Assembly: GCF_028641065.1 (NCBI RefSeq)
Contig: NC_073387.1
Coordinates: 6,944,001-7,008,000 of the forward strand
Direction of reading: 5' to 3'
DNA length: 64,000 nt
Origin: Leucoraja erinacea
Lineage: Eukaryota
A program made the translations under genes and the position numbers. Each line of letters starts with the position of its first letter. Positions within the stretch are counted from its first letter, which is position 1. Positions 1 through 64,000 of the stretch are shown piece by piece. The notes below the pieces were generated by a model. It saw nothing but the letters and a program-made list of their open reading frames with translations, was not told the origin of the DNA and made no database searches.

Positions 1-65
1 GACCTCCTAACTGGTATTCTGAAGAAGGTCTGGTATTCTGGTACCAGTACTGGTATTCTGAAGTA

Positions 66-160
66 GTCTGAAGAAGGGTTTCGGCCCGAAACGTTGCCTA
101 ATCCCTCGCTCCATAGATGCCGCTGCACGCGCTGAGTTTCTCCAGCTTTTTTGGTGTACC
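66..160 (+). mobile_element. Penelope pLTR-derived short element with hammerhead-like core
   Basis: ctgaaga-a-gggtttcggccc-gaaacgtt at 68-95, followed by the family tail atagatgc...gctgagtttctccagc. Confidence 0.75.
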
Positions 161-1814
161 TTCCATACTGGTATTGTTGATTTACAATGCCAGAGACTAG
201 GTTCAATCCTGATTATGGATGCTGTCTGTATGGAGTTTTGTACATTCTCCCTGTGACCACGTGGGTTTTCTCCAGGTTGCCCCAGTTTCATCCCACATTC
301 CACAGACAGTGGGTTTGTAGGTTAATTGGCTTCTATAAATTGTGTCTAGTGTGTAGGTTGTGAAACTGTTATGGTTACGTTTATTGTCACGTGTACTGAG
401 GTACAGTGAAAAGCTTTTGTTGCGTGCTAACCAGTCAGTGCATGATTACCATCAAGCTATTTATTGTATTTAAGAATGTGATTGTAAGAAAGAATTTAAG
501 ATGTGATTGTAAGATAAGATTATAAGATCTGCTTCTGTGGCTAACACGCAAATGTCGCCTTGGTTGGGCACTATCTTGGAAGGAGATGGGTGTGAATGGG
601 TAATCAGTAGTCAGCATGGACTCGGTGGGCCAAAGGGCCACACTGTATCTCGAAATTAAAATAAATGCTATCATGGACATTTAGTTTTCCATCTGTGTTC
701 TGCACTAATGGTTTGCTTTTAATGCAGTCTTTTTGAACTTTTGTTCAATTAATGTATAATTTGTTTTTGTGTCTTTGCCTGAGTCAATGTGCATGTATTG
801 TCGTGAGTAAGATTTCCTGTTGTACCTTGCCTCATCATTTTTGTGCATATGACATTAAATTTGACTTGAGTTAAGCAGGGGGCAGAATTTCAGAATAAGC
901 GTTCAACCGTTCGAGATAGAGATGACAAAAACAACTCTTCACTAATGGGGAATCTGTAGATCTGTGTGCTCAAGAGGCTGGGAAGACTATGGCTGAGTAG
1001 CTCAAGGAAGGGAGCAGTAGATGGAGCCAGAATGAGCACTGAACCTGGAACGTTTTACAACTTAACATCGAATAGTGATTCTGGAAATCTGGGCTAAGAC
1101 TATTAGGAGTACTGCCTCCTCCTAAAAATAGACTTTGTATTAGTGAAAAGATTGAAAAATTAATTGTTTGACGCTTCGAGTTGCTACAACTGGGAATGGA
1201 ATCTCTAATAGAGGGCTATAGTGCACCAATTAGATTTAAATATTAATAAAAATGCACATAGTGTATACGGGATAAGCAGCAATATATTTGTATTGATATA
1301 TGTCCAGATTACACTGTCACTTGGTAGGTGTTGCTCAGTCAGTTTATTCAGCTAAGAAAATTTGAATGGAAGTCACTAAAATAGATAGCTAATTTTATAG
1401 GTCTATCATTACTGTTCTACAAATATATTTTAAAACTCTGTTGGATTTTTTTTTTCCTTCATTGAGCACCATTACTAAATACAAAAACGAGCAAGAAATT
1501 CTTGCATGTATATTGTGGCTCCATGATCTTGGACATCTCAAGGTGCATTAGAACCAACTTTAAAACAAAGCGAATATAGCAAACCTCCACAAGCACAGTG
1601 CCAAGATAATGGAGGCTGAATTGGATTGCTTTGTAAGACAGGCATGGAGATCACGGCATACAATTAACCAGTACTTATTCCTTGCAATCCAGGCAGCGCA
1701 CTCATTGGGTTGGCCGTTCACGTACACTGTTGTTTTTGCAATCACAGTGAAGTGAAGTGGCCGCATGTCGCGGTTGGGCACCCAATATCATAACTGGCTT
1801 GTAGTACATAAAGA

Positions 1815-2190
1815 TGGAATTGAAATGCTGCGGTAACTCAGCGGGACAGGCAGCATCTCTGGAGAGAAATAAAGGGTGACGTTTCAGGGGAGGATTTGAC
1901 TGCAGGTGGGGAAACAAGTGAGGAAAACTGCAAAAATGATCATTACATGATAGAGTGGGTTCATTGGAAATCAGATATAACATGGGAGGTCTCTCCACGG
2001 GGGGTTAGCACTCCACTGCAGCCTCATGCCAATTCTCACACTGGACACTGCTAGCTATTCCTCTATTAGACTAGACACGGTTGCCTAGTCAATGGTTGCC
2101 TCACCCATGTAAAGGAGGCCACATCGAGAGCATCGTGAGCCGTAGGCAAGGTTGGAAGAAGAGCACATGAACCTTTGTCTCACCTTGAAT
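1815..2190 (-). mobile_element. Decayed Penelope-like element 3' end with pLTR
   Basis: pLTR motif gtaactcagcgggacaggcagcatctctggagag...gtgacgtttc adjacent to degraded GIY-YIG-coding sequence similar to 6380-6700. Confidence 0.6.
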
Positions 2191-3059
2191 GATTATAGAG
2201 GCTCAGTTGTGAGTAAACTCAAGGTAGAGATCGCTAGATTTTGGCAGTCCAGATAAAAGGGGTTAATGGAGGAAAGCATCACTGTAGTAAATGATCAGCC
2301 ATGAACTCATTTGTTGACTGATCTTGGCTTCTGTTTCTCAGCTACTGTCACAAGCAATGGCAGCTGACTGACTGGGTCATTGGTGTAAATGGTGGTGGTC
2401 ATTAATGGTCAGCTATGCGTGTGCTAGAAGCACTACTCTTTACCAAACGAGGATGGTAAATATTCAGCTCTTTTTACACCGAGAAAATCAGTCGTACCTT
2501 CGTGCAATAATGGATGGAAAACTGCAATCTTGCGGACATGTTTGCCTCTAGCCTGAAAGGATTCTGTGCATGGGTGCATAAGAGGTCATGGCCTTGGTGA
2601 CCTTGACAGTCTTCTGCAATATGGTGCTCATTCTGCTCAGAGACCAGAACTGTGTCTGCTCCAGGTGTTGATTTCACCGAGAACTCCCTTACAGAAATGT
2701 CGTCTTGCACATTGCTCTTCAAAATGGCTCAGGTGGGATAATTGAGCTGAACAGCTTGGGCCTATTTGGTTTCTTCCCATGAGACCAACCCCTCCCTCCC
2801 CCTGCTTTGCATGTCCTCTGTTTACTTTCCCTATCACACTTCACTCCATGGGGAATGCACACTAATTTATCCATCTGTGGGCTCAAATGGTTTATGTAGT
2901 AGCCTTGAGACCAAGACTGTTCATCAATGTTTGGAACGATACTCTCATCACACCGGAACAGCGTATGAGGATTTGTCTAAAGCATCAAACACTTGTTTGA
3001 TTGTGATCACAGCTGGTGGAAATCAATCTGCCGCAAACCTGCACGTTGTTGTTGATCCC

Positions 3060-3802
3060 CCGGGACGGTTGCGGTGGAGAGGAGACGGTTGCCCACCTCT
3101 TTGCAGAGTGTGGGTTTGCAAAAAGAGTCTGGAGAGGTATGCAAGGGTCCCTGGAACGATTTATCCCGAACAGCTCCATCACAGAGGACTCTGTGATTTA
3201 CGGACTGTTCCCAGGGACACATTCAGAGACTGACATCGAGTGCTGCTGGAGGGTCATCAACTCGGTCAAAGATGCTCTTTGGTCTGCCCGAGCGTTGCTC
3301 ACCACCCAGCAGAGCGAGATGTCCGTCAGGGAATGTTGCCGACTGGCCCATTGCAGACTGCAGGAGTACATGCTAAGGGACTCGCTGAAGCTTGGTGCAG
3401 CCAACGCCAAGGCTCGGTGGGGGAGGGCCACAGTCTAGGGTCCTTCCGCTGCTGGACATAGGGGGCACGGTGTGGTAGAGACGCCCCTCAAATTAAATTA
3501 AGGGAAGGTATCCCACGCCAGGGGGCCACATGAGTGGCACGGGTGGGGGACATTATTTGTGGAAGTGAAAATGTCAAATGGAATTTTCGCACTGTAAACA
3601 CTGTATATATTTATTACTTGGACAGGGGCCACAGAGTGGCACGGGCGGGGGACTGTTTGGTGAAATTTGAAAAATGTAAAAAAATTGTACTGAAAAAACT
3701 TGTATAGTCTCCGAAAATGTCGGATGAATTTGTTTGTTTGAATGGTTCAGGAATTGTATATATTTATCAATGAATAAAGTCTATTTTGAAATAAAAAAAA
3801 AA
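3060..3802 (+). mobile_element. Tx1/L1-clade LINE, 5'-truncated 3' end
   Basis: ORF2 C-terminal zinc finger remnant (P)RDGCGGEETVAHLFAEC and conserved tail to stop at 3438; AATAAA and poly(A). TSD aaacctgcacgttgttg(t/a)tgatccc at 3035-3059 and 3803-3827. Confidence 0.9.
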
Positions 3803-3941
3803 AAACCTGCACGTTGTTGATGATCCCTTGTAAATGACGTGAGGTTGTCTCTTCTGATTGTGTCTTCAGCTGCGTGTGGCTGTGTGGGAACATTGGTTGG
3901 AGCTCTGCGTTCCACAATACCAAATGATCTCCATGTCTTTG

Positions 3942-4162
3942 GACAGGCACAAACAGCTGGAGGAACTCAGTGGGACAGGCAACATCTCTGGGGAGAAGGA
4001 ATGGGTGAACCTTCAGGTTGACACCCTTCTTTGGACTGAAACGTTTTGACCAGAAACGTCACCCATTCCTTCTCTCAAGAGATGCTGCCTGTCCCGCTGA
4101 GTTAGTCCAGCATTTTGTGTCTATCTTCAGTTTATAACAGCGTTTGCACTTTCTTCCTACAC
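3942..4162. mobile_element. Inverted pair of Penelope pLTR fragments (foldback)
   Basis: Arms gctggaggaactcagtgggacaggca and tgcctgtcccgctgagttagtccagc are reverse complements; degraded hammerhead cores in the centre. Confidence 0.75.
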
Positions 4163-6199
4163 GTCCATATCTCTAGTGTGAGTTCTCCAAACATGCGCAG
4201 TAGACCTGAAGCCTCTGGGTATCAGTGTGTCAATGCACCAGGTGATACCCAATGCACACCTCACTAATCCACACCCACTAATGCACACTTCATAGCACCA
4301 ACCCAATTGTTGCTATTGTTTCAAGGGTAAAATCATCCCTGCTGGTCAAGCATACACATCAAATCTTTTCCTGTATCTATCTATATAGCAGCCCCTCACT
4401 ATTGTACTGGAGACCTATTAATATGGGATGTAAACGCAACTTGTTCGAATTTGAGGTGCCACAGTGAAGGCTATTGTCATGTTACTGAGGTACAGTGACA
4501 AGCGTTTGTTGTGTGCTAACCAGTCAGCAGAAAAATGATTACAATTGAGCCATTTACAGTGTATAGATACATGATAAATGAATAACGTTTAATGCAAGGT
4601 AAAGCTAGCAAAGTCCGGACTGGCCAGAGTGAGACTCGTCCTAGATTATGTAGCTGGCATGACCTAGATGTCACCCCATGAAGGTACATATGAGATAACA
4701 GTGTAAATCAAATAGACTGCTTGCTGGCACCAGGCACATCTGGCAATGGTCTCCATTCTTCATAGATGAAAGCTGTAAGGGTAGCCCAAATCCAAAGCAG
4801 ATATTTTCAAGAGACCTGTGCACGCTTCAGCCCATGTGCCAACTCTCTCTCCCTCCTACATATACACACACACGCATACACCTTGTATACACAAGCCCTC
4901 TTTGTGCACAATGCATAAATCATCTCTCTGAAATTCTCTCCCACTCCCATACTGATGCAGAAACTCTCTCTCTCTCTCTCTCTCTTCTGTCTCATTCGCA
5001 TACATTCACATAACCTCTGCCCTTCTGTCCCATTTTGAATAGGTCATTGACTACAACAATCCCACCATTCAGTACTGTGACATTATATTATGCCTCAGGT
5101 GGAGAGTAGTTTTGTGAAACGGTGTCAGGGGGGCTGTAATATTTCAGTGCCTTGTCTTCTAATGTATTTTGAAGCTGATTCCTGCTTTTAATCACTCACC
5201 GACTGCAGAATGACACCACTCTTTATATGATCCAGCTGAAACTCATGCTGTTTCCATTGAACTTTGTGGGGGCCATCAACATTGCTCAGTCTTTTTTTTG
5301 AGGTGACGTAATGCTGAGAATGATCAATTCTGAGGAGCGGGCCAAGGTCCAAAATATACTTTATTGATGAGCTCATAAATTGGAAGCAAATAAGGAGGCC
5401 ATTGGCCTTAATGTTCCTTCTCTGGGTCTGGGAATCAACGAATTGCATCAATCTCGCTGTTCTGTCCTGTATTCTTGGCCCCAGAAGACTTTTCTCTTCC
5501 TTGATGTACATCCAAGATATTAATGTTACAATTGGACAGAAACTTAATTTCAACATTCAGATGATGCCATCTAACTATTGGCCAGTTTTGTGAGAGTTAG
5601 TTATTTTTCAATCACGGGTGATAAGTAAAATTATTTCTCCAACTTAATAAATTGCTCGTAAATGTTCGATCGCAGACAGTTTCTAGATGCATGGCTTGGA
5701 GTGCAGGGATGCTAACCAGGCTGTCCAAATGGAATGCTGCAGATTGGTGGGAGGTGTGGAGGAAGGAAGGGGAAGGAGTGGAGATTAGCTGAAGCTGTGC
5801 AGATGAGCAGCATAAACCACCATGATACTCATTGCTTCTTCATCGAGGGCTGTCCTAGTTATCACCCTCCGCGTTAGTTGCAGCTGACTGGCAAGTGCTA
5901 ATCGGAGGCACGTCACTGAAGTCGACGTGCAAATCATTTGTCTCCATTTAATGATATAAATTAATAAGTGATAGGAGCAGAATTAGGCCATTCAGCTCAT
6001 CAAGTCTACTCCACCATTCAATCATGGCTGATCTATCTCTCTCTCTCAACCTCATTCTCCTGCCTTCTCCCCATAACCCCAACTAATCAAGAATCTATCT
6101 ATCTCTGTCAAATATCCATTGACTTGGCCTCCACAGCCTTCTGTGGCAATTAACTCTACAGATTCAATCCACCCTCTGACTCCCAGAAAGAGAAGGTCC

Positions 6200-6375
6200 C
6201 CCATTGGGAGGGGGAATGGGGGGGGGGGGGGAAAGGGGATGGGCAGGGGGGGGGGGGGGGGGGGGGGGGGTGGGAGGGGGGGGGGGGGGGGGGGGGAGGG
6301 GGGTGGGAGGGGGGGAAGGGAGGAGTGGGGAGTGATAGAGGGAGGGGGGAGAGGGGGGAGGGGGGGAGGAGGGGG
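6200..6375. repeat. Poly-G/purine tract
   Basis: Runs of G interrupted by A; lies at the 3' flank of the minus-strand Penelope fragment. Confidence 0.9.
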
Positions 6376-6379
6376 TTTG

Positions 6380-7030
6380 TAGAAGTCACCTAAAATTAGA
6401 GAATTCAACATTTGTAAATGAGCCATGCAAAATGTGATTTGCTGTTCTTCCAATTTGTGTGTGGCCTCACTCTAGCAATGGAGGTGGACAGTATTGGAAG
6501 GGGAGTTAACATGGTTAACAAACTGAAAGATCCAGTATGCCTAGGCAGACTGAACGCAAGTGTTCGGTGTAATGGTCGCTGAGTCTTCACTTGGTCTTGC
6601 TAATGTACAGGAGCTCACGTCAGGACCACTGGATCACGTGCAATAGATAAGGTTAGAGGAGGTGCATGTGAACCTCTGTCTCAACTAGAAGGACTGCTGA
6701 TGTTCTTGGATGGATGTGAGGGAGTTGCGGTTGCAGGGGAAAGTACCTGGGAGGAAGAGGTTTGGGTGGGAAAGGATGAGTGAACCAAGGAGTTGTGGAG
6801 GGGAAAAGAGGTGGAGATAGGAAGATGTGATTAGTGGTTGGGCCATGTTGGAATGTTTGAGGAAATGTCAGATAATTATGTGTTGGAGGTGGAGGCTGGT
6901 GGGGTGAAAGGCGGGGACCAAGGGAGCTCTGTCCTAGTTGTGTCTGGGGGGAGAGGGAGTGAGAGCAGAACTCCAGGACACAGTAAATATGCAGGTGAGG
7001 GGTCCATTTATGACAGACATTCACTAAAGA
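6380..7030 (-). mobile_element. Decayed Penelope-like element (GIY-YIG region)
   Basis: Minus translation contains LLYISKTK*RLSDHYTEHLRSV, homologous to LLYIGETKSRLGDHFAEHL at 45340-45400. Confidence 0.75.
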
Positions 7031-7039
7031 ATGGATCAG

Positions 7040-7560
7040 TGTATCCCGGCAAGCCACGCGTGCGGCAGGAGTATCCCGGCAAGCCGCGTGGGCAGTTGAG
7101 ACTGAGGACTCGCTTGGCGGGTGGCTCTGACCAGCGAGGCCCCCCAGGAGGCTGCGGAAAAGCTGGGCGACGAAGCCTGTCTTGGCTGATGGAGCTTCGG
7201 CGGCAGTGGTGAGACTTCGACAGCGATGATGGGGCATCAGCGGCGGCGGCAGCGGTCAAGCCTCGCGGCGGCGGTGGAACCTCGCGGCGGTGAAGCCTCG
7301 CGGCGGTGAAGCCTCGCGGGTCGACCCGCGGTTGGCAATTGATGAGGAGGTTTGGGGGGGAGCTCCGTCATGGAGGGGGAAGAACAATGGAGGACTCGGC
7401 GTGGGGGGGACCACCGTGACTGGATGGGGGGGACAAAGGAGGAACTGGTGGCGGGTACTTTTAACTTTGTAAGTGCCATTTATGAGGCAGCTATTTGGAT
7501 ACCCAAGCAAGTAAAGTTTCATTGTGACTTGTCACATGTAACAATAACGTATTCAATTCC
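7040..7560 (+). mobile_element. GC-rich non-autonomous retroposon with internal tandem repeats and Rex1/Babar-type 3' tail
   Basis: gcctcgcggcggtgaa repeats at 7258-7320; ends with tttcattgtgacttgtcacatgtaacaataa stem-loop tail. Confidence 0.6.
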
Positions 7561-8129
7561 ATATTGATTTGGTCCCAGTGACCGCTGGGGTGAAGATCAG
7601 AAACACTATCTGTGTTTGTCGCCCGAGTGGGAATTGTACTGATTCCTCGCCCCAGATCTCTCTCCAATTACCTCCTTAAATCAATGTACGCGGAGAACAC
7701 AAAGAGGGAAACATTACACAATTGCTATTTAGTTTCAACTTTACAATTAATGGAATTTGATAGCCTATTTATAACGTCTGAGTAATCTATAATTCCTGAA
7801 GCTGGTTTTGGTTTCAATGTGCTCATAGTGATGTTCTTCTTGCTACTGTGCAGCAGTCAAGAAGAGAGTTGGTGCAGGCTGCTAATCACCTACTGGAAAC
7901 ATAAGGATTAACATCTGTGATCTACTCGAACAGTTCATACAAGTCTAATGTTTAAGAAAGAACTGCAGATGCTGGAAAAATCGAAGATTGACAAAAATGC
8001 TGGAGGAACTCGGCGGGTGAGGCAGCATCTATGGAGAGAAGGAATAGGCGACGTTTCAGGTCGAAACCCTTATTCTGACTGATGGGTTGGCAACTTTCTG
8101 AAACTCAACCAACTTAATCTTAAACTTGC

Positions 8130-8950
8130 TGTCCTGAGATCCAGATTTAAGTTTTCAATCACATATCTACAACATCACTAGACCACCTGCATCTACCCCT
8201 GTGAAATAGCCGACCTCAGCTCAGTTTCTGCTCATTTTCTCAACCATGCCATGGTTATTTCCAGACTCGACTATTCTAACAAATACCTGAGCAAACCACA
8301 AAGTGCTGGAGGAACTCAGCGGGTTAGGCAGCATCTGTGGAGTGATTGGAATGGTGACATTTGGGGTTGGGATCCATCTTCAGAAAGATTCCAGCAGCAG
8401 CAGTTCCTTATGTTTCCTATACCTAGCTGATTTCTACCCTGTTGTCTGTAATCTTAAACTCATCCAAAAGATTGCCCCTATTTCAACTTGAGTTTTAGCA
8501 ATATTGGTTCCTGGTTAAGCAACATCCTGATATTCGTTTTCAAATCCGTTATGCACTCCAACTTGCGTTTTGGCAATATTGGTTTCTTGTTGGGCAACAT
8601 CCTGACATTGTTTTTCAAATCTGCTATGCACCCACAGCTTCCCATCTCTATGACCTCAAATGCTACAACCATATGTGAAATCTGTAGTCCTTTAAATCTG
8701 CCTTCTTGGACATCACTACATTTGTTTGCTTACCCATTGGCAGTTTGTCTTCAGTTGGCAGGAGCCCTAGACCTGGAATTCGTTCTCGCAACCCGAGGCT
8801 CTTTTTGTCCCCATTTAGCAAGTTCCTGAACACCTTTTTCTTGGAACTGAGCTTTTGGGTACCAGCCTTATTGTTTCTTTATGTGGCTTGTGGCCAATTA
8901 TTTTTGGTTGAGGATGCTCCTGTAATGTGCCTTGGGGCAAATTTGCTCCG
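8130..8950 (+). mobile_element. Old L2 LINE fragment with internal 75-bp tandem duplication
   Basis: HAMVISRLDYSN-like motif at 8245-8280 and WFLVKQ (L2 HWLPVK-like). Unit starting 8484 repeats at 8559. Interrupted by a pLTR fragment at ~8295-8410. Confidence 0.6.
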
Positions 8951-9204
8951 TTATAGTTGGTGCCTCTTTAAAACCTTAAATTGCATTGACAGAATGGAAC
9001 AAGGACTGCAAAAGACAAGTTGTGAGTGCAAAGCTTAACATGCAAACATACTATTAGGATCAGGTCCATGGTAGATGCCATCTCCCTGGCCCTACTTTCA
9101 TCCCTGGAAGACCTAAAGAACAAGGTCACCTTTGTTGGACGCCTATTTACTGATGTAACTTTGCCTTCAACACCAATCAAACACATCTCCAGACTCCTGG
9201 ACCT

Positions 9205-9460
9205 AGGACTGAGATGAGGAAAAACCTTTTCACGCAGAGAGTTGTGAATCTGTGGAATTCTCTGCCACAGAAGGCAATGGAGGCCAATTCACTGAATATT
9301 TTCAAGAGAGAGTTAGATTTAGCTCTTGGGGCTAACGGAATCCAGGGATATGGGGGGAAAAGCAGGAACAGGCAACTGATCTTGGATGATCATATTGAAT
9401 GGTGGTGCTAGCTTGAAGGGTCAAATGGACTACTCCTGCACTGTTTTCTATGTTTGTATG
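9205..9460 (+). mobile_element. CR1-clade LINE 3' end
   Basis: MRKNLFTQRVVNLWNSLPQ ORF2 C-terminus plus 3' UTR gaagggtcaaatggactactcctgc. Confidence 0.85.
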
Positions 9461-9469
9461 ACTCAATAC

Positions 9470-10020
9470 CTCCCTCTGGAAATGGATCAGTGACGTCCTG
9501 ACAGACTGCAATCAGTAAAGCTAGGCGACAAATCATTGTACATGATAATCCTCAGTATCAGTGCTGCAAGGGGTTGGAGTACAGGAAGGAGACTGATAGC
9601 TTAGTAACATAGTGTCATTAAAACAACCTCTCCTACAACGTCGGCAAAACAAAGGAGCTGGTCATCTAATTCAGGAAGTGGGGCGAAGGACACATCCCAG
9701 ATTGCATCAAAGTGGAGATGTAGAGCTTCAAGTTCCTAGGTATAGATTCACCAAGGATTTGACGTAGTCCGACCATGGGGACAATATTGCCAAGAATGCA
9801 CACTGACGACTCAACCTCCTCAGAAGACTAAGGAAATTCAGCATGTCCCAAGTGACTCTTGCCAATTTTAACAAATACACCACTGAATGCTCTAGACTTT
9901 GTTTCGCCTTCCTTACCTCTTGTACTGGTGTGAGGTATGACCTGCCTGGAGCACAAGCAAAACAAGGTTTTTCATTGTACCTTGGTACACATGACAATAA
10001 TAAGCTAATACCAATACCAG
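9470..10020 (+). mobile_element. Rex1/Babar-clade LINE, internally deleted
   Basis: Decayed RT C-terminal motifs (NNLS.NVGKTKELVI.FRK; ESFKFLG; LLRRLRKFSMS); 3' tail tttcattgtaccttggtacacatgacaataa. Confidence 0.75.
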
Positions 10021-10755
10021 GAATAGTTCACTCAATAAGATCATGGCTGACCTAATTGTATTCTCTATATTCCTTTCATACTCCCTGCTTATCAAATATT
10101 TACTATCTCTGCCTTAAAAATATTCTGAAAGATGAGAGTTCCTTTGGATTTAAGTCTAGCCTGTCGAGCCTTTGCTCATAAGCCAACCCACCCATGCAGA
10201 CTTGAAGTGTGTGAAGGAAATGCAGATGCTGGTTTACTCTGAACGTAGACACAAAATGGTGAAGTAACTCAGTGGGTCAGGCAGCATCTGTGGGACATCT
10301 CAGAGATGCTGCCTGACCTGCTGAGTTACCCCAGCATTTTGTAACGACATTCAGATTTGAAACTCAGTTCAGTAAACCTGTATGTGCAGATTGGGCTACC
10401 AATCAAATTGATGCTTTAAGTTTCTAATTCACAAAGGGTCACCGCCTGTTTTAACTATGACTCCTTTTATCTCAGTGTGATTGAGTTTTCTTTTATATGA
10501 AGGAACTAAATGTTTGCTCCTGTATTTAGGACTAGAATAGTAAGATTAAATGAGAACTTACCAGTTTGAAGTTTGATCTTTATTTTATGGGGCGTTACGA
10601 TGAGCGATTACGTGAAGACCCCGCCAGACGGCATGCGCATCAATCTTCAAAGCAGCGGCGTAAAATCACAGATAATAGTAACTAAAGTAACATAGTAAGA
10701 CTATAAACAGACCTTCCAGTTGACCTTTATGATATTGAGGGCCGGGAGCGGTGGG

Positions 10756-10870
10756 CACGTAATTCCTCATCGTATCTCCTCATAAAATAAAGATCAAACT
10801 TCAAACTGGTAAGTTCTCGTTTAATCTTACTATTTTACTTCAGAGTCACGTGAGTGATTCCGTGAAGGTT
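10756..10870. repeat. DIRS internal complementary region (ICR)
   Basis: 10756-10834 is the reverse complement of the element end 10536-10614; the remainder (ttacttcagagtcacgtgagtgattccgtgaag) partly matches the terminal repeat sequence gagcgattacgtgaag. Confidence 0.85.
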
Positions 10871-11049
10871 TCAAAGCTCTATGATTTCATGCCATAGATA
10901 CTAATCCAGGCGTCACTGCATCAGTTGACTCGGGAGGAGTGAATAATGAGCAATACAGTGAAACATGGTACAGATTCACATGTTGATGCTTTAATTCACA
11001 ACAAAAAATAAAGAAACACAATAGCGACCCCCTCTCTCCCAGGGGGAAG

Positions 11050-12030
11050 CTATGAAACAGAACTTAAAATGGACTGGGCAAACACCCCAGGTTCGATAAG
11101 TGGTTTATTATAAAACCGCTGAAAAGTCAGTTCATTTGACCATCCTGCGGCCGCGAGGATATGGTCTAGAGGGACGTCCATTACCCTCGCTGCTGACGTT
11201 GATGCCGCCCTGGTGGAGTGAGATTTAAAATTGTCAGCATTAACTCCTGCACAGACCAGCACTTGTTTCAGCCATCTTGAAATGGTCTGAGCTGACACTT
11301 TCATATGTGGCTTTTTGTGGCTAATAAATAACGATAGTTCCGAGCCTCTGAGACCCTTGGTGACCTCGATATAACATCGCAAGTGCGCCACTACACATAG
11401 TCGTAAATCCGTGGGATATGCTGACAGTACAAGTTTGAATCCTGACACCCCTGGTCTGCTCTATTTTATAAGATTTTAGATGTAAAATATGTAATTCCCA
11501 GATGACACCATCCTGTCCAGTCGCAACTTCTGCAGAGTCTGAACCCTTTGCGCTGACACCAACGCCATGAGCATGACCAACTTCAGGGTAATCTTCACCA
11601 AAGACAAGGATGTGGCTGGACCCCACTGACAAAGCAGCGTGAGTACCACACTCGCATCCCAGATTTCTGAATATCTAGGCCTGGGGGGATTGGAATTAAA
11701 AACACCCTTCATAAACCGGGATATTAACGGATGAGATCCTACAGACTGTAGTTCTGACTCCAAGCAGAAGTACAATGATAGAGCACTCCTGGCACTATTG
11801 ATGGCACTATAGCTCAACTTTTCATCAAAGTACAACTTGGACAGAGACTCTAACACATCTGGGGTGGAAGCTGCGTGGTAACTAATGTTCCCTTGTAAGC
11901 AAAACTCCTCCCATTTCCTGACATGAGAGATGTACTGCTTTTTGGTACTGTCCCTCCAGGATGATGTGATGATATCCACGGTACGATTGTATAATCCCTG
12001 ACCCAGGTATGGCCTCCTTAAAACCTGCAA
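11050..12030 (-). pseudogene. DIRS tyrosine recombinase (frameshifted)
   Basis: ORF pieces 11476-12030, 11321-11632 and 11050-11448. SWRDSTKKQY N-terminal motif; SAQRVQTL (catalytic R); KSHSTRAAS (HxxR); AAGWS; FQRFYNK (catalytic Y). Confidence 0.9.
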
Positions 12031-12174
12031 ATTAACAAATTAATACGATCATACAATGGGTGTTGATCCTCAGTCACAGGGTGCACCAATAAGTTATTAC
12101 ATTTTGGATCCACCATAATAGGTTGAGTTATAATGTCCGATGGTGGTACAATAAGCTTTAAGCCCATAAAATTC

Positions 12175-13330
12175 TCACAATAAATAATTAATTCCATGTG
12201 TCTGCAGAATAAATGCCAAGCACATTCCATCTGCCTCCACAGCTAGAGATGGTATCAGTAGCCCCCCAACAATTGCGCTAACATCAGTCTGTAACACAAC
12301 TGAAGGTGCTTCTATCAAAATTTTGCTGGAACAATTTGAAATGTTTCTTATCCACCACTGTACTTCGGCAATAGCTTCAATTGGTAATTTCATGGGTCTG
12401 TTGAAATGACCTGCATATATTCTAAGTGCCTGTGCCTTTGCCCTCTGTAAATGTTGGTAATGCAAAGGTCCATGCTGCGCAGCTGGAATGGCTGCTATTA
12501 GTTTGCCAATCAAGCTAGCCACATGCCTAATTGAAGGTGATTGCTCTCCAATGAGCTTGATACAGCCTTCAATTAAATCTAATCTCTTGCCCTTGGGCAG
12601 AGTTACAGACATGTGATTTGAATTAACTGTGAATCCCAGATAATCAATAATTTTAACTGGTATCAACTTTGATTTAGTTGGATGGATGAGAAACCCCAAT
12701 CTCTCAAACATGAGTTTAACAGCTGAAACATAACTCAGCTGCCTCCTGACTTTTTCCAATTATTAAGATATCATCCAAATAAGCCATTACAATATGACCT
12801 TGAGCCTGGAGTAGCCCCAGTACTGGTTTTAGCAGCTTTGTAAATAATCTAGGGGCTGAGGTTAGTCATTAGGCAGCGCTTTAAATTGCCACAATTGCCT
12901 CATCCAGCTAAATTTCAAATATCTCCGATAGTCTTTATGAACAGGCACTGAGTAATATGCATCCTTTAAATCTATACATGCCATATAACACCCTCTGGAA
13001 ACCAATTGCTTGGCAGTCTCAAATGTTTCCATTTTGAAATGTTTATACTGCACAAACGGATTAAGGTCTGTCAAGTCCAAAATAATCCGACTTCCACCAT
13101 CTTTCTTTGGTCGAGGAAATATATTAGATACAAATTGGTGAGGTTGACAAACTGTCTTCTCAATTACACCTTTTAAATATAATTTTCCAATTTCAGCTTG
13201 AACCTCCAAATTCTCTTTTTGTGAGAAAATGAGTGCCCGCCGTGGGGTATGTTGAGTAGGCGGACACAAATTGGGAATTAATTCAATTCAAAACCCTTGT
13301 ATAGTTTGCAGTATAAACAACTCTGATGTT
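12175..13330 (-). pseudogene. DIRS reverse transcriptase / RNase H (disrupted)
   Basis: RIILDLTDLN, HFKMET, IDLKDAYYSVP, FKALP, then VMAYLDDILII read on minus at ~12760-12795, YLGF, and RNase H start LQTDVS; stops and frameshifts present. Confidence 0.9.
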
Positions 13331-13823
13331 ATCCCATACCATTCTTTCAAAACCCAGTGTAACCTCCCCCCAACTGGTACGTAATTCTCACTGAGTATGT
13401 TTCGACAAGACACCAGACCCACCTACCTCCATGGTTACCGGTGGTGTTCTTTGTCCCCTGGTTCTGGTGGGAAAAGGCATGTAATGCCGGAAGCTAGTAG
13501 CTTCAGTACACTTTGCAGCTTCATCTCCTGCGTTCTGATGCTTACTCCCATATGGCCGCTGGTAGTACTCACTAGGTCAGTCAGCAACTGTAGTGAATGA
13601 AACAGAATTTGCACTTCAGAGCAATGACCGTTCATCAGAATATTGATGAAAGGTGGTCCTGCTGAAACTCTAGCTGACCATATGCTGGGGAATGACTGCT
13701 CTGCCGGTGTCTAATGCCACCTGGAACAGCCAATGGCCTTTGGACTGAGTGGGTAGTGATCTTGGGGCTGTAAAAGGTCTGCTAGAAGTGGGGATTAAAT
13801 TCAAAATGAATAGGTGTGCAAGA

Positions 13824-14065
13824 NNNNNNNNNNNNNNNNNNNNNNNNNNNNNNNNNNNNNNNNNNNNNNNNNNNNNNNNNNNNNNNNNNNNNNNNNNNNN
13901 NNNNNNNNNNNNNNNNNNNNNNNNNNNNNNNNNNNNNNNNNNNNNNNNNNNNNNNNNNNNNNNNNNNNNNNNNNNNNNNNNNNNNNNNNNNNNNNNNNNN
14001 NNNNNNNNNNNNNNNNNNNNNNNNNNNNNNNNNNNNNNNNNNNNNNNNNNNNNNNNNNNNNNNNN
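13824..14065. other. Assembly gap (242 N)
   Basis: Run of N. Confidence 0.99.
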
Positions 14066-14207
14066 AGGATGGGGCTAAAATTCAAAATGGGTTGCAAATG
14101 AAAGGACTTGCAGTGAAAGGACTTAGTAAACAGACATTTAATAAAATAACATATTGCGTACAGATTTGGAACATGAGGTGTAGCTTTAAAAAAAAAGGTT
14201 TAATTTG

Positions 14208-14578
14208 TAGGTGTAGGAAAGAACTGCAGATGCTGGTTAAAACCAGATGGACACAAAGCTGGAATCACTCAATGGGTCAGGCAGCATCTCTGGAGAAAAG
14301 GAATATGTGACGTTTCGGGACGAGACCCTTCAGACTGAGCATCAGGGGAAAGGGAAACGTGAGATATAGACGGTGATGTAGAGAGATATAGAACAAATGA
14401 ATGAAAGTTACGATGATCGAGGAAAAGGGCCTGTATCTCTCTATATCACCATCTATATCTCTCATTTTGCTTTCTATTGACTGTCTGAAGAAGGGTCTCG
14501 ACCCAAAACGGTACCCATTCATTTTCTCCATAGATGCTGTCTGACCGGCTGAGGTATTCCAGCTTTTTGTGTTTATCC
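14208..14578. mobile_element. Inverted Penelope pLTR pair with 13-bp TSD
   Basis: TSD aaggtttaatttg at 14195-14207 and 14579-14591; reverse-complementary arms; hammerhead-like core at 14485 with GAAA mutated to AAAA. Confidence 0.85.
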
Positions 14579-15690
14579 AAGGTTTAATTTGCAATTTGTT
14601 TGCAGATTAACTGAGAGTATTTGACCCCCCCCCCCCCTCCCCCAACAGCACCACTCCCTTTAGTTCCAGGATGGTGAGAAGAGGTTGAATAGGGGCGTCT
14701 TTTATCATCCTTACCTTTGGGGCAAAACAATGAAACTTAAGAGGAACAAATGTAAACTGCTACATGTAGGTGAGGATATTGGAACAACACACACATTTTC
14801 TGAATATGACTGAAAAGGACCCAAAACATCATCCCTGCTCAGTAATCCAATTGATTGTCCATTTTCAAAGCCATTGTGTGTTCTACTCAGTTTTTTGAAA
14901 TGTGGAACTACTAACTTCAATTGCATCAACTTTTGGAAGTGAAGTGCAATATGCAATTGATGGTACACAGCATATTTAGTACAAGGAGCATTGATAATCT
15001 TCTATGCTGAAAAACAAGGTAGCCAAATCCCTGGAATTAGCAAACGTTCACAGGTAGCAAGGCACGATTGAGTAAATCTACTCTGGCCTACTATCTTGAG
15101 GGCTAAACCACTGAGGTAACTTTTCTGCCCAACGGCCCTTCTTTCTTATCTAACACCATCTTGTCAAATGTGATTACAAGTGTCTCTCAAATAAAGATAA
15201 GATCAGTCTTTTGCATTTAACCAAGTCACACCCATATTTCCTCTGTTAAATGCTGCCCGACAGTTGTTTTTTTTTTTTACTAAAACTCTTTTTAAATCTT
15301 TAAAGACACTAAACAACAAATGCTGATCTAAAAAATCATAATATATTAGTTAAATATTGCATTACTCTAACAAAGATGTTTGCTCATATAACGTGATTAC
15401 TCATAGAAGCATGCAGTTCAACAGTTTTATTAAGTATGTGTAGAAAGAAGCTGCAGATGCTGGTTTACACGGAAGATAGACACAAAGTACTGGAGTAACT
15501 CCAGTATCTCTGGAGAAAAAAATGATGCGTTGACGTTCTAGTCTGAACCCTGATTCATACTGAAAATGGAGGGGAAGAAACTAAGTATTCTGTTTGACTG
15601 TGGCAGATTATTCTGATTCTATGGTGTTTTCTCTGTCTCTTTAAACCTGTGCACAATATCCTTTTTTATGTGCAGCAATTCATCTGCACA

Positions 15691-16191
15691 TAGACACAAA
15701 ATGCTGGAGTAACTCAGCGGGACTGGCAGCAAATCTGGAGAGAAGGAATGGGTGACGTTTCAGATCAAGACCCTTCTTCAGACTGAGAGTCATGGGAGAG
15801 GGAGACACAGAGATATGGAAGGGTAAGGTGTGAAGACAAGACAGCACAGAGATAATCCATTCCTTCTCTCCAGAGATGATGCCAGTCCAGCTGAGTTACT
15901 CCAGCATTCTGTGTCTATCTTTGGCCATAACCAACATCAGTAGTTCCTTCCTTTCTGATCGAGACCCTTCTTCAGACGCAAAAGATGGCCTCCTCCTGCA
16001 CCTAATTTCTAAGGTTTCTATGTTTTCTCTCCAGAGATGATGCCAGTCCCACTGAGTTACTCCAGCATTGTGTGTCTATCTTTGGCCATAACCAACATCA
16101 GTAGTTTCTTCCTTTCTGATCGAGACCCTTCTTCAGATGCAAAAGATTGTCTATCTTTGGTTTAAACCAGCATCTGCAGTTCCTTCCTACA
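15691..16191. mobile_element. Inverted Penelope pLTR pair with internal tandem duplication and 15-bp TSD
   Basis: TSD caat(t/g)catctgcaca at 15676-15690 and 16192-16206; segment 15864-15985 repeated at 16025-16146. Confidence 0.8.
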
Positions 16192-16739
16192 CAATGCATC
16201 TGCACAGTCAGCTACTCTGCAGCAGTTCACAGTTCATGTTTGCTCTGCAGTTTGGCATGCATTGAGTTGGATTGTCCTCGCTCAAGGCCACTCTCACAGT
16301 GAGGGCTCTTTGGAAACATTACCTTTTCCACCTCCTGCTGGGGCGAGTCAGCTCCTCCCGGAGAGAGGTCAAGGGAGCAAAACAGGAAATCGTGGGGGAA
16401 CTGAATGCAACTGATACACAGTGCAGGATTAGCAGACGAGTTAATATATTCCAGGGTGGGGCAACAGAATAGTAACGGTATTCAACTTCAGCAATTTGAG
16501 CCAACCTTAAATCATTGCATTGAGAACATATCTTTGAAAAGGCTCCAGTAAACACATTCCCTCACCAGTGGTAATGTTCATGGGGTGATTTATTTCTCTT
16601 TGAAGCCCCAAATTATTTTGCTCTTTTCTGTGAAATGTTGCAGAATAACAGAAGGGTTAATGAGAATTGGCGAGTGCTGAGTAAAACATAGTTACAGAGA
16701 ATCGACAGGGCAAAAAAACAGCCTGCCTGCTGACTAGTT

Positions 16740-17050
16740 TAGTTTTGAGATACAGTGCGGAAACAAGCCCTTCGGCACACCGAGTCTGCACCGACCAGCG
16801 ACCCCCCGCACATTAACACTATCCTACACACACACACTAGGGACAATTTACAATTTATAGCAAGCCAATTAACCTGCAAACCTGTATGCCTTTGAAATGT
16901 GGGAGGAAACCGAAGATCTCAGAGAAAACCCACACAGGTCACGGGGAGAATGTGCAAACTCCGTACAGACAGCGCCCATAGTCGGGATTGAACCCGGGTC
17001 TCTGGTGCTGTAAACTCTGTAAGGCAGCAACTCTGCTGCGCCACCATGCC
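16740..17050 (-). mobile_element. HE1-like tRNA-derived V-SINE
   Basis: Reverse complement shows box A (ggtggcgcagcag), box B (ggttcaatccc), V-domain (ttctccccgtgacc...ggtttcctcccaca) and CR1-like tail. Confidence 0.85.
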
Positions 17051-17119
17051 ACCCTGATATGTTGCACCTGATTTGTTTTTCTCTTGAAGGAACCTATCAT
17101 GGTATGATAACTGGGTAGG

Positions 17120-17620
17120 GTAGTAATGGTGGTAGATGGCATGCGTTCCTTCATTGGTAGCAGAATTGAACATCAAGGTAGTCAAGTCATATTGCATCTG
17201 TATAAAACTTTTAGTTGCGGCACATTTGGAGTATTGCCCCATTGCAGGACACGTGGGCTTTGTAGAGGGTGCAGATGCTGTTCACCAGGATGTTGCCAGA
17301 ATTGGAGAACATCAGCTAGAAGGAGATGTTGGCGAATCTTGGAATGTTTTCACTGAGGCCGATCTGATAGCTGTATAAAATTATGAGAGGCAAATATTTT
17401 CGGAAGGTGGTCAGAGTCTTTTCCCCAGCGTGGAAATATCAAATGCTCAAGGGTATGGGATTCAGATGAGAGGAGGAAATTATAAAGGACATTTGCAAGG
17501 CCTATATACAGAGAGTGGTACGTGCCTGGGACCTGCTGCAAGGGACATGCTAGAAACAGATATGATTGCAACATTTAAGAAGTGTTTAGACAGATACACA
17601 AACAGGTAGGGCATATTGGA
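17120..17620 (+). mobile_element. Old CR1 LINE fragment
   Basis: LYKTF...HLEYC motif and degraded ORF2 C-terminus. Confidence 0.65.
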
Positions 17621-18023
17621 ACATGTATCTTGCCTTGGCAGCTGGGTTTAGCTTTCAGCCAATCATACAATGTTAGTCAAAGGGCCTGCCCCTTTACTGT
17701 AATGTGTGATATTCTTGGTAGAGGATGGGGGGTTCAAGTTGAAGGTGTGGTGGGGGAGTATGAAATAGATGAGGGAGGGCAGTGTGAATTGTGTGCCATG
17801 GTACCGAGTATATACACAGAGGCACCGATCACCATGCCTGTATTCAGCCACACTCTGTTAAAGTGGAGGCGATGAACTCCCAGCAGTGCGCACACAATCA
17901 CCCCACTTAATGGGAAGATGAATCGGGGACACAAGTAAGAAGTCTGGAAGGCGAAACAATTACTGCAGGTTCTCAGATCATGTCCTGCCTGTTAAATCTC
18001 ATTGACCTTTTTTTGTTTCCCAG

Positions 18024-18142
18024 GGAGAACCAGTAACTTGAAGACAGAAACTCCAATGTACGAGCACATCACCAAATATGAAATAATGGAACCACGGTGG
18101 CTCTCCTCAGGACCTTCGGAAAACCTTCTGTCTCATAATCAG
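18024..18142 (+). CDS. ADAM19: ADAM metalloprotease prodomain exon (exon 2 equivalent): (G)RTSNLKTETPMYEHITKYEIMEPRWLSSGPSENLLSHNQ
   Basis: Strong acceptor (tttttttgtttcccag) and donor CAG|gtacag; open frame, phase 1 to 0. YEIMEPRW resembles the ADAM prodomain start (ADAM19 HELIIPQW, recalled). Splices in frame to the exon at 23779. Confidence 0.8.
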
Positions 18143-18409
18143 GTACAGGAAGTTAACCAGCTGACTGGCTTATCACGCCAATTAAGTCATTCATCATACT
18201 GCATAACCTGATAGCCAGGTGAAGTTTGTTAACTGGAGAACCGGACAATTGTGTTGGTGTTACATTGAATATCACTTATGATGTTCCAAACCGATTATCA
18301 ATTGACAAATTCTGATTTGGAACCAGGATTCCGGTGGTTGCCCAATGTTCCAAAAGATGTAATTGATAAACCACTTAGTGTCTAGACTTGATAACAAGAT
18401 GAACTTTAT

Positions 18410-18675
18410 AGGTACAGCACGGAAACAGGCCCTTTGGCCCACCGAGTCTGCACTGACGCAAACCCCACACATTAACACTATCTTGCACACACACAATTTT
18501 ACTAAGCCAATTAACCTATGTCTTTGGAGTGTGGGAGGAAACCAGAGCACCCGGTGAAAGCTCCATGCAAGTCACGGGGTGAACGCACAAACTCCATGCA
18601 GACAGCACTCTTAGTCGGGATCGAACTGGGTATCTGGCGCTGTAAGGCAGCACCTCTACCACTGAGCCACCGTGT
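18410..18675 (-). mobile_element. HE1-like V-SINE
   Basis: Same consensus as 21873-22170 in reverse orientation. Confidence 0.8.
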
Positions 18676-18749
18676 ATCACCATATACAATGGAGACCAAT
18701 TAGTATCCTGTGATGACCCTGCAGAAAACTCTTGAGGGCAGGTCACATG

Positions 18750-20480
18750 CATTGATCCCAACTGCTTCACCTTTATCATGAATGTCGAGTCTCTATACAC
18801 CACTATCCCCCATAAGAAATATTCTTGGAGTCCTCTTTTACTGGAACAAAGACCCAACCAGTCCTTCCAACCAGCACTCGTATGCCTGGCAGAACCTATT
18901 CTGGCCCTCAGCATCTTTTCCTTTGTTTCCTCTCGCTTCCTGTAAGTCAAAGGTGTGACTATGGGCACTCACACGGGCGCCAGATACACCTGTCTTTTTG
19001 TTGGCTATATGGAATGGTCCTTGTTGCAAATTCCAAATGGGTTACCTCTCCCAAACTCTCCCTCTGTTACACCAATACTTGCATTGGTTCTGGTTCCTGC
19101 ACTCATGCAGAATTCATCGATTTCATCCACTGCCTCAAATTCACTGCCTCGGGACCAATTTTTATATTTCTCTTCCTTTTCTGCTTCTCTCTGTCCCCCA
19201 TCTCAGAAGACAAACTATTTACTGATTTTTACTGATATAAACCTACAGGCTTCAACAGCTACCTTTTACGAAACTTCCTCCCGCCCAGTCTCTGATAAGG
19301 ACATCGTCACTTTCTGTTTCTCCGCCTCTGCCACATCAGCTCTGAAATATCTTCTTCCATCAGGCAATGTGACTTCACCCTGCAGTGGTTGATGGAACCT
19401 GCACATCTGTTCTCACCACCCCCTTCCCTGGACAGCCTTCACTCCACTCTGCTCTGTATCCAGCACATCATCCTCTGCCACTGCCACGAGCTCTAATGGG
19501 TTCCTATCACCAGTCATCTCCCCCTCTGTCCCCCATTCCTGCTTTCCACAACGACCACTGTCTCTCTCTGAATCCTTTGTCCATTCATCTTTCCTCATCT
19601 GGTACTTTCTCCTGCAATTGCAGAAGGTGCCGCACTTGTCCTCACACCACCTCCCTCACCACTATCCATGGACCTAAACAGTTCATCCAGGTGAGGCAGA
19701 GATTCAGATGCACCTACTCCAACTCGGTCAATCGCATTCATAACTTGTGATGAGGCCTCCTCAACATTGGCGTGTCATGGAAAACATTAAAAATAGGTGC
19801 AGGAGTAGGCCTTTCGGCCCTTCGAGCCAGCACCGCCATTCAATGACTGATCATTGTTAGTGTACCAAAATTAGTACCTCGTTCTAGCTTTTCCCCCCAT
19901 TTCCCTTGATTCCCTTAGCCGTAAGAGCTAAATCTAACTCTCTTGAAAACATCCAGTGAATTGGCTTCCACTGCCCTCTGTGACAGAGAATTCCACAGAT
20001 TCACAACTCTCTGGGTGAAAAGGTTTTTCCTCATCTCAATCCTACCCCTTATTCTTAAACTGTGACCCCTTGTTCTGGACTCCCCCAACATCAGGAACAT
20101 TCTTTCTGCATCTACCCTGCCCAATCCTCTAAGAATTTTACATGTTTCTATAAGATCCCCTCTTATCCTTCTAAATTCCAGTGCATACAAGGTGTAGATT
20201 GGTTGACTGATCTGCAGTGCATGTGTGCTCTGTGGGCAATGGCTGTTCTGAGTTTCCATTTGCATTGCACTTCAACTCCTGTTCCTAATCCCACACCAAG
20301 GTGTCTATCTTTGGCCTTTTCCACTGCTAAAGTGAGGCCAAAAACAAACTTGCCTCCCATTCTGCTTAGGGATCCTACAATCAAATGGTATGACCATTGA
20401 AGTTTCAAGATTCTGGTAACACGCCCATCATGTTCCTTTCCCACTGCCTCAAGTCCTCCCAAGGAGGTCTCCCTCTCCCT
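18750..20480 (+). mobile_element. Decayed Penelope-like element (RT and GIY-YIG), interrupted by a CR1
   Basis: FIMNVESLYTTIPH, VKGVTMGTHTGARYTCLFVGYME and CNCRRCRTCPH...GPKQFIQVRQRFRC are Penelope RT/linker motifs; resumes after 20190. Confidence 0.8.
19780..20185 (-). mobile_element. CR1-clade LINE 3' end
   Basis: LEFRRIRGDLIETCKILRG...FTQRVVNLWNSL on minus. Confidence 0.88.
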
Positions 20481-20639
20481 TTGTTCATGTTCCCCACCCC
20501 TCTCCCCCTATTCCCTAGATTCCTCTCCATCCCTGTCTCCATCAGCGTATTTTGTTATTTTTCTTTTATTTCCACCTGTCAGTCATTGTCTCAACACTGC
20601 ACTGCTGTACCTCAACCTAATCCCACCTATGACCTAGTA

Positions 20640-21048
20640 GGAGGTGCGAGGCCCAATTGGGAACAATTTTGGTGAGCCCCAGGTTCCTATCCAAGGTCTG
20701 TCAGCCCTGTTATTCAGTATATATTATGAAATTGTACACTAAAGTGCTATGGATTATACACTGCCTTAATCTCTCTTGATCTCGTCTGACTGTCAGTGCT
20801 TCCGCTGGCTTCCAACCTTTACCATAGCTGCTAATTACCATTAAACTGCATTATTCCACGCGTTATTTAATGAAGGTTTATTAATATTATGGGCTCTGCG
20901 GTTGCAACCAGCTCCTTGCAATCAATGTTTTAGTCAGTGGTCAGGGAGAATGTCATCCCTGCGCAGCTCCCTGTTGCCCACCTGCCTAGCATGGGGGACC
21001 CCTCAGTCGCGGGGCCCAATTGGTCCAATTGGCTTAAGGCCGGCCCCG
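20640..21048. mobile_element. Possible hAT-type non-autonomous DNA transposon remnant
   Basis: Right end ggcttaaggccggcccc(g) resembles a CAGGGCCGG-type TIR; subterminal ggcccaattgg at both ends; left TIR not intact. Confidence 0.4.
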
Positions 21049-21872
21049 CACACCGACCAACATGTCTCAGCTACACTAGTCCCATCTGCCTGCGCTTGGT
21101 CCATATCCCTCCAAACCTGTGCTATCCATGTACCTGTCTAGCTGTTTCTTAAACGATGGGATAGTCCCAGCCTCAACTACCTCCTCTGGCAGCTTGTTCC
21201 ATACACACACCCACCACCCTTTGTGGGAGCTCCTGTCTTGCTTCCCACCCCGTTCTCTCTCTCACTTTAATGTAACATACAAACATAGAAACATAGAAAA
21301 TAGGTGCAGGAGGAGGCCATTTGGCCCTTTGAGCCAGCACCGCCATTCATTGCGATCATGGCTGAGCGTCCCCTATCAATAACCCGTGCCTGCCTTCTCC
21401 CCATATCCCTTGATTCCAGTAGCCCCTAGAGCTCTATCTAACTTTAATGTGCTATCTTCCCTCTACACTTTCAGCCCTGATGCAGGATCTCAACCTGTAA
21501 CGTCAGCCATTCCTTTTCTTCCACAGATGCTGCTCAACCATTCTGACGCTTTATTTTTGCTTCAGGTTATAACACCTGCAGCTTCTGTTGTTGGATCCAA
21601 ACAGTTCGCTAGCAATGATGTCCGCAGTATTGATGCGGAGATACTGGCTGAAGAATAGGTTTTTGTGGAGAATTTCCCTACACTTCTTTCAAATCAAGTC
21701 ATTTAGTCTCTGCTATTCTCAAGGGGAAATAAAACACTAAATTTAATGTCTCATCTGAGCTTCATAACATTAAAAGCTGAGAGCCAATTACAATGAATTA
21801 CAAAGGTAATCAGTCACTGGGCATGAACATGTTAATGGGTTAAGATCCACTTATTATCAAGTTAAAGCAACA

Positions 21873-22170
21873 GACACGGTGGCGCAGCGGTAGAGTTGCT
21901 GCCTTACAGTGCAGCACCGGAGACCCGGGTTCGATCCCGACTACGGGTGCTGTCTGTACGGAGTTTGTACGTTCTCCCCTCGTTTGTTTTCTCCGAGATC
22001 TTCGGTTTCTTCCCACACTCCAAAGACGTACAGGTTTGTAGGTTAATTGGCTTGGTATGAATGTAAAATTGTCCCTAGTATGCATAGGATAGTGTTAATG
22101 TGCAGGGATTGCTGGTCGGTGCGGACTCGGCATGCCGAAGGGCCCAATTCAACGCTGTATCTCTAAAAAT
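21873..22170 (+). mobile_element. HE1-like tRNA-derived V-SINE (near full length)
   Basis: Box A ggtggcgcagcgg, box B gggttcgatccc, V-domain, tail gctgtatctctaaa. Confidence 0.9.
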
Positions 22171-23778
22171 AAAACAACAGGTTCTTGGGGAAATCTGGTG
22201 CTGCACCTCATACACACCTTTTTGTGGAGAATTCAGCAGAAGTATCAGGATTAATCATGAACGGGTGGGTGGTCTGTCCATTTTGTAGAAGGGAGACTGG
22301 TTGATGCAGCTGACAACATAAGGCATTAAATTACGGTGGCTCATTTAATAAGGTATACTGCATGTCATGCTAGAGGTCTGCACACAACTGCACACACTTG
22401 ATATTTGAAAATAAAAACAGAATGCACATGCAGGGAATCTAAAATAATTACAGGAAATTATTATGTTTTAATTAGGTTTCCAAGAGAGAGAGAGAGTCAA
22501 GATTCAAGAGTGTTTTATTGTCATATGTCCCAGATAGAACAATTATAGTCTTACATGCTGCAGCATCTGCAGTTTAAACTGCACGATCTGCATTTTGAAA
22601 ATAACCATTTACTGCTCTTTTTAATTAGGTTGTATTTATTTTAGTGATTGATCATAAGGTCATAAGTGATAGGAACAGAATTGGGCCATTCGGCCCATCA
22701 AGTCTACACTTGCCTTAAAAATATCCATTGACTTGGCCTCCACAGCATACTGTGGCAAAGAATTCCACAGATTCACCCCTTCTAACTCAGGACAAAAGGC
22801 CACAAACAAAACAGAAGAGTGTGTAATTGAGGCTAAGATTACATGACTCCCTTTTTCTGGGTGAGACATCCATTGAACTTGTTCAGAGTGGGTGGGTTGT
22901 CTTATGAAATCCTGGAGAGGTGAGGCTTCCATTCACTGCATGTTAAAAAGAGGGTGGGAGGGAGAGATTGACTGCGTCCACTGCAGAACAACTAAGATTG
23001 TGAAAGGTGCTGTATAAATGTGAGTTCTTATATATTAAAAAAAAATTGTTTTGGTAAGCAAATTTATTTTGGTATGGTTGAGGTGGATTATCCCTTCACA
23101 CAGCTTGCCTTGGTTTGTCTGATTCATCTCTTTCCCAGCCTACAAGGGGCAGGGACACACTATGGAGCTGTGCTTGAAGCCTTGTACTCAGTGGGGGCAG
23201 ACGAGGTACTCTTGGCTGCAAATGATGCAAATACCTGGGCAGCACCATGGTCTGAAATTGGTGCAAATCAACATGAGACCAGTCGCTGCACAGGGGCGCA
23301 GCCAGTAGAGCTGCATGCTCGGCTTCAGAGACCTTGGTTCAATTCTGACCTTGGGTGTTGTATGTGTGGGGTTTGCATGTTCTTCCTGTGACTGTGTGTA
23401 GAACATGGGTTTGCTTTGGCTGTTCCAGTTTCCTCCCACATCCCATGTGTGGGTTTGTGGGTTAATGTGCCTATAAATTGCCCTTAGTGTGTGGCGAGTG
23501 GATGGCGTGGAACTAGTTTGAAGAGGTGATGTATGGGTGGTGTGGCCTTGCTGGGCCAAAGGGCCTATATCCACGCCGTGTCTCTAAACTAAACAAAACT
23601 AAAACATGGAACTAGTGTGAACAGATGATCAATGGTCAACGTGGACTCGGTGGGTTTAAGGACCTATTTCCGTACTGTATCACTAAACTACGTGAATGAG
23701 CTACAACTCAACATATGCAATCTGACTGAGCCTTTTCCCTTTTCTTCCCCTCTCCATCCTCCCTCTCTGTGGACACAG

Positions 23779-23849
23779 CACCCGACTTGGGCAGAGATCC
23801 GAGTCACAGCTGAAGGAAGAGAATACGTTTTACAGATCCAGAAAAATGA
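23779..23849 (+). CDS. ADAM19: ADAM metalloprotease prodomain exon (exon 3 equivalent): HPTWAEIRVTAEGREYVLQIQKN(E)
   Basis: Long polypyrimidine tract then acacag acceptor; donor GA|gtaagt; 71 bp, phase 0 to 2. Peptide aligns without gaps to ADAM19 HPLKAELRVMAEGRELILDLEKNE (recalled). ADAM12 or ADAM33 not fully excluded. Confidence 0.88.
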
Positions 23850-24084
23850 GTAAGTGCAACATGAACTGCAATGTCGGATGCTGTGCAGAATGAAGAGAGC
23901 TTTAGTGGGGGGAAGGGCAGAATAATGGTGACAGCACACAATATACATTGCAAGGGCACGGGGAGGTCAGATAATGAATGTAGGATTCAATTATGCTTAA
24001 GGTTGAAGAAAATTGGGATTGGTACTGAGCAATGAGGAATGAAAGTGTAATTTAAAACGGGAAAGCCATGCATTAATGAATACA

Positions 24085-24290
24085 AGATGCCTCGGAGTGT
24101 GATGGAGGCAGGTTCTCTGAATGCTTTCTAGAGAGATAGATAGGGCTCTTAAAAATAGCGGAGTCAGAGGATATGGGGAGAAGGCAGGAACGGGGTACTG
24201 ATTGGGAATGATCAGCCATGATCACATTAAATGGCGGTGCTGGCTCGAAGGGCCGAATGGCCTACTCCTGCACCTATTGTCTATTGTCTA
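24085..24290 (+). mobile_element. CR1 LINE 3' end with (CTATTGT)n tail
   Basis: gaagggccgaatggcctactcctgcacc followed by tattgtctattgtctatt. Confidence 0.85.
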
Positions 24291-24659
24291 TTCTCATGTA
24301 CAGCACTTTGTGGCAACTGCAGTTGTTTAAAATGCTTTATAAATAAAGTTATTATTATTATTATTATTATTGTGTATGTCAATGACTGCAGGCAGGGTTT
24401 CAGGGTTTAAATTTTTTTTAAGCAGTTTACTATTGGAGCAACTTCATTCATTGCAAATGTTATGCACAGCGAGGTATCGCTCTGCATTACCTTTTCACCA
24501 ATGCCTGTCCAATTCGGTTTTGAACGCACGGATTGATTCTGTTTCCACCAACCATTGAGGCGGTGAATTACAGATGCTACTGCTTCCTGAGCAAAAAGGA
24601 AAGTGCTGGAGGAACTGAGTGGGTCAGGCAGCATCTGTGGAGAGAATGGACAGAAGGTT

Positions 24660-25243
24660 TAGTTTAGTTTAGAGATACAGCCGGGAAACAGGCCCTTCAG
24701 CCCACCGGGTCTGCGCTGACCAGTGATTCCCGCACATTAACACTATCCTCCACCCACTAGGGACATTTTTTACATTTACCAATTAACCTACAAACCTGTA
24801 TGTCTTTGGAATGTGGGAGGAAACCGAAGATCTCGGAGAAAACCCACGAAGGTCACGGGGAGAATGTACAAACTCCGTACTACATAGCTTTAGACAGGCT
24901 GCTTCCCTTCGACTCTTTTAGTCAGCTCCTGTAATTTATCTCCCCCACCTGACTGTTATCTGCCAATTAACTCCCCCTAACCCATCATTTTGTATTCATG
25001 CCTACTATATTCTGTTGTGCTGAAGCAAAGCAAGAATTTCATTGTCCTATCTGGGACTCATGACAATAAACTCTCTTGACAGCAAGTCGCTGTCTCTTGC
25101 CCCAACCCTCCCCCCACAGCTTTAGACAGACTCTTTCCCTTCGACTCTTTCAGACAGCTCCTGTAATCGGGATCGAACCCGGGTCTCTGGCGCTGCAATC
25201 ACTGTAAGGCAGCAACTCTACCGCTGCGCCAGCGTGACTGCCC
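24660..25243 (-). mobile_element. HE1-like SINE inserted in a pLTR element and split by a locally duplicated segment
   Basis: SINE halves at 24660-24880 and 25165-25243; the intervening DNA matches 26990-27210. Confidence 0.75.
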
Positions 25244-25579
25244 CGTGAAGCGTTTTGGGTCGGGATCCTCTTCAGACTGAAGACGTCATCAGTTTGAAGA
25301 AGGGCCCTGACCCAAATTGTAATCATTCATAGATGCTGCCTAACATATCGATGTTCTCCAGCACTTTGGTATTTCCTCAAGATTACAACAAATGCTCTCT
25401 CTTGTGCTTCTTATTCCTACTTCCTGTGTGGGGAAATAAAGGATTTCCTCGGAATCCCCCATAACTTCCCCTTAAACCTGTGATCGCACTATTGACCCTG
25501 TCAAAGATTTGCCAGAATTCTGTGGCTGCACATTTTTCCAACAGCCCCTTATTGTTTATTCTACTTTTGTAACTGAAGT

Positions 25580-25805
25580 CAATAGACAATAGACAATAGT
25601 TGCAGGAGTAGGCCATTTGGCCCTTCGAGCCAGCACTACCATTCAATGTGATCATGGCTGATCATCCCCACTCTGTACCCCGTTCCTGCCTTCTCCCCAT
25701 ATCCCCTAACTCCGCTATTTTTTAAGAGCCCTATCTAGCTCTCTCTTGAAAGCATCCAGAGAACCTGCCTCCACTGCCCTCTGAGGCAAATAATTCCACA
25801 GACAA
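25580..25805 (-). mobile_element. CR1 LINE 3' end
   Basis: Reverse complement of the 24085-24290 subfamily; forms an inverted pair with it. Confidence 0.85.
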
Positions 25806-28800
25806 CTCCTTCATCCCAGGAACCATTCTTCTAAATCTTATCTGCATCTCTTCAGGATCTTCACCCATGTTGAATGGATTGGGTGTAGTCCTTCAGTTGG
25901 GACACAATCAGATGCAATCTTTGTGGCCTAATGCCTTTATCTCTTAGAAAATACCCTGTCTCTTTAAGGATGAATGCATTGTCATCCAAACTCTTGTCTA
26001 TCTGAACATCCTTTAAGACTGTACCTCTTAATCTATGTTGGATCTCCTTATTCCCCCCACATTTCCCTGTATTGTATTTCATCTGCTGATATATTCCTGT
26101 CTTCTTTGGTCTCACTGTTTATTGAATTCCCAGACTTTGTGTTACAGTCGCTGCAGATTTGGAAGCCGTACGCTGCTTTCCAATTTCTAAGTCATTAATA
26201 CACTTTAGAATTTTTTGGGATTGACCTAACTTTAAATTCTTGTGAAGAGTTTGCCAATACACCCTCTGGTTTAATGGTCTTGGTGACTGTGGGAAAATCC
26301 AAGACTTTATCTCTGCACAATTAACAGAAATGTCAGTTTATTTAGAAGCTACTGATGAGGAGAACAAAAAAAAAGAGGAGTTCATGCGTCATCCATTAGA
26401 GGAGAGAAATTTACGGGATTGCTTGTAAAACTAATTTTCATATTTGCCTCATCACTCCCCTTAAAATGAGACTGTTGTTTTAGCCAACGAGGGATTAATC
26501 AGGCAATTTATGAGAGAGAAACAGGGTAGATAGGAATTGGCCGATAACAGTCCGCTGGGGGAGCCTCCTCATCTGTTACCTATCTATTACTTGTTAGCTC
26601 ATAGCCTGTTCCTTCTCCCACCTCTTATTACTTGTTAGTTCATAGCCTGTTCCTTCTCCCACCTCTTTACATTGACTACTTCATTGCTATTCAAATGTAG
26701 TCGAAGGGCCACCTGTTCACATCTCTCCACAGATGCTGCCCTCCAATTTTCACCCCATTTATTTTACCCCTCCTCCCCCTCTTGCCCACACCTCCATTCC
26801 CTGTCCTTCCCTTCTGCCACCACCCCTCATTCAGTTCCGCTCTTCACCTTACTTCCCCATCCAATTCCACAATCTGCAGCCCTTTAGGACACAGAGTGCC
26901 GGAGTAACTCTGCAGGTTAGGCAGATGGATTGGTGACGTTTCGGGTCGAAACCCTTACTCAGTCCTTCAGCTCCATTTATCACCTCCACCCTTTCCTCCC
27001 CCACCTGACTGTTATCTGCCAATTAACTCCCTCTAATCCATCATTTTGTATTCATGCCTACTATATTCTGTTGTGCTGAAGCAAAGCAAGAATTTCATTG
27101 TCCTTTCTGGGACTCATGGCAATACACTCTCTTGACTTGACTTGCTGTCTCTTGCCCCAACCCTTCCCCCACAGCTTTAGACAGGCTGCTTCCCTTCGAC
27201 TCTTTCAGTCTAGATGAATGGTCTCAGCCCCAAACATCAACGGTCTCTGCCTGAAACATCAACAGTCTATTTCCCTCCAATGTTTCCTGGCCTGCTGAGT
27301 TCCTCCAGCTGCTCTGTTTTTATAGCTGCAGATTCCAATGTTCACAGTCTCTTATGTCACTGTGGTTAAATTTGGTATTTTTGGGAGCACACATAGTTGA
27401 TTGTAAAAGTATGTATCGGCTGGTAGAATTGATGAGAGTGTGGAGAGAATAGGTTACAAGGAAAATGAGTGAAACAATAAGAGTCGTCTGAAAGCCAATG
27501 TGAATTTACTGGGTGAAGTGGAGGAAATACACTCCAGTGAGTAATGCTTGCATAATCTGCAGTTGTTGCAATATCCTGCATTGCTACACCTGGCAAATCA
27601 AGTGTGGCCCTCCCAATGTATCATGGCTGACACTTGGAGTTATTGAGTCGTACAACATGGAAACAGACTTATTTGATTTCAAGTCCAATCCCCAACCACC
27701 CGCTAAGACTAATCCAGCATGACTCCAATTTTGTGCTCCCCACACACCCGTCAATTCCACCCCAGGGTTTCTGGTCGACCCACCTACATGAGGGGCAGTT
27801 TTGAGTGGCTAATTAAACCACTTGAGAAAACCCACGCTCTCACAGGGCGAATGTGCAAACTCCACATAGACAGCACCCGAGGTCAGGATTGAACCCTGGA
27901 GCTGTTAGGTAGCTGTGCTGCTAGCTATGCCTATTGCACAGAAAAGCCGGGATTGTTGGCACTTGTATCCAACTAAAGAAGCCTTGGCTTCATTTGGAGG
28001 AAGTGTATTTAATATTGAGCAAAAATAACCAAAGTGCTGGAGTAACTCAGCAGGCCAGGCAGCATTAGTGGATGGAAATGGATTTGGTCTGGGACTTATC
28101 AGATCCATTTCCCTCTATAGATGCTGCCTGACCCACTGAGTTTCTCCAGCACTTTGATTTTTTTTTGCACAAGATTCCAGCATCTGCAGTCTTTTGTTTC
28201 TCCTATTTCTTATTGTGTGCTACTAATTTAATTCTGGGTCTGAGGTTCTGCAGAACCTCCTGTGAAGCAATCTTGTTCATTTCACCCTGACATATCCTCT
28301 CGATAAAAGAATGAACCAGAGGGGTGAAAACCATTTCTGATTTCATCCTGAGTCACAGACATACCATAAGCAGCCGCTAATCAGATATTATGGATATTTA
28401 TAGATGCTCCTTTTAAAGTGTCTTTGTTTTGTTCCAGTGCGAGTATGGCAGGCCCTTGGCAGTCAATAGCTCGCATTGTAGCAATGTGCTAATCAATTAG
28501 TTCTACCCAAGGAAGCTGGTTACCAGAAATGAATCATACAAATGTGAACGTTTTAAATCTTTAACGCATGACTCTGTATTCTTGAATATCTAGCATGACT
28601 TAACCCCAAAACGAGTTCAACAAGAGTTAAAAGTGTGGCACAGCAGTAGATTTGTTGCCTTACAGCCCTTGCAGCACCAGAGACCTGGGTTTGATCCTGG
28701 CAATGGTTGCTTGTCTGGAAGGGGTTTGTACGTTCTCCCCGTGACCTGCGTGGGTTTACTCCGAGATCTTCGGTTTGCCTCCCACACTCCAAAGACGTAC

Positions 28801-29007
28801 AGGTTTGTTGATTAATTGGCTTGGTATAAATGTAAAAACTGTCCCTAGTGTAGGGTAATGTGAATGTGCGGGGATCACTGGTCAGCACGGAATCAGTAAA
28901 ATTCTAAACCTAGAAGCTAAAACTAAAATGCCCTGATCTCATGAAAGAAGTCTACCGGGTGACATGGGATAAAAATGGTTAATGATGAGGTATTTGTCAA
29001 CTCTTCA

Positions 29008-29930
29008 GGGCGGCATGGTGGTGCAGTGGTATTGCTGCCTTACAGAGCTTTCAGCACCAGAGACCCGGGTTTGATCATGACCATGGGTGCTGTCTGTATG
29101 AAGTTTGTTCGTTCTCCCCATGACTGGCATGGGTTTTTTCTGAGATCTTCGCTTTCCTCCTACACTACAAAGACGTACGGGTTTGTAGATTAATTGGCTT
29201 TCTATAAATATAAATTGTCCCTAGCGTGTGTAGGATAGACAAACATGCTAGAGAAACGCAGCGGGTGAGGCAGCATCTATGGAGCGAAGGAAATTGGTAA
29301 CCATATAACCATATAACCATATAACAATTACAGCACGGAAACAGGCCATCTCGACCCCTCTAGTCCGTGCCGAACACATAATCTCCCCTAGTCTCATATA
29401 CCTGCGCTCAGACCATGACCCTCCACTCCCTTCCCATCCATATAACCATCCAACTTATTTTTAAATGATAAAAACGAACCTGCCTCCACCACCTTCACTG
29501 GAAGCTCATTCCACACAGCTACCACTCTCTGAGTAAAGAAGTTCCCCCTCATGTTACCCCTAAACTTCAGTCCTTTAATTCTTATGTCATGTCCCCTTAT
29601 TTGAATCTTCCCAACTCTCAGTGGGAAAAGCTTTTCCACGTCAACTCTGTCTATCCCTCTCATCATTTAAAAAACCTCTATCAAGTCCCCCCTTAACCTT
29701 CTGCGCTCCAAAGAATAAAGCCCTAACTTGTTCAACCTTTCCCTGTAACTTAGTTGCTGAAACCCAGGCAACATTCTAGTAAATCTCCTCTGTACTCTCT
29801 CTATTTTGTTGACTTGTAACGTTTCGGGTCGAAACCCTTCTTCAGACTAGGATAGTGTTAGTGTGCGGGAATCGCTGGTCGGCACGGACCCGGTGAGCCG
29901 AAGGGCCTGTTTCAGCTAAACTAAACTAAC
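29008..29930 (+). mobile_element. Nested cluster: HE1-like SINE containing a Penelope pLTR element containing a CR1 3' end
   Basis: SINE split with TSD taggatag (29231-29238 and 29848-29855); pLTR element split at gtaac by a minus-strand CR1 (~29300-29813, (CATATAAC)n tail). Confidence 0.88.
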
Positions 29931-29949
29931 AGCGAATACTGAGGGATGA

Positions 29950-30225
29950 GCTGGGTTGACAACTTCAATGCGGTGCTGAGGAACTGCTGCACTGGTGGAT
30001 TTTTGATGGGTGGCTAAATCAAGACACTGCCTGCCCTCAGGTGGTGACTTGGTACCATTTCTAAGAAAAGCAGGAGGTGCAGCAGGATGGGATTATCACT
30101 GAAATCTTGGATAATACTCGTCCCCTAACATCTTTTTTTAAATGGACTATCTCATCCTGTATGTGGGAGCTTGCTCAGCACTTACGAGTTACTGTGCTTT
30201 CAGCATTGATTACACTTCAGAAGGG
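29950..30225 (+). mobile_element. Ancient Deu-domain SINE (SacSINE1/AmnSINE1-like)
   Basis: gtgctgaggaactgctgcactg...ctgccctcaggtgg...tgtgggagcttgct...gattacacttca follows the recalled Deu-SINE consensus order. Confidence 0.6.
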
Positions 30226-30692
30226 CAGACCATTATCCATTTTTATTTGTACCTATTTAATGACTCAACGGCTGTGAGGCAGAATACCAATCAATTCTTA
30301 CCCCTTCTCTTGCAGATACTGAATGCGCGATCTTCATTTCTAATAAGTTTTATTCCGAATTTGCGCCATTCACACTTTCCTTTTCTCTCTGTCTCTTACA
30401 TTTGTAATGTCACAGGCCGGTTTATTATTTTATTACAGGTGATACCTATTTAAGATAAATAGCAAACAGAACTGGGAGTTCATCCGCTCTCTGTTAAAAG
30501 TGTAGATGAGGGTTGAGGTATTGGAGGATATTTACTTGTACAGAATCTGAAGAGTATAGCTCTCGCCAAAGAATTAATTGAACAGCTCTTCGAAATATAT
30601 ATATTGGAAAATTCCTTCATTACTAAACCCAATATCTCTCCAGGTTCCCCATTTAATTTCCCCTCTGTGTTCAAGCAATACCCATTTTCATT

Positions 30693-30912
30693 AGCTTAAG
30701 AAGGAACTGCAGATGCTGGAAAATCGAAGGTAGACAAAAATGCTGGAGAAACTCAGTGAGTGAGGCAGCATCTATGGAGCAAAGAAAATAGACAATGTTT
30801 TGGGTCGAAACCCTTCTTCTGAAGAAGGGTTTCGTCCTGAAACGTTGCCTATATCCTTTGCTCCATAGATGCTGCCTCACTTGCTGAGTTTCTCCAGCAT
30901 TTTTGTCTACCT
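30693..30912. mobile_element. Near-perfect foldback Penelope pLTR pair with 12-bp TSD
   Basis: TSD cccattttcatt at 30681-30692 and 30913-30924; axis at cttcttctgaagaag (~30818). Confidence 0.9.
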
Positions 30913-31538
30913 CCCATTTTCATTTGTCTTCATTTACGCCTGGACTGTGCGCCACTAATGACGGACCTTGGCACGTTGCCTCAGAATGTTAATGGAATCT
31001 TAAAAAAAAATCTTGCTTTCCAAGTAAAAATGCTTCTAAATGTGTTTCAGGCAACACTGTGACAATGAATGAAGGGGTCGCCAAGTAAGATGGTTTAATG
31101 GGATCTAACTAAAAGCACACAACACCAACAGGCAGAGCACATTGCTTTAAACACATTCATCGTGTGCCGGCTGCTGTGATCTCTTAATTTCAAGGTCTTC
31201 GTCCTTGGCAATTGTTACAGTTTCTCTTTTGAGAAGGTGACCTCAAGATTGAACATCAGCCAATTTGCACATTGCTGAGAGTATTTTTGTTGGTCCAAGA
31301 ATTATCTAATGTGCAAAAACATTTCTCTTATTAACTATAAAAGGAAATATAAAAGGGTTTCATCTCCAGTTATTTGTGAGGCAGAGATTTGTCATGAATA
31401 CATCACTTCTCAAAAGTACTGTAAATTTGTAGGCAGCTGTTTTAGTCTAATCCCTCGTGTGGGGCGATTAAACTAAGATATAGATTTGTAGTAACATGGA
31501 AAGAATCCAACAACTCATCCCAGGGCAATTTTACAGAA

Positions 31539-32418
31539 CAATACAATACAATACAATACAATTTAATTGTCATTTGGACCCCTTGAGGTCCAAACGAAAT
31601 GCCGTTTCTGCAGCCATACATTACAGACAAATAGACCCCAGACACAACATAATTTACATTTTACATAAACATCCATCACATTGCTGTGATGGAAGGCCAA
31701 AAAAAACTTATCTCTCCACTGCACTCTCCCCTCCCCGATGTCAGAGTCAAAGCCCCTGGCTGGCGATGGCGATTGTCCCGCAGCCATTAAAGCCACGCCG
31801 GGTGGTGCGAGGTCGCACACCGGGTCTTGGTGTTAGAGCCCCCGGCGTGCGCTCGCAAAGTTCCGCGGCCATTCCAAACCGCGCGGGGCAGTGATGTAGG
31901 CCCCGCTCCAGGAGCTCTTCGACCCCGCAACTCGGGCGGGAGAAGTCGCCGTTGCAGGAGCCCAGAAAGGCGGTCTCCCTCCAGGGATCCGCGGGCTCCC
32001 GGTGCCGACGTCCGCAGACCCGCAGTTGCAGCCTCCTAATCTCCGGAGGTCGGGCCACAGCAGCAGCAGCAGCAGCAGCAGCAGCGCTTCACCACCACTC
32101 CACCCGCTCCGGACTCGGCCAGCTCCACGACGGTGAGGTGAGTCGTCGGCACCGGAGTCCCCGGCTTCTTCTGTTGGAGGCCGCACCTCATTGCAGCCCC
32201 AACGATAACGGAGACCCGGCAAAAAAAGGTCGGGTCTCCCGTGCAGGGAGAGATTTAAAAGTTTCCCCCTCCCTCCCACCCCACCCCCCCCCCCCCCCCA
32301 CACACACACCCCAACATAAAATAAGAAAAACTACATAGAAACATAGACAGAAAATAATAAAAACGCGGACGGGCTGCAGAGGCCGCTGCTGACCAGAGTC
32401 GCGCCGCCTACCGCCTAC
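31539..32418 (-). mobile_element. GC-rich non-autonomous retroposon with Rex1/Babar-type tail and (TATTG)n end
   Basis: Minus-strand tail tttcgtttggacctcaaggggtccaaatgacaattaaa then (tattg)n; CpG-rich body including (CAG)9 at ~32058-32084; related to 59095-59678. Confidence 0.65.
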
Positions 32419-32464
32419 CAATTCCAATACTGTAAAGAGTATTCGGATTAAATTGACAAATTAA

Positions 32465-32682
32465 GGGCCTGTCCCACTTATGTAATTTATGCAACCACTT
32501 ACGACCATCCAGGCGACATGTCGCGGGGTGACGCCTGTTTGGTGGTGAGTAGTCGCCCAAACAGTCGTATCTTTTTCTGGTCGCTGCTGGATTTTCAACA
32601 TTTTGAAAATTTTCGGCGACCTACTGCGACTATGACGGGTGCCGGCAAGTTGCCGATAAAATCGCATCAGTGGGACAGACCA
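32465..32682. mobile_element. PIF/Harbinger-type MITE
   Basis: TIR gggcctgtcccact ... agtgggacagacca; TAA on the left flank. Confidence 0.7.
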
Positions 32683-32742
32683 TTTGATCAATATGCCATC
32701 CTTCAATATAAGAACTCATTCCCTCCACCATCCATACAGTAA

Positions 32743-33057
32743 AGGCCCTGTCCCACTGTACAAGTTTACCCAAGAGCTCTCCCGAGTTTAAAAAAAATCA
32801 AACTCGTGGTAAGCACGTAGAATGTACGTTGCAGGTGCGTCTAAGCTCAGGACATCTCTTAGCGACTCGTAACGCTAATGACAGGTGATCGGGAAATGCG
32901 GTAAGCTCGTGAAGACTCGTGAAGATTTCTCAACACGGTGAAAAATGGCCACGAGAGCCCCGAGTGCCCACGAGCGGCCATTACCGTAATTCTCCGAGTT
33001 CGAATCAGGGGAACACGGGAGAACTCTTGAATTAGCTCATACAGTGGGACAGCCCCA
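32743..33057. mobile_element. PIF/Harbinger-type MITE (second family)
   Basis: TIR ggccctgtcccactgta ... tacagtgggacagcccc with extended subterminal palindromy; TAA on both sides (32740-32742, 33058-33060). Confidence 0.78.
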
Positions 33058-33789
33058 TAAGGCCGATGTATACACCAAACACTGGATACACTGCACGTCA
33101 CCAAAGCTTCTTTAATAACACTCCCCAACCTCATAGATGTGCGGAAAGGCTATCACCTCTCGTTTATTTTCCTAGTCACACTCCACCCAAATAGGATCCA
33201 GATTCCTTTCTTCACTCCTCATTCATCACTTTTTTTTAAATCCTGGAGCAACATATACTGGGGAAGTTAGGATTGGCTCCAGTTGTTTTCCAAGGGCAAC
33301 TAGCGAAGGCCGATAAAAACCAGCCCTCAAATGTGAATCACAGTTCCGGTAAACAGACACTTTCTCCATGGCAAAAAAAATATTTTATGTTCTTCAACTC
33401 AAGGCCGTGAAATATTGTACCTTCCCCAGTCTTTCCTGAACTTGGAATAAAGAGAACTGCAATTTACAATTGACACTGAGCCAGGAGTGAAATGTGAAGA
33501 GGAGAACAAACTGTTGGCATGTAGATGTTAAATCCAGATTAACACAACAATGTATGAGGAAACAGTTTCTGGGCAGAAACAGATAATTGTAACTGGAAAT
33601 CCTGCTTTAGTCGGAGAAGTTTTCTGTTTTCAGAGATACAGCGTGGAAACATGCACTTCACCCCACTGACTCCATGCTGAATCCTCGATCACCCGTTCAT
33701 TCCATGTTATCGCACTTTCTCATCCACTCCCTATGCGTTAAAGGCAATTTTACTGAGGCTAATAAAACCCCCACTCTCATAGGAGATCT

Positions 33790-34089
33790 CATAGGAACCT
33801 GAGGGGTAATGTTTTCCACACAGAGAGTGGTGGGTGTATGGAATGAGCTGCTGGAGGAAGTAGTTGAGGCAGGTACTATTGCAATGTTGAAGAAACATTT
33901 GGACAGATACATGGATAGGGCAGGTTTAGAGGGATATGTGCCAAATGCAGGCAGGTCTGGCTAGTGTAGATGGGACATGTTAGTCGGTGTGGGCAAGTTG
34001 GGTCAAATGGCCTGTTTCCACAATGTATGACTCTACTCTACTCTACTCTACTCTACTCTACTCTACTCTACTCTACTCTACTCTACTCT
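33790..34089 (+). mobile_element. CR1 LINE 3' end with (CTCTA)n microsatellite tail
   Basis: cacagagagtggtgggtgtatggaatgagctg; (CTCTA)n at 34031-34089. Confidence 0.85.
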
Positions 34090-34523
34090 ATGAATCATCT
34101 ATACAAAACTAAAACTCTGACCTTGTTATCTTCCGGTTTGGCGGTCATTCAATTGTGCAAAAACGGTACGCGATAGCGCCACATATACTATACTTGTAAT
34201 AAATCTCACCAGTACTTACCTTCCCATCATTCCCAGATTTTCCGAAACGGTTAATTTCCTGGAATATATTTGGTTGGAGTGAGGTTTTTGCGTTCCATAT
34301 TTTTTTTTATACAAGTTTGTAATAAATCAATGACAACGGGGACGGACCGTATATCTTTATGTATAAAGGCTCCTTTTGTTACAGTGCGAAACATACGAAC
34401 CGGCAGTACCTTCACTGCGGCACTGCAATTGGCCTGCCATTTGGCCGTGGGCGCGATGTTTTTGGCTTAGGCCTTTAAGATTGGGGGGGGTAGGGGGCTG
34501 TAGTTAAGGAAACCTCTTTGAAA

Positions 34524-37500
34524 TGTAGTTAGCTCAGAGCAGGCTTCTGTTGTTCCAAAATAATCAATTCTGCATGGGGGTCCAGTTTTATTTTAAATAA
34601 TTTTGTGAAGATTTCAAAGAATTCTTTCCAAAACCTATGGAGTTTTATGCAAGAGACAAAGGAGTGTATTATAGATGCTTCTTGAGATAAACAGATTAAA
34701 CAGTTTGAGATTAATTTTGAATAGCGGCTGATCAACAGTGAATAGTAACCCTCTGATTGATTAGTACCTGATAGCGAAGAGTAACTGAGAGACGGGAACC
34801 TAGTTTACTTGGTGAAAAGTACCCGGATGTGTGAGGTACCCCTAATTTTGTAGAACTTAGAGAGGAGGGATAGAGGTCCCACTATAGAAGTCCAGTCTTA
34901 GCAGGGGAAAGTAAAATTTAGGAGGAAAAGTCGTCCATTTAAGAAGTTACCCTCAGCAAAGAGTACCCTAGAAAAGAGAAAATGTTCGATATCGGAGGGA
35001 GAGCTTCACTGATTGATAACAGCGTGACGCAGCATTGAGATCGAGTGTTTGTAATCCGGGCGCTAGCGTGTTAAATTATTATTGTAAATTTCCAACCAGC
35101 ACCGTCTTTTTTAGCATCTTTATTGGATCTGAATTGTATAAATACTTTGCGTATGTAAAAATATTTATAGTGTGTTAAGATTTAGAGTGTGTTAAGATTG
35201 CGGACTGCTACTTGTATTGTCTGTGTGAGTGCTTAAGGAATTTTGGGTGTTAGATAATTGGGGTAAAAGTACGTTTGAATTGAATATTTGTATCTGTGTA
35301 AATCGGGATTGTAGTATTGTTAGAATCCGATTGTTTCGATCCGGGTTCGTATTCTTTCGATCGCTGTGTCTGGGATGGAGTTGTTCCGTTGACTGAGTAC
35401 ACCACGAGGAGGATTTATTAGAGTGTGTGATTCATCGTCATAATAGGTGGATGCTTGTAGTTTATATTGGGGTGGGTCTTGGTTTACTTGTAATTGGGGG
35501 AATAATTTATTGTTTGATTATAGTTTTACTTGCGTGGTTCGGGTTTGTTTGTCTGTGTGAACTTAAAGTATTCTGAGTGGGAGCGATTGCTGCTAAAATT
35601 TAAATATTAAGAGCCAGAGCTGTAGTTTGGGAAACTGGAGATTCTTTGTTTACAGGCTGAGAGTTGAATGAAGTGATTGTGATCGAGCTGATAAGAAAGT
35701 TGAGAGCTTGATTGAATAAGAGCGAGTGAGTCAAACAATTGAATAGAGCAATTGAATGGAGTGATTGAATAACGGTTGGGAAAGATTGAAGGTACAATTG
35801 TGTGAGAAGGTGTGAATCTGCTGGCATTAGTCATTGTATGGGAGCAATTTCAGTCGCCTTGGAGGAAGGGGCCAGTATTGAGGAGGCGTGAGTGCTTTGC
35901 ATCTTATCTGTATTGTGTCTATTGTGCAGGAGGATGGGGAATGTACTGGCGAAGGACCTATCAAATATTCCTGAAAGTCTGATAAGAATAATTTGTGAGA
36001 AAATTCCGCATGAAGCAGAGATGAAGAAAATTATCAGGAAAATTAAATAAAGTTTTGAGGAACGAACTTTGGCCGATAGGTGGGCTAAAGTCTATAGTAG
36101 GAACAACCTACATAGAGACAATTGTTAGACAATATGGAAACAGTGAAGAAGGGAACGAGTTTACGAGCTTATTGAAAGTTCACTGAAAGGAAAGGAAATA
36201 AAGAAGTCGTTCTGCTTTCTACTTTAAGAATGACAGCGTTGAAGTTAGGGATTAGAATGGAAGAAGAGAGAACTGGTCCTTCTCTAGACATTTTGGAACA
36301 GGGAAAGAAAGATAGTGGAAGCCTGGAGCAGGAGAGAACATAATCTTTTAAAGGAGAAATGACTGCGATGGCTCTTAAAGGGGAGGTGCCGACTAAAATC
36401 AAACTGATTAAATTTAGTAAGAGTGCCGCGCGCGGTTAGCGTGGATCTCGAAGGGAGAGAAGCCCAATATATACAAGGATGGGCAGACTTTTTCGGAACA
36501 GAGCCACAGCATTCCTCTCAGCCCTCTCATGTTCTTAGTTCGGAGACACCATGCGCAGCTTGTGAACTGGGGCGCTCGGGATGAGTTAGTGCTATCTTCG
36601 ACTCCACCCACTAATTTCAAATCCAGTGGGAAAATCGGGAAAGGACTATCGAGCTCCAACGATTGCTTTACCTGCAGAGGATAGTGTAGGGGACAAGGAG
36701 TTAGAAGGAAGGTTCCTCAGAAGTGGGTGCCAAAATTAATTGGGAAATCAAGTGGGAAAGTGAAAGAATCCTTCCTAAAGTATAGAGATTCTGGTAGCAG
36801 AAAGAGCAGTTTCTCTGATGGTGAGACAGCAGGAGGCTATGAAGTGGCTGATCCTGACATCGATAAGATCAGAGCAAATTCCCGACGATATGGATATGGA
36901 GTGGATTCCCCGTAGACAATTCCCTAGTTGGAAGCTGCCTACTCCGCCTTTAGAATTAGATCCCGCAGTAGGTGCAAATTATCCCCGGGCTACAGATGTC
37001 AACATTTCAATGCAACCTAGTTCAACGGCAGCTAAATCCTTCTAAAGACCCGGACTAAGAATCCAGAAACGGGAAGTAACATCAAAGGAGGAGGAATTTA
37101 AAGCGTGGATAGACATGCCAATCCGAGAGCCGACTTTCCCTCGGTTTGGTTGGATAGGGTATACAGCTGTTAGACCTGATCAATATTACATCTGTGGGGA
37201 ATCAGGACATTGGATCCGATCTTGCCCTGTGAGGGAACACTGAGAAGGAAGTGGTCAAAGAAGAGGGCCACAAGGTCTAAGAAGTCAGCGGATCCCTAGA
37301 GGTTACATGGACACTTGGGACCCCGAAGGTAGAGGAAGAGAACACTGGCCAGAGGATCAGGGAGCAGGGACATTCTGGCAGCCAAATCCTTTCCGATAGC
37401 CCTGATCTGCCAGCTAACACAAAGTATGAAATCTGAGGGTCTTCTCACATGGCCCAAAAATAATAATAAATTATAAGAACAAGAAAGAACACCACCCCTT

Positions 37501-39989
37501 CCGAATCACAGGAAGAGAGTTACAAAGAAGCTGACTGGGATCGAGAAACCTCACTAAAAGGAAGGACTACAAAAAGGGAACCATATTAACTGGTGTCAGA
37601 AAGAATAAGAACTAAAGATAATTAAACTGGCACTAGGGAGAGAAGAAACAAACTTATTGCGGATGAGGTATGGGAGTAGGGAAAGGGCTATTGTACTAAT
37701 TTGTTACAAAGTTGTTGTGACTGCAGGACAGTATAACCTACAACGCCACTATCTGGGGAGTGAGGTAAAGAGCATGTGGACTCTTGAGAACGGGCAGAAG
37801 ACACAGCTCAGGTCGGATGTGTAGTGAATATCTCCATCAAGGTAGCTCCCCAGAGATAAGGACTAACAACAAAGATGAAATAATACTGTCCTGTACCTTT
37901 AAGACATCTGGGAGAGACCAACAAATAGAGAAGGTTGCTCCTCAGTATCCCTACTCCTTTGAAACTAACATCGAGGAAGAAGTAGAAGAAGAATATACCT
38001 ACCCTCGTGCCCAACTTTAACATCATCTAGCTTTTGACACCAGTGAAAGAAAATAACACCATCCAACATTTTCTAAAAGATACAGTCATAGAAACATAGA
38101 AACATAGAAATTAGGTGCAGGAGTAGGCCATTCGGCCCTTCAAGCCTGCACCGCCATTCAATATGATCATGGCTGATCATCCAAACAACTCAGTATCCCG
38201 TACCTGCCTTCTCTCCATACCCTCTGATCCCCTTAGCCACAAGGGCCACATCTAACTCCCTCTTAAATATAGCAAATGAACTGGCCTCGACTACCCTCTG
38301 CGGCAGAGAGTTCCAGAGATTCACCACTCTCTGTGTGAAAAAAGTTCTTCTCATCTCGGTTTTAAAGGATTTCCCCCTTATCCTTAAGCTGTGACCCCTT
38401 GTCCTGGACTTCCCCAACATCAGGAGCAATCTTCCTGCATCTAGCCTGTCCAACCCCTTAAGAATTTTGTAAGTTTCTATAAGATCCCCCCTCAATCTCA
38501 TAAATTCTAGAGAGTATAAACCAAGTCTATCCAGTCTTTCTTCATAAGACAGTCCTGACATTCCAGGAATCAGTCTGGTGAACCTTCTCTGCACTCCCTC
38601 TATGGCAATAATGTCCTTCCTCAGACAACCTATGACGACTATTGGGGCAAGGTCTGATTTGAAGAATTGAATTTAAATTTGAAAATTGACATTCCTCTGT
38701 GGTTCAGGGTAAAACACCTACTTTGCGCCTAAATTGTAGTCATTAGATATAAATTGATAACATTTTTAATTTGATCTCTAAATTGTATGGTAATGAATTG
38801 GAAGGATTTTAAAGTTTGAGATTTGGAACTGACTTGGAGTATTTAAAATTTGGTTATTAACTTGCCATTTTTATTGTCTCATCCCCAGACAGGCAGGCCA
38901 AAGATGGGAAGGATTATTCAGAGAACATCAGGGAAGGATGGAACTTGGGAAGATCTGGTAACATGGGAGAATTATTCAGGGAACATGAGAGTTGGCATTG
39001 GAGATAGTAAGAAAGAGGAGCTGTGAACAGCAAGACTTCCCTTTAAGAGACCAAAGTTAGCACACTAAGAAAGCTACTTAGTGGTAAAACTAGTTATGAG
39101 GAAGAACCGAACTATGGACTGAGAGCCGAGCTAACATATGAAGGAAGAAGTACTGGAGGAGAAGTTTATTGAATTAGAAGGAGGAATAAAGAAATGGGTT
39201 TGAGATATCAGAGTCAATGTATTTGACCGGTGGATCTAAATTTGTTTAATCCTTGATAGTAAACCGGCTTCTATTATCAAGGTGGAAAGAAATTGTCCCA
39301 AGATTCAGCGTTCTTAATTGCCTTTATGATAAAATGAACAACATATTAAACTTGATTGATTAAATTTGAACAGCTGGGAATTCCGCAGGAATTGGAATGG
39401 AATTATGTTATCAACCACAAAGCTGTAGAATGAGAAGGGTGAGACGGACCCACAATCTTAAAATATTAAATTAAAGGAATTACTTTGCTAGACGTTGATT
39501 GGGTTAAGTGTTGAGCCTTGTCTGGGTTTCTTGAATATTCAGGCACTTGTTGCATAATTAATCTCCATTAACTTGCATCTAGAAACTTCATCAGATACAT
39601 TGTATTAGTCACTGTAGTATTGGGTTAGGGAAATGTCTATCATGTACTGTGTTAATCAATATCTGTTATTGGACTGTATAGAGACCACCCCCGTATGGTT
39701 TGGCCCCTCAAGGGTCGGGGACCTATAAAAGGTAGCTCCCACGATGTCTTGTGTTGATCTTCTGTAAGAACGCTTGGGACTGCGTGACCTTTTGGAGTGT
39801 CTCTGCTTGCACGAGGCTAGGAGAGCTTGTACAGGCAGATACAAGGATTGAACCCGCGGTGGTTAGGTATAGTAGAGGGGAACTGTTATTGTGTTTTTTC
39901 GAAAATAAAGTTTAGTTGCGCAAGTGCTTGACTCAGTAACTTATTGACTGAAACTAGACTGGGGGGAGGCTTAGAACGAGCTATTTACA
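34524..39989 (+). mobile_element. Degenerate ERV-like element (gag remnants, no visible pol/env, one recognisable LTR-like 3' end)
   Basis: PBS-like tggtg...acccggat at 34810; MGNVLAKD start at 35934; WPIGG at 36070; knuckle (Y)YICGESGHWIRSC at 37184-37225; TATAAAA 39724; AATAAA 39904; ends ...tttaca. Confidence 0.6.
38087..38625 (-). mobile_element. Young CR1 LINE 3' end inserted in the ERV-like element
   Basis: Intact 134-aa ORF2 C-terminus QRRFTRLIPGMSGLSYEERL...; (TTTCTATG)n tail. Confidence 0.93.
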
Positions 39990-40104
39990 GTGTTAGTGTG
40001 CAGGGATCGCTGGTTGCCATGGACTCGGTGGGCCGAAGGGGCTTTTTCTATGCCGCATTTCTAAACTAAACTTAAAGTAGCCATTTGTCATGTACATTTG
40101 CAGA

Positions 40105-40365
40105 CAGATTTAGAATATAGATGAGAAGGAATTTCTTTAGCCAGAGGGTGGTGAATCTGTGGAATTCAATGCCACAGATGGCTGTTGAGGCAGTCATTGG
40201 GTATTTTTAAAACCGAGATTGATAGGTTCATGATTAGTAAGGGGGGTCAAAGGTTGCATGCAGAAGGCAGGAGAATGAGGTTGAGAGGGAAAAATAGATC
40301 AGCCGTGATCAAATGGCGGACAGAGCTGATGGGCCGAAAGGCCTAATTCTTCTCCTATATCTCAT
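40105..40365 (+). mobile_element. CR1 LINE 3' end
   Basis: gatgagaaggaatttctttagccagagggtggtgaatctgtggaattc. Confidence 0.85.
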
Positions 40366-41029
40366 GGTTGGCTGGGTTCTAAAAGGGGCAAGTTAATGAG
40401 TTGCATTTTGAGCGTTGTGTGGGGAATGAGGACTTAATGAAGGACAGAGTGTCACGGGGTATTAGGTGAACAAGATTGTTTGCTGAAAAAGATTAGGTGG
40501 CTAAGGATTTTGCAAATCTCAGGACTGTGGAGGCTGAATAATCTGCACCCTTGTACAATGCCCATCTTTGTCAGGTTCTGGAGCATGTGGCTTGGAGAGC
40601 AACCTGTATATTCTAGAACAAGATGCAATCTAGAGTTATTTGGAAGTAAATTTTCATTCCCTTTTTAATTTCAATTTACAGGTGGATGTCGTGTGTGAGT
40701 GATGGGGAATCTCTGAGGGGACGTATTGTATAGCACTTAATGGGACAGATCATTTATTATTTAGCAGTCTCTAAATGGAGCAGATTTTTTTTCTATGAAC
40801 CGGCTGCCACATCTGGTCAGGTTTCTGGGTGTGAGCTGGTCATGTGAGCTGGTTCAGAGGCCTCGGAACACTCCTCAATCTGATTCCATCATATGACATG
40901 GGTGGTGGCCATTTGGTCCATTGAGCCTATGCCAGCTCTGAGCTATTCCACTAGGTCGATTGCCCCACTAATTTCCCTGCAACCTACTTTCTCCAAACTC
41001 ACAGCTTCTACTTCCAGCCTTCCCGTCTA

Positions 41030-41320
41030 GTTTAGTTCAGTTTAGAAATACAGCAGGGAAACAGGCCCTGCAGCCCACCGTCTGCACTGGCCAGCGATCT
41101 CCGCACATTAGCACTATCCTACACACACTAGGGACAATTTTACATTGATACCAAGCCAATTAACCTACAAACCTGCGCGTTTTTAGTGCGTTGGAGGAAA
41201 CCGATGTTCCTGGAGAAAACACTCGTGGTCACGGGGAGAATGTATAAGCTCCGTGCAGACGACACCCGCAGCCGGTATTGAACCTGGGTCGCTGGCGCTG
41301 TAAGTGCTACAAGGCTACCG
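41030..41320 (-). mobile_element. HE1-like V-SINE
   Basis: Matches the SINE consensus in reverse. Confidence 0.8.
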
Positions 41321-41339
41321 CCAGGTCTGTTAGGAATAA

Positions 41340-41761
41340 TGCCCCTAACCAACTTAGGCGATTTTATTAGGCAACTAAAGGCGACTAGGCTGTCGCCAAA
41401 TAGTTGTCGGGGTGTTGCCTATATGGTTGTGAGTTGTCTCCTCAGTCGCCCAAAGAATTGTAGCTTTTTATCTGGTCGCCGCTGGATTTTGAAATGTTCA
41501 AATCTTTTCGATTACAGTCGGCGACAGTTGGCTTGTCTCCAATGAGCGTAACTTAACTTCTCCTGACGTAGGTGCTGTCGTAGGTTGTCGCTAAGATGAC
41601 GTAGGGTGTCGCCGGTGCTGACTTTGTTTTTTTTTTGTTGTTAATGTAATGATTCTGTTTCAAATTTTATGTCGAAGGGGAGTCACGTTTTTACGGCGAC
41701 CAACTACGACTATGACAGTCGCCGGCAGTCACCTAAAAATAGCCTAAATGGGACAGGCCCA
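41340..41761. mobile_element. PIF/Harbinger-type MITE related to 32465-32682
   Basis: Right TIR tgggacaggccc then ataa; shared internal gtcgcc repeats and gctggatttt; left TIR degraded. Confidence 0.65.
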
Positions 41762-42524
41762 TAACGTACAGCAGCCAATTAGCCTACCTGTCAGTAAGTC
41801 TTTGGATGTGGGAGGAAACCACGTGATCACAAGGAGAACGTGCAAACACCACACAGACAAGAGGGAAACTGGTCACCAGAGCTGTGAGGTAGTAGCACTA
41901 ACCACCACACATCGAATGATATAAGTTTGTGCTTGATGCTTCAAGCAGGACCAAGAGAACAAATAAGATTGCAACACCGAGATCCCATTAATCAATACAG
42001 GATTAAATACAGGACTGGAAATGCTCAGCGGGCTCAGCAGCCCATGTGGAGAGAAAGAAAAACACAGTTAACATTTTGGGTCAATAACCCACATCAAAAC
42101 AATGATGTACCACGAATATTACAATTGTCTTTGCTGCCACAGATGCTGATTGACTTGCTGAGTGTTTCCAGCATTTTGTAATTGACTTTTACTTGTATTT
42201 TACTTGGATTCCGAGCATATGCATGTATTTGATCTTGAATCATTGGTGGAGGTCTGTGGAGTCAAATATACCGTCTATTAGATAAAATTTAAGGTCCAGA
42301 TGAGTAATGAATGGTTTAAGTATCTCGCTCAACTACAAATGATTTTGCTGTCCCAGTTGTGGCTGGTGACGTCATCATCAAAATGTCTCCCTCTCTGATA
42401 ATCCATCCATAACCTAAAATCATGCCTTACTGAAAGTTCAGTGACATTGGCTTCCCCTGAAGGCAACCACAGAGTCTGCATCTCGAACGCTAAAGGGCAG
42501 GAGGAAAATCCATCATCTCAGATG

Positions 42525-43150
42525 ATCATAAGGTCAAGGGGGATAAGAGTAGAATTAGGCGATTCAGCTCATCAAGTCTATTCCGCCATTCAATCATGGC
42601 TGATCTATCTTTCCCTCCTAACCCCATTCTCCAGCCTTCTCCCCATAACCTCTGACAGCTGTACTAATCAAGAATCTATCTATCTCTGTCTTAAAAATAT
42701 CCACTGACTTGGCCTCCAGAGCCTTCTGTGGCAAAGAATTCCACAGATTCACCACCCTCTGACTAAAGAAATTTCTCCTCATCTTTTTCCGAAAATAACA
42801 ACCTTTAATTCTGAGGCTATGACCTCTAATCCTAGACTCTCCCTGCAGCGGAAACATCCTCTCTACATCCACTCTATCCAACCCTTTCACTATTCTGTAT
42901 GTTTCAATGAGGTTCCCCCTTATTCTCCAGCGACAAACACTCATTATAGGTTAACCTACTCATTCTTGGGATCATTCTTATAAACCTTCTCTGGACCCGC
43001 TCCAAGGGCCAGCACATTATTCCACAGATATGGTGCCCAAAATTGTTCACAATATTTCAAATGTGGCCTTGGAACCACAACATTACATCCCTGTTTTTGT
43101 ATTAAAGCCCTCTTGAAATAAATGGCAGCATTGAGTTTGCTTTCTTTATT
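42525..43150 (-). mobile_element. CR1 LINE 3' fragment
   Basis: RGNLIETYRIVKGLDRVDVERMFP...FSQRVVNLWNSLPQ. Confidence 0.88.
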
Positions 43151-43874
43151 ACTGATGAAGTGAGGTACTTTTTTTTCACATGTATATCAAAGCTCTTTGT
43201 CCCTGATCACTTTTTGTAAGCATCAGCCACAGGATTCACTTTACTGCTGGACCTGTTCCAACTCACTGGTGAAAGAGAAATCAAGGTTATGCTGGTATCT
43301 AAAAGCCATTGACCAGGTTGTTCACCTCCACAATATGTCTGGTCTTATACAGCACGTTAAATAAAGGCCTTGGCAGTTTGCTAGGCCTTTTGTCACCTCA
43401 TCTGAATGTCATTGAAGTGGAATCAATTTAGGAAAAGATTTTAATTAACCTACATCTCTGAACATTTAATTTTAAAGGAAAGATCCATCTTTGGGGACTG
43501 CCTTAGTACTAGATTCCAGACTGCCTTTGATCATCATGCCACATTTGTCCAGTGTCTCGTCCGTGGCACCAACCATGCTGGGGGTTGTGAAAGTGGATGG
43601 ACAACCGTGATCTGGTCAGGGAATTCTGCCCAGTGCGCCCATCATCGACTAAATGACTGCAGTTTGGGCAACCTCCCCATGTAAAGTATTGCAAGAGGTG
43701 TTTGGGCAAAAAAAGGGGTTGATCTTTTGAAGAAAGGTCAACAGGTTCCAGCTAGACCAGATGATATGGACTCAATTGGGAACGGGTCTCTAAATGGCAA
43801 TGTATGTAATGTGATCTTGAACCACTATTATCAGACTGGAACTAGACATATCCAATGAGCCTGTGAGCGATTGA

Positions 43875-44450
43875 TCGATACAGCATGAAAACAGGCCCTT
43901 CAGCCCACCTATTCCACTCTGGCCATTGATCACCCGTTTACACTAGTTAGTTTTGTTTTTAGGTTAGAGATGCAGCATGGAAACAGGCCCTTCACACAGT
44001 GTCCTGCACACACTAGGGATAATTTACATTTATACCTAGCCAATTGACCTACAAACCTGTATGCCTTGGGCATGGGAGGAAACTGAAGATAGAGGAGAAA
44101 ACCCACTCAGGTTACGGGGAGAACGTACAAACTCCATACAGACAGCACCCGTAGTCAGGATCGAGCCTGGATTTCTGGTGCCATCAGGCAGCGACTCTAC
44201 CACTGCGCCGCCATGCTGCCCAAATTTCTATATTATCCCATTTTCCCATCCACTCCTTAAACACTAGGGGTAATTCACAGGCCAAACCTGCACGTCTTTG
44301 GGACGTGGGAGGAAACCGGAGCTCCTGAAGGAATCCCACGCGGTCACAGGGAGAAGATGCCAATCACACAGACAACACCTGAGATCAGGATTGAACCCGG
44401 GTCACTGGTGCTAGGTGACAGCAGCTCCACCAGCTATGCTGCCCTGGGGC
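43875..44450 (-). mobile_element. Two nested HE1-like SINEs
   Basis: SINE 43960-44220 lies inside a second SINE (43875-43950 plus 44225-44450). Confidence 0.7.
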
Positions 44451-45279
44451 GCTGAAGTCTTCTCCCTAATGGAAACTCTGTGCTCCTAAGGTGCTCCTTC
44501 TATTTCTGTAAACGTGTCTGCTCCCAGGTGGTAGGTAGCAGGACTTGTACTGGGAATATGCACACAGAGATACAACACAAAAATGAGTCTTTCATCCCGC
44601 AAGTCCTTAATAACCATCAGTTCCCAAATGTATATTAATCCTACCCAAACCTACTTTATCCTCATTATATTCCCATCAAATGTGACCGTGTCAGTGAGTG
44701 GTATTAGACATTTGGGCCTGGTACTAACCTGGTATACAGCACCAAGTGTGTTGTCGTGAGGCACCAAGTGACTTGTATGTAAGGGGGATCAAGTGCATAC
44801 TCCCTCCAATTTAATCGTGGCCCTAACCATGTGTTGGTGACAGCCTCTGAACTGAGTATCTCAACAAAAATCTATTTTGGACAGATATGGATAGGATGGT
44901 TGAGTGATATGGGACAAAAAAGATCAGCCGAGAATATGAATGGTTGACAAGAACAAGTTGGAATGAAGGGCTCGATTCTGTGCCCTACAAGATTATGAAT
45001 GTGATGACATGGCAGCCTCGTCTCTCTGTGGAGTGGGCAGATAGTGTCGGGAACTAGCTGGGTGGTAATCCATATGGTTCTGCAGTGATACAGACAAAGA
45101 ACACAACAGTATTAAGTGCATCATATTGATAGTGGCGGTCCCAACATGTATGCGCATAGGCAGACGATTCCTCGGTGGGAGGGGAGATGGTGGGATAAAG
45201 AGCCCATAGAAACTTGTGTCCCATCTTTGTCTGTACCATTGCCAGCTCTGGCATGCGTCACATATCATCGCGCATCAAG

Positions 45280-45950
45280 AAGAGACTCTTGCATCCGCTG
45301 TTTCAGGAGTGGGCTCCTATATATCGGCGAGACAACAGGTGTGGACTCCTGTATATCGGCGAGACCAAAAGCAGACTGGGCGATCATTTCGCTGAACACC
45401 TCTGCTCAGCCTGCTTAAGCCTACTTGATCTCCTCGTAGCTAAACACTTTAACTCCCTCTCCCATTCCCTCACTGACCTTTCTGTCCAGGGCCTCCTCCA
45501 CTGTCAGAGTGGGGCCCAATGCAAATTGGAGGAACAGCACCTCATATTTTGCTTGGGCAGCTTACAATCTAACGGTATGAACAATGACTTCTCTAACTTC
45601 AAGTACCTTGTGTTTTCTCTCTCTCCTCTAGTTCTCCTATTAGTTACACTGTCCTCCTGATTAATTTTACTGTTTGTAAGCTTCGTTGTAAACTTCCCCA
45701 CAGCCAACAATGAACCATTCTACATTTCCTTGATCATCGTCTGCTTTGATCTGTTCTTTTCACACCTTACATGTTCTTTGTACCTTTCCATATCACGTTT
45801 CCCTCTCCCCTGACATTCAGTGTGAAGAAGGGATTTGACCCGAAACGTTGACCATTCCTTCCTACCTATGCTGCCTGTTCTGCTAGGTTACTCCAGCATT
45901 TTTGTGTCTATCTTCAGTGTAAACAAGCATCTGCAGTTCCTTCCTACACA
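45280..45950 (+). mobile_element. Penelope-like element 3' end: GIY-YIG C-terminal half plus pLTR
   Basis: CGLLYIGETKSRLGDHFAEHL...VAKHFNS..H...LEEQHLIFCLGSLQSNGMN, followed by gtgaagaagggatttgacccgaaacgtt (~45822) and the shared short-element tail. Confidence 0.88.
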
Positions 45951-48534
45951 TTTTGTCTCCTCCTCCAGCTGGCTAAGCCTCTGTTACTGTAATGATCCCA
46001 CTTGCTTGTGTGAGTGACTGAATCCTACAATACAAGGGGAATAATTCATGTTGTAATTGTATAAGTGCCTTTGTTAAAATGTTGAGCGTGTGATGTGAGC
46101 TGTGGAAAACTGCTGACACAGTGAAGGGAACATGAGACAGCCAGCAACATAACTGCTGGAAGAGAGAGTGGCTTTCTGTGTGCACGCATGTTTTAGTGCG
46201 TGTGCGTTTTACTGTGGATTGTGTTGGTTTCAAGACTATATTTAGAAGTGCTTGTATTTGAGCAATTGTATAAGAATGAGAACACTCACCTTGACAACGT
46301 GCGTGTGGCTGTAGCACTCATCCCTGTATGAGGTACAGCAGGACTCTGGGGTTATTCCTACCACTGTCTTCTCCTATCTTGAAAACATCTCTTATTATTG
46401 GGCTCCCCAGTACTCTGATGCATAATCTGTGCCTCCTCCTCTCCTTCTTAGCTTCATACACAAGGATATGAAGGTCTGTGTTCACGTTCGCGTTATAGGA
46501 GTAGAATTAAGCCATTCAGCCCATTGATTCTACTCCGCCATTCAATAATGGCTGATCTCTGCCTCCTAATCCAATTTTTCTGCCTTCTCCACATAACCCT
46601 TGACACCTGTTCTAATCAAGAATTCTTCACGGTGCTAGTGATGTAGTCTTCCTTGCATTTCCTCACCTGTGACCATTTAAACCATGTTCCTGACAAACGT
46701 GTTCAGCAGAGCAGGTAGACCCAAAATGCTGGAGTTAACACAGCGGGAAAGGCATCATCTCTCCAGAGATAAGCCCATTCCTTCTAACCAGAGATGTTGC
46801 CTGTCCAGCATTTTCTGTCTATCTTCGGAGTAAACCAGCATCTGCAGTTCCTTCCAGCATGTTCAGGGAACAGGTGTTCTTTACAGGCTGGTGACTTGCT
46901 TCCTATTAGTGCATGAACGTATCGGCAGTCGCATGGTATTGGAGCGTTGATCATCATGCAATAATCAACATTGATAGCATCGAATTTACTCGAATGGCCT
47001 CCTACACTTCAGCCCTTCATTCTGATGCTGTCCACTTGCAGGTGATATAATGGCAGAACGTCAACCCCGTATTTATTTGCCTGGCCCTTCCACAGTCTTC
47101 CATCAGCAGCAATTGTGATCAAGGGCGGAACCTGTGCATTGTGCATGGCCCAAAACCGTCCACATGATGTTGAGGACATTTTGTGTGGTGCACCAGGATT
47201 TTGGCTGACATTGCCTGAGTAATCAAATAAACCAAATCCAATTACAGGCAATTCTGAGAATTTTGTTTACCTTGAGGATGTGGGTGGAATTGGCAAAGCG
47301 ATCAACCTTGCTTGCCCTGATGAAGTGGGAACAGTGACCTCTCTTTTTCGATTGTCACTCTTCGCTCTTGGAGAACCTCGCAAGATTAGTGGTATCACCC
47401 GCATGTAGCGGCGAGCTGCTTACATTGCATCATAAGATATAAACTCCAAATTATCAAATTGGAGATTACACTTTAGTATGTAAACTAAGCAGTTCAAGAC
47501 TTGGACATGCGTTCAGTTTCTAGCCTGCTTCGGGCTTGATGCTTCTTTGTAGACAGTATGGACATTGGTGTCTGCTTAACAGAAAGACTGCCACAAATCC
47601 TCTCACACAGTGGTGCCAGCTGGTCTATGAATTCCCCCTTGGGAATTCTGACTTTCCTGATCATAGCTAATCTAAATTGCTGGCAGACTGTGTGCCTTGG
47701 GAATGTGATGAATGACAAGAGAGGGACAGATACAAAGAGGCTTTAATTTCTTCTGGGTTTTAAATCTTAGAAATTAGTGATTTTGATTCATAAAAAAACG
47801 TCAGGTCACCATTTTATTTCTTTCAGCATTGATTTAATTTGCTTGAGTGTGTAATCCACTAAGTGCAGGAGCACTTTGCGACGGGGTGGGGGAAGATCTA
47901 TTGCTCACGGGCAATCTGTATTAGGAACTTGACGGATGGAGCAGCAATGAGGATGGAGAGGAAAGTTCAACGTTTCGGGTCGAAACTCCGCATCTGCCCT
48001 CTACGACCCTGATATTGGAGAGGGGATATAATGAGGAGAGGGAGAGAGGTGAGACAGAAGCCAGAGTCGATAGGTGGATCATGGAGGGGTGAAGGATGGC
48101 GGGCATGTGGAGGCGGTTAGCGGAGAGGGAAGGAAGGGGTTGGGATACAGATGGATGAGTGGAGGTAGACAGGGAATAAAAGAAGGCAGATGGAGCCAGG
48201 GTGGAGCAGGGCAGGGCACTGGAGGTGGAGTGAAGGTGAAGACAGCTGTTTGAGCACAAGGACTGCCGCCCTGGAATCTGTTAGCTCTCAGTCTTGATGC
48301 AGTGTTTGTACTTTCCTTTCCATACACAGGCATTGCATAACCTGCTGCGTTCCCCCTGCAGGTTGTCTGTAGGTGATAGATAGTTCCCTTCTTGAGCAAA
48401 AGACATCAACACTCTAAGAAATATAGTGGGAACCATTAGTGGAGAAGTTACTGCCAGATGGAACCTGAACCGGTTGGGGGGAGTCTGTGGTGAAATGTGA
48501 GGGAGGGAGGTTGATGAAAACAGGAGAAATCAAT

Positions 48535-49010
48535 GAAAGATAGTTTATTATCACGTCACCGTGAGATTCTTTGTTTTGCACACCCAATATGTTGGCACCC
48601 TTTGTATAGCGATGCTATGTATACCCAAGGTATTTGTATACCCACGGTATGCAAAGAGTCACCACATAAAGGGCGCCATCAAAGTTAGAAAGTATTCAAT
48701 ATTAACACAAAGTATTCCCTTTGTGGACCCCCTTAGTACTCGGTGATTCCCCCACTCCGGCTCCCCCTTAGTTCTAGGCAGTTCCCCCATGCGGGGTCCC
48801 CCTTTGTTCTCGGCCGACCAACCTCTGACACTCACCACTGGCCCTTCCTCGACCACCGGCACGGCACCGTGACCTCGACCGCCTTTGTCTGCCCTTTGAC
48901 CTGTTCTTGGGGGAGGAGAACAAATATAGAGCTTGGGGCCAGTAAGGGGGTCGTTATGTGAAAGCGATTGGAAAATGAGTGGGCCAGGGGAAGGGTGAGA
49001 GAGCGAAGAG
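48535..49010 (-). mobile_element. Non-autonomous retroposon with Rex1/Babar-type tail (related to 7040-7560)
   Basis: Minus tail gaatctcacggtgacgtgataataaa; actttgatggcgccctttatgtgg motif similar to ~7465-7490; gagaacaaaggggg repeats. Confidence 0.55.
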
Positions 49011-49473
49011 CTAGTTTGTGTCATCTGCCCAACCGATCACGATCCTGCTGCAATTTCTGACAACCATCTTCATTATCTACAAAACCACCCGATTTCATGG
49101 CATGATTCATATTGTGATATCTTTGTTTCTAACTTCCCTTTTTTTCAGACGTGCGAGACAGGCAGCTGGTCTCAATTAACTTTGAACGCACAGCTTTCGA
49201 AGCTCTACCCCATTCGTCGGGTTATTGGGCTCTGTGTGGTTGCAAGCACAGTGCTAATAAATACTCAGCTGAGAATTGTCCCTGTGCCAGACAATTTTGG
49301 AGACCAAGTGGCTTCTTTCCGGGTCCATTTTTTATGGCCAATAGACCTAACTTTACATTGTTGCTTTTGTTTCTTATTGATAATTCCGCTTTGAACTTAT
49401 GACATGTCATATGCTGAGAGATGACAGTCATTTGCTGAGAGAATGGAGCAGCTGGACTTGTACACTCTGGTTA

Positions 49474-49750
49474 CACAGAAAAGCTGGAGAAACTCAGCGG
49501 GTGCAGCAGCATCTATGGAGCGAAGGAAATAGGCAACGTTTCGGGCCGAAACCCTTCTTCAGACTGATCAGGGGTGGGGGTGGGTGGGGACAAGAAAGGG
49601 AAAAGGAGGAGTAGCCGGAAGGCTGGAGGGTGGGAGGAGACAGCAGGGGAGCTGAGGAAGGGGAGGAGACAGCAAGGACTAACAGAATTGGGAGAAGTCG
49701 ATGTTCATGCCCCCGGGGTGCAGACTCCCCAAACGGAATATGAGGTGCTG
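49474..49750 (-). mobile_element. Young Penelope 3' end with intact hammerhead-like core
   Basis: Minus strand encodes QHLIFRLGSLHPGGMNIDFSQF, then cagtctgaagaagggtttcggcccgaaacgttgcc (plus coordinates ~49533-49567). Confidence 0.88.
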
Positions 49751-50247
49751 TTGTACACTCTGGTGTTTAGAAGGATGAGAGATCTCATTGAAACATATAA
49801 GATTGTTAAGGGCTTGGGCACACTAGAGGCAGGAAACATGTTCCCGATGTTGGGGGAGTCCAGAATCAGGGGGCCACAGTTTAATAATAAGGAGTGAGCT
49901 ATTTAGAACGGAGATGAGGAAACACTTTTTCTCACAGAGAGTGGTGAGTCTGTGGAATTCTCTGCCTCAGAGAGCGGTGGAGGCAGGTTCTCTGGATGCT
50001 TTCAAGAGAGTGCTAGATAGGGCTCTTAAAATATAGTAGAGTCAGGGGAGATGGGGAGAAGGCAGGAACGGGGTACTGATTTGGGATGATCAAAAAGGAT
50101 TCAAAGGACATTTATTATCACATACACCAAATGGTGTAGTGAAATTTGATCATGTGATCAGCCATGATCACATTGAATGGAGGTGCTGGCTCGAAGGGCC
50201 AAATGGCCTACTCCTGCACCTATTTTCCATTGTCTATTGTCTATTGT
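49751..50247 (+). mobile_element. CR1 LINE 3' end with a short Rex-type tail inserted at ~50095-50150
   Basis: LYTLVFRRMRDLIETYKIVKG...; (CTATTGT)n tail. Confidence 0.88.
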
Positions 50248-51844
50248 CATCTTCCCTTTAAATGTGAACTAAAGGATGTTACCTGTAGATGAAATGTGTG
50301 GGAAGGAACTGCAGATGCTGGTTTACACCAAAGATAGGCACCAAATGCTGGAGTAACTCAGCGGGACAGGCAGCATCCCCAGTGAGAAGGAATGGGTGAC
50401 ATTTCGGATCGAGACCCTGTGCAAAAGTTTTGACCCGAAACTTCACACATTCCTTCTCTCCAGAGATGCTGCCTGTCCCGCTGTTACTCCAGCATCCCTA
50501 TAAAGTATTTTATGGTCCCAAATCATTTTGATTAATGGTCTCAGTGTGGGACCTGTTTTTATTTGTGCCTCCAAGATTCACTACCCACTGCCAGAAGAGG
50601 TTTCTCCTAATTTACCTGTTAAACCGTTTATCTTGAACCCTTGTTCAAGACTCCTCCCTTGTGGAAAACATTCCTCCCATTCCTAATTTATCTAGGCCTC
50701 CATGGTTTTCTATGTTTCGATGATGCTCGCTCTCATTTTACTGAGGTCCTGAGGATTGGGTATGGAGAGGATGTTTCCACTCATGGGAGAGTCTAGGACC
50801 AGAGGTCACAGCCTCAGAATTAAAGGACGTCTTTTAGGAAGACCAGGAGGGATTTCTTTAGTCAGAGGGTGGTGAATCTGTGAAATTCTTTGGTACAGAA
50901 GGCTGTGGAGGCAGTCAGTGGATATTTTTAAGGCAGAGGTAGATAGCACATGATTGAATGGCAGAGTAGAATTGATGGGCCAAATAGCCTAATTCTACTC
51001 CTATTCCTTATGACTTTATGATGGGGGGCCACCTTATTCAATCACCCCTCATAAGAACGGATTTGTCATTGCAGGAACCAGCCTTGTATATCTTTGTTGC
51101 ATTTCTTTTGAGCGAGAATATCCTTTATTAATTAAGAACAGCATTATACTTCACTGGTCAATTGGCTCCTTCAACGGTACAGAGTTCTCCCTATATATTA
51201 GCAGTCCAGGTTATTTATGCAAGGCCTTCTCACTGAAGTGAGAGAAGCACTGAGCACCATGTGATGCTGTTGGTTCTTTGGTATGTAGCTGAACAACCAG
51301 GTGGGACCTCCATTTAGCTCCTGTTCTGAATGGTGATGGATCAGGCTACTCTTCCTCGCAGAGCTGGCACTGCAGTTAGCTGCCTGTGTCTGAAGAAGGG
51401 TTTTGGCCTGAAACGTTACCTATTTCCTTTGCTCCATAGATGCTGCTGCACCCGCTGAGTTTCTCCAGCATTTTTGTGTACCTTTGATTTTCCAGCATCT
51501 GCAGTTCCTTCTTGAACACATCAGGTTTGATTCAGTCAGTTTCCCAATTGGAGAGTTTATTTAAAGTTACTTACAATTCTCTCTTGACCAAAGCAGTTGG
51601 ATAATTGGCATGTCCCAATGGTCCTGTCCTACATGCTGATTAGTTGCTGTCTTTACCCAAGTCTCTCTACATTTGAATTTAATCTTGTTGTGGATCTTTG
51701 CAAAATTTCTGGGGAATGCAATACACTGTTTCGTTGATGGTAAGTTCCTCATTCTTTGTTAACTGGCTTGAAACTGATGGATACTGATAATCACATTGTT
51801 GAATCCCAAAGATTAATAATTTCTGTTTGTGAAATATGATTATT

Positions 51845-53043
51845 TCTGGGGTACCGCAAGGCTCAGTGCTGGGACCCCAGCTATTTACAATATATATTAA
51901 TGATCTGGATGAGGGAATTGAAGGCAATATCTCCAAGTTTGCGGATGACACTAAGCTGGGGGGCAGTGTTAGCTGTGAGGAGGATGCTGGGAGACTGCAA
52001 GGTGACTTGGATAGGCTGGGTGAGTGGGCAAATGTTTGGCAGATGCAGTATAATGTGGATAAATGTGAGGTTATCCATTTTGGTGGCAAAAACAGGAAAG
52101 CAGACTATTATCTAAATGGTGGCCAATTGCGAAAGGGGGAGATGCAGCGAGACTTGGGTGTCATGGTACACCAGTCATTGAAGGTAGGCATGCAGGTACA
52201 GCAGGCAGTAACCTGTGCACCACCAGCTTTCAGGAAGTATAGCTCCAGATCCCCCTGCACTAATGGCTCCCCAGGGCCGAACCATTCACCCTGGCCAATA
52301 TTTTTCCCTGTGAATGCATTATTACTCAGCAGCACATTCTTTCCAATGGCTCTTCAGAAGAAAGCAAATCCTGAATAATGATTTTGGCTTTCATAGCAAA
52401 AGGATTTGAGTATAGGAGCAAGGAGGTTCTACTGCAGTTGTACAGGGTCTTGGTGAGACCACACCTGGAGTATTGCGTATAGTTTTGGTCTCCAAATCTG
52501 AGGAAGGACATTATTGCCATAGAGGGAGTGCAGGGAAGGTTCACCAGACTGATTCCTGGGATGTCAGGACTGTCTTATGAAGAAAGGCTGGATAGACTTG
52601 GTTTATACTCTCTAGAATTTAGAAGATTGAGAGGGGATCTTATAGCCAAACTTAAAAAAATTAAAAATGACAGGGTTGGACAGGCTAGATGCAGGAAGAC
52701 CCACGAGGTCCGATGTTGGGGGAAGTCCAGGACAAGGGGTCACAGTTTAAGGATAAGGGGGAAATCCTTTAAAACCGAGATGAGGAGAACTTTTTTCACA
52801 CAGAGAGTGGTGAATCTCTGGAACTCTCTGCCACAGAGGGTAGTTGAGGCCAGTTCATTGGCTATATTTAAGAGGGAGTTAGATGTGGCCCTTGTGGCCA
52901 AGGCGATCAGAGGGTATGGAGAGAAGGCAGGTACGGGATACTGAGTTGGATGATCAGCCATGATCATATTGAATGGCGGTGCAGGCTCGAAGGGCCGAAT
53001 GGCCTACTCCTGCACCTAATTTCTATGTTTCTATGTTTCTATG
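51845..53043 (+). mobile_element. Young CR1 LINE, RT C-terminal part to 3' end, with a foreign mosaic segment
   Basis: [50 protein letters not shown]; (TTTCTATG)n tail. Confidence 0.93.
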
Positions 53044-53094
53044 ATGTCTCGCAATTAGTATCATTACCTTAATCAGATATTTCAGCCCTTTAAA

Positions 53095-53790
53095 GTCATA
53101 CAGCAGGTAAACAGGTCCGTCACCTCAACTCGTCCATGCCGTCCAACATGCCCCATTTGGCCCATATTCCTTGAAACCTTCCCTGTCCATGTATCTGTCC
53201 AAGTATCTTTTAAATGCCTCACCTGGCAGTTCATTCCAAATATCCACCACCTTCTGAGTGAAAAAGTTGCCCCTCTGGTTCCTCTTAAAACTTTTCCCCC
53301 TCATCTTAAATCTATACCTATAATATCCTCTGGTTCTTGATTCTACCCTAGCTAATAGACTCTGTGCATTCACCCTATCAATTCCCTTTGTGATGTTATA
53401 CTCCTTCTCTACAAGATCACCTCTTGGCTTTCTGCATTCAAATAATTAAATCCCTAGCTTGCCCACTCTCTCCCAATAGCTCAGACCCTTGAGAGTCATG
53501 GCAACACCTTCATAAATCTTCTCTGCCCTCTTTCCAGCTTAACGGCATCCTTCCAATAGCAGGGTAACATGAACTGAACACAATGGTCCAAATGAAGCCT
53601 CATCAACGTCTTGTACAACCGTAACATCATATCCCACTTGTAAAGTCAATGCTCTGACTGATGACGGCCAATATACCAAAAGGCACCATATCTACCTGTG
53701 ACACCACTTTCAGGAAGGTATGTACCTGTAGCTCCAGATCCCCCTGCACTAATGGCTCCCCAGGGCCGAACCATTCACTGTGAAGATCCT
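53095..53790 (-). mobile_element. Older CR1 LINE fragment
   Basis: NQRGNFFTQKVVDIWNELP on minus. Confidence 0.8.
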
Positions 53791-55249
53791 GGCCTGGCCA
53801 ATATTTATCCCCGTGAATGCATTATTACTCATTCTTACAGAGCACATTCTTTCCAATGGCTCTTCAGATTTTTTGGTACTGGCATCCTAGAATAATGATT
53901 TGTGAGTCAGACGCCTTTACTGGCACTTCATTAATTGTGGGCTTCATATCTGGGCCTGGTAATACTTCAATTTCAATTTATGAATGAATGGATTATACTT
54001 TTATGAACTATACATACTTTGCCACCATGCCACCCCCTGGAGTGCTTGTGTACTGTTGCTGGTTGGTAGTATGATGATGAGTGATGGGGTGATGATGCAT
54101 GATTGGGGTCATTATGACACGTGACATGTCACAGTGATATTCTTTGTTTTCCGCACACAAGAGTTGCCACGTATAGGGCATCGACAAAGTTACAAAGTAG
54201 TCCATTTTGTCCCCAATGGGCCCCCCTTTGTTCTCGACGCCCCCCACGCGGGGCCCCCCTTTATTCTCGACGGACCATTTTGCCATGCACCAATAAAACA
54301 CACAGCTAAAAATGACATGTTTGGTATATGTGAAAACCCACGAGGTCACGGGGAAAACGTACAAACTCCATACAGCCAACACCCGTAGTCGGGATCGAAC
54401 CTGGGTCTCTGGCGTTGCAAGCGCTGTAAGGCAGAAACTCTACCGCTGTGCCACCTCTTGGAGTGCTTGAGTGATGAGGTGATGGTGAAGGATTTGGGTG
54501 ATTGTGAGCTTGTTGATGGGAGAGTGTGTTTGGTGGGTGTTGGGATAGTTATGGTTTTGAGGTGAGCATGGTAGATGGCTGATTGTGGTAGGTTGGACTT
54601 GGTGGCGTGGTTGTTCCGTTGGACTGCTTGTGAGACAGTGGAGTGGGTGTTATAGTGATGGGGGGTTATCTGGTGATGGGGTGGTCTGTAGGCTATTGGG
54701 GGTGGTGTGATAAAGGGGGTATTGGGTGTGGGAGGACGATGGAGTAGTTTGTGTTGGGTTGGTGTGATGGTGGGTGTTGAAGATGTGCAGATAGTGGAGT
54801 GATTCTGGTGCAGTGCATTGTGTGGTAGAGGTTTTCTAATCCCCTACCTTTTTGAAGCTGTGAATTTTAATTCCAGCTTTGCTCCCTCATACACTAACAG
54901 TTGTAATAACCTAAATTCTGATATTTTTATTTTCCATCAGTGCCATAAAACATCGCTAAATTATAGTGTTTAGATTCAAATATTATTCCTGTTCTTGGCT
55001 TGCGATATTCTTGTAGACTGCTCAGCAAACAGACTGTCAGACTAACATATACACAGACTATTCTATTTGCTTTTGACTTCAGAGATTACATCCAATCATC
55101 AAAATGCCCAAAATCAGACCTTGTGTTGATGCAGACATTGTGGAATTGCTTGAGCTCAGAATAAGCTTAGACGCTGGTTCCAGTTAAGGTAAACTGGTTT
55201 AAAATAGACATGGATTTATTGCTAGCTAAACCAAATAATAGAATCAGGT

Positions 55250-55700
55250 TCTTTGGCCCACCATGTTCATGCTGGTCATGATGATATCAGCCTGCAGAGG
55301 GTCTGTATCCCTGTATTCTGTGCTTTGTCAAGTGTCTATCTTAAGCATTGCTATAATGACTGCTCTACTATTACCGTGAGCAGTATGTACCTACTGCTCT
55401 CTTTGTTTAAAAATAATACTCACCTCACAAAACTACTTTAAACTTTCCCCCAGTCTCCTTAAATCTATGTCCTCTTGAATGTGACATTTCCATTCCTGGG
55501 ACAAATATCCTGAATATATATCCCCATCGGTCACACCTCAGCCTCTGATGCTGCAGAGGAAGTGATATAAGTTTGTCCAACCTCTCGTAGCTACAACTCT
55601 CAAGTCCAGGCAACATTGTGGAGAATCTCGTGTGCACACTCTCCAAAGCTTCTACATCTGTTTCGTAATTGAGTGACCAGAACTGCACACAACACTCTAA
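55250..55700 (-). mobile_element. Old CR1 LINE fragment
   Basis: LECCVQFWS..Y..DVEALESVHTRFS.MLPGLESCSYERLDKL. Confidence 0.75.
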
Positions 55701-55704
55701 GCTT

Positions 55705-55995
55705 TGGGCAGCATGGTGGCATAGTGGTAGAGTGTCAACCTTACGGTGCCAGAGACCTGGGTTCAATCTTGACTGCAGGTGCTTGTCTGTATGGAGTTTG
55801 GATCTTCTCCCTGTGACCTGCGTGGATTTTCTCCGGTAAGCCCTGGTTTCCTCCCACACTCCAAAAACATACAGGTCTGTAGGTTTATCAGCTTGGTATG
55901 ATTGTAAATTGTCCCCAGTGGTGTTAGTGTGCGGGGATCGCTGGTTGGTGTGGACTCGGTGGGCTCGAAAGGCCTATTTCCGCGCTGTATCTGTA
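55705..55995 (+). mobile_element. HE1-like V-SINE
   Basis: Box A/B-like motifs, V-domain and tail. Confidence 0.85.
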
Positions 55996-58280
55996 ACCAA
56001 AAAAACCCTAAACATTTCATACAATGCCACAAGTTTTTCAACTTTGAAACTTAATGGTCTGACCAATGAAGGAAACCATGAATGTGTCTGGGAGCAGCAA
56101 GTAGTAAATCATGAGATAAGGGGGTGGGAGCAATTGGAGGCAGGTGGGAGCGAGGGAACCAGTGTGGTGTCTAACTGGGTAGTTCTGCTCTCATGCTGGA
56201 CATGAACAGAAATTTGGGCAATTACCGCCTAACATTTGAATTCAACCTGGGTTTCAGTCGTGGTTTACAGAGCCATTCGAATGGTAGCAACATGATAGCC
56301 ACAACTGGCGGACAAAAACAAGCAGCACAACTATTTCCAACGTGGCAATTGATTTCTTTCAAACGTTAAGCAAACAGAAAAAAAAGGCCAATAATCAGTA
56401 AAATTATTTTTGTCTTTTTATTTAGTCTGGAATCAGTATTGGCCAATGTTTACCACCATAAACCCTGAATAAATATAGGAAACATACGATAATACAGCCA
56501 GCTGGATTAAAAGTGCAGATGGTGCGGCAGACGAAATGAGGCCTAAAAGCATTCCTCTAATGCACTTTGGTTAAAATTGAATCATTCTAATACGGGGGGG
56601 GGGGGGGATGCATTCTATTCCTCTCTAACATTCTCTAACAAATGCTGAATTATCATTCTGGTTTCATCGTAAGACATCATCCAAATGACCTACTTTGTGC
56701 TGTTGGACAGAAGGCTTTTTGACAATGGATTACATCCAGACCTGAGTTTTCCTTTATACCTGGAGTGGGATATTCGCACAGACAGAGAGCTCTGGCTGGC
56801 AACTGTACAAATGTGCGACACCCTGGTAAATACTGTGCTGTCTGCCTCGTGCTTATGAATTGCGATGCAGGTCTAGGAGGCGCAATACTGAGCATGTGTA
56901 ATAATTTCCAAGTCCTGAGCTGACTCTGTGGGGAAAACCAGGCCAGCGCAGTGACAAGGCTGATAGAAACCAGAGGCCCAAGCAGCAGGGAAAGCAAATT
57001 CACCAGCCTCTACTTGACACAGTTTACAGAGTTGCCTGCATAAATTTTAAAGAAGTATTTTTATGGAGTTGAGCATTTGCCCCCCGAGATAAATGGAATT
57101 GAGTTTTTCCAACACATAATCTCAAGAAAAACATTCTGCAAAATCAAGGAAGTGGTATTAAATGTTTACATCTCAAGAGTACTGTTCACAAAGTACTGTG
57201 TAGGAAGGAACTGCCAATGCTGGTTTAAACCGAAGATAGACGCAAAAAGCTAGAGTAACTCAGCGGGTCAGACAGCATCTCTGGAGAAAAGGAATAGGTG
57301 ACTTTTTCAGGTCGAAACTGCCGAGTCTGAAGAACAAAGACATATTCTTTTTCTCCAGAGATGCTGTCTGACCCGCTGAGTTACTCCAGCTTTTCGTGTT
57401 TATCTTCATGCTCGGAGTACTAACAGGTTTTCAGTTAGCGGAAAACTCAGAAGTGTTGGGCATAATCTGGTAAGATTCATAGGGATATCATCAGAACCAA
57501 CAGGATGTGGCTATCAGAAATGATTTGAATAGCTTACTCTTTCCTCTGGGTGCAAGAAAATCACCCTGGGGTTTGATGAAAAGGATTTGGAGAGCAGTGT
57601 TTTGTTTGCAAGATTGGAATAACTTCTTCTTCCTCGAGTCCGGCCATCTTCTATATTCCATCTTTCCGGTCGGTCAGTAAAGGTTGATGGTCGGTGGTTG
57701 CAGAATTGGCTACTTCAGACAGTCACTGTGGTACAGTTTCTGTCGTCAGCATGCGTCACGACTGGAATAACTGGATTACTGAGGAAAGAGACACCACGAG
57801 TCCAAACAAATAATTTAGGAGGAGATTTTTGGCACTATGTAATGAGATTGCTGTTGGGATGTGAAGAGGTCAGTAGGGGAATGACATAGACTGGTTGGTC
57901 ACACCCACTGGAGTATTGATCACACCCAATAAACTCCCGGAGATGGTTACCCAGCACATCAGTCCTTGCATTAAGCAGCTCATCCATAGCAACATACTCT
58001 GTGTAACCTCACATTTCTTTTTTTACAAACAAGGAACTGCAGATGTTGGTTTACAAAAGAAGACAAAGTGCTGGAGTAATTCAGTGGGGTCGGGCAGCAT
58101 CCCTGGAGCAGCAGGAATTTGAGGGGTAGCAGTAAGAGAAGGTCTCAAAAGAACTCCTGTTGGAGAGAGGAGGGGTTGTTTTTCAAAGTAGGCCAAGGAT
58201 GCTGCTTGACCTGCTGAGTTACTCCAGCACTTTGTGACTTGTTTTGATGTTAAATACTATTCACGTCTGGGTTCTATCGC

Positions 58281-58958
58281 AATAAGCGAGTTCGGTATTC
58301 TGAAAAAGGCAAGGAATCATGGGATTTGTCAAAGGTCACTCGTGATCAACATTCTTGGCAACTGTGCTGCTGCATCTATACAGACCTGTGTTTCATCTGT
58401 AGTCAGGATCGAACTCGGGTCTCCGACGCTGCAAGCGCTGTTAAATTGATACTGGACTGTCCCCGTCCCCTCCCGAGTGGCCCATACCTGTCCGGGGACA
58501 GCCGGAGATGTCTGGGGTGACCCTGGACTGACGGGAGTCAGACGGGAGTGGCAGCCCAGGCTTACAGCCAGCGCGGAGAAGAAGCGCTAACTCCACTGCT
58601 CCGGGCCGGTGATCCGACAGTCCAGGGCTGTCGGTTAACCTGGCGGGTCAGGCAGAGTTCAGCTGGAGTTAGCTCTTTTTCTCCACATGGGCTGTAAGCC
58701 GGGGCCGCCACTGCAACGGGCTGGTGTCCCGTCAGTCCAGGGTCACCTCGGACATCTCTGGCCGCCCCCGGACAGGGATGGGACAGTCGGGACGGGACGA
58801 GCACGGTCAACAGCTTGCAGCGCCGGAGACCCGGGTTCGATCCTGACTATGGATGAAACGCAGGTCTTTATTCATGCAGCAGCTCGGCTGCCGAGAATAT
58901 TTACCTTGAGTGACCTTTGACCTGGGCATGTTCAGTCAGAATACCGAACTCGCTTATT
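58281..58958. mobile_element. 678-bp foldback (palindromic) element, unclassified
   Basis: 23-bp perfect terminal match aataagcgagttcggtattctga / tcagaataccgaactcgcttatt; arms complementary in blocks to an axis at ~58624. Confidence 0.85.
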
Positions 58959-59094
58959 CTGAAATGTGTGTACAGGGGTTCTCTGTGAATTGGACACATC
59001 ATATATAGATGACCTAGGACATGCACAGTGTCATCCATTAACATGTCTGGATATCACACCCAGGACTTCCGATCATGTAGGACTGGCCCATGTG

Positions 59095-59678
59095 ATAGAT
59101 AGATCCTTTATTGTCATTCAGACCTTTCGGTCTGAACGAAATGATGTTGCCTGCAGTCATACACAGAATCAATAATAACAAAACATACAATAAACACAAA
59201 TTAAACATCCACCACAGTGAGTTCACCAAGCACATCCTCACTGTGATGGAGGCAAAGTCTTAGTCTCCGTCTCTTCCCTCCTTGTTCTCCCTCTGCGCTG
59301 AGGCGATCGATCCAAGCCGAAGATGCCGCTCTCCAGTCCAGCGGACCTCCGTGGTGATGTCGCCGCCGCCGAAAGCCGGAACGCCATCTCCGCTCCGAGA
59401 CATCCCGCCACAGCATCAGCTCCAGGCCGCCGTCCCAGCTCCGGGCAGCCGCCCCAGCTCCAGGCCACTGCCCCAGCTCCGGGTCCTGCAGTCTCAGCTC
59501 CGAGCCCCGCTGCATCAGCTCCAGGCCGCCGCCGAAAACCAGAACGCCGCACCAGCAAGTCGGGCCACCGCTGCCTTAGCCCCGAAGACGGCCAGCCTCT
59601 CGTTGGTGCGTCCTGGCTGGCTCTGCCTCCAGCGCCTCGGGGTCGGTCACAGGTTGGAGGCCGCCAGCTCCGCCATTA
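59095..59678 (-). mobile_element. GC-rich VNTR-containing retroposon with Rex1/Babar-type tail
   Basis: Minus tail tttcgttcagaccgaaaggtctgaatgacaataaagg then (tcta)n; cagctccaggccgcc repeats at 59415-59535. Confidence 0.65.
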
Positions 59679-60318
59679 GTGCAGTCTACTGCAAGCTTAC
59701 AAACTTTCTGTGACTTGTCTGTATTGATTCTATGGGAATGCACTGAACAGACCCCCTTAAGGAACTGACTTGTTCGATTGTCCCTCCTCCCAAACTGTGC
59801 AGCAACTTTCCCTCCACACTATCAGGGATGGCTCAATGGTGCAACGGTAGAGTTGCTGCCTTACAGCGCCAGAGTCCTGGGCTTGATCCCGACTGCGGGT
59901 GCTGTCTGCACAGAGTTTGTACATTCCTTCCTGTGACCGTGTGTGGGTTTTCCTTGGTGCTCCGGTTTCCTCCCACACTCCAAAGACACATAGATTCACT
60001 CAATTTCCTTGACTTGTTCTGCAGTGGCTGAATGAGAGGTGGAAGCACTTTATCTCAAGTCAGGCCCTTTTATCATTCTTGATGTTGGGCCAATAACAAA
60101 ACTATTGTGGTTGAATTTCCTCTCTCTATTAACGGGCACAGAGATTTTTGGTAATGGGCTGCCTGTATGTACTACAGAGCTGTAGCAGGTCTGCAACTTT
60201 TACACTAATCATTTAGTGGCTTTAAACTCTGGAAGAACTCAAATGCATCATGTTGGTCTTTGCAGATGCGGGATATTCAAAGCATTGAATTAATTACGAT
60301 GACTAAAAGATTCAGGAT

Positions 60319-60420
60319 AGACAAAAATGCTGGAGAAACTCAGCGGGTGAGGCAGCATCTATGGAGCGAAGGAATAGGTGATATTTCGGGTCGAGACCCT
60401 TCTTCAGACCCTTCTTCATC
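60319..60420 (-). mobile_element. Single Penelope pLTR insertion with 16-bp TSD
   Basis: TSD ctaaaagattcaggat at 60303-60318 and 60421-60436; core gtctgaagaagggtctcgacccgaaatatc on minus. Confidence 0.88.
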
Positions 60421-60942
60421 CTAAAAGATTCAGGATGATCAGATGAAGGTGTTATCTACAGCTTAGCGCCAGTGGATTTACCATTTTTACTTTGGATTTC
60501 GAGCATCCGTGTTTATTTTTCAATTTTCATTGACTTTCCAAAGCACTTTGCTCGTGGGTGTGAAAGCGGCTTCATAAATACAACCATCTTGTATCAGGAG
60601 AGGAAAAGATAGAGAAAGAAAAAGTAGTCAGCATCCGACTAGAGGTGGTAGTTTGAATGAAAGCTTCAGGATGTTTTGTATTGCTGGAAACAGATGAATG
60701 GATTTGCGAATCTATTACACAAAGTCAGGTCGGCACTATTACCCTTGGAGCAGGAAAGGATAGCTGAAGATCTGATGGCTGTTTTCAAAATATTTAATTA
60801 TAGTTTCCTTTAACTTAAATCAGTTGTGATGGATCATCAATTCAACGTTACACAGAAATGACAACAAAAGCTGTTTATTCTAGCAACAGTTAGTGTGTGT
60901 CTTCCACATGAAATATAACTACCATGGGCAGTCGTTACAACT

Positions 60943-61225
60943 AGGGCGGCACGGTGGCGCAGCGGTAGAGTTACTGCCCCAGAGACTCGGGTTCAATCCC
61001 GACTATGGATGCTGTCTGTACAGAGTTTGTACGTTCTCCCCGTGGCCGCGTGGGTTTTCTCCGAGATCTTTGATTTTCTCCCACACTCCACTAACATACA
61101 GGTTTGTAGGTTAATTGGCTTGGTATGAATGTAAAATTGTCCCTAGTGCGTGTAGGGTAGTGTTAATGTGTGCGTGGATCGATGGGCCGAAGGACTTACT
61201 TCCGCGTTGTATCTCTAAACTAAAC
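60943..61225 (+). mobile_element. HE1-like V-SINE
   Basis: gggcggcacggtggcgcagcggtagag start, box B, V-domain, ctaaactaaac tail. Confidence 0.88.
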
Positions 61226-62096
61226 TACGTGACAGTTAACCCCTTCCTATCAATCACCTGTCTAACCTGTTTTTAAAATAATGGCAGTAGAGGGGAATCT
61301 AGAGATAGCTACTTTTCAGCCAGTCGAGCAACTTCTCTATTTCTGTTGTGCTGCTGTGGTTTAGTGTGACAAATGGATGGGTATTGCACTGTTGCTGTGG
61401 CCACTAGTCAAAGCCTCGCCTCTCTGCCCTTCATTGAGTTGGGTCACAGTGCGTGAATTCAATAGGAAATGTTTCCTCCCTGTGTGATGGAGAACACTGA
61501 TGTCTCTAAATATTCCCCCATTACAATAGAAAGAAGTTGAATAAAGTGTTGCACATCCTTAACTTCCTTCTCTTATCTATACATTTTCAAGCTGTCATTG
61601 AGTATTTCATTGTCTCAGGGCTCACTTCCCTTTTTCTAATTCTTTATCTGAAATCCTTCGGCTTACTTTCCACAATGTAAGGATTGTAGTTGTCATTTGG
61701 AATGTATTTCCTCCCTCTGAGTCTGTCAATCCCGCTTGGTGTCTGTGCCTTCATCTGCTCCAGATTTCCACGCCTTGCTTCCCAATCTCCACTCCGTCAT
61801 TCCCGAAGCACAAAGTTAGTCACCAGTACATCTCACGTCTTCTCTATTCGCCTCCCTTGTGGATGGCCCCATTGTAAACATGTACTGTCTTTCAGCTGAC
61901 TAGTTAGCATACAATAAAACAGCTTTTCATTGTACCTCGGTTCACGTGACAAGAGACTAAACTCCGTCTAAGTCATTACTACCAGCTTTTCATCTCCCGT
62001 CTTTTCCCAATAAATATTTAAGATTCTGTGTGTATCCCAAAGACCATGATTGTGCTGCGCTCAGTTCAGCCACAAATAATAATGATAATAATAATA

Positions 62097-62297
62097 GTAG
62101 GAAGGAACTGCAGATGCTGGTTTACACCAAAGATAGACACAAAATACTAGTAACTCAGTGGGACAGGCAGCATCTCTGGAGAGAAGGATGGGTGATGTTT
62201 TGGATCCACCTTTTGGACCCGAAACGTCACCCATTCCTTCTCTCCAGAGATGTTGCCTGCCCCGCTGAGTTACTCCAGCATTTTGTGTCTATCTTCA
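62097..62297. mobile_element. Inverted Penelope pLTR pair with TSD
   Basis: aatgataataa at 62081-62091 and 62298-62308; complementary arms. Confidence 0.8.
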
Positions 62298-62817
62298 ATG
62301 ATAATAAGAGGTTGTATTATATCTATAGTGAAATTAGTATTGTGATACATCCTAAGGAGCTGTATTGCTTAACAATGTTTCACCAAGATGTTGAGGAAAG
62401 ATGATCAAAAGTTTGATCAGAGGTTTTAAGGAGCACTTTGAGATGGTGAGCATCAGGAAGAGGGCAAGAGACTCTTCCTGATGTCTCTTCTTGACTGTGT
62501 TCCTTAGTGTTCCTTAAAATTTTTGATCATCTTTCCTCAACATCTTGGTGGACTGTTGGACTGAATATTCAAAGATGTGATGAACATTTATTAATGTTCC
62601 CTTAAATACTTGTGTTTGAAACAACCTCTTAATAACCACACCTGACAGTATTTCTATTTAGTCAACAAATTTGTACAGGTACAATTATTCAATCTGCACT
62701 TTGTAGATGGATTCTGCTTCAAATTTGTTGAAAATTAATGCACGTTGATAATTAATTAGATTGCTTTCATCTGCACTATTATTACAAAGAATTGCAAAAC
62801 AGGTGAAAAATATTACT

Positions 62818-62853
<36 letters not shown>

Positions 62854-63024
62854 AGCAAAAAAATGCAGATGCTGGAAATCTAAAGATAAAGTGGTGGAAA
62901 TACTCAGCGGGTCCAGCAGTGTCTTTAGTGAGAGAAACATTCAGATCTTTATCAGATCTGGAATAGTGAGAATAGAAGCATGTTTTAAATTGCAACTTGG
63001 TTCATGTCTGCAACTTGGAACATA

Positions 63025-63215
63025 CAGCTGATCCTCGACCTACGATGGGATTACGTTCTGATAAATCCATCGTATACTGAATAGTCGAAAACGCATTTAA
63101 TACATTGCGATCGCATGACCGGAAGTGACGTGCGGCTCGCTGCCATGGCCGAACGTATGCCGATCGTAAAGTCGAAATATCGCAAGTCGAAGCATCGGAA
63201 ATCAGGGAGCACCTG
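63025..63215. mobile_element. Tc1/mariner (Tigger-like) MITE
   Basis: TA|cagctgatcctcgac ... atcagggagcacctg|TA; imperfect CAG-start TIRs with TA on both sides. Confidence 0.7.
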
Positions 63216-63284
63216 TACTTGTTTTCTCAATCTTCCAGTTCTGATAAAAAGACACTGAACGCTGAACTGAAACATTGAACCAAA

Positions 63285-63625
63285 TAGGTCGGGTAGATGT
63301 ACAGTGTCTCTTGCCCAGAGTAGGTGAATGGAGGACTTGAAGGCATAGGTTTATGAGGAAGGGGGGATTATTTAATAGGAATCTGAGGGGTTACTATCTC
63401 ACACAAAGGGTGGTGGATGTATGGAACAAGCTGCCAGAGGAGGTAGTTGAGGCTGGGATTATCCCAACATTTAAGAAGCTGTTAGACAGGTACATGGATA
63501 GGACAGGTTTGGAGGAATATGGACCAAACGTAGGCAGGTGGGACTAGTGTAGCTGGGACATGTTGGCTGGTGTGGGCAAGTTGGGCTGATGGGCCTGTTT
63601 CCACAATGTATCACTCTATGACTCT
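63285..63625 (+). mobile_element. CR1 LINE 3' end
   Basis: TQRVVDVWNKLPEEVVEAG. Confidence 0.85.
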
Positions 63626-63809
63626 ATTAACTCCATTTCTCTCTACGCACTTTGCCTGACCTGCTGAGTACTTCCAGCATTTTCTCACTCACTAAATAAA
63701 ATATTATGGGGCTGATCCATTCAAGGATTTATACTACAAGGGCAAGCGGTATGGACTTTGTTTGATTGATTTCCTGCTCAGTCTTTATTACTTCGGTTGG
63801 TCTGCCGAC

Positions 63810-64000
63810 TACTAACTACCTCCTTGCTGACCCTCGGACTATCCTTGATCGGACTTTGCTGGCTTTGCCTTGCACTAAAAGTTATTCCCTTATCATGTAT
63901 CTATTCGCTGTCAATGGCTCGATTGTTACCATGTATTGTCTTTCTGCCGACTGGATCGCACGCAACAGTAGCTTTTCACTGTACCTTGGTACATGTGACA
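63810..64000 (+). mobile_element. Rex1/Babar LINE 3' UTR (runs off window)
   Basis: Ends in gcttttcactgtaccttggtacatgtgaca, the same tail as the RT-bearing copy at 9470-10020. Confidence 0.65.

Follow-up and report, generated by a model that had tools for sequence, protein, structure and literature searches.

Short hammerhead-bearing repeats of the skate Leucoraja erinacea as probable 3' ends of an endonuclease-bearing Penelope-like element

The closest described systems are Penelope-like elements and retrozymes, cited here from the sections of the papers that we consulted. Minimal type I hammerhead ribozymes occur in the pseudo-LTRs (pLTRs) of metazoan Penelope-like elements (Cervera and De la Pena 2014, PMC4209133), and the L. 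erinacea repeats share with them CUGANGA, an extra base before stem II (40 of 42 family matches here), G10.1-C11.1, GAAA, UH, a palindromic 15.2-16.2 without loop 3, and a distribution mostly as single motifs with truncated elements, with opposite-strand pairs 100-700 bp apart. Stems II and I have 4 and 2 bp here, whereas the S. mansoni form has 7-8 and 4-5 bp; exact 28-mers of the core number 40,789, against 2,000-9,000 motifs in that paper, and cartilaginous fish are not among the hosts named in its consulted sections. Endonuclease-bearing (EN+) Neptune/Nematis-type elements (PMC8557442, PMC3846280) are described as a pLTR, an inverted 5'-truncated copy and a 30-40 bp tail. Common to them and the skate element are a reverse transcriptase (RT), a cysteine linker, a C-terminal GIY-YIG endonuclease, partial tandems, head-to-head arms with a one-sided tail, target-site duplications (TSDs), and palindromes at inverted junctions. 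The TSDs read here differ in showing no microsatellite targeting, and most insertions span only 100-250 bp.

The tail of PAc, a Poseidon element of the anole (Frangieh et al. 2024, PMC11167929), is defined by two internal start sites of reverse transcription, shown in vitro; both target strands are primed, the RNA template is uncut and no ends lie at the cut, and the skate copies appear to have all of this in common. The PAc ORF starts inside the ribozyme, whereas here the ATG lies 165 nt after C3, beyond the tail, and PAc activity has been measured, whereas that of the skate element is predicted. Non-LTR retrozymes (PMC7229834; bioRxiv 10.64898/2026.07.22.740005) likewise combine a type I hammerhead, pLTR kinship, and short non-coding copies. 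However, in retrozymes every unit of a head-to-tail tandem has a ribozyme, and circles are made, whereas the skate copies are solo or head-to-head and, unlike retrozymes, share subfamilies with a coding element.

Copies in the window and across the genome

We surveyed 64,000 nt of L. erinacea DNA (GCF_028641065.1, NC_073387.1, positions 6,944,001-7,008,000, forward strand; 'the window'), which holds 31 insertions comprising 44 arms, 13 of the units being head-to-head; the first-pass annotation had counted about 20 insertions, an underestimate. The main features, in window coordinates, are as follows.

66..165, plus strand: simple short copy starting at the ribozyme front edge, tail absent; core 68-95, predicted cut 95/96; TSD 48-57 / 166-175
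3942..4161: old head-to-head (inverted) unit; cores decayed, tail on right arm
7950..8082, minus strand: simple copy with tail, core decayed
14195..14591: head-to-head unit; pyrimidine-rich spacer partly present in both arms, tail on left arm only; TSD 14195-14207 / 14579-14591 (13 nt)
15681..16206: complex unit of a minus arm with intact core (C3 at 15781) and plus-strand arms with a local duplication; exact TSD 15681-15690 / 16197-16206 (10 nt)
18816..19750, plus strand: decayed remnant of this Penelope-like family that covers RT and the cysteine linker, without a module (tblastn to the RT ORFs in L191 and L192)
29231..29855, minus strand: simple copy of about 100 bp, core 29818-29845, interrupted by a later insertion of another repeat (29301-29815, about 515 bp); TSD 29231-29238 / 29848-29855 (8 nt)
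30681..30924: head-to-head unit with its turning point at the front edge of the core; only the left arm has a tail; TSD 30681-30692 / 30913-30924 (12 nt)
45199..45949, plus strand: 5'-truncated copy with GIY-YIG endonuclease end (open frame 45199-45660, plus strand), followed by the pyrimidine-rich spacer and a tailed module whose core (45822) has decayed
49458..49764, minus strand: young 5'-truncated copy with last endonuclease codons, spacer, and intact core 49535-49562, tail absent; predicted cut 49535/49534 (minus strand); TSD 49458-49471 / 49751-49764 (14 nt)
50297..50495: head-to-head unit, both arms cut within the core, tail on left arm
51387..51517, plus strand: simple copy beginning at G(-2), core at 51390, tail present; a TSD was looked for and none found
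57198..57408: head-to-head unit, tail on left arm
60303..60436, minus strand: simple copy whose first base is G(-2); a 12-nt filler is a copy of core sequence; TSD 60303-60318 / 60421-60436 (16 nt)
62081..62307: head-to-head unit with its turning point in stem II; the left arm has a tail; TSD 62081-62091 / 62297-62307 (11 nt)
1809..62933: older decayed units within this range, starting at 1809, 8284, 10209, 15439, 21477, 24565, 25289, 26888, 28024, 42013, 46712, 47923, 58028, and 62856

All five TSDs previously proposed around non-coding copies were confirmed, the second at 15681/16197, and three more were found at 48/166, 49458/49751, and 62081/62297; a common word in two random 44-nt stretches has a chance of 0.0015 at ≥10 nt and 0.026 at ≥8 nt. 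Their own TSDs support the earlier view that short copies inserted as independent units. Because the endonuclease-bearing copy at 49472-49750 is TSD-flanked as well, copies with and without coding DNA represent one kind of insertion that varies in length. The example cores given earlier hold at 68-95 (+), 29818-29845 (-), and 49535-49562 (-), which are exact, and at 30819 (+) and 51390 (+), which are slightly decayed with changes in stem II. CUGANGA, GAAA, and UH are all retained in only 7 of the 44 arms.

In an 864-kb sample (the window plus 80 pieces of 10 kb from the same genome), a minimal-hammerhead descriptor gave 45 matches against 1.2 in shuffles, and 42 of them belong to this Penelope-like family. 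A degenerate 28-mer of the core has 40,789 exact matches in the genome (reversed control, 0), and arms, at ~3.8% of the sampled bases, extrapolate to ~0.87 million.

A core lies ≤570 nt downstream at 24 of 30 GIY-YIG loci. The proposed tie to Penelope-like elements thus stands, but the core does not directly follow the endonuclease DNA as had been stated: a pyrimidine-rich spacer intervenes (~215 nt at 45822, a core with a mutation of C3 to G, and ~130 nt at 49562). The order in full elements is pLTR(module+tail)-ORF-pLTR(module); at 20 loci the open frame spans 686-1052 aa, and 3 of these loci (L223, L230, L239) have a direct 5' pLTR with tail. Both ORFs scanned (771 and 807 aa) carry RVT_1 (E 1e-6 to 3e-6) followed by GIY-YIG (E 0.006-0.007) in one frame, all matches falling below the Pfam curated cut-offs. 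Translations of L034, L051, L056, L060, L229, L237, and L240 have a cysteine (CX2-5CxxC) linker between RT and endonuclease, by which the parent element would be Neptune-type, although Nematis has this trait as well in the consulted part of PMC8557442. Among indexed runs, none of the listed carriers was an RNA dataset. Reads of all four raw RNA runs map to both strands of the RT body, the stretch examined, which lies outside the pLTR and ribozyme. We conclude that the repeats very probably derive from a young, autonomous Penelope-like element with its own endonuclease, whose 3' pseudo-LTR they represent; its RT-endonuclease likely inserted them cut short and often with two arms. In this reading the motif is the minimal type I hammerhead already described, for which little or no cleavage is predicted unless the element's protein is present.

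The 5' edge, the arms, and their 3' ends

The 5' ends of the copies cluster between -8 and +1 and peak on a single base, G(-2). Among 307 arms the rate of 5' ends per nt was 0.130 at -8..+1, compared with 0.016 at +11..28, 0.013 at the cut (+29/30), and 0.007-0.015 upstream. Genome-wide, counts fell from 15,778 for the core to 14,359 with T, 13,060 with GT, 10,121 with AGT, 8,465 with CAGT, and 6,587 with ATCAGT in front. Among the 15,778 young cores, ~3,300-3,650 would start at G(-2), 760-1,060 at -1, and 780-950 at -3, so that G(-2) starts are ~4 times as frequent as either neighbour. Copies starting at the predicted cut formed no peak (5 of 195 arms within 2 nt). Such a hot spot is not described for EN+ elements in the consulted parts of PMC8557442 and PMC3846280, and the literature searched yielded no description of it elsewhere; Fig. 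S2 of PMC11167929 and the supplements of PMC4209133 and the bioRxiv preprint may bear on this.

Head-to-head pairs outnumbered tail-to-tail pairs (86 vs 29, p=1e-7), and exactly one tail was present in 64 of the 86. The 3' ends of 367 arms fell at +88..104 (145) and +120..131 (146), with 2 at the cut site; short copies have TSDs of 10-18 nt and two 3' ends, at about +90-99 and +123-131. Tails occurred alike in edge (32/76), internal (33/77), and long (11/30) simple copies, and therefore do not separate two template classes, a use of tail frequency that we dropped. Tailed arms at three loci (L221, L228, L235) extend 600-900 nt upstream, and therefore many templates pass the edge. Pairing of the core with the tail was rejected as the cause of the stop, as tailed (32/43) and tail-less (44/63) arms stop alike.

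In the mechanism that we envisage, the element's protein would nick both target strands, and each target end would prime reverse transcription of an uncut template RNA at one of two internal start sites, so that one arm might carry the tail and the other lack it. Synthesis would then proceed until it stops at the front edge of the ribozyme, and the cDNA would be joined to the target or the other arm via microhomology or filler, with selection acting on master elements while copies decay. A TSD was detectable in 25 of 174 simple copies near the 5' end (control, 11), and the TSD-less majority counts against this explanation, as do the similar tail frequencies and the templates that pass the edge.

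Competing readings of the copies, the core, and the edge

The first-pass annotation took the repeats for a ribozyme-bearing non-autonomous family. Such a separate family could be SINE-like or retrozyme-like, copied from short masters, with the hammerhead excising the unit. A sharp common 5' end, own TSDs, the ~0.87 million arms, and published non-autonomous Penelope-like derivatives (consulted parts of PMC8557442; bioRxiv 10.64898/2026.07.22.740005, with one chondrichthyan listed) favour this, but we consider it very improbable and already largely refuted. Each of the five subfamily clusters (326 arms) contains both short and endonuclease-linked copies, concordance of nearest neighbours is 0.60 against 0.65 when permuted (p=0.88), copies end ~30 nt ahead of the cut with none heaped at it, junctions vary from copy to copy with microhomology or filler, and edge copies lack common upstream flanks. 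Only 1 of 51 same-strand neighbour pairs in the 864 kb sampled has two intact cores, which speaks against retrozyme tandems here (rare arrays elsewhere in the genome are possible). Alternatively, the hammerhead could be a dead relic whose core is kept for, e.g., a promoter, an RT-binding fold, or tail pairing. The motif had been read as the minimal hammerhead of Penelope pLTRs, and by its letters (CUGANGA, extra base after A9, G10.1-C11.1, GAAA, palindromic stem III at 15.2-16.2, UH) it appears to match the published minimal type I form. Stem I, of which only about 2 bp had been paired, indeed could not be extended (2 bp in 24 of 42 matches, at least 3 bp (3-4) in 5), and none of 112 and 107 candidate splice donors would add more than 4 pairs. 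The monomer and dimer folding proposed earlier turned out unfavourable (stem II pair probability in context 0-0.05; the dimeric hammerhead reached -7 kcal/mol and the best co-fold -22 to -25), and in the proposed Rfam covariance search none of the 11 matches at E≤10 was to a hammerhead family. The 2-bp stem I, the unfavourable folding, the GUU triplet of the youngest subfamily, a consensus fold that pairs the core's purine run with the tail (8 copies; two-sided change in 1 of 26 pairs), and the long invariant blocks and a CpG that also persist downstream speak for a relic. The conservation comparison suggested in the first pass came out in favour of the core, with 0 of 15 invariant hammerhead positions differing between subfamily consensuses against 19 of 67 downstream (Fisher p=0.017). 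However, changes at +1..+29 are confined to loop II, H17, or one-sided pair-keeping substitutions (U-A/U-G, stems I and II), with no two-sided compensation in the hammerhead stems between these consensuses, and the core CpGs are kept in 5 of 5 consensuses despite being mutated in 17-23% of copies. D. virilis is reported to have a helix I of 2 bp (PMC4209133), the ribozyme of the anole needs protein to cleave (PMC11167929), and we regard a relic as unlikely.

The peak at G(-2) likely marks the start of the copied RNA, an RNA 5' end being our best guess from the DNA ends. An initiator consensus would favour A(-3) over G(-2), which would count against an RNA start at G(-2). A cap-derived G was sought and rejected: before A(-3), 493 of 1,656 non-C bases preceding AGT were G (30%, as background), and before G(-2), 1,106 of 2,939 non-A bases preceding GT (38% against ~31% plus mutation), a weak excess. 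One extra G was seen in 3 of 18 TSD-checked GT-start copies, which we did not count as support because that set was picked for G. The absence of a clear cap G is one reason to consider instead a stall. Unspliced RNA would be the template, and RT would be blocked by proteins on the pyrimidine tract and CAG before the core, a stretch that could be a 3' splice site like that of the Penelope intron in D. virilis, or else a C-rich protein site. Among 104 endonuclease-linked copies, 90-98 keep YCAGT behind the pyrimidine-rich spacer while -7 to -10 varies, the D. virilis intron ends at the 5' end of helix I in the consulted part of PMC4209133, ~40% of young cores (6,587/15,778) retain element sequence at -6, and the similar tail frequency in short and long copies agrees with a stall. 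On the other hand, the one-base peak would be sharper than expected of a footprint and falls on G(-2) rather than T(-1), the base following AG, and the GT at the ORF stop is lost in two subfamilies. Spliced copies were not found, the two loci whose endonuclease end lies near the core being an insertion into an older element and an internal deletion, and the one case of clear upstream element sequence among 101 simple edge copies is that same insertion. An intron from the ORF stop to the CAG was accordingly rejected, the donor being unconserved, no spliced copy having turned up, and stem I not being lengthened by splicing. A stall is possible, but the balance is tilted against it. Equally tentative is the proposal, which may well fail, that the copies are strong-stop-like cDNA: the mRNA would begin at G(-2), placing the hammerhead right at its 5' terminus, and RT primed within the 5' pLTR would run off there. 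Hundreds of thousands of such run-off products would have integrated, some alone and others as head-to-head pairs of cDNAs started from the two target ends, and the ribozyme would act as a protein-triggered decapping switch. Stem I would then have exactly 2 bp (U(-1), G(-2)) because the hammerhead sits at the mRNA 5' end, and, if the proposal is true, the genome preserves the start site at single-base resolution.

The finding is ordinary in kind because the Penelope-like element type, its ribozyme, and its layout are already known. Its value lies in the size of the record, young full-length copies together with ~0.87 million extrapolated arms, whose junctions allow the still poorly known steps of Penelope-like replication to be read, while the one-base 5' peak and the lack of ends at the cut bear on where the template starts and on whether the ribozyme acts before copying.

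Copy number and anatomy of the element

We numbered the module, the repeat unit with the hammerhead-like core, from C3 of CUGA (+1), the preceding base being −1 and the predicted cut lying directly after +28. All five cores quoted in the first-pass annotation were found in the window, three exactly and two with stem II changes, as were its five target-site duplications (TSDs; 13, 10, 8, 12 and 16 nt), and three more TSDs were detected there. Searching with a profile made from 16 tailed copies, we found 31 units comprising 44 module copies (arms) in the window; thirteen units consist of two inverted arms (head-to-head), and 7 of the 44 arms keep all core bases. Outside the window, the Leucoraja erinacea assembly yielded 323 arms in the 800 kb sampled, or 277 in the 700 kb far from the window, and the genome-wide total, by extrapolation, is ~0.87 million arms or 3.8% of bases. 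A 28-mer of the core has 40,789 exact matches in the assembly (control, 0). Other repeats in the window are as follows.

Other repeats in the window
11050-13287, minus strand: decayed element with RVT_1 (E 4e-5) and tyrosine-recombinase-like frames (Phage_int_SAM_4, E 5e-4)
29301-29815: young ~515-bp repeat with an 8-nt tandem end, inserted in a module copy; also in the fetched loci L042, L160 and L168
38190-38672 and 51833-52944: LINE RT fragments (RVT_1 E 2e-11 at 51833-52375)
181-260, 16937-17014, 18571-18645, 41225-41303, 54344-54420, 55741-55818, 60979-61047 and others: second abundant short repeat, ~15 matches

The RT and tyrosine-recombinase-like frames at 11050-13287 have what we take to be a DIRS-type retrotransposon layout, the LINE RT fragments are presumably CR1/L2-like, and the second short repeat resembles, we assume, the V-SINE/HE1 type of cartilaginous fish. 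Copies of the ~515-bp repeat, with 70 matches in the fetched loci, are 95-96% identical, and this repeat is likely a LINE 3' end.

With the GIY-YIG fragment of the window as query we fetched 30 loci; in 24 of them the core lies 107-453 nt past the GIY-YIG match, and an RT query of the genome returned many young copies. Three of the 20 longest-frame loci carry a direct 5' pseudo-LTR (pLTR) with tail, an ORF whose ATG lies 165 nt after C3, and a 3' pLTR without tail; others (L221, L228 and L235) carry a long inverted tailed arm. RVT_1 and GIY-YIG, with scores under the curated cut-offs, share one frame and are joined by a cysteine linker, an order that matches the Neptune/Nematis layout in the available part of PMC8557442, a likeness of layout. 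RNA reads are present on the stretch of the RT body examined. On the RT body at L230:2600-3390, where the element is on the minus strand, most single reads of two single-cell runs lie on the locus plus strand, opposite the element; if strand follows RNA, much of this signal would be antisense host read-through.

The 3' ends of 367 arms cluster at +88..104 (145 arms) and +120..131 (146 arms), with just two at the predicted cut site. Head-to-head pairs number 86 against 29 tail-to-tail pairs, and exactly one tail is present in 64 of the 86. Two 3' ends, a one-sided tail and head-to-head arms make up the published Penelope layout, as far as the available parts of PMC8557442 and PMC3846280 describe it. 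The two end clusters and paired arms also agree with the anole element, for which the accessible text of PMC11167929 demonstrates that RT starts at two internal sites and that both strands are primed. An interrupted palindrome, TCAG-T-CTGA, lies at the ribozyme edge (module −5..+4; for example window 49559-49567, minus strand) and is the turning point of several head-to-head junctions (L171, L193, L186); palindromes at inverted junctions are recorded for Penelope-like elements (PMC3846280, in part).

Relation of short to endonuclease-linked copies

The first-pass annotation had taken the copies without coding DNA (short copies) for a separate non-autonomous family. However, 326 full-module arms (252 short and 74 endonuclease-linked, or long) fell into five clusters with both kinds in each, in the youngest of which 50 of the young copies are short and 21 long, and the short/long labels of nearest neighbours agreed at 0.60 versus 0.65 by chance (p=0.88). 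Of 99 young copies examined, a set partly picked by first base, 35 have a nearby TSD (TSD length in young copies, 10-18 nt); their junctions comprise 16 with microhomology, one blunt and 18 with filler, a mixture implying that junctions are individual to each copy. Two intact cores occur in just 1 of 51 same-strand neighbour pairs. The mixed clusters, individual junctions and scarcity of such tandem pairs imply that the short copies are products of autonomous subfamilies, and the separate family, which the label test also fails to support, is not upheld. Retrozymes or a SINE-like lineage are largely ruled out by the same three findings.

At L156/L242, a young short copy lies inside the endonuclease end of an older same-family copy and mimics a spliced form. 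The filler at a 5' junction frequently consists of a short stretch copied from the core (window 60394-60418; L243, L248, L251), which suggests that the cDNA end annealed more than once.

Ribozyme structure and conservation

A minimal-hammerhead descriptor gave 45 matches over 864 kb versus 1.2 in shuffles; an Rfam search returned no hammerhead match. All traits of the minimal hammerhead given in the available part of PMC4209133 are present in the motif, bearing out its initial identification. The 2-bp stem I noted at first was found in 24 of the 42 descriptor matches that belong to this family, and none of the 112 and 107 candidate splice donors would make it longer.

When the consensuses of the five clusters are compared, none of the 15 invariant positions differs, versus 19 of 67 downstream (p=0.017), so the core is more conserved than its flank, as the check proposed in the first-pass annotation required. 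Consensus changes at +1..+29 fall in loop II, at H17 (C/U) and on one side of stems I and II, with no two-sided compensatory change between consensuses. The core CpGs are kept across consensuses, yet are mutated in 17-23% of copies; together with the positional difference, this points to selection on master elements as what may have kept the core, although blocks and one CpG downstream also persist, which counts against a strong selection reading.

In folding, stem II has a pair probability of 0-0.05 in sequence context, the dimeric hammerhead fold lies 15-18 kcal/mol above the best co-fold, and the consensus fold of eight copies pairs core purines with the tail, so that protein-free cutting appears unlikely. 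In L239:2533-2670 and the module alignment, a long-range pairing of the core purine run with the tail end is predicted, which would exclude the hammerhead fold. Core-tail pairing is possibly a switch, a candidate with no covariation support. The anole ribozyme requires protein for cleavage and is dispensable for insertion in vitro, according to the accessible text of PMC11167929.

The 5' end peak and its possible origin

For 5' ends we used 307 arms (671 matches, 534 with anchor, 363 well aligned, minus 56 picked for intact core). The rate per nt was 0.130 at −8..+1, 0.037 at +2..10, 0.016 at +11..28 and 0.007-0.015 upstream of the edge, with no excess at the predicted cut (0.013). Pyrimidine-rich flanks occur in just 2 of 41 simple (one-armed) copies starting at the edge, and the edge is therefore not a library gap. 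Genome-wide nested counts in the youngest subfamily were 15,778 (core), 14,359 (+T), 13,060 (+GT), 10,121 (+AGT), 8,465 (+CAGT) and 6,587 (+ATCAGT); corrected for chance and mutation, ~3,300-3,650 starts fall at G(−2) versus 760-1,060 at −1 and 780-950 at −3. A(−3) is not polymorphic among long copies (98/104), and the 2-bp stem I likewise has G(−2) as its outermost base. Our literature search found no description of this peak; supplements may still contain one.

We tentatively read the peak as the RNA 5' end, which comes close to an even call: it accounts both for the sharpness of the peak, to a single base, and for a stem I of 2 bp, but there is little or no sign of a cap G, and short and long copies do not differ in how often they carry a tail. 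A protein block at the pyrimidine tract plus CAG, possible if somewhat doubtful, fits the intron position in D. virilis (PMC4209133, in part), whereas a search for a spliced copy found none and a search for a donor found none conserved.

We propose that both target strands would be nicked, reverse transcription would be primed at two internal sites, uncut RNA would be the template copied, and the cDNA would be joined by microhomology end-joining. The element belongs to an already known kind, of which it is one further member; what is added here is a genome-wide, one-base count of 5' ends, together with tests against a cap G and splicing.
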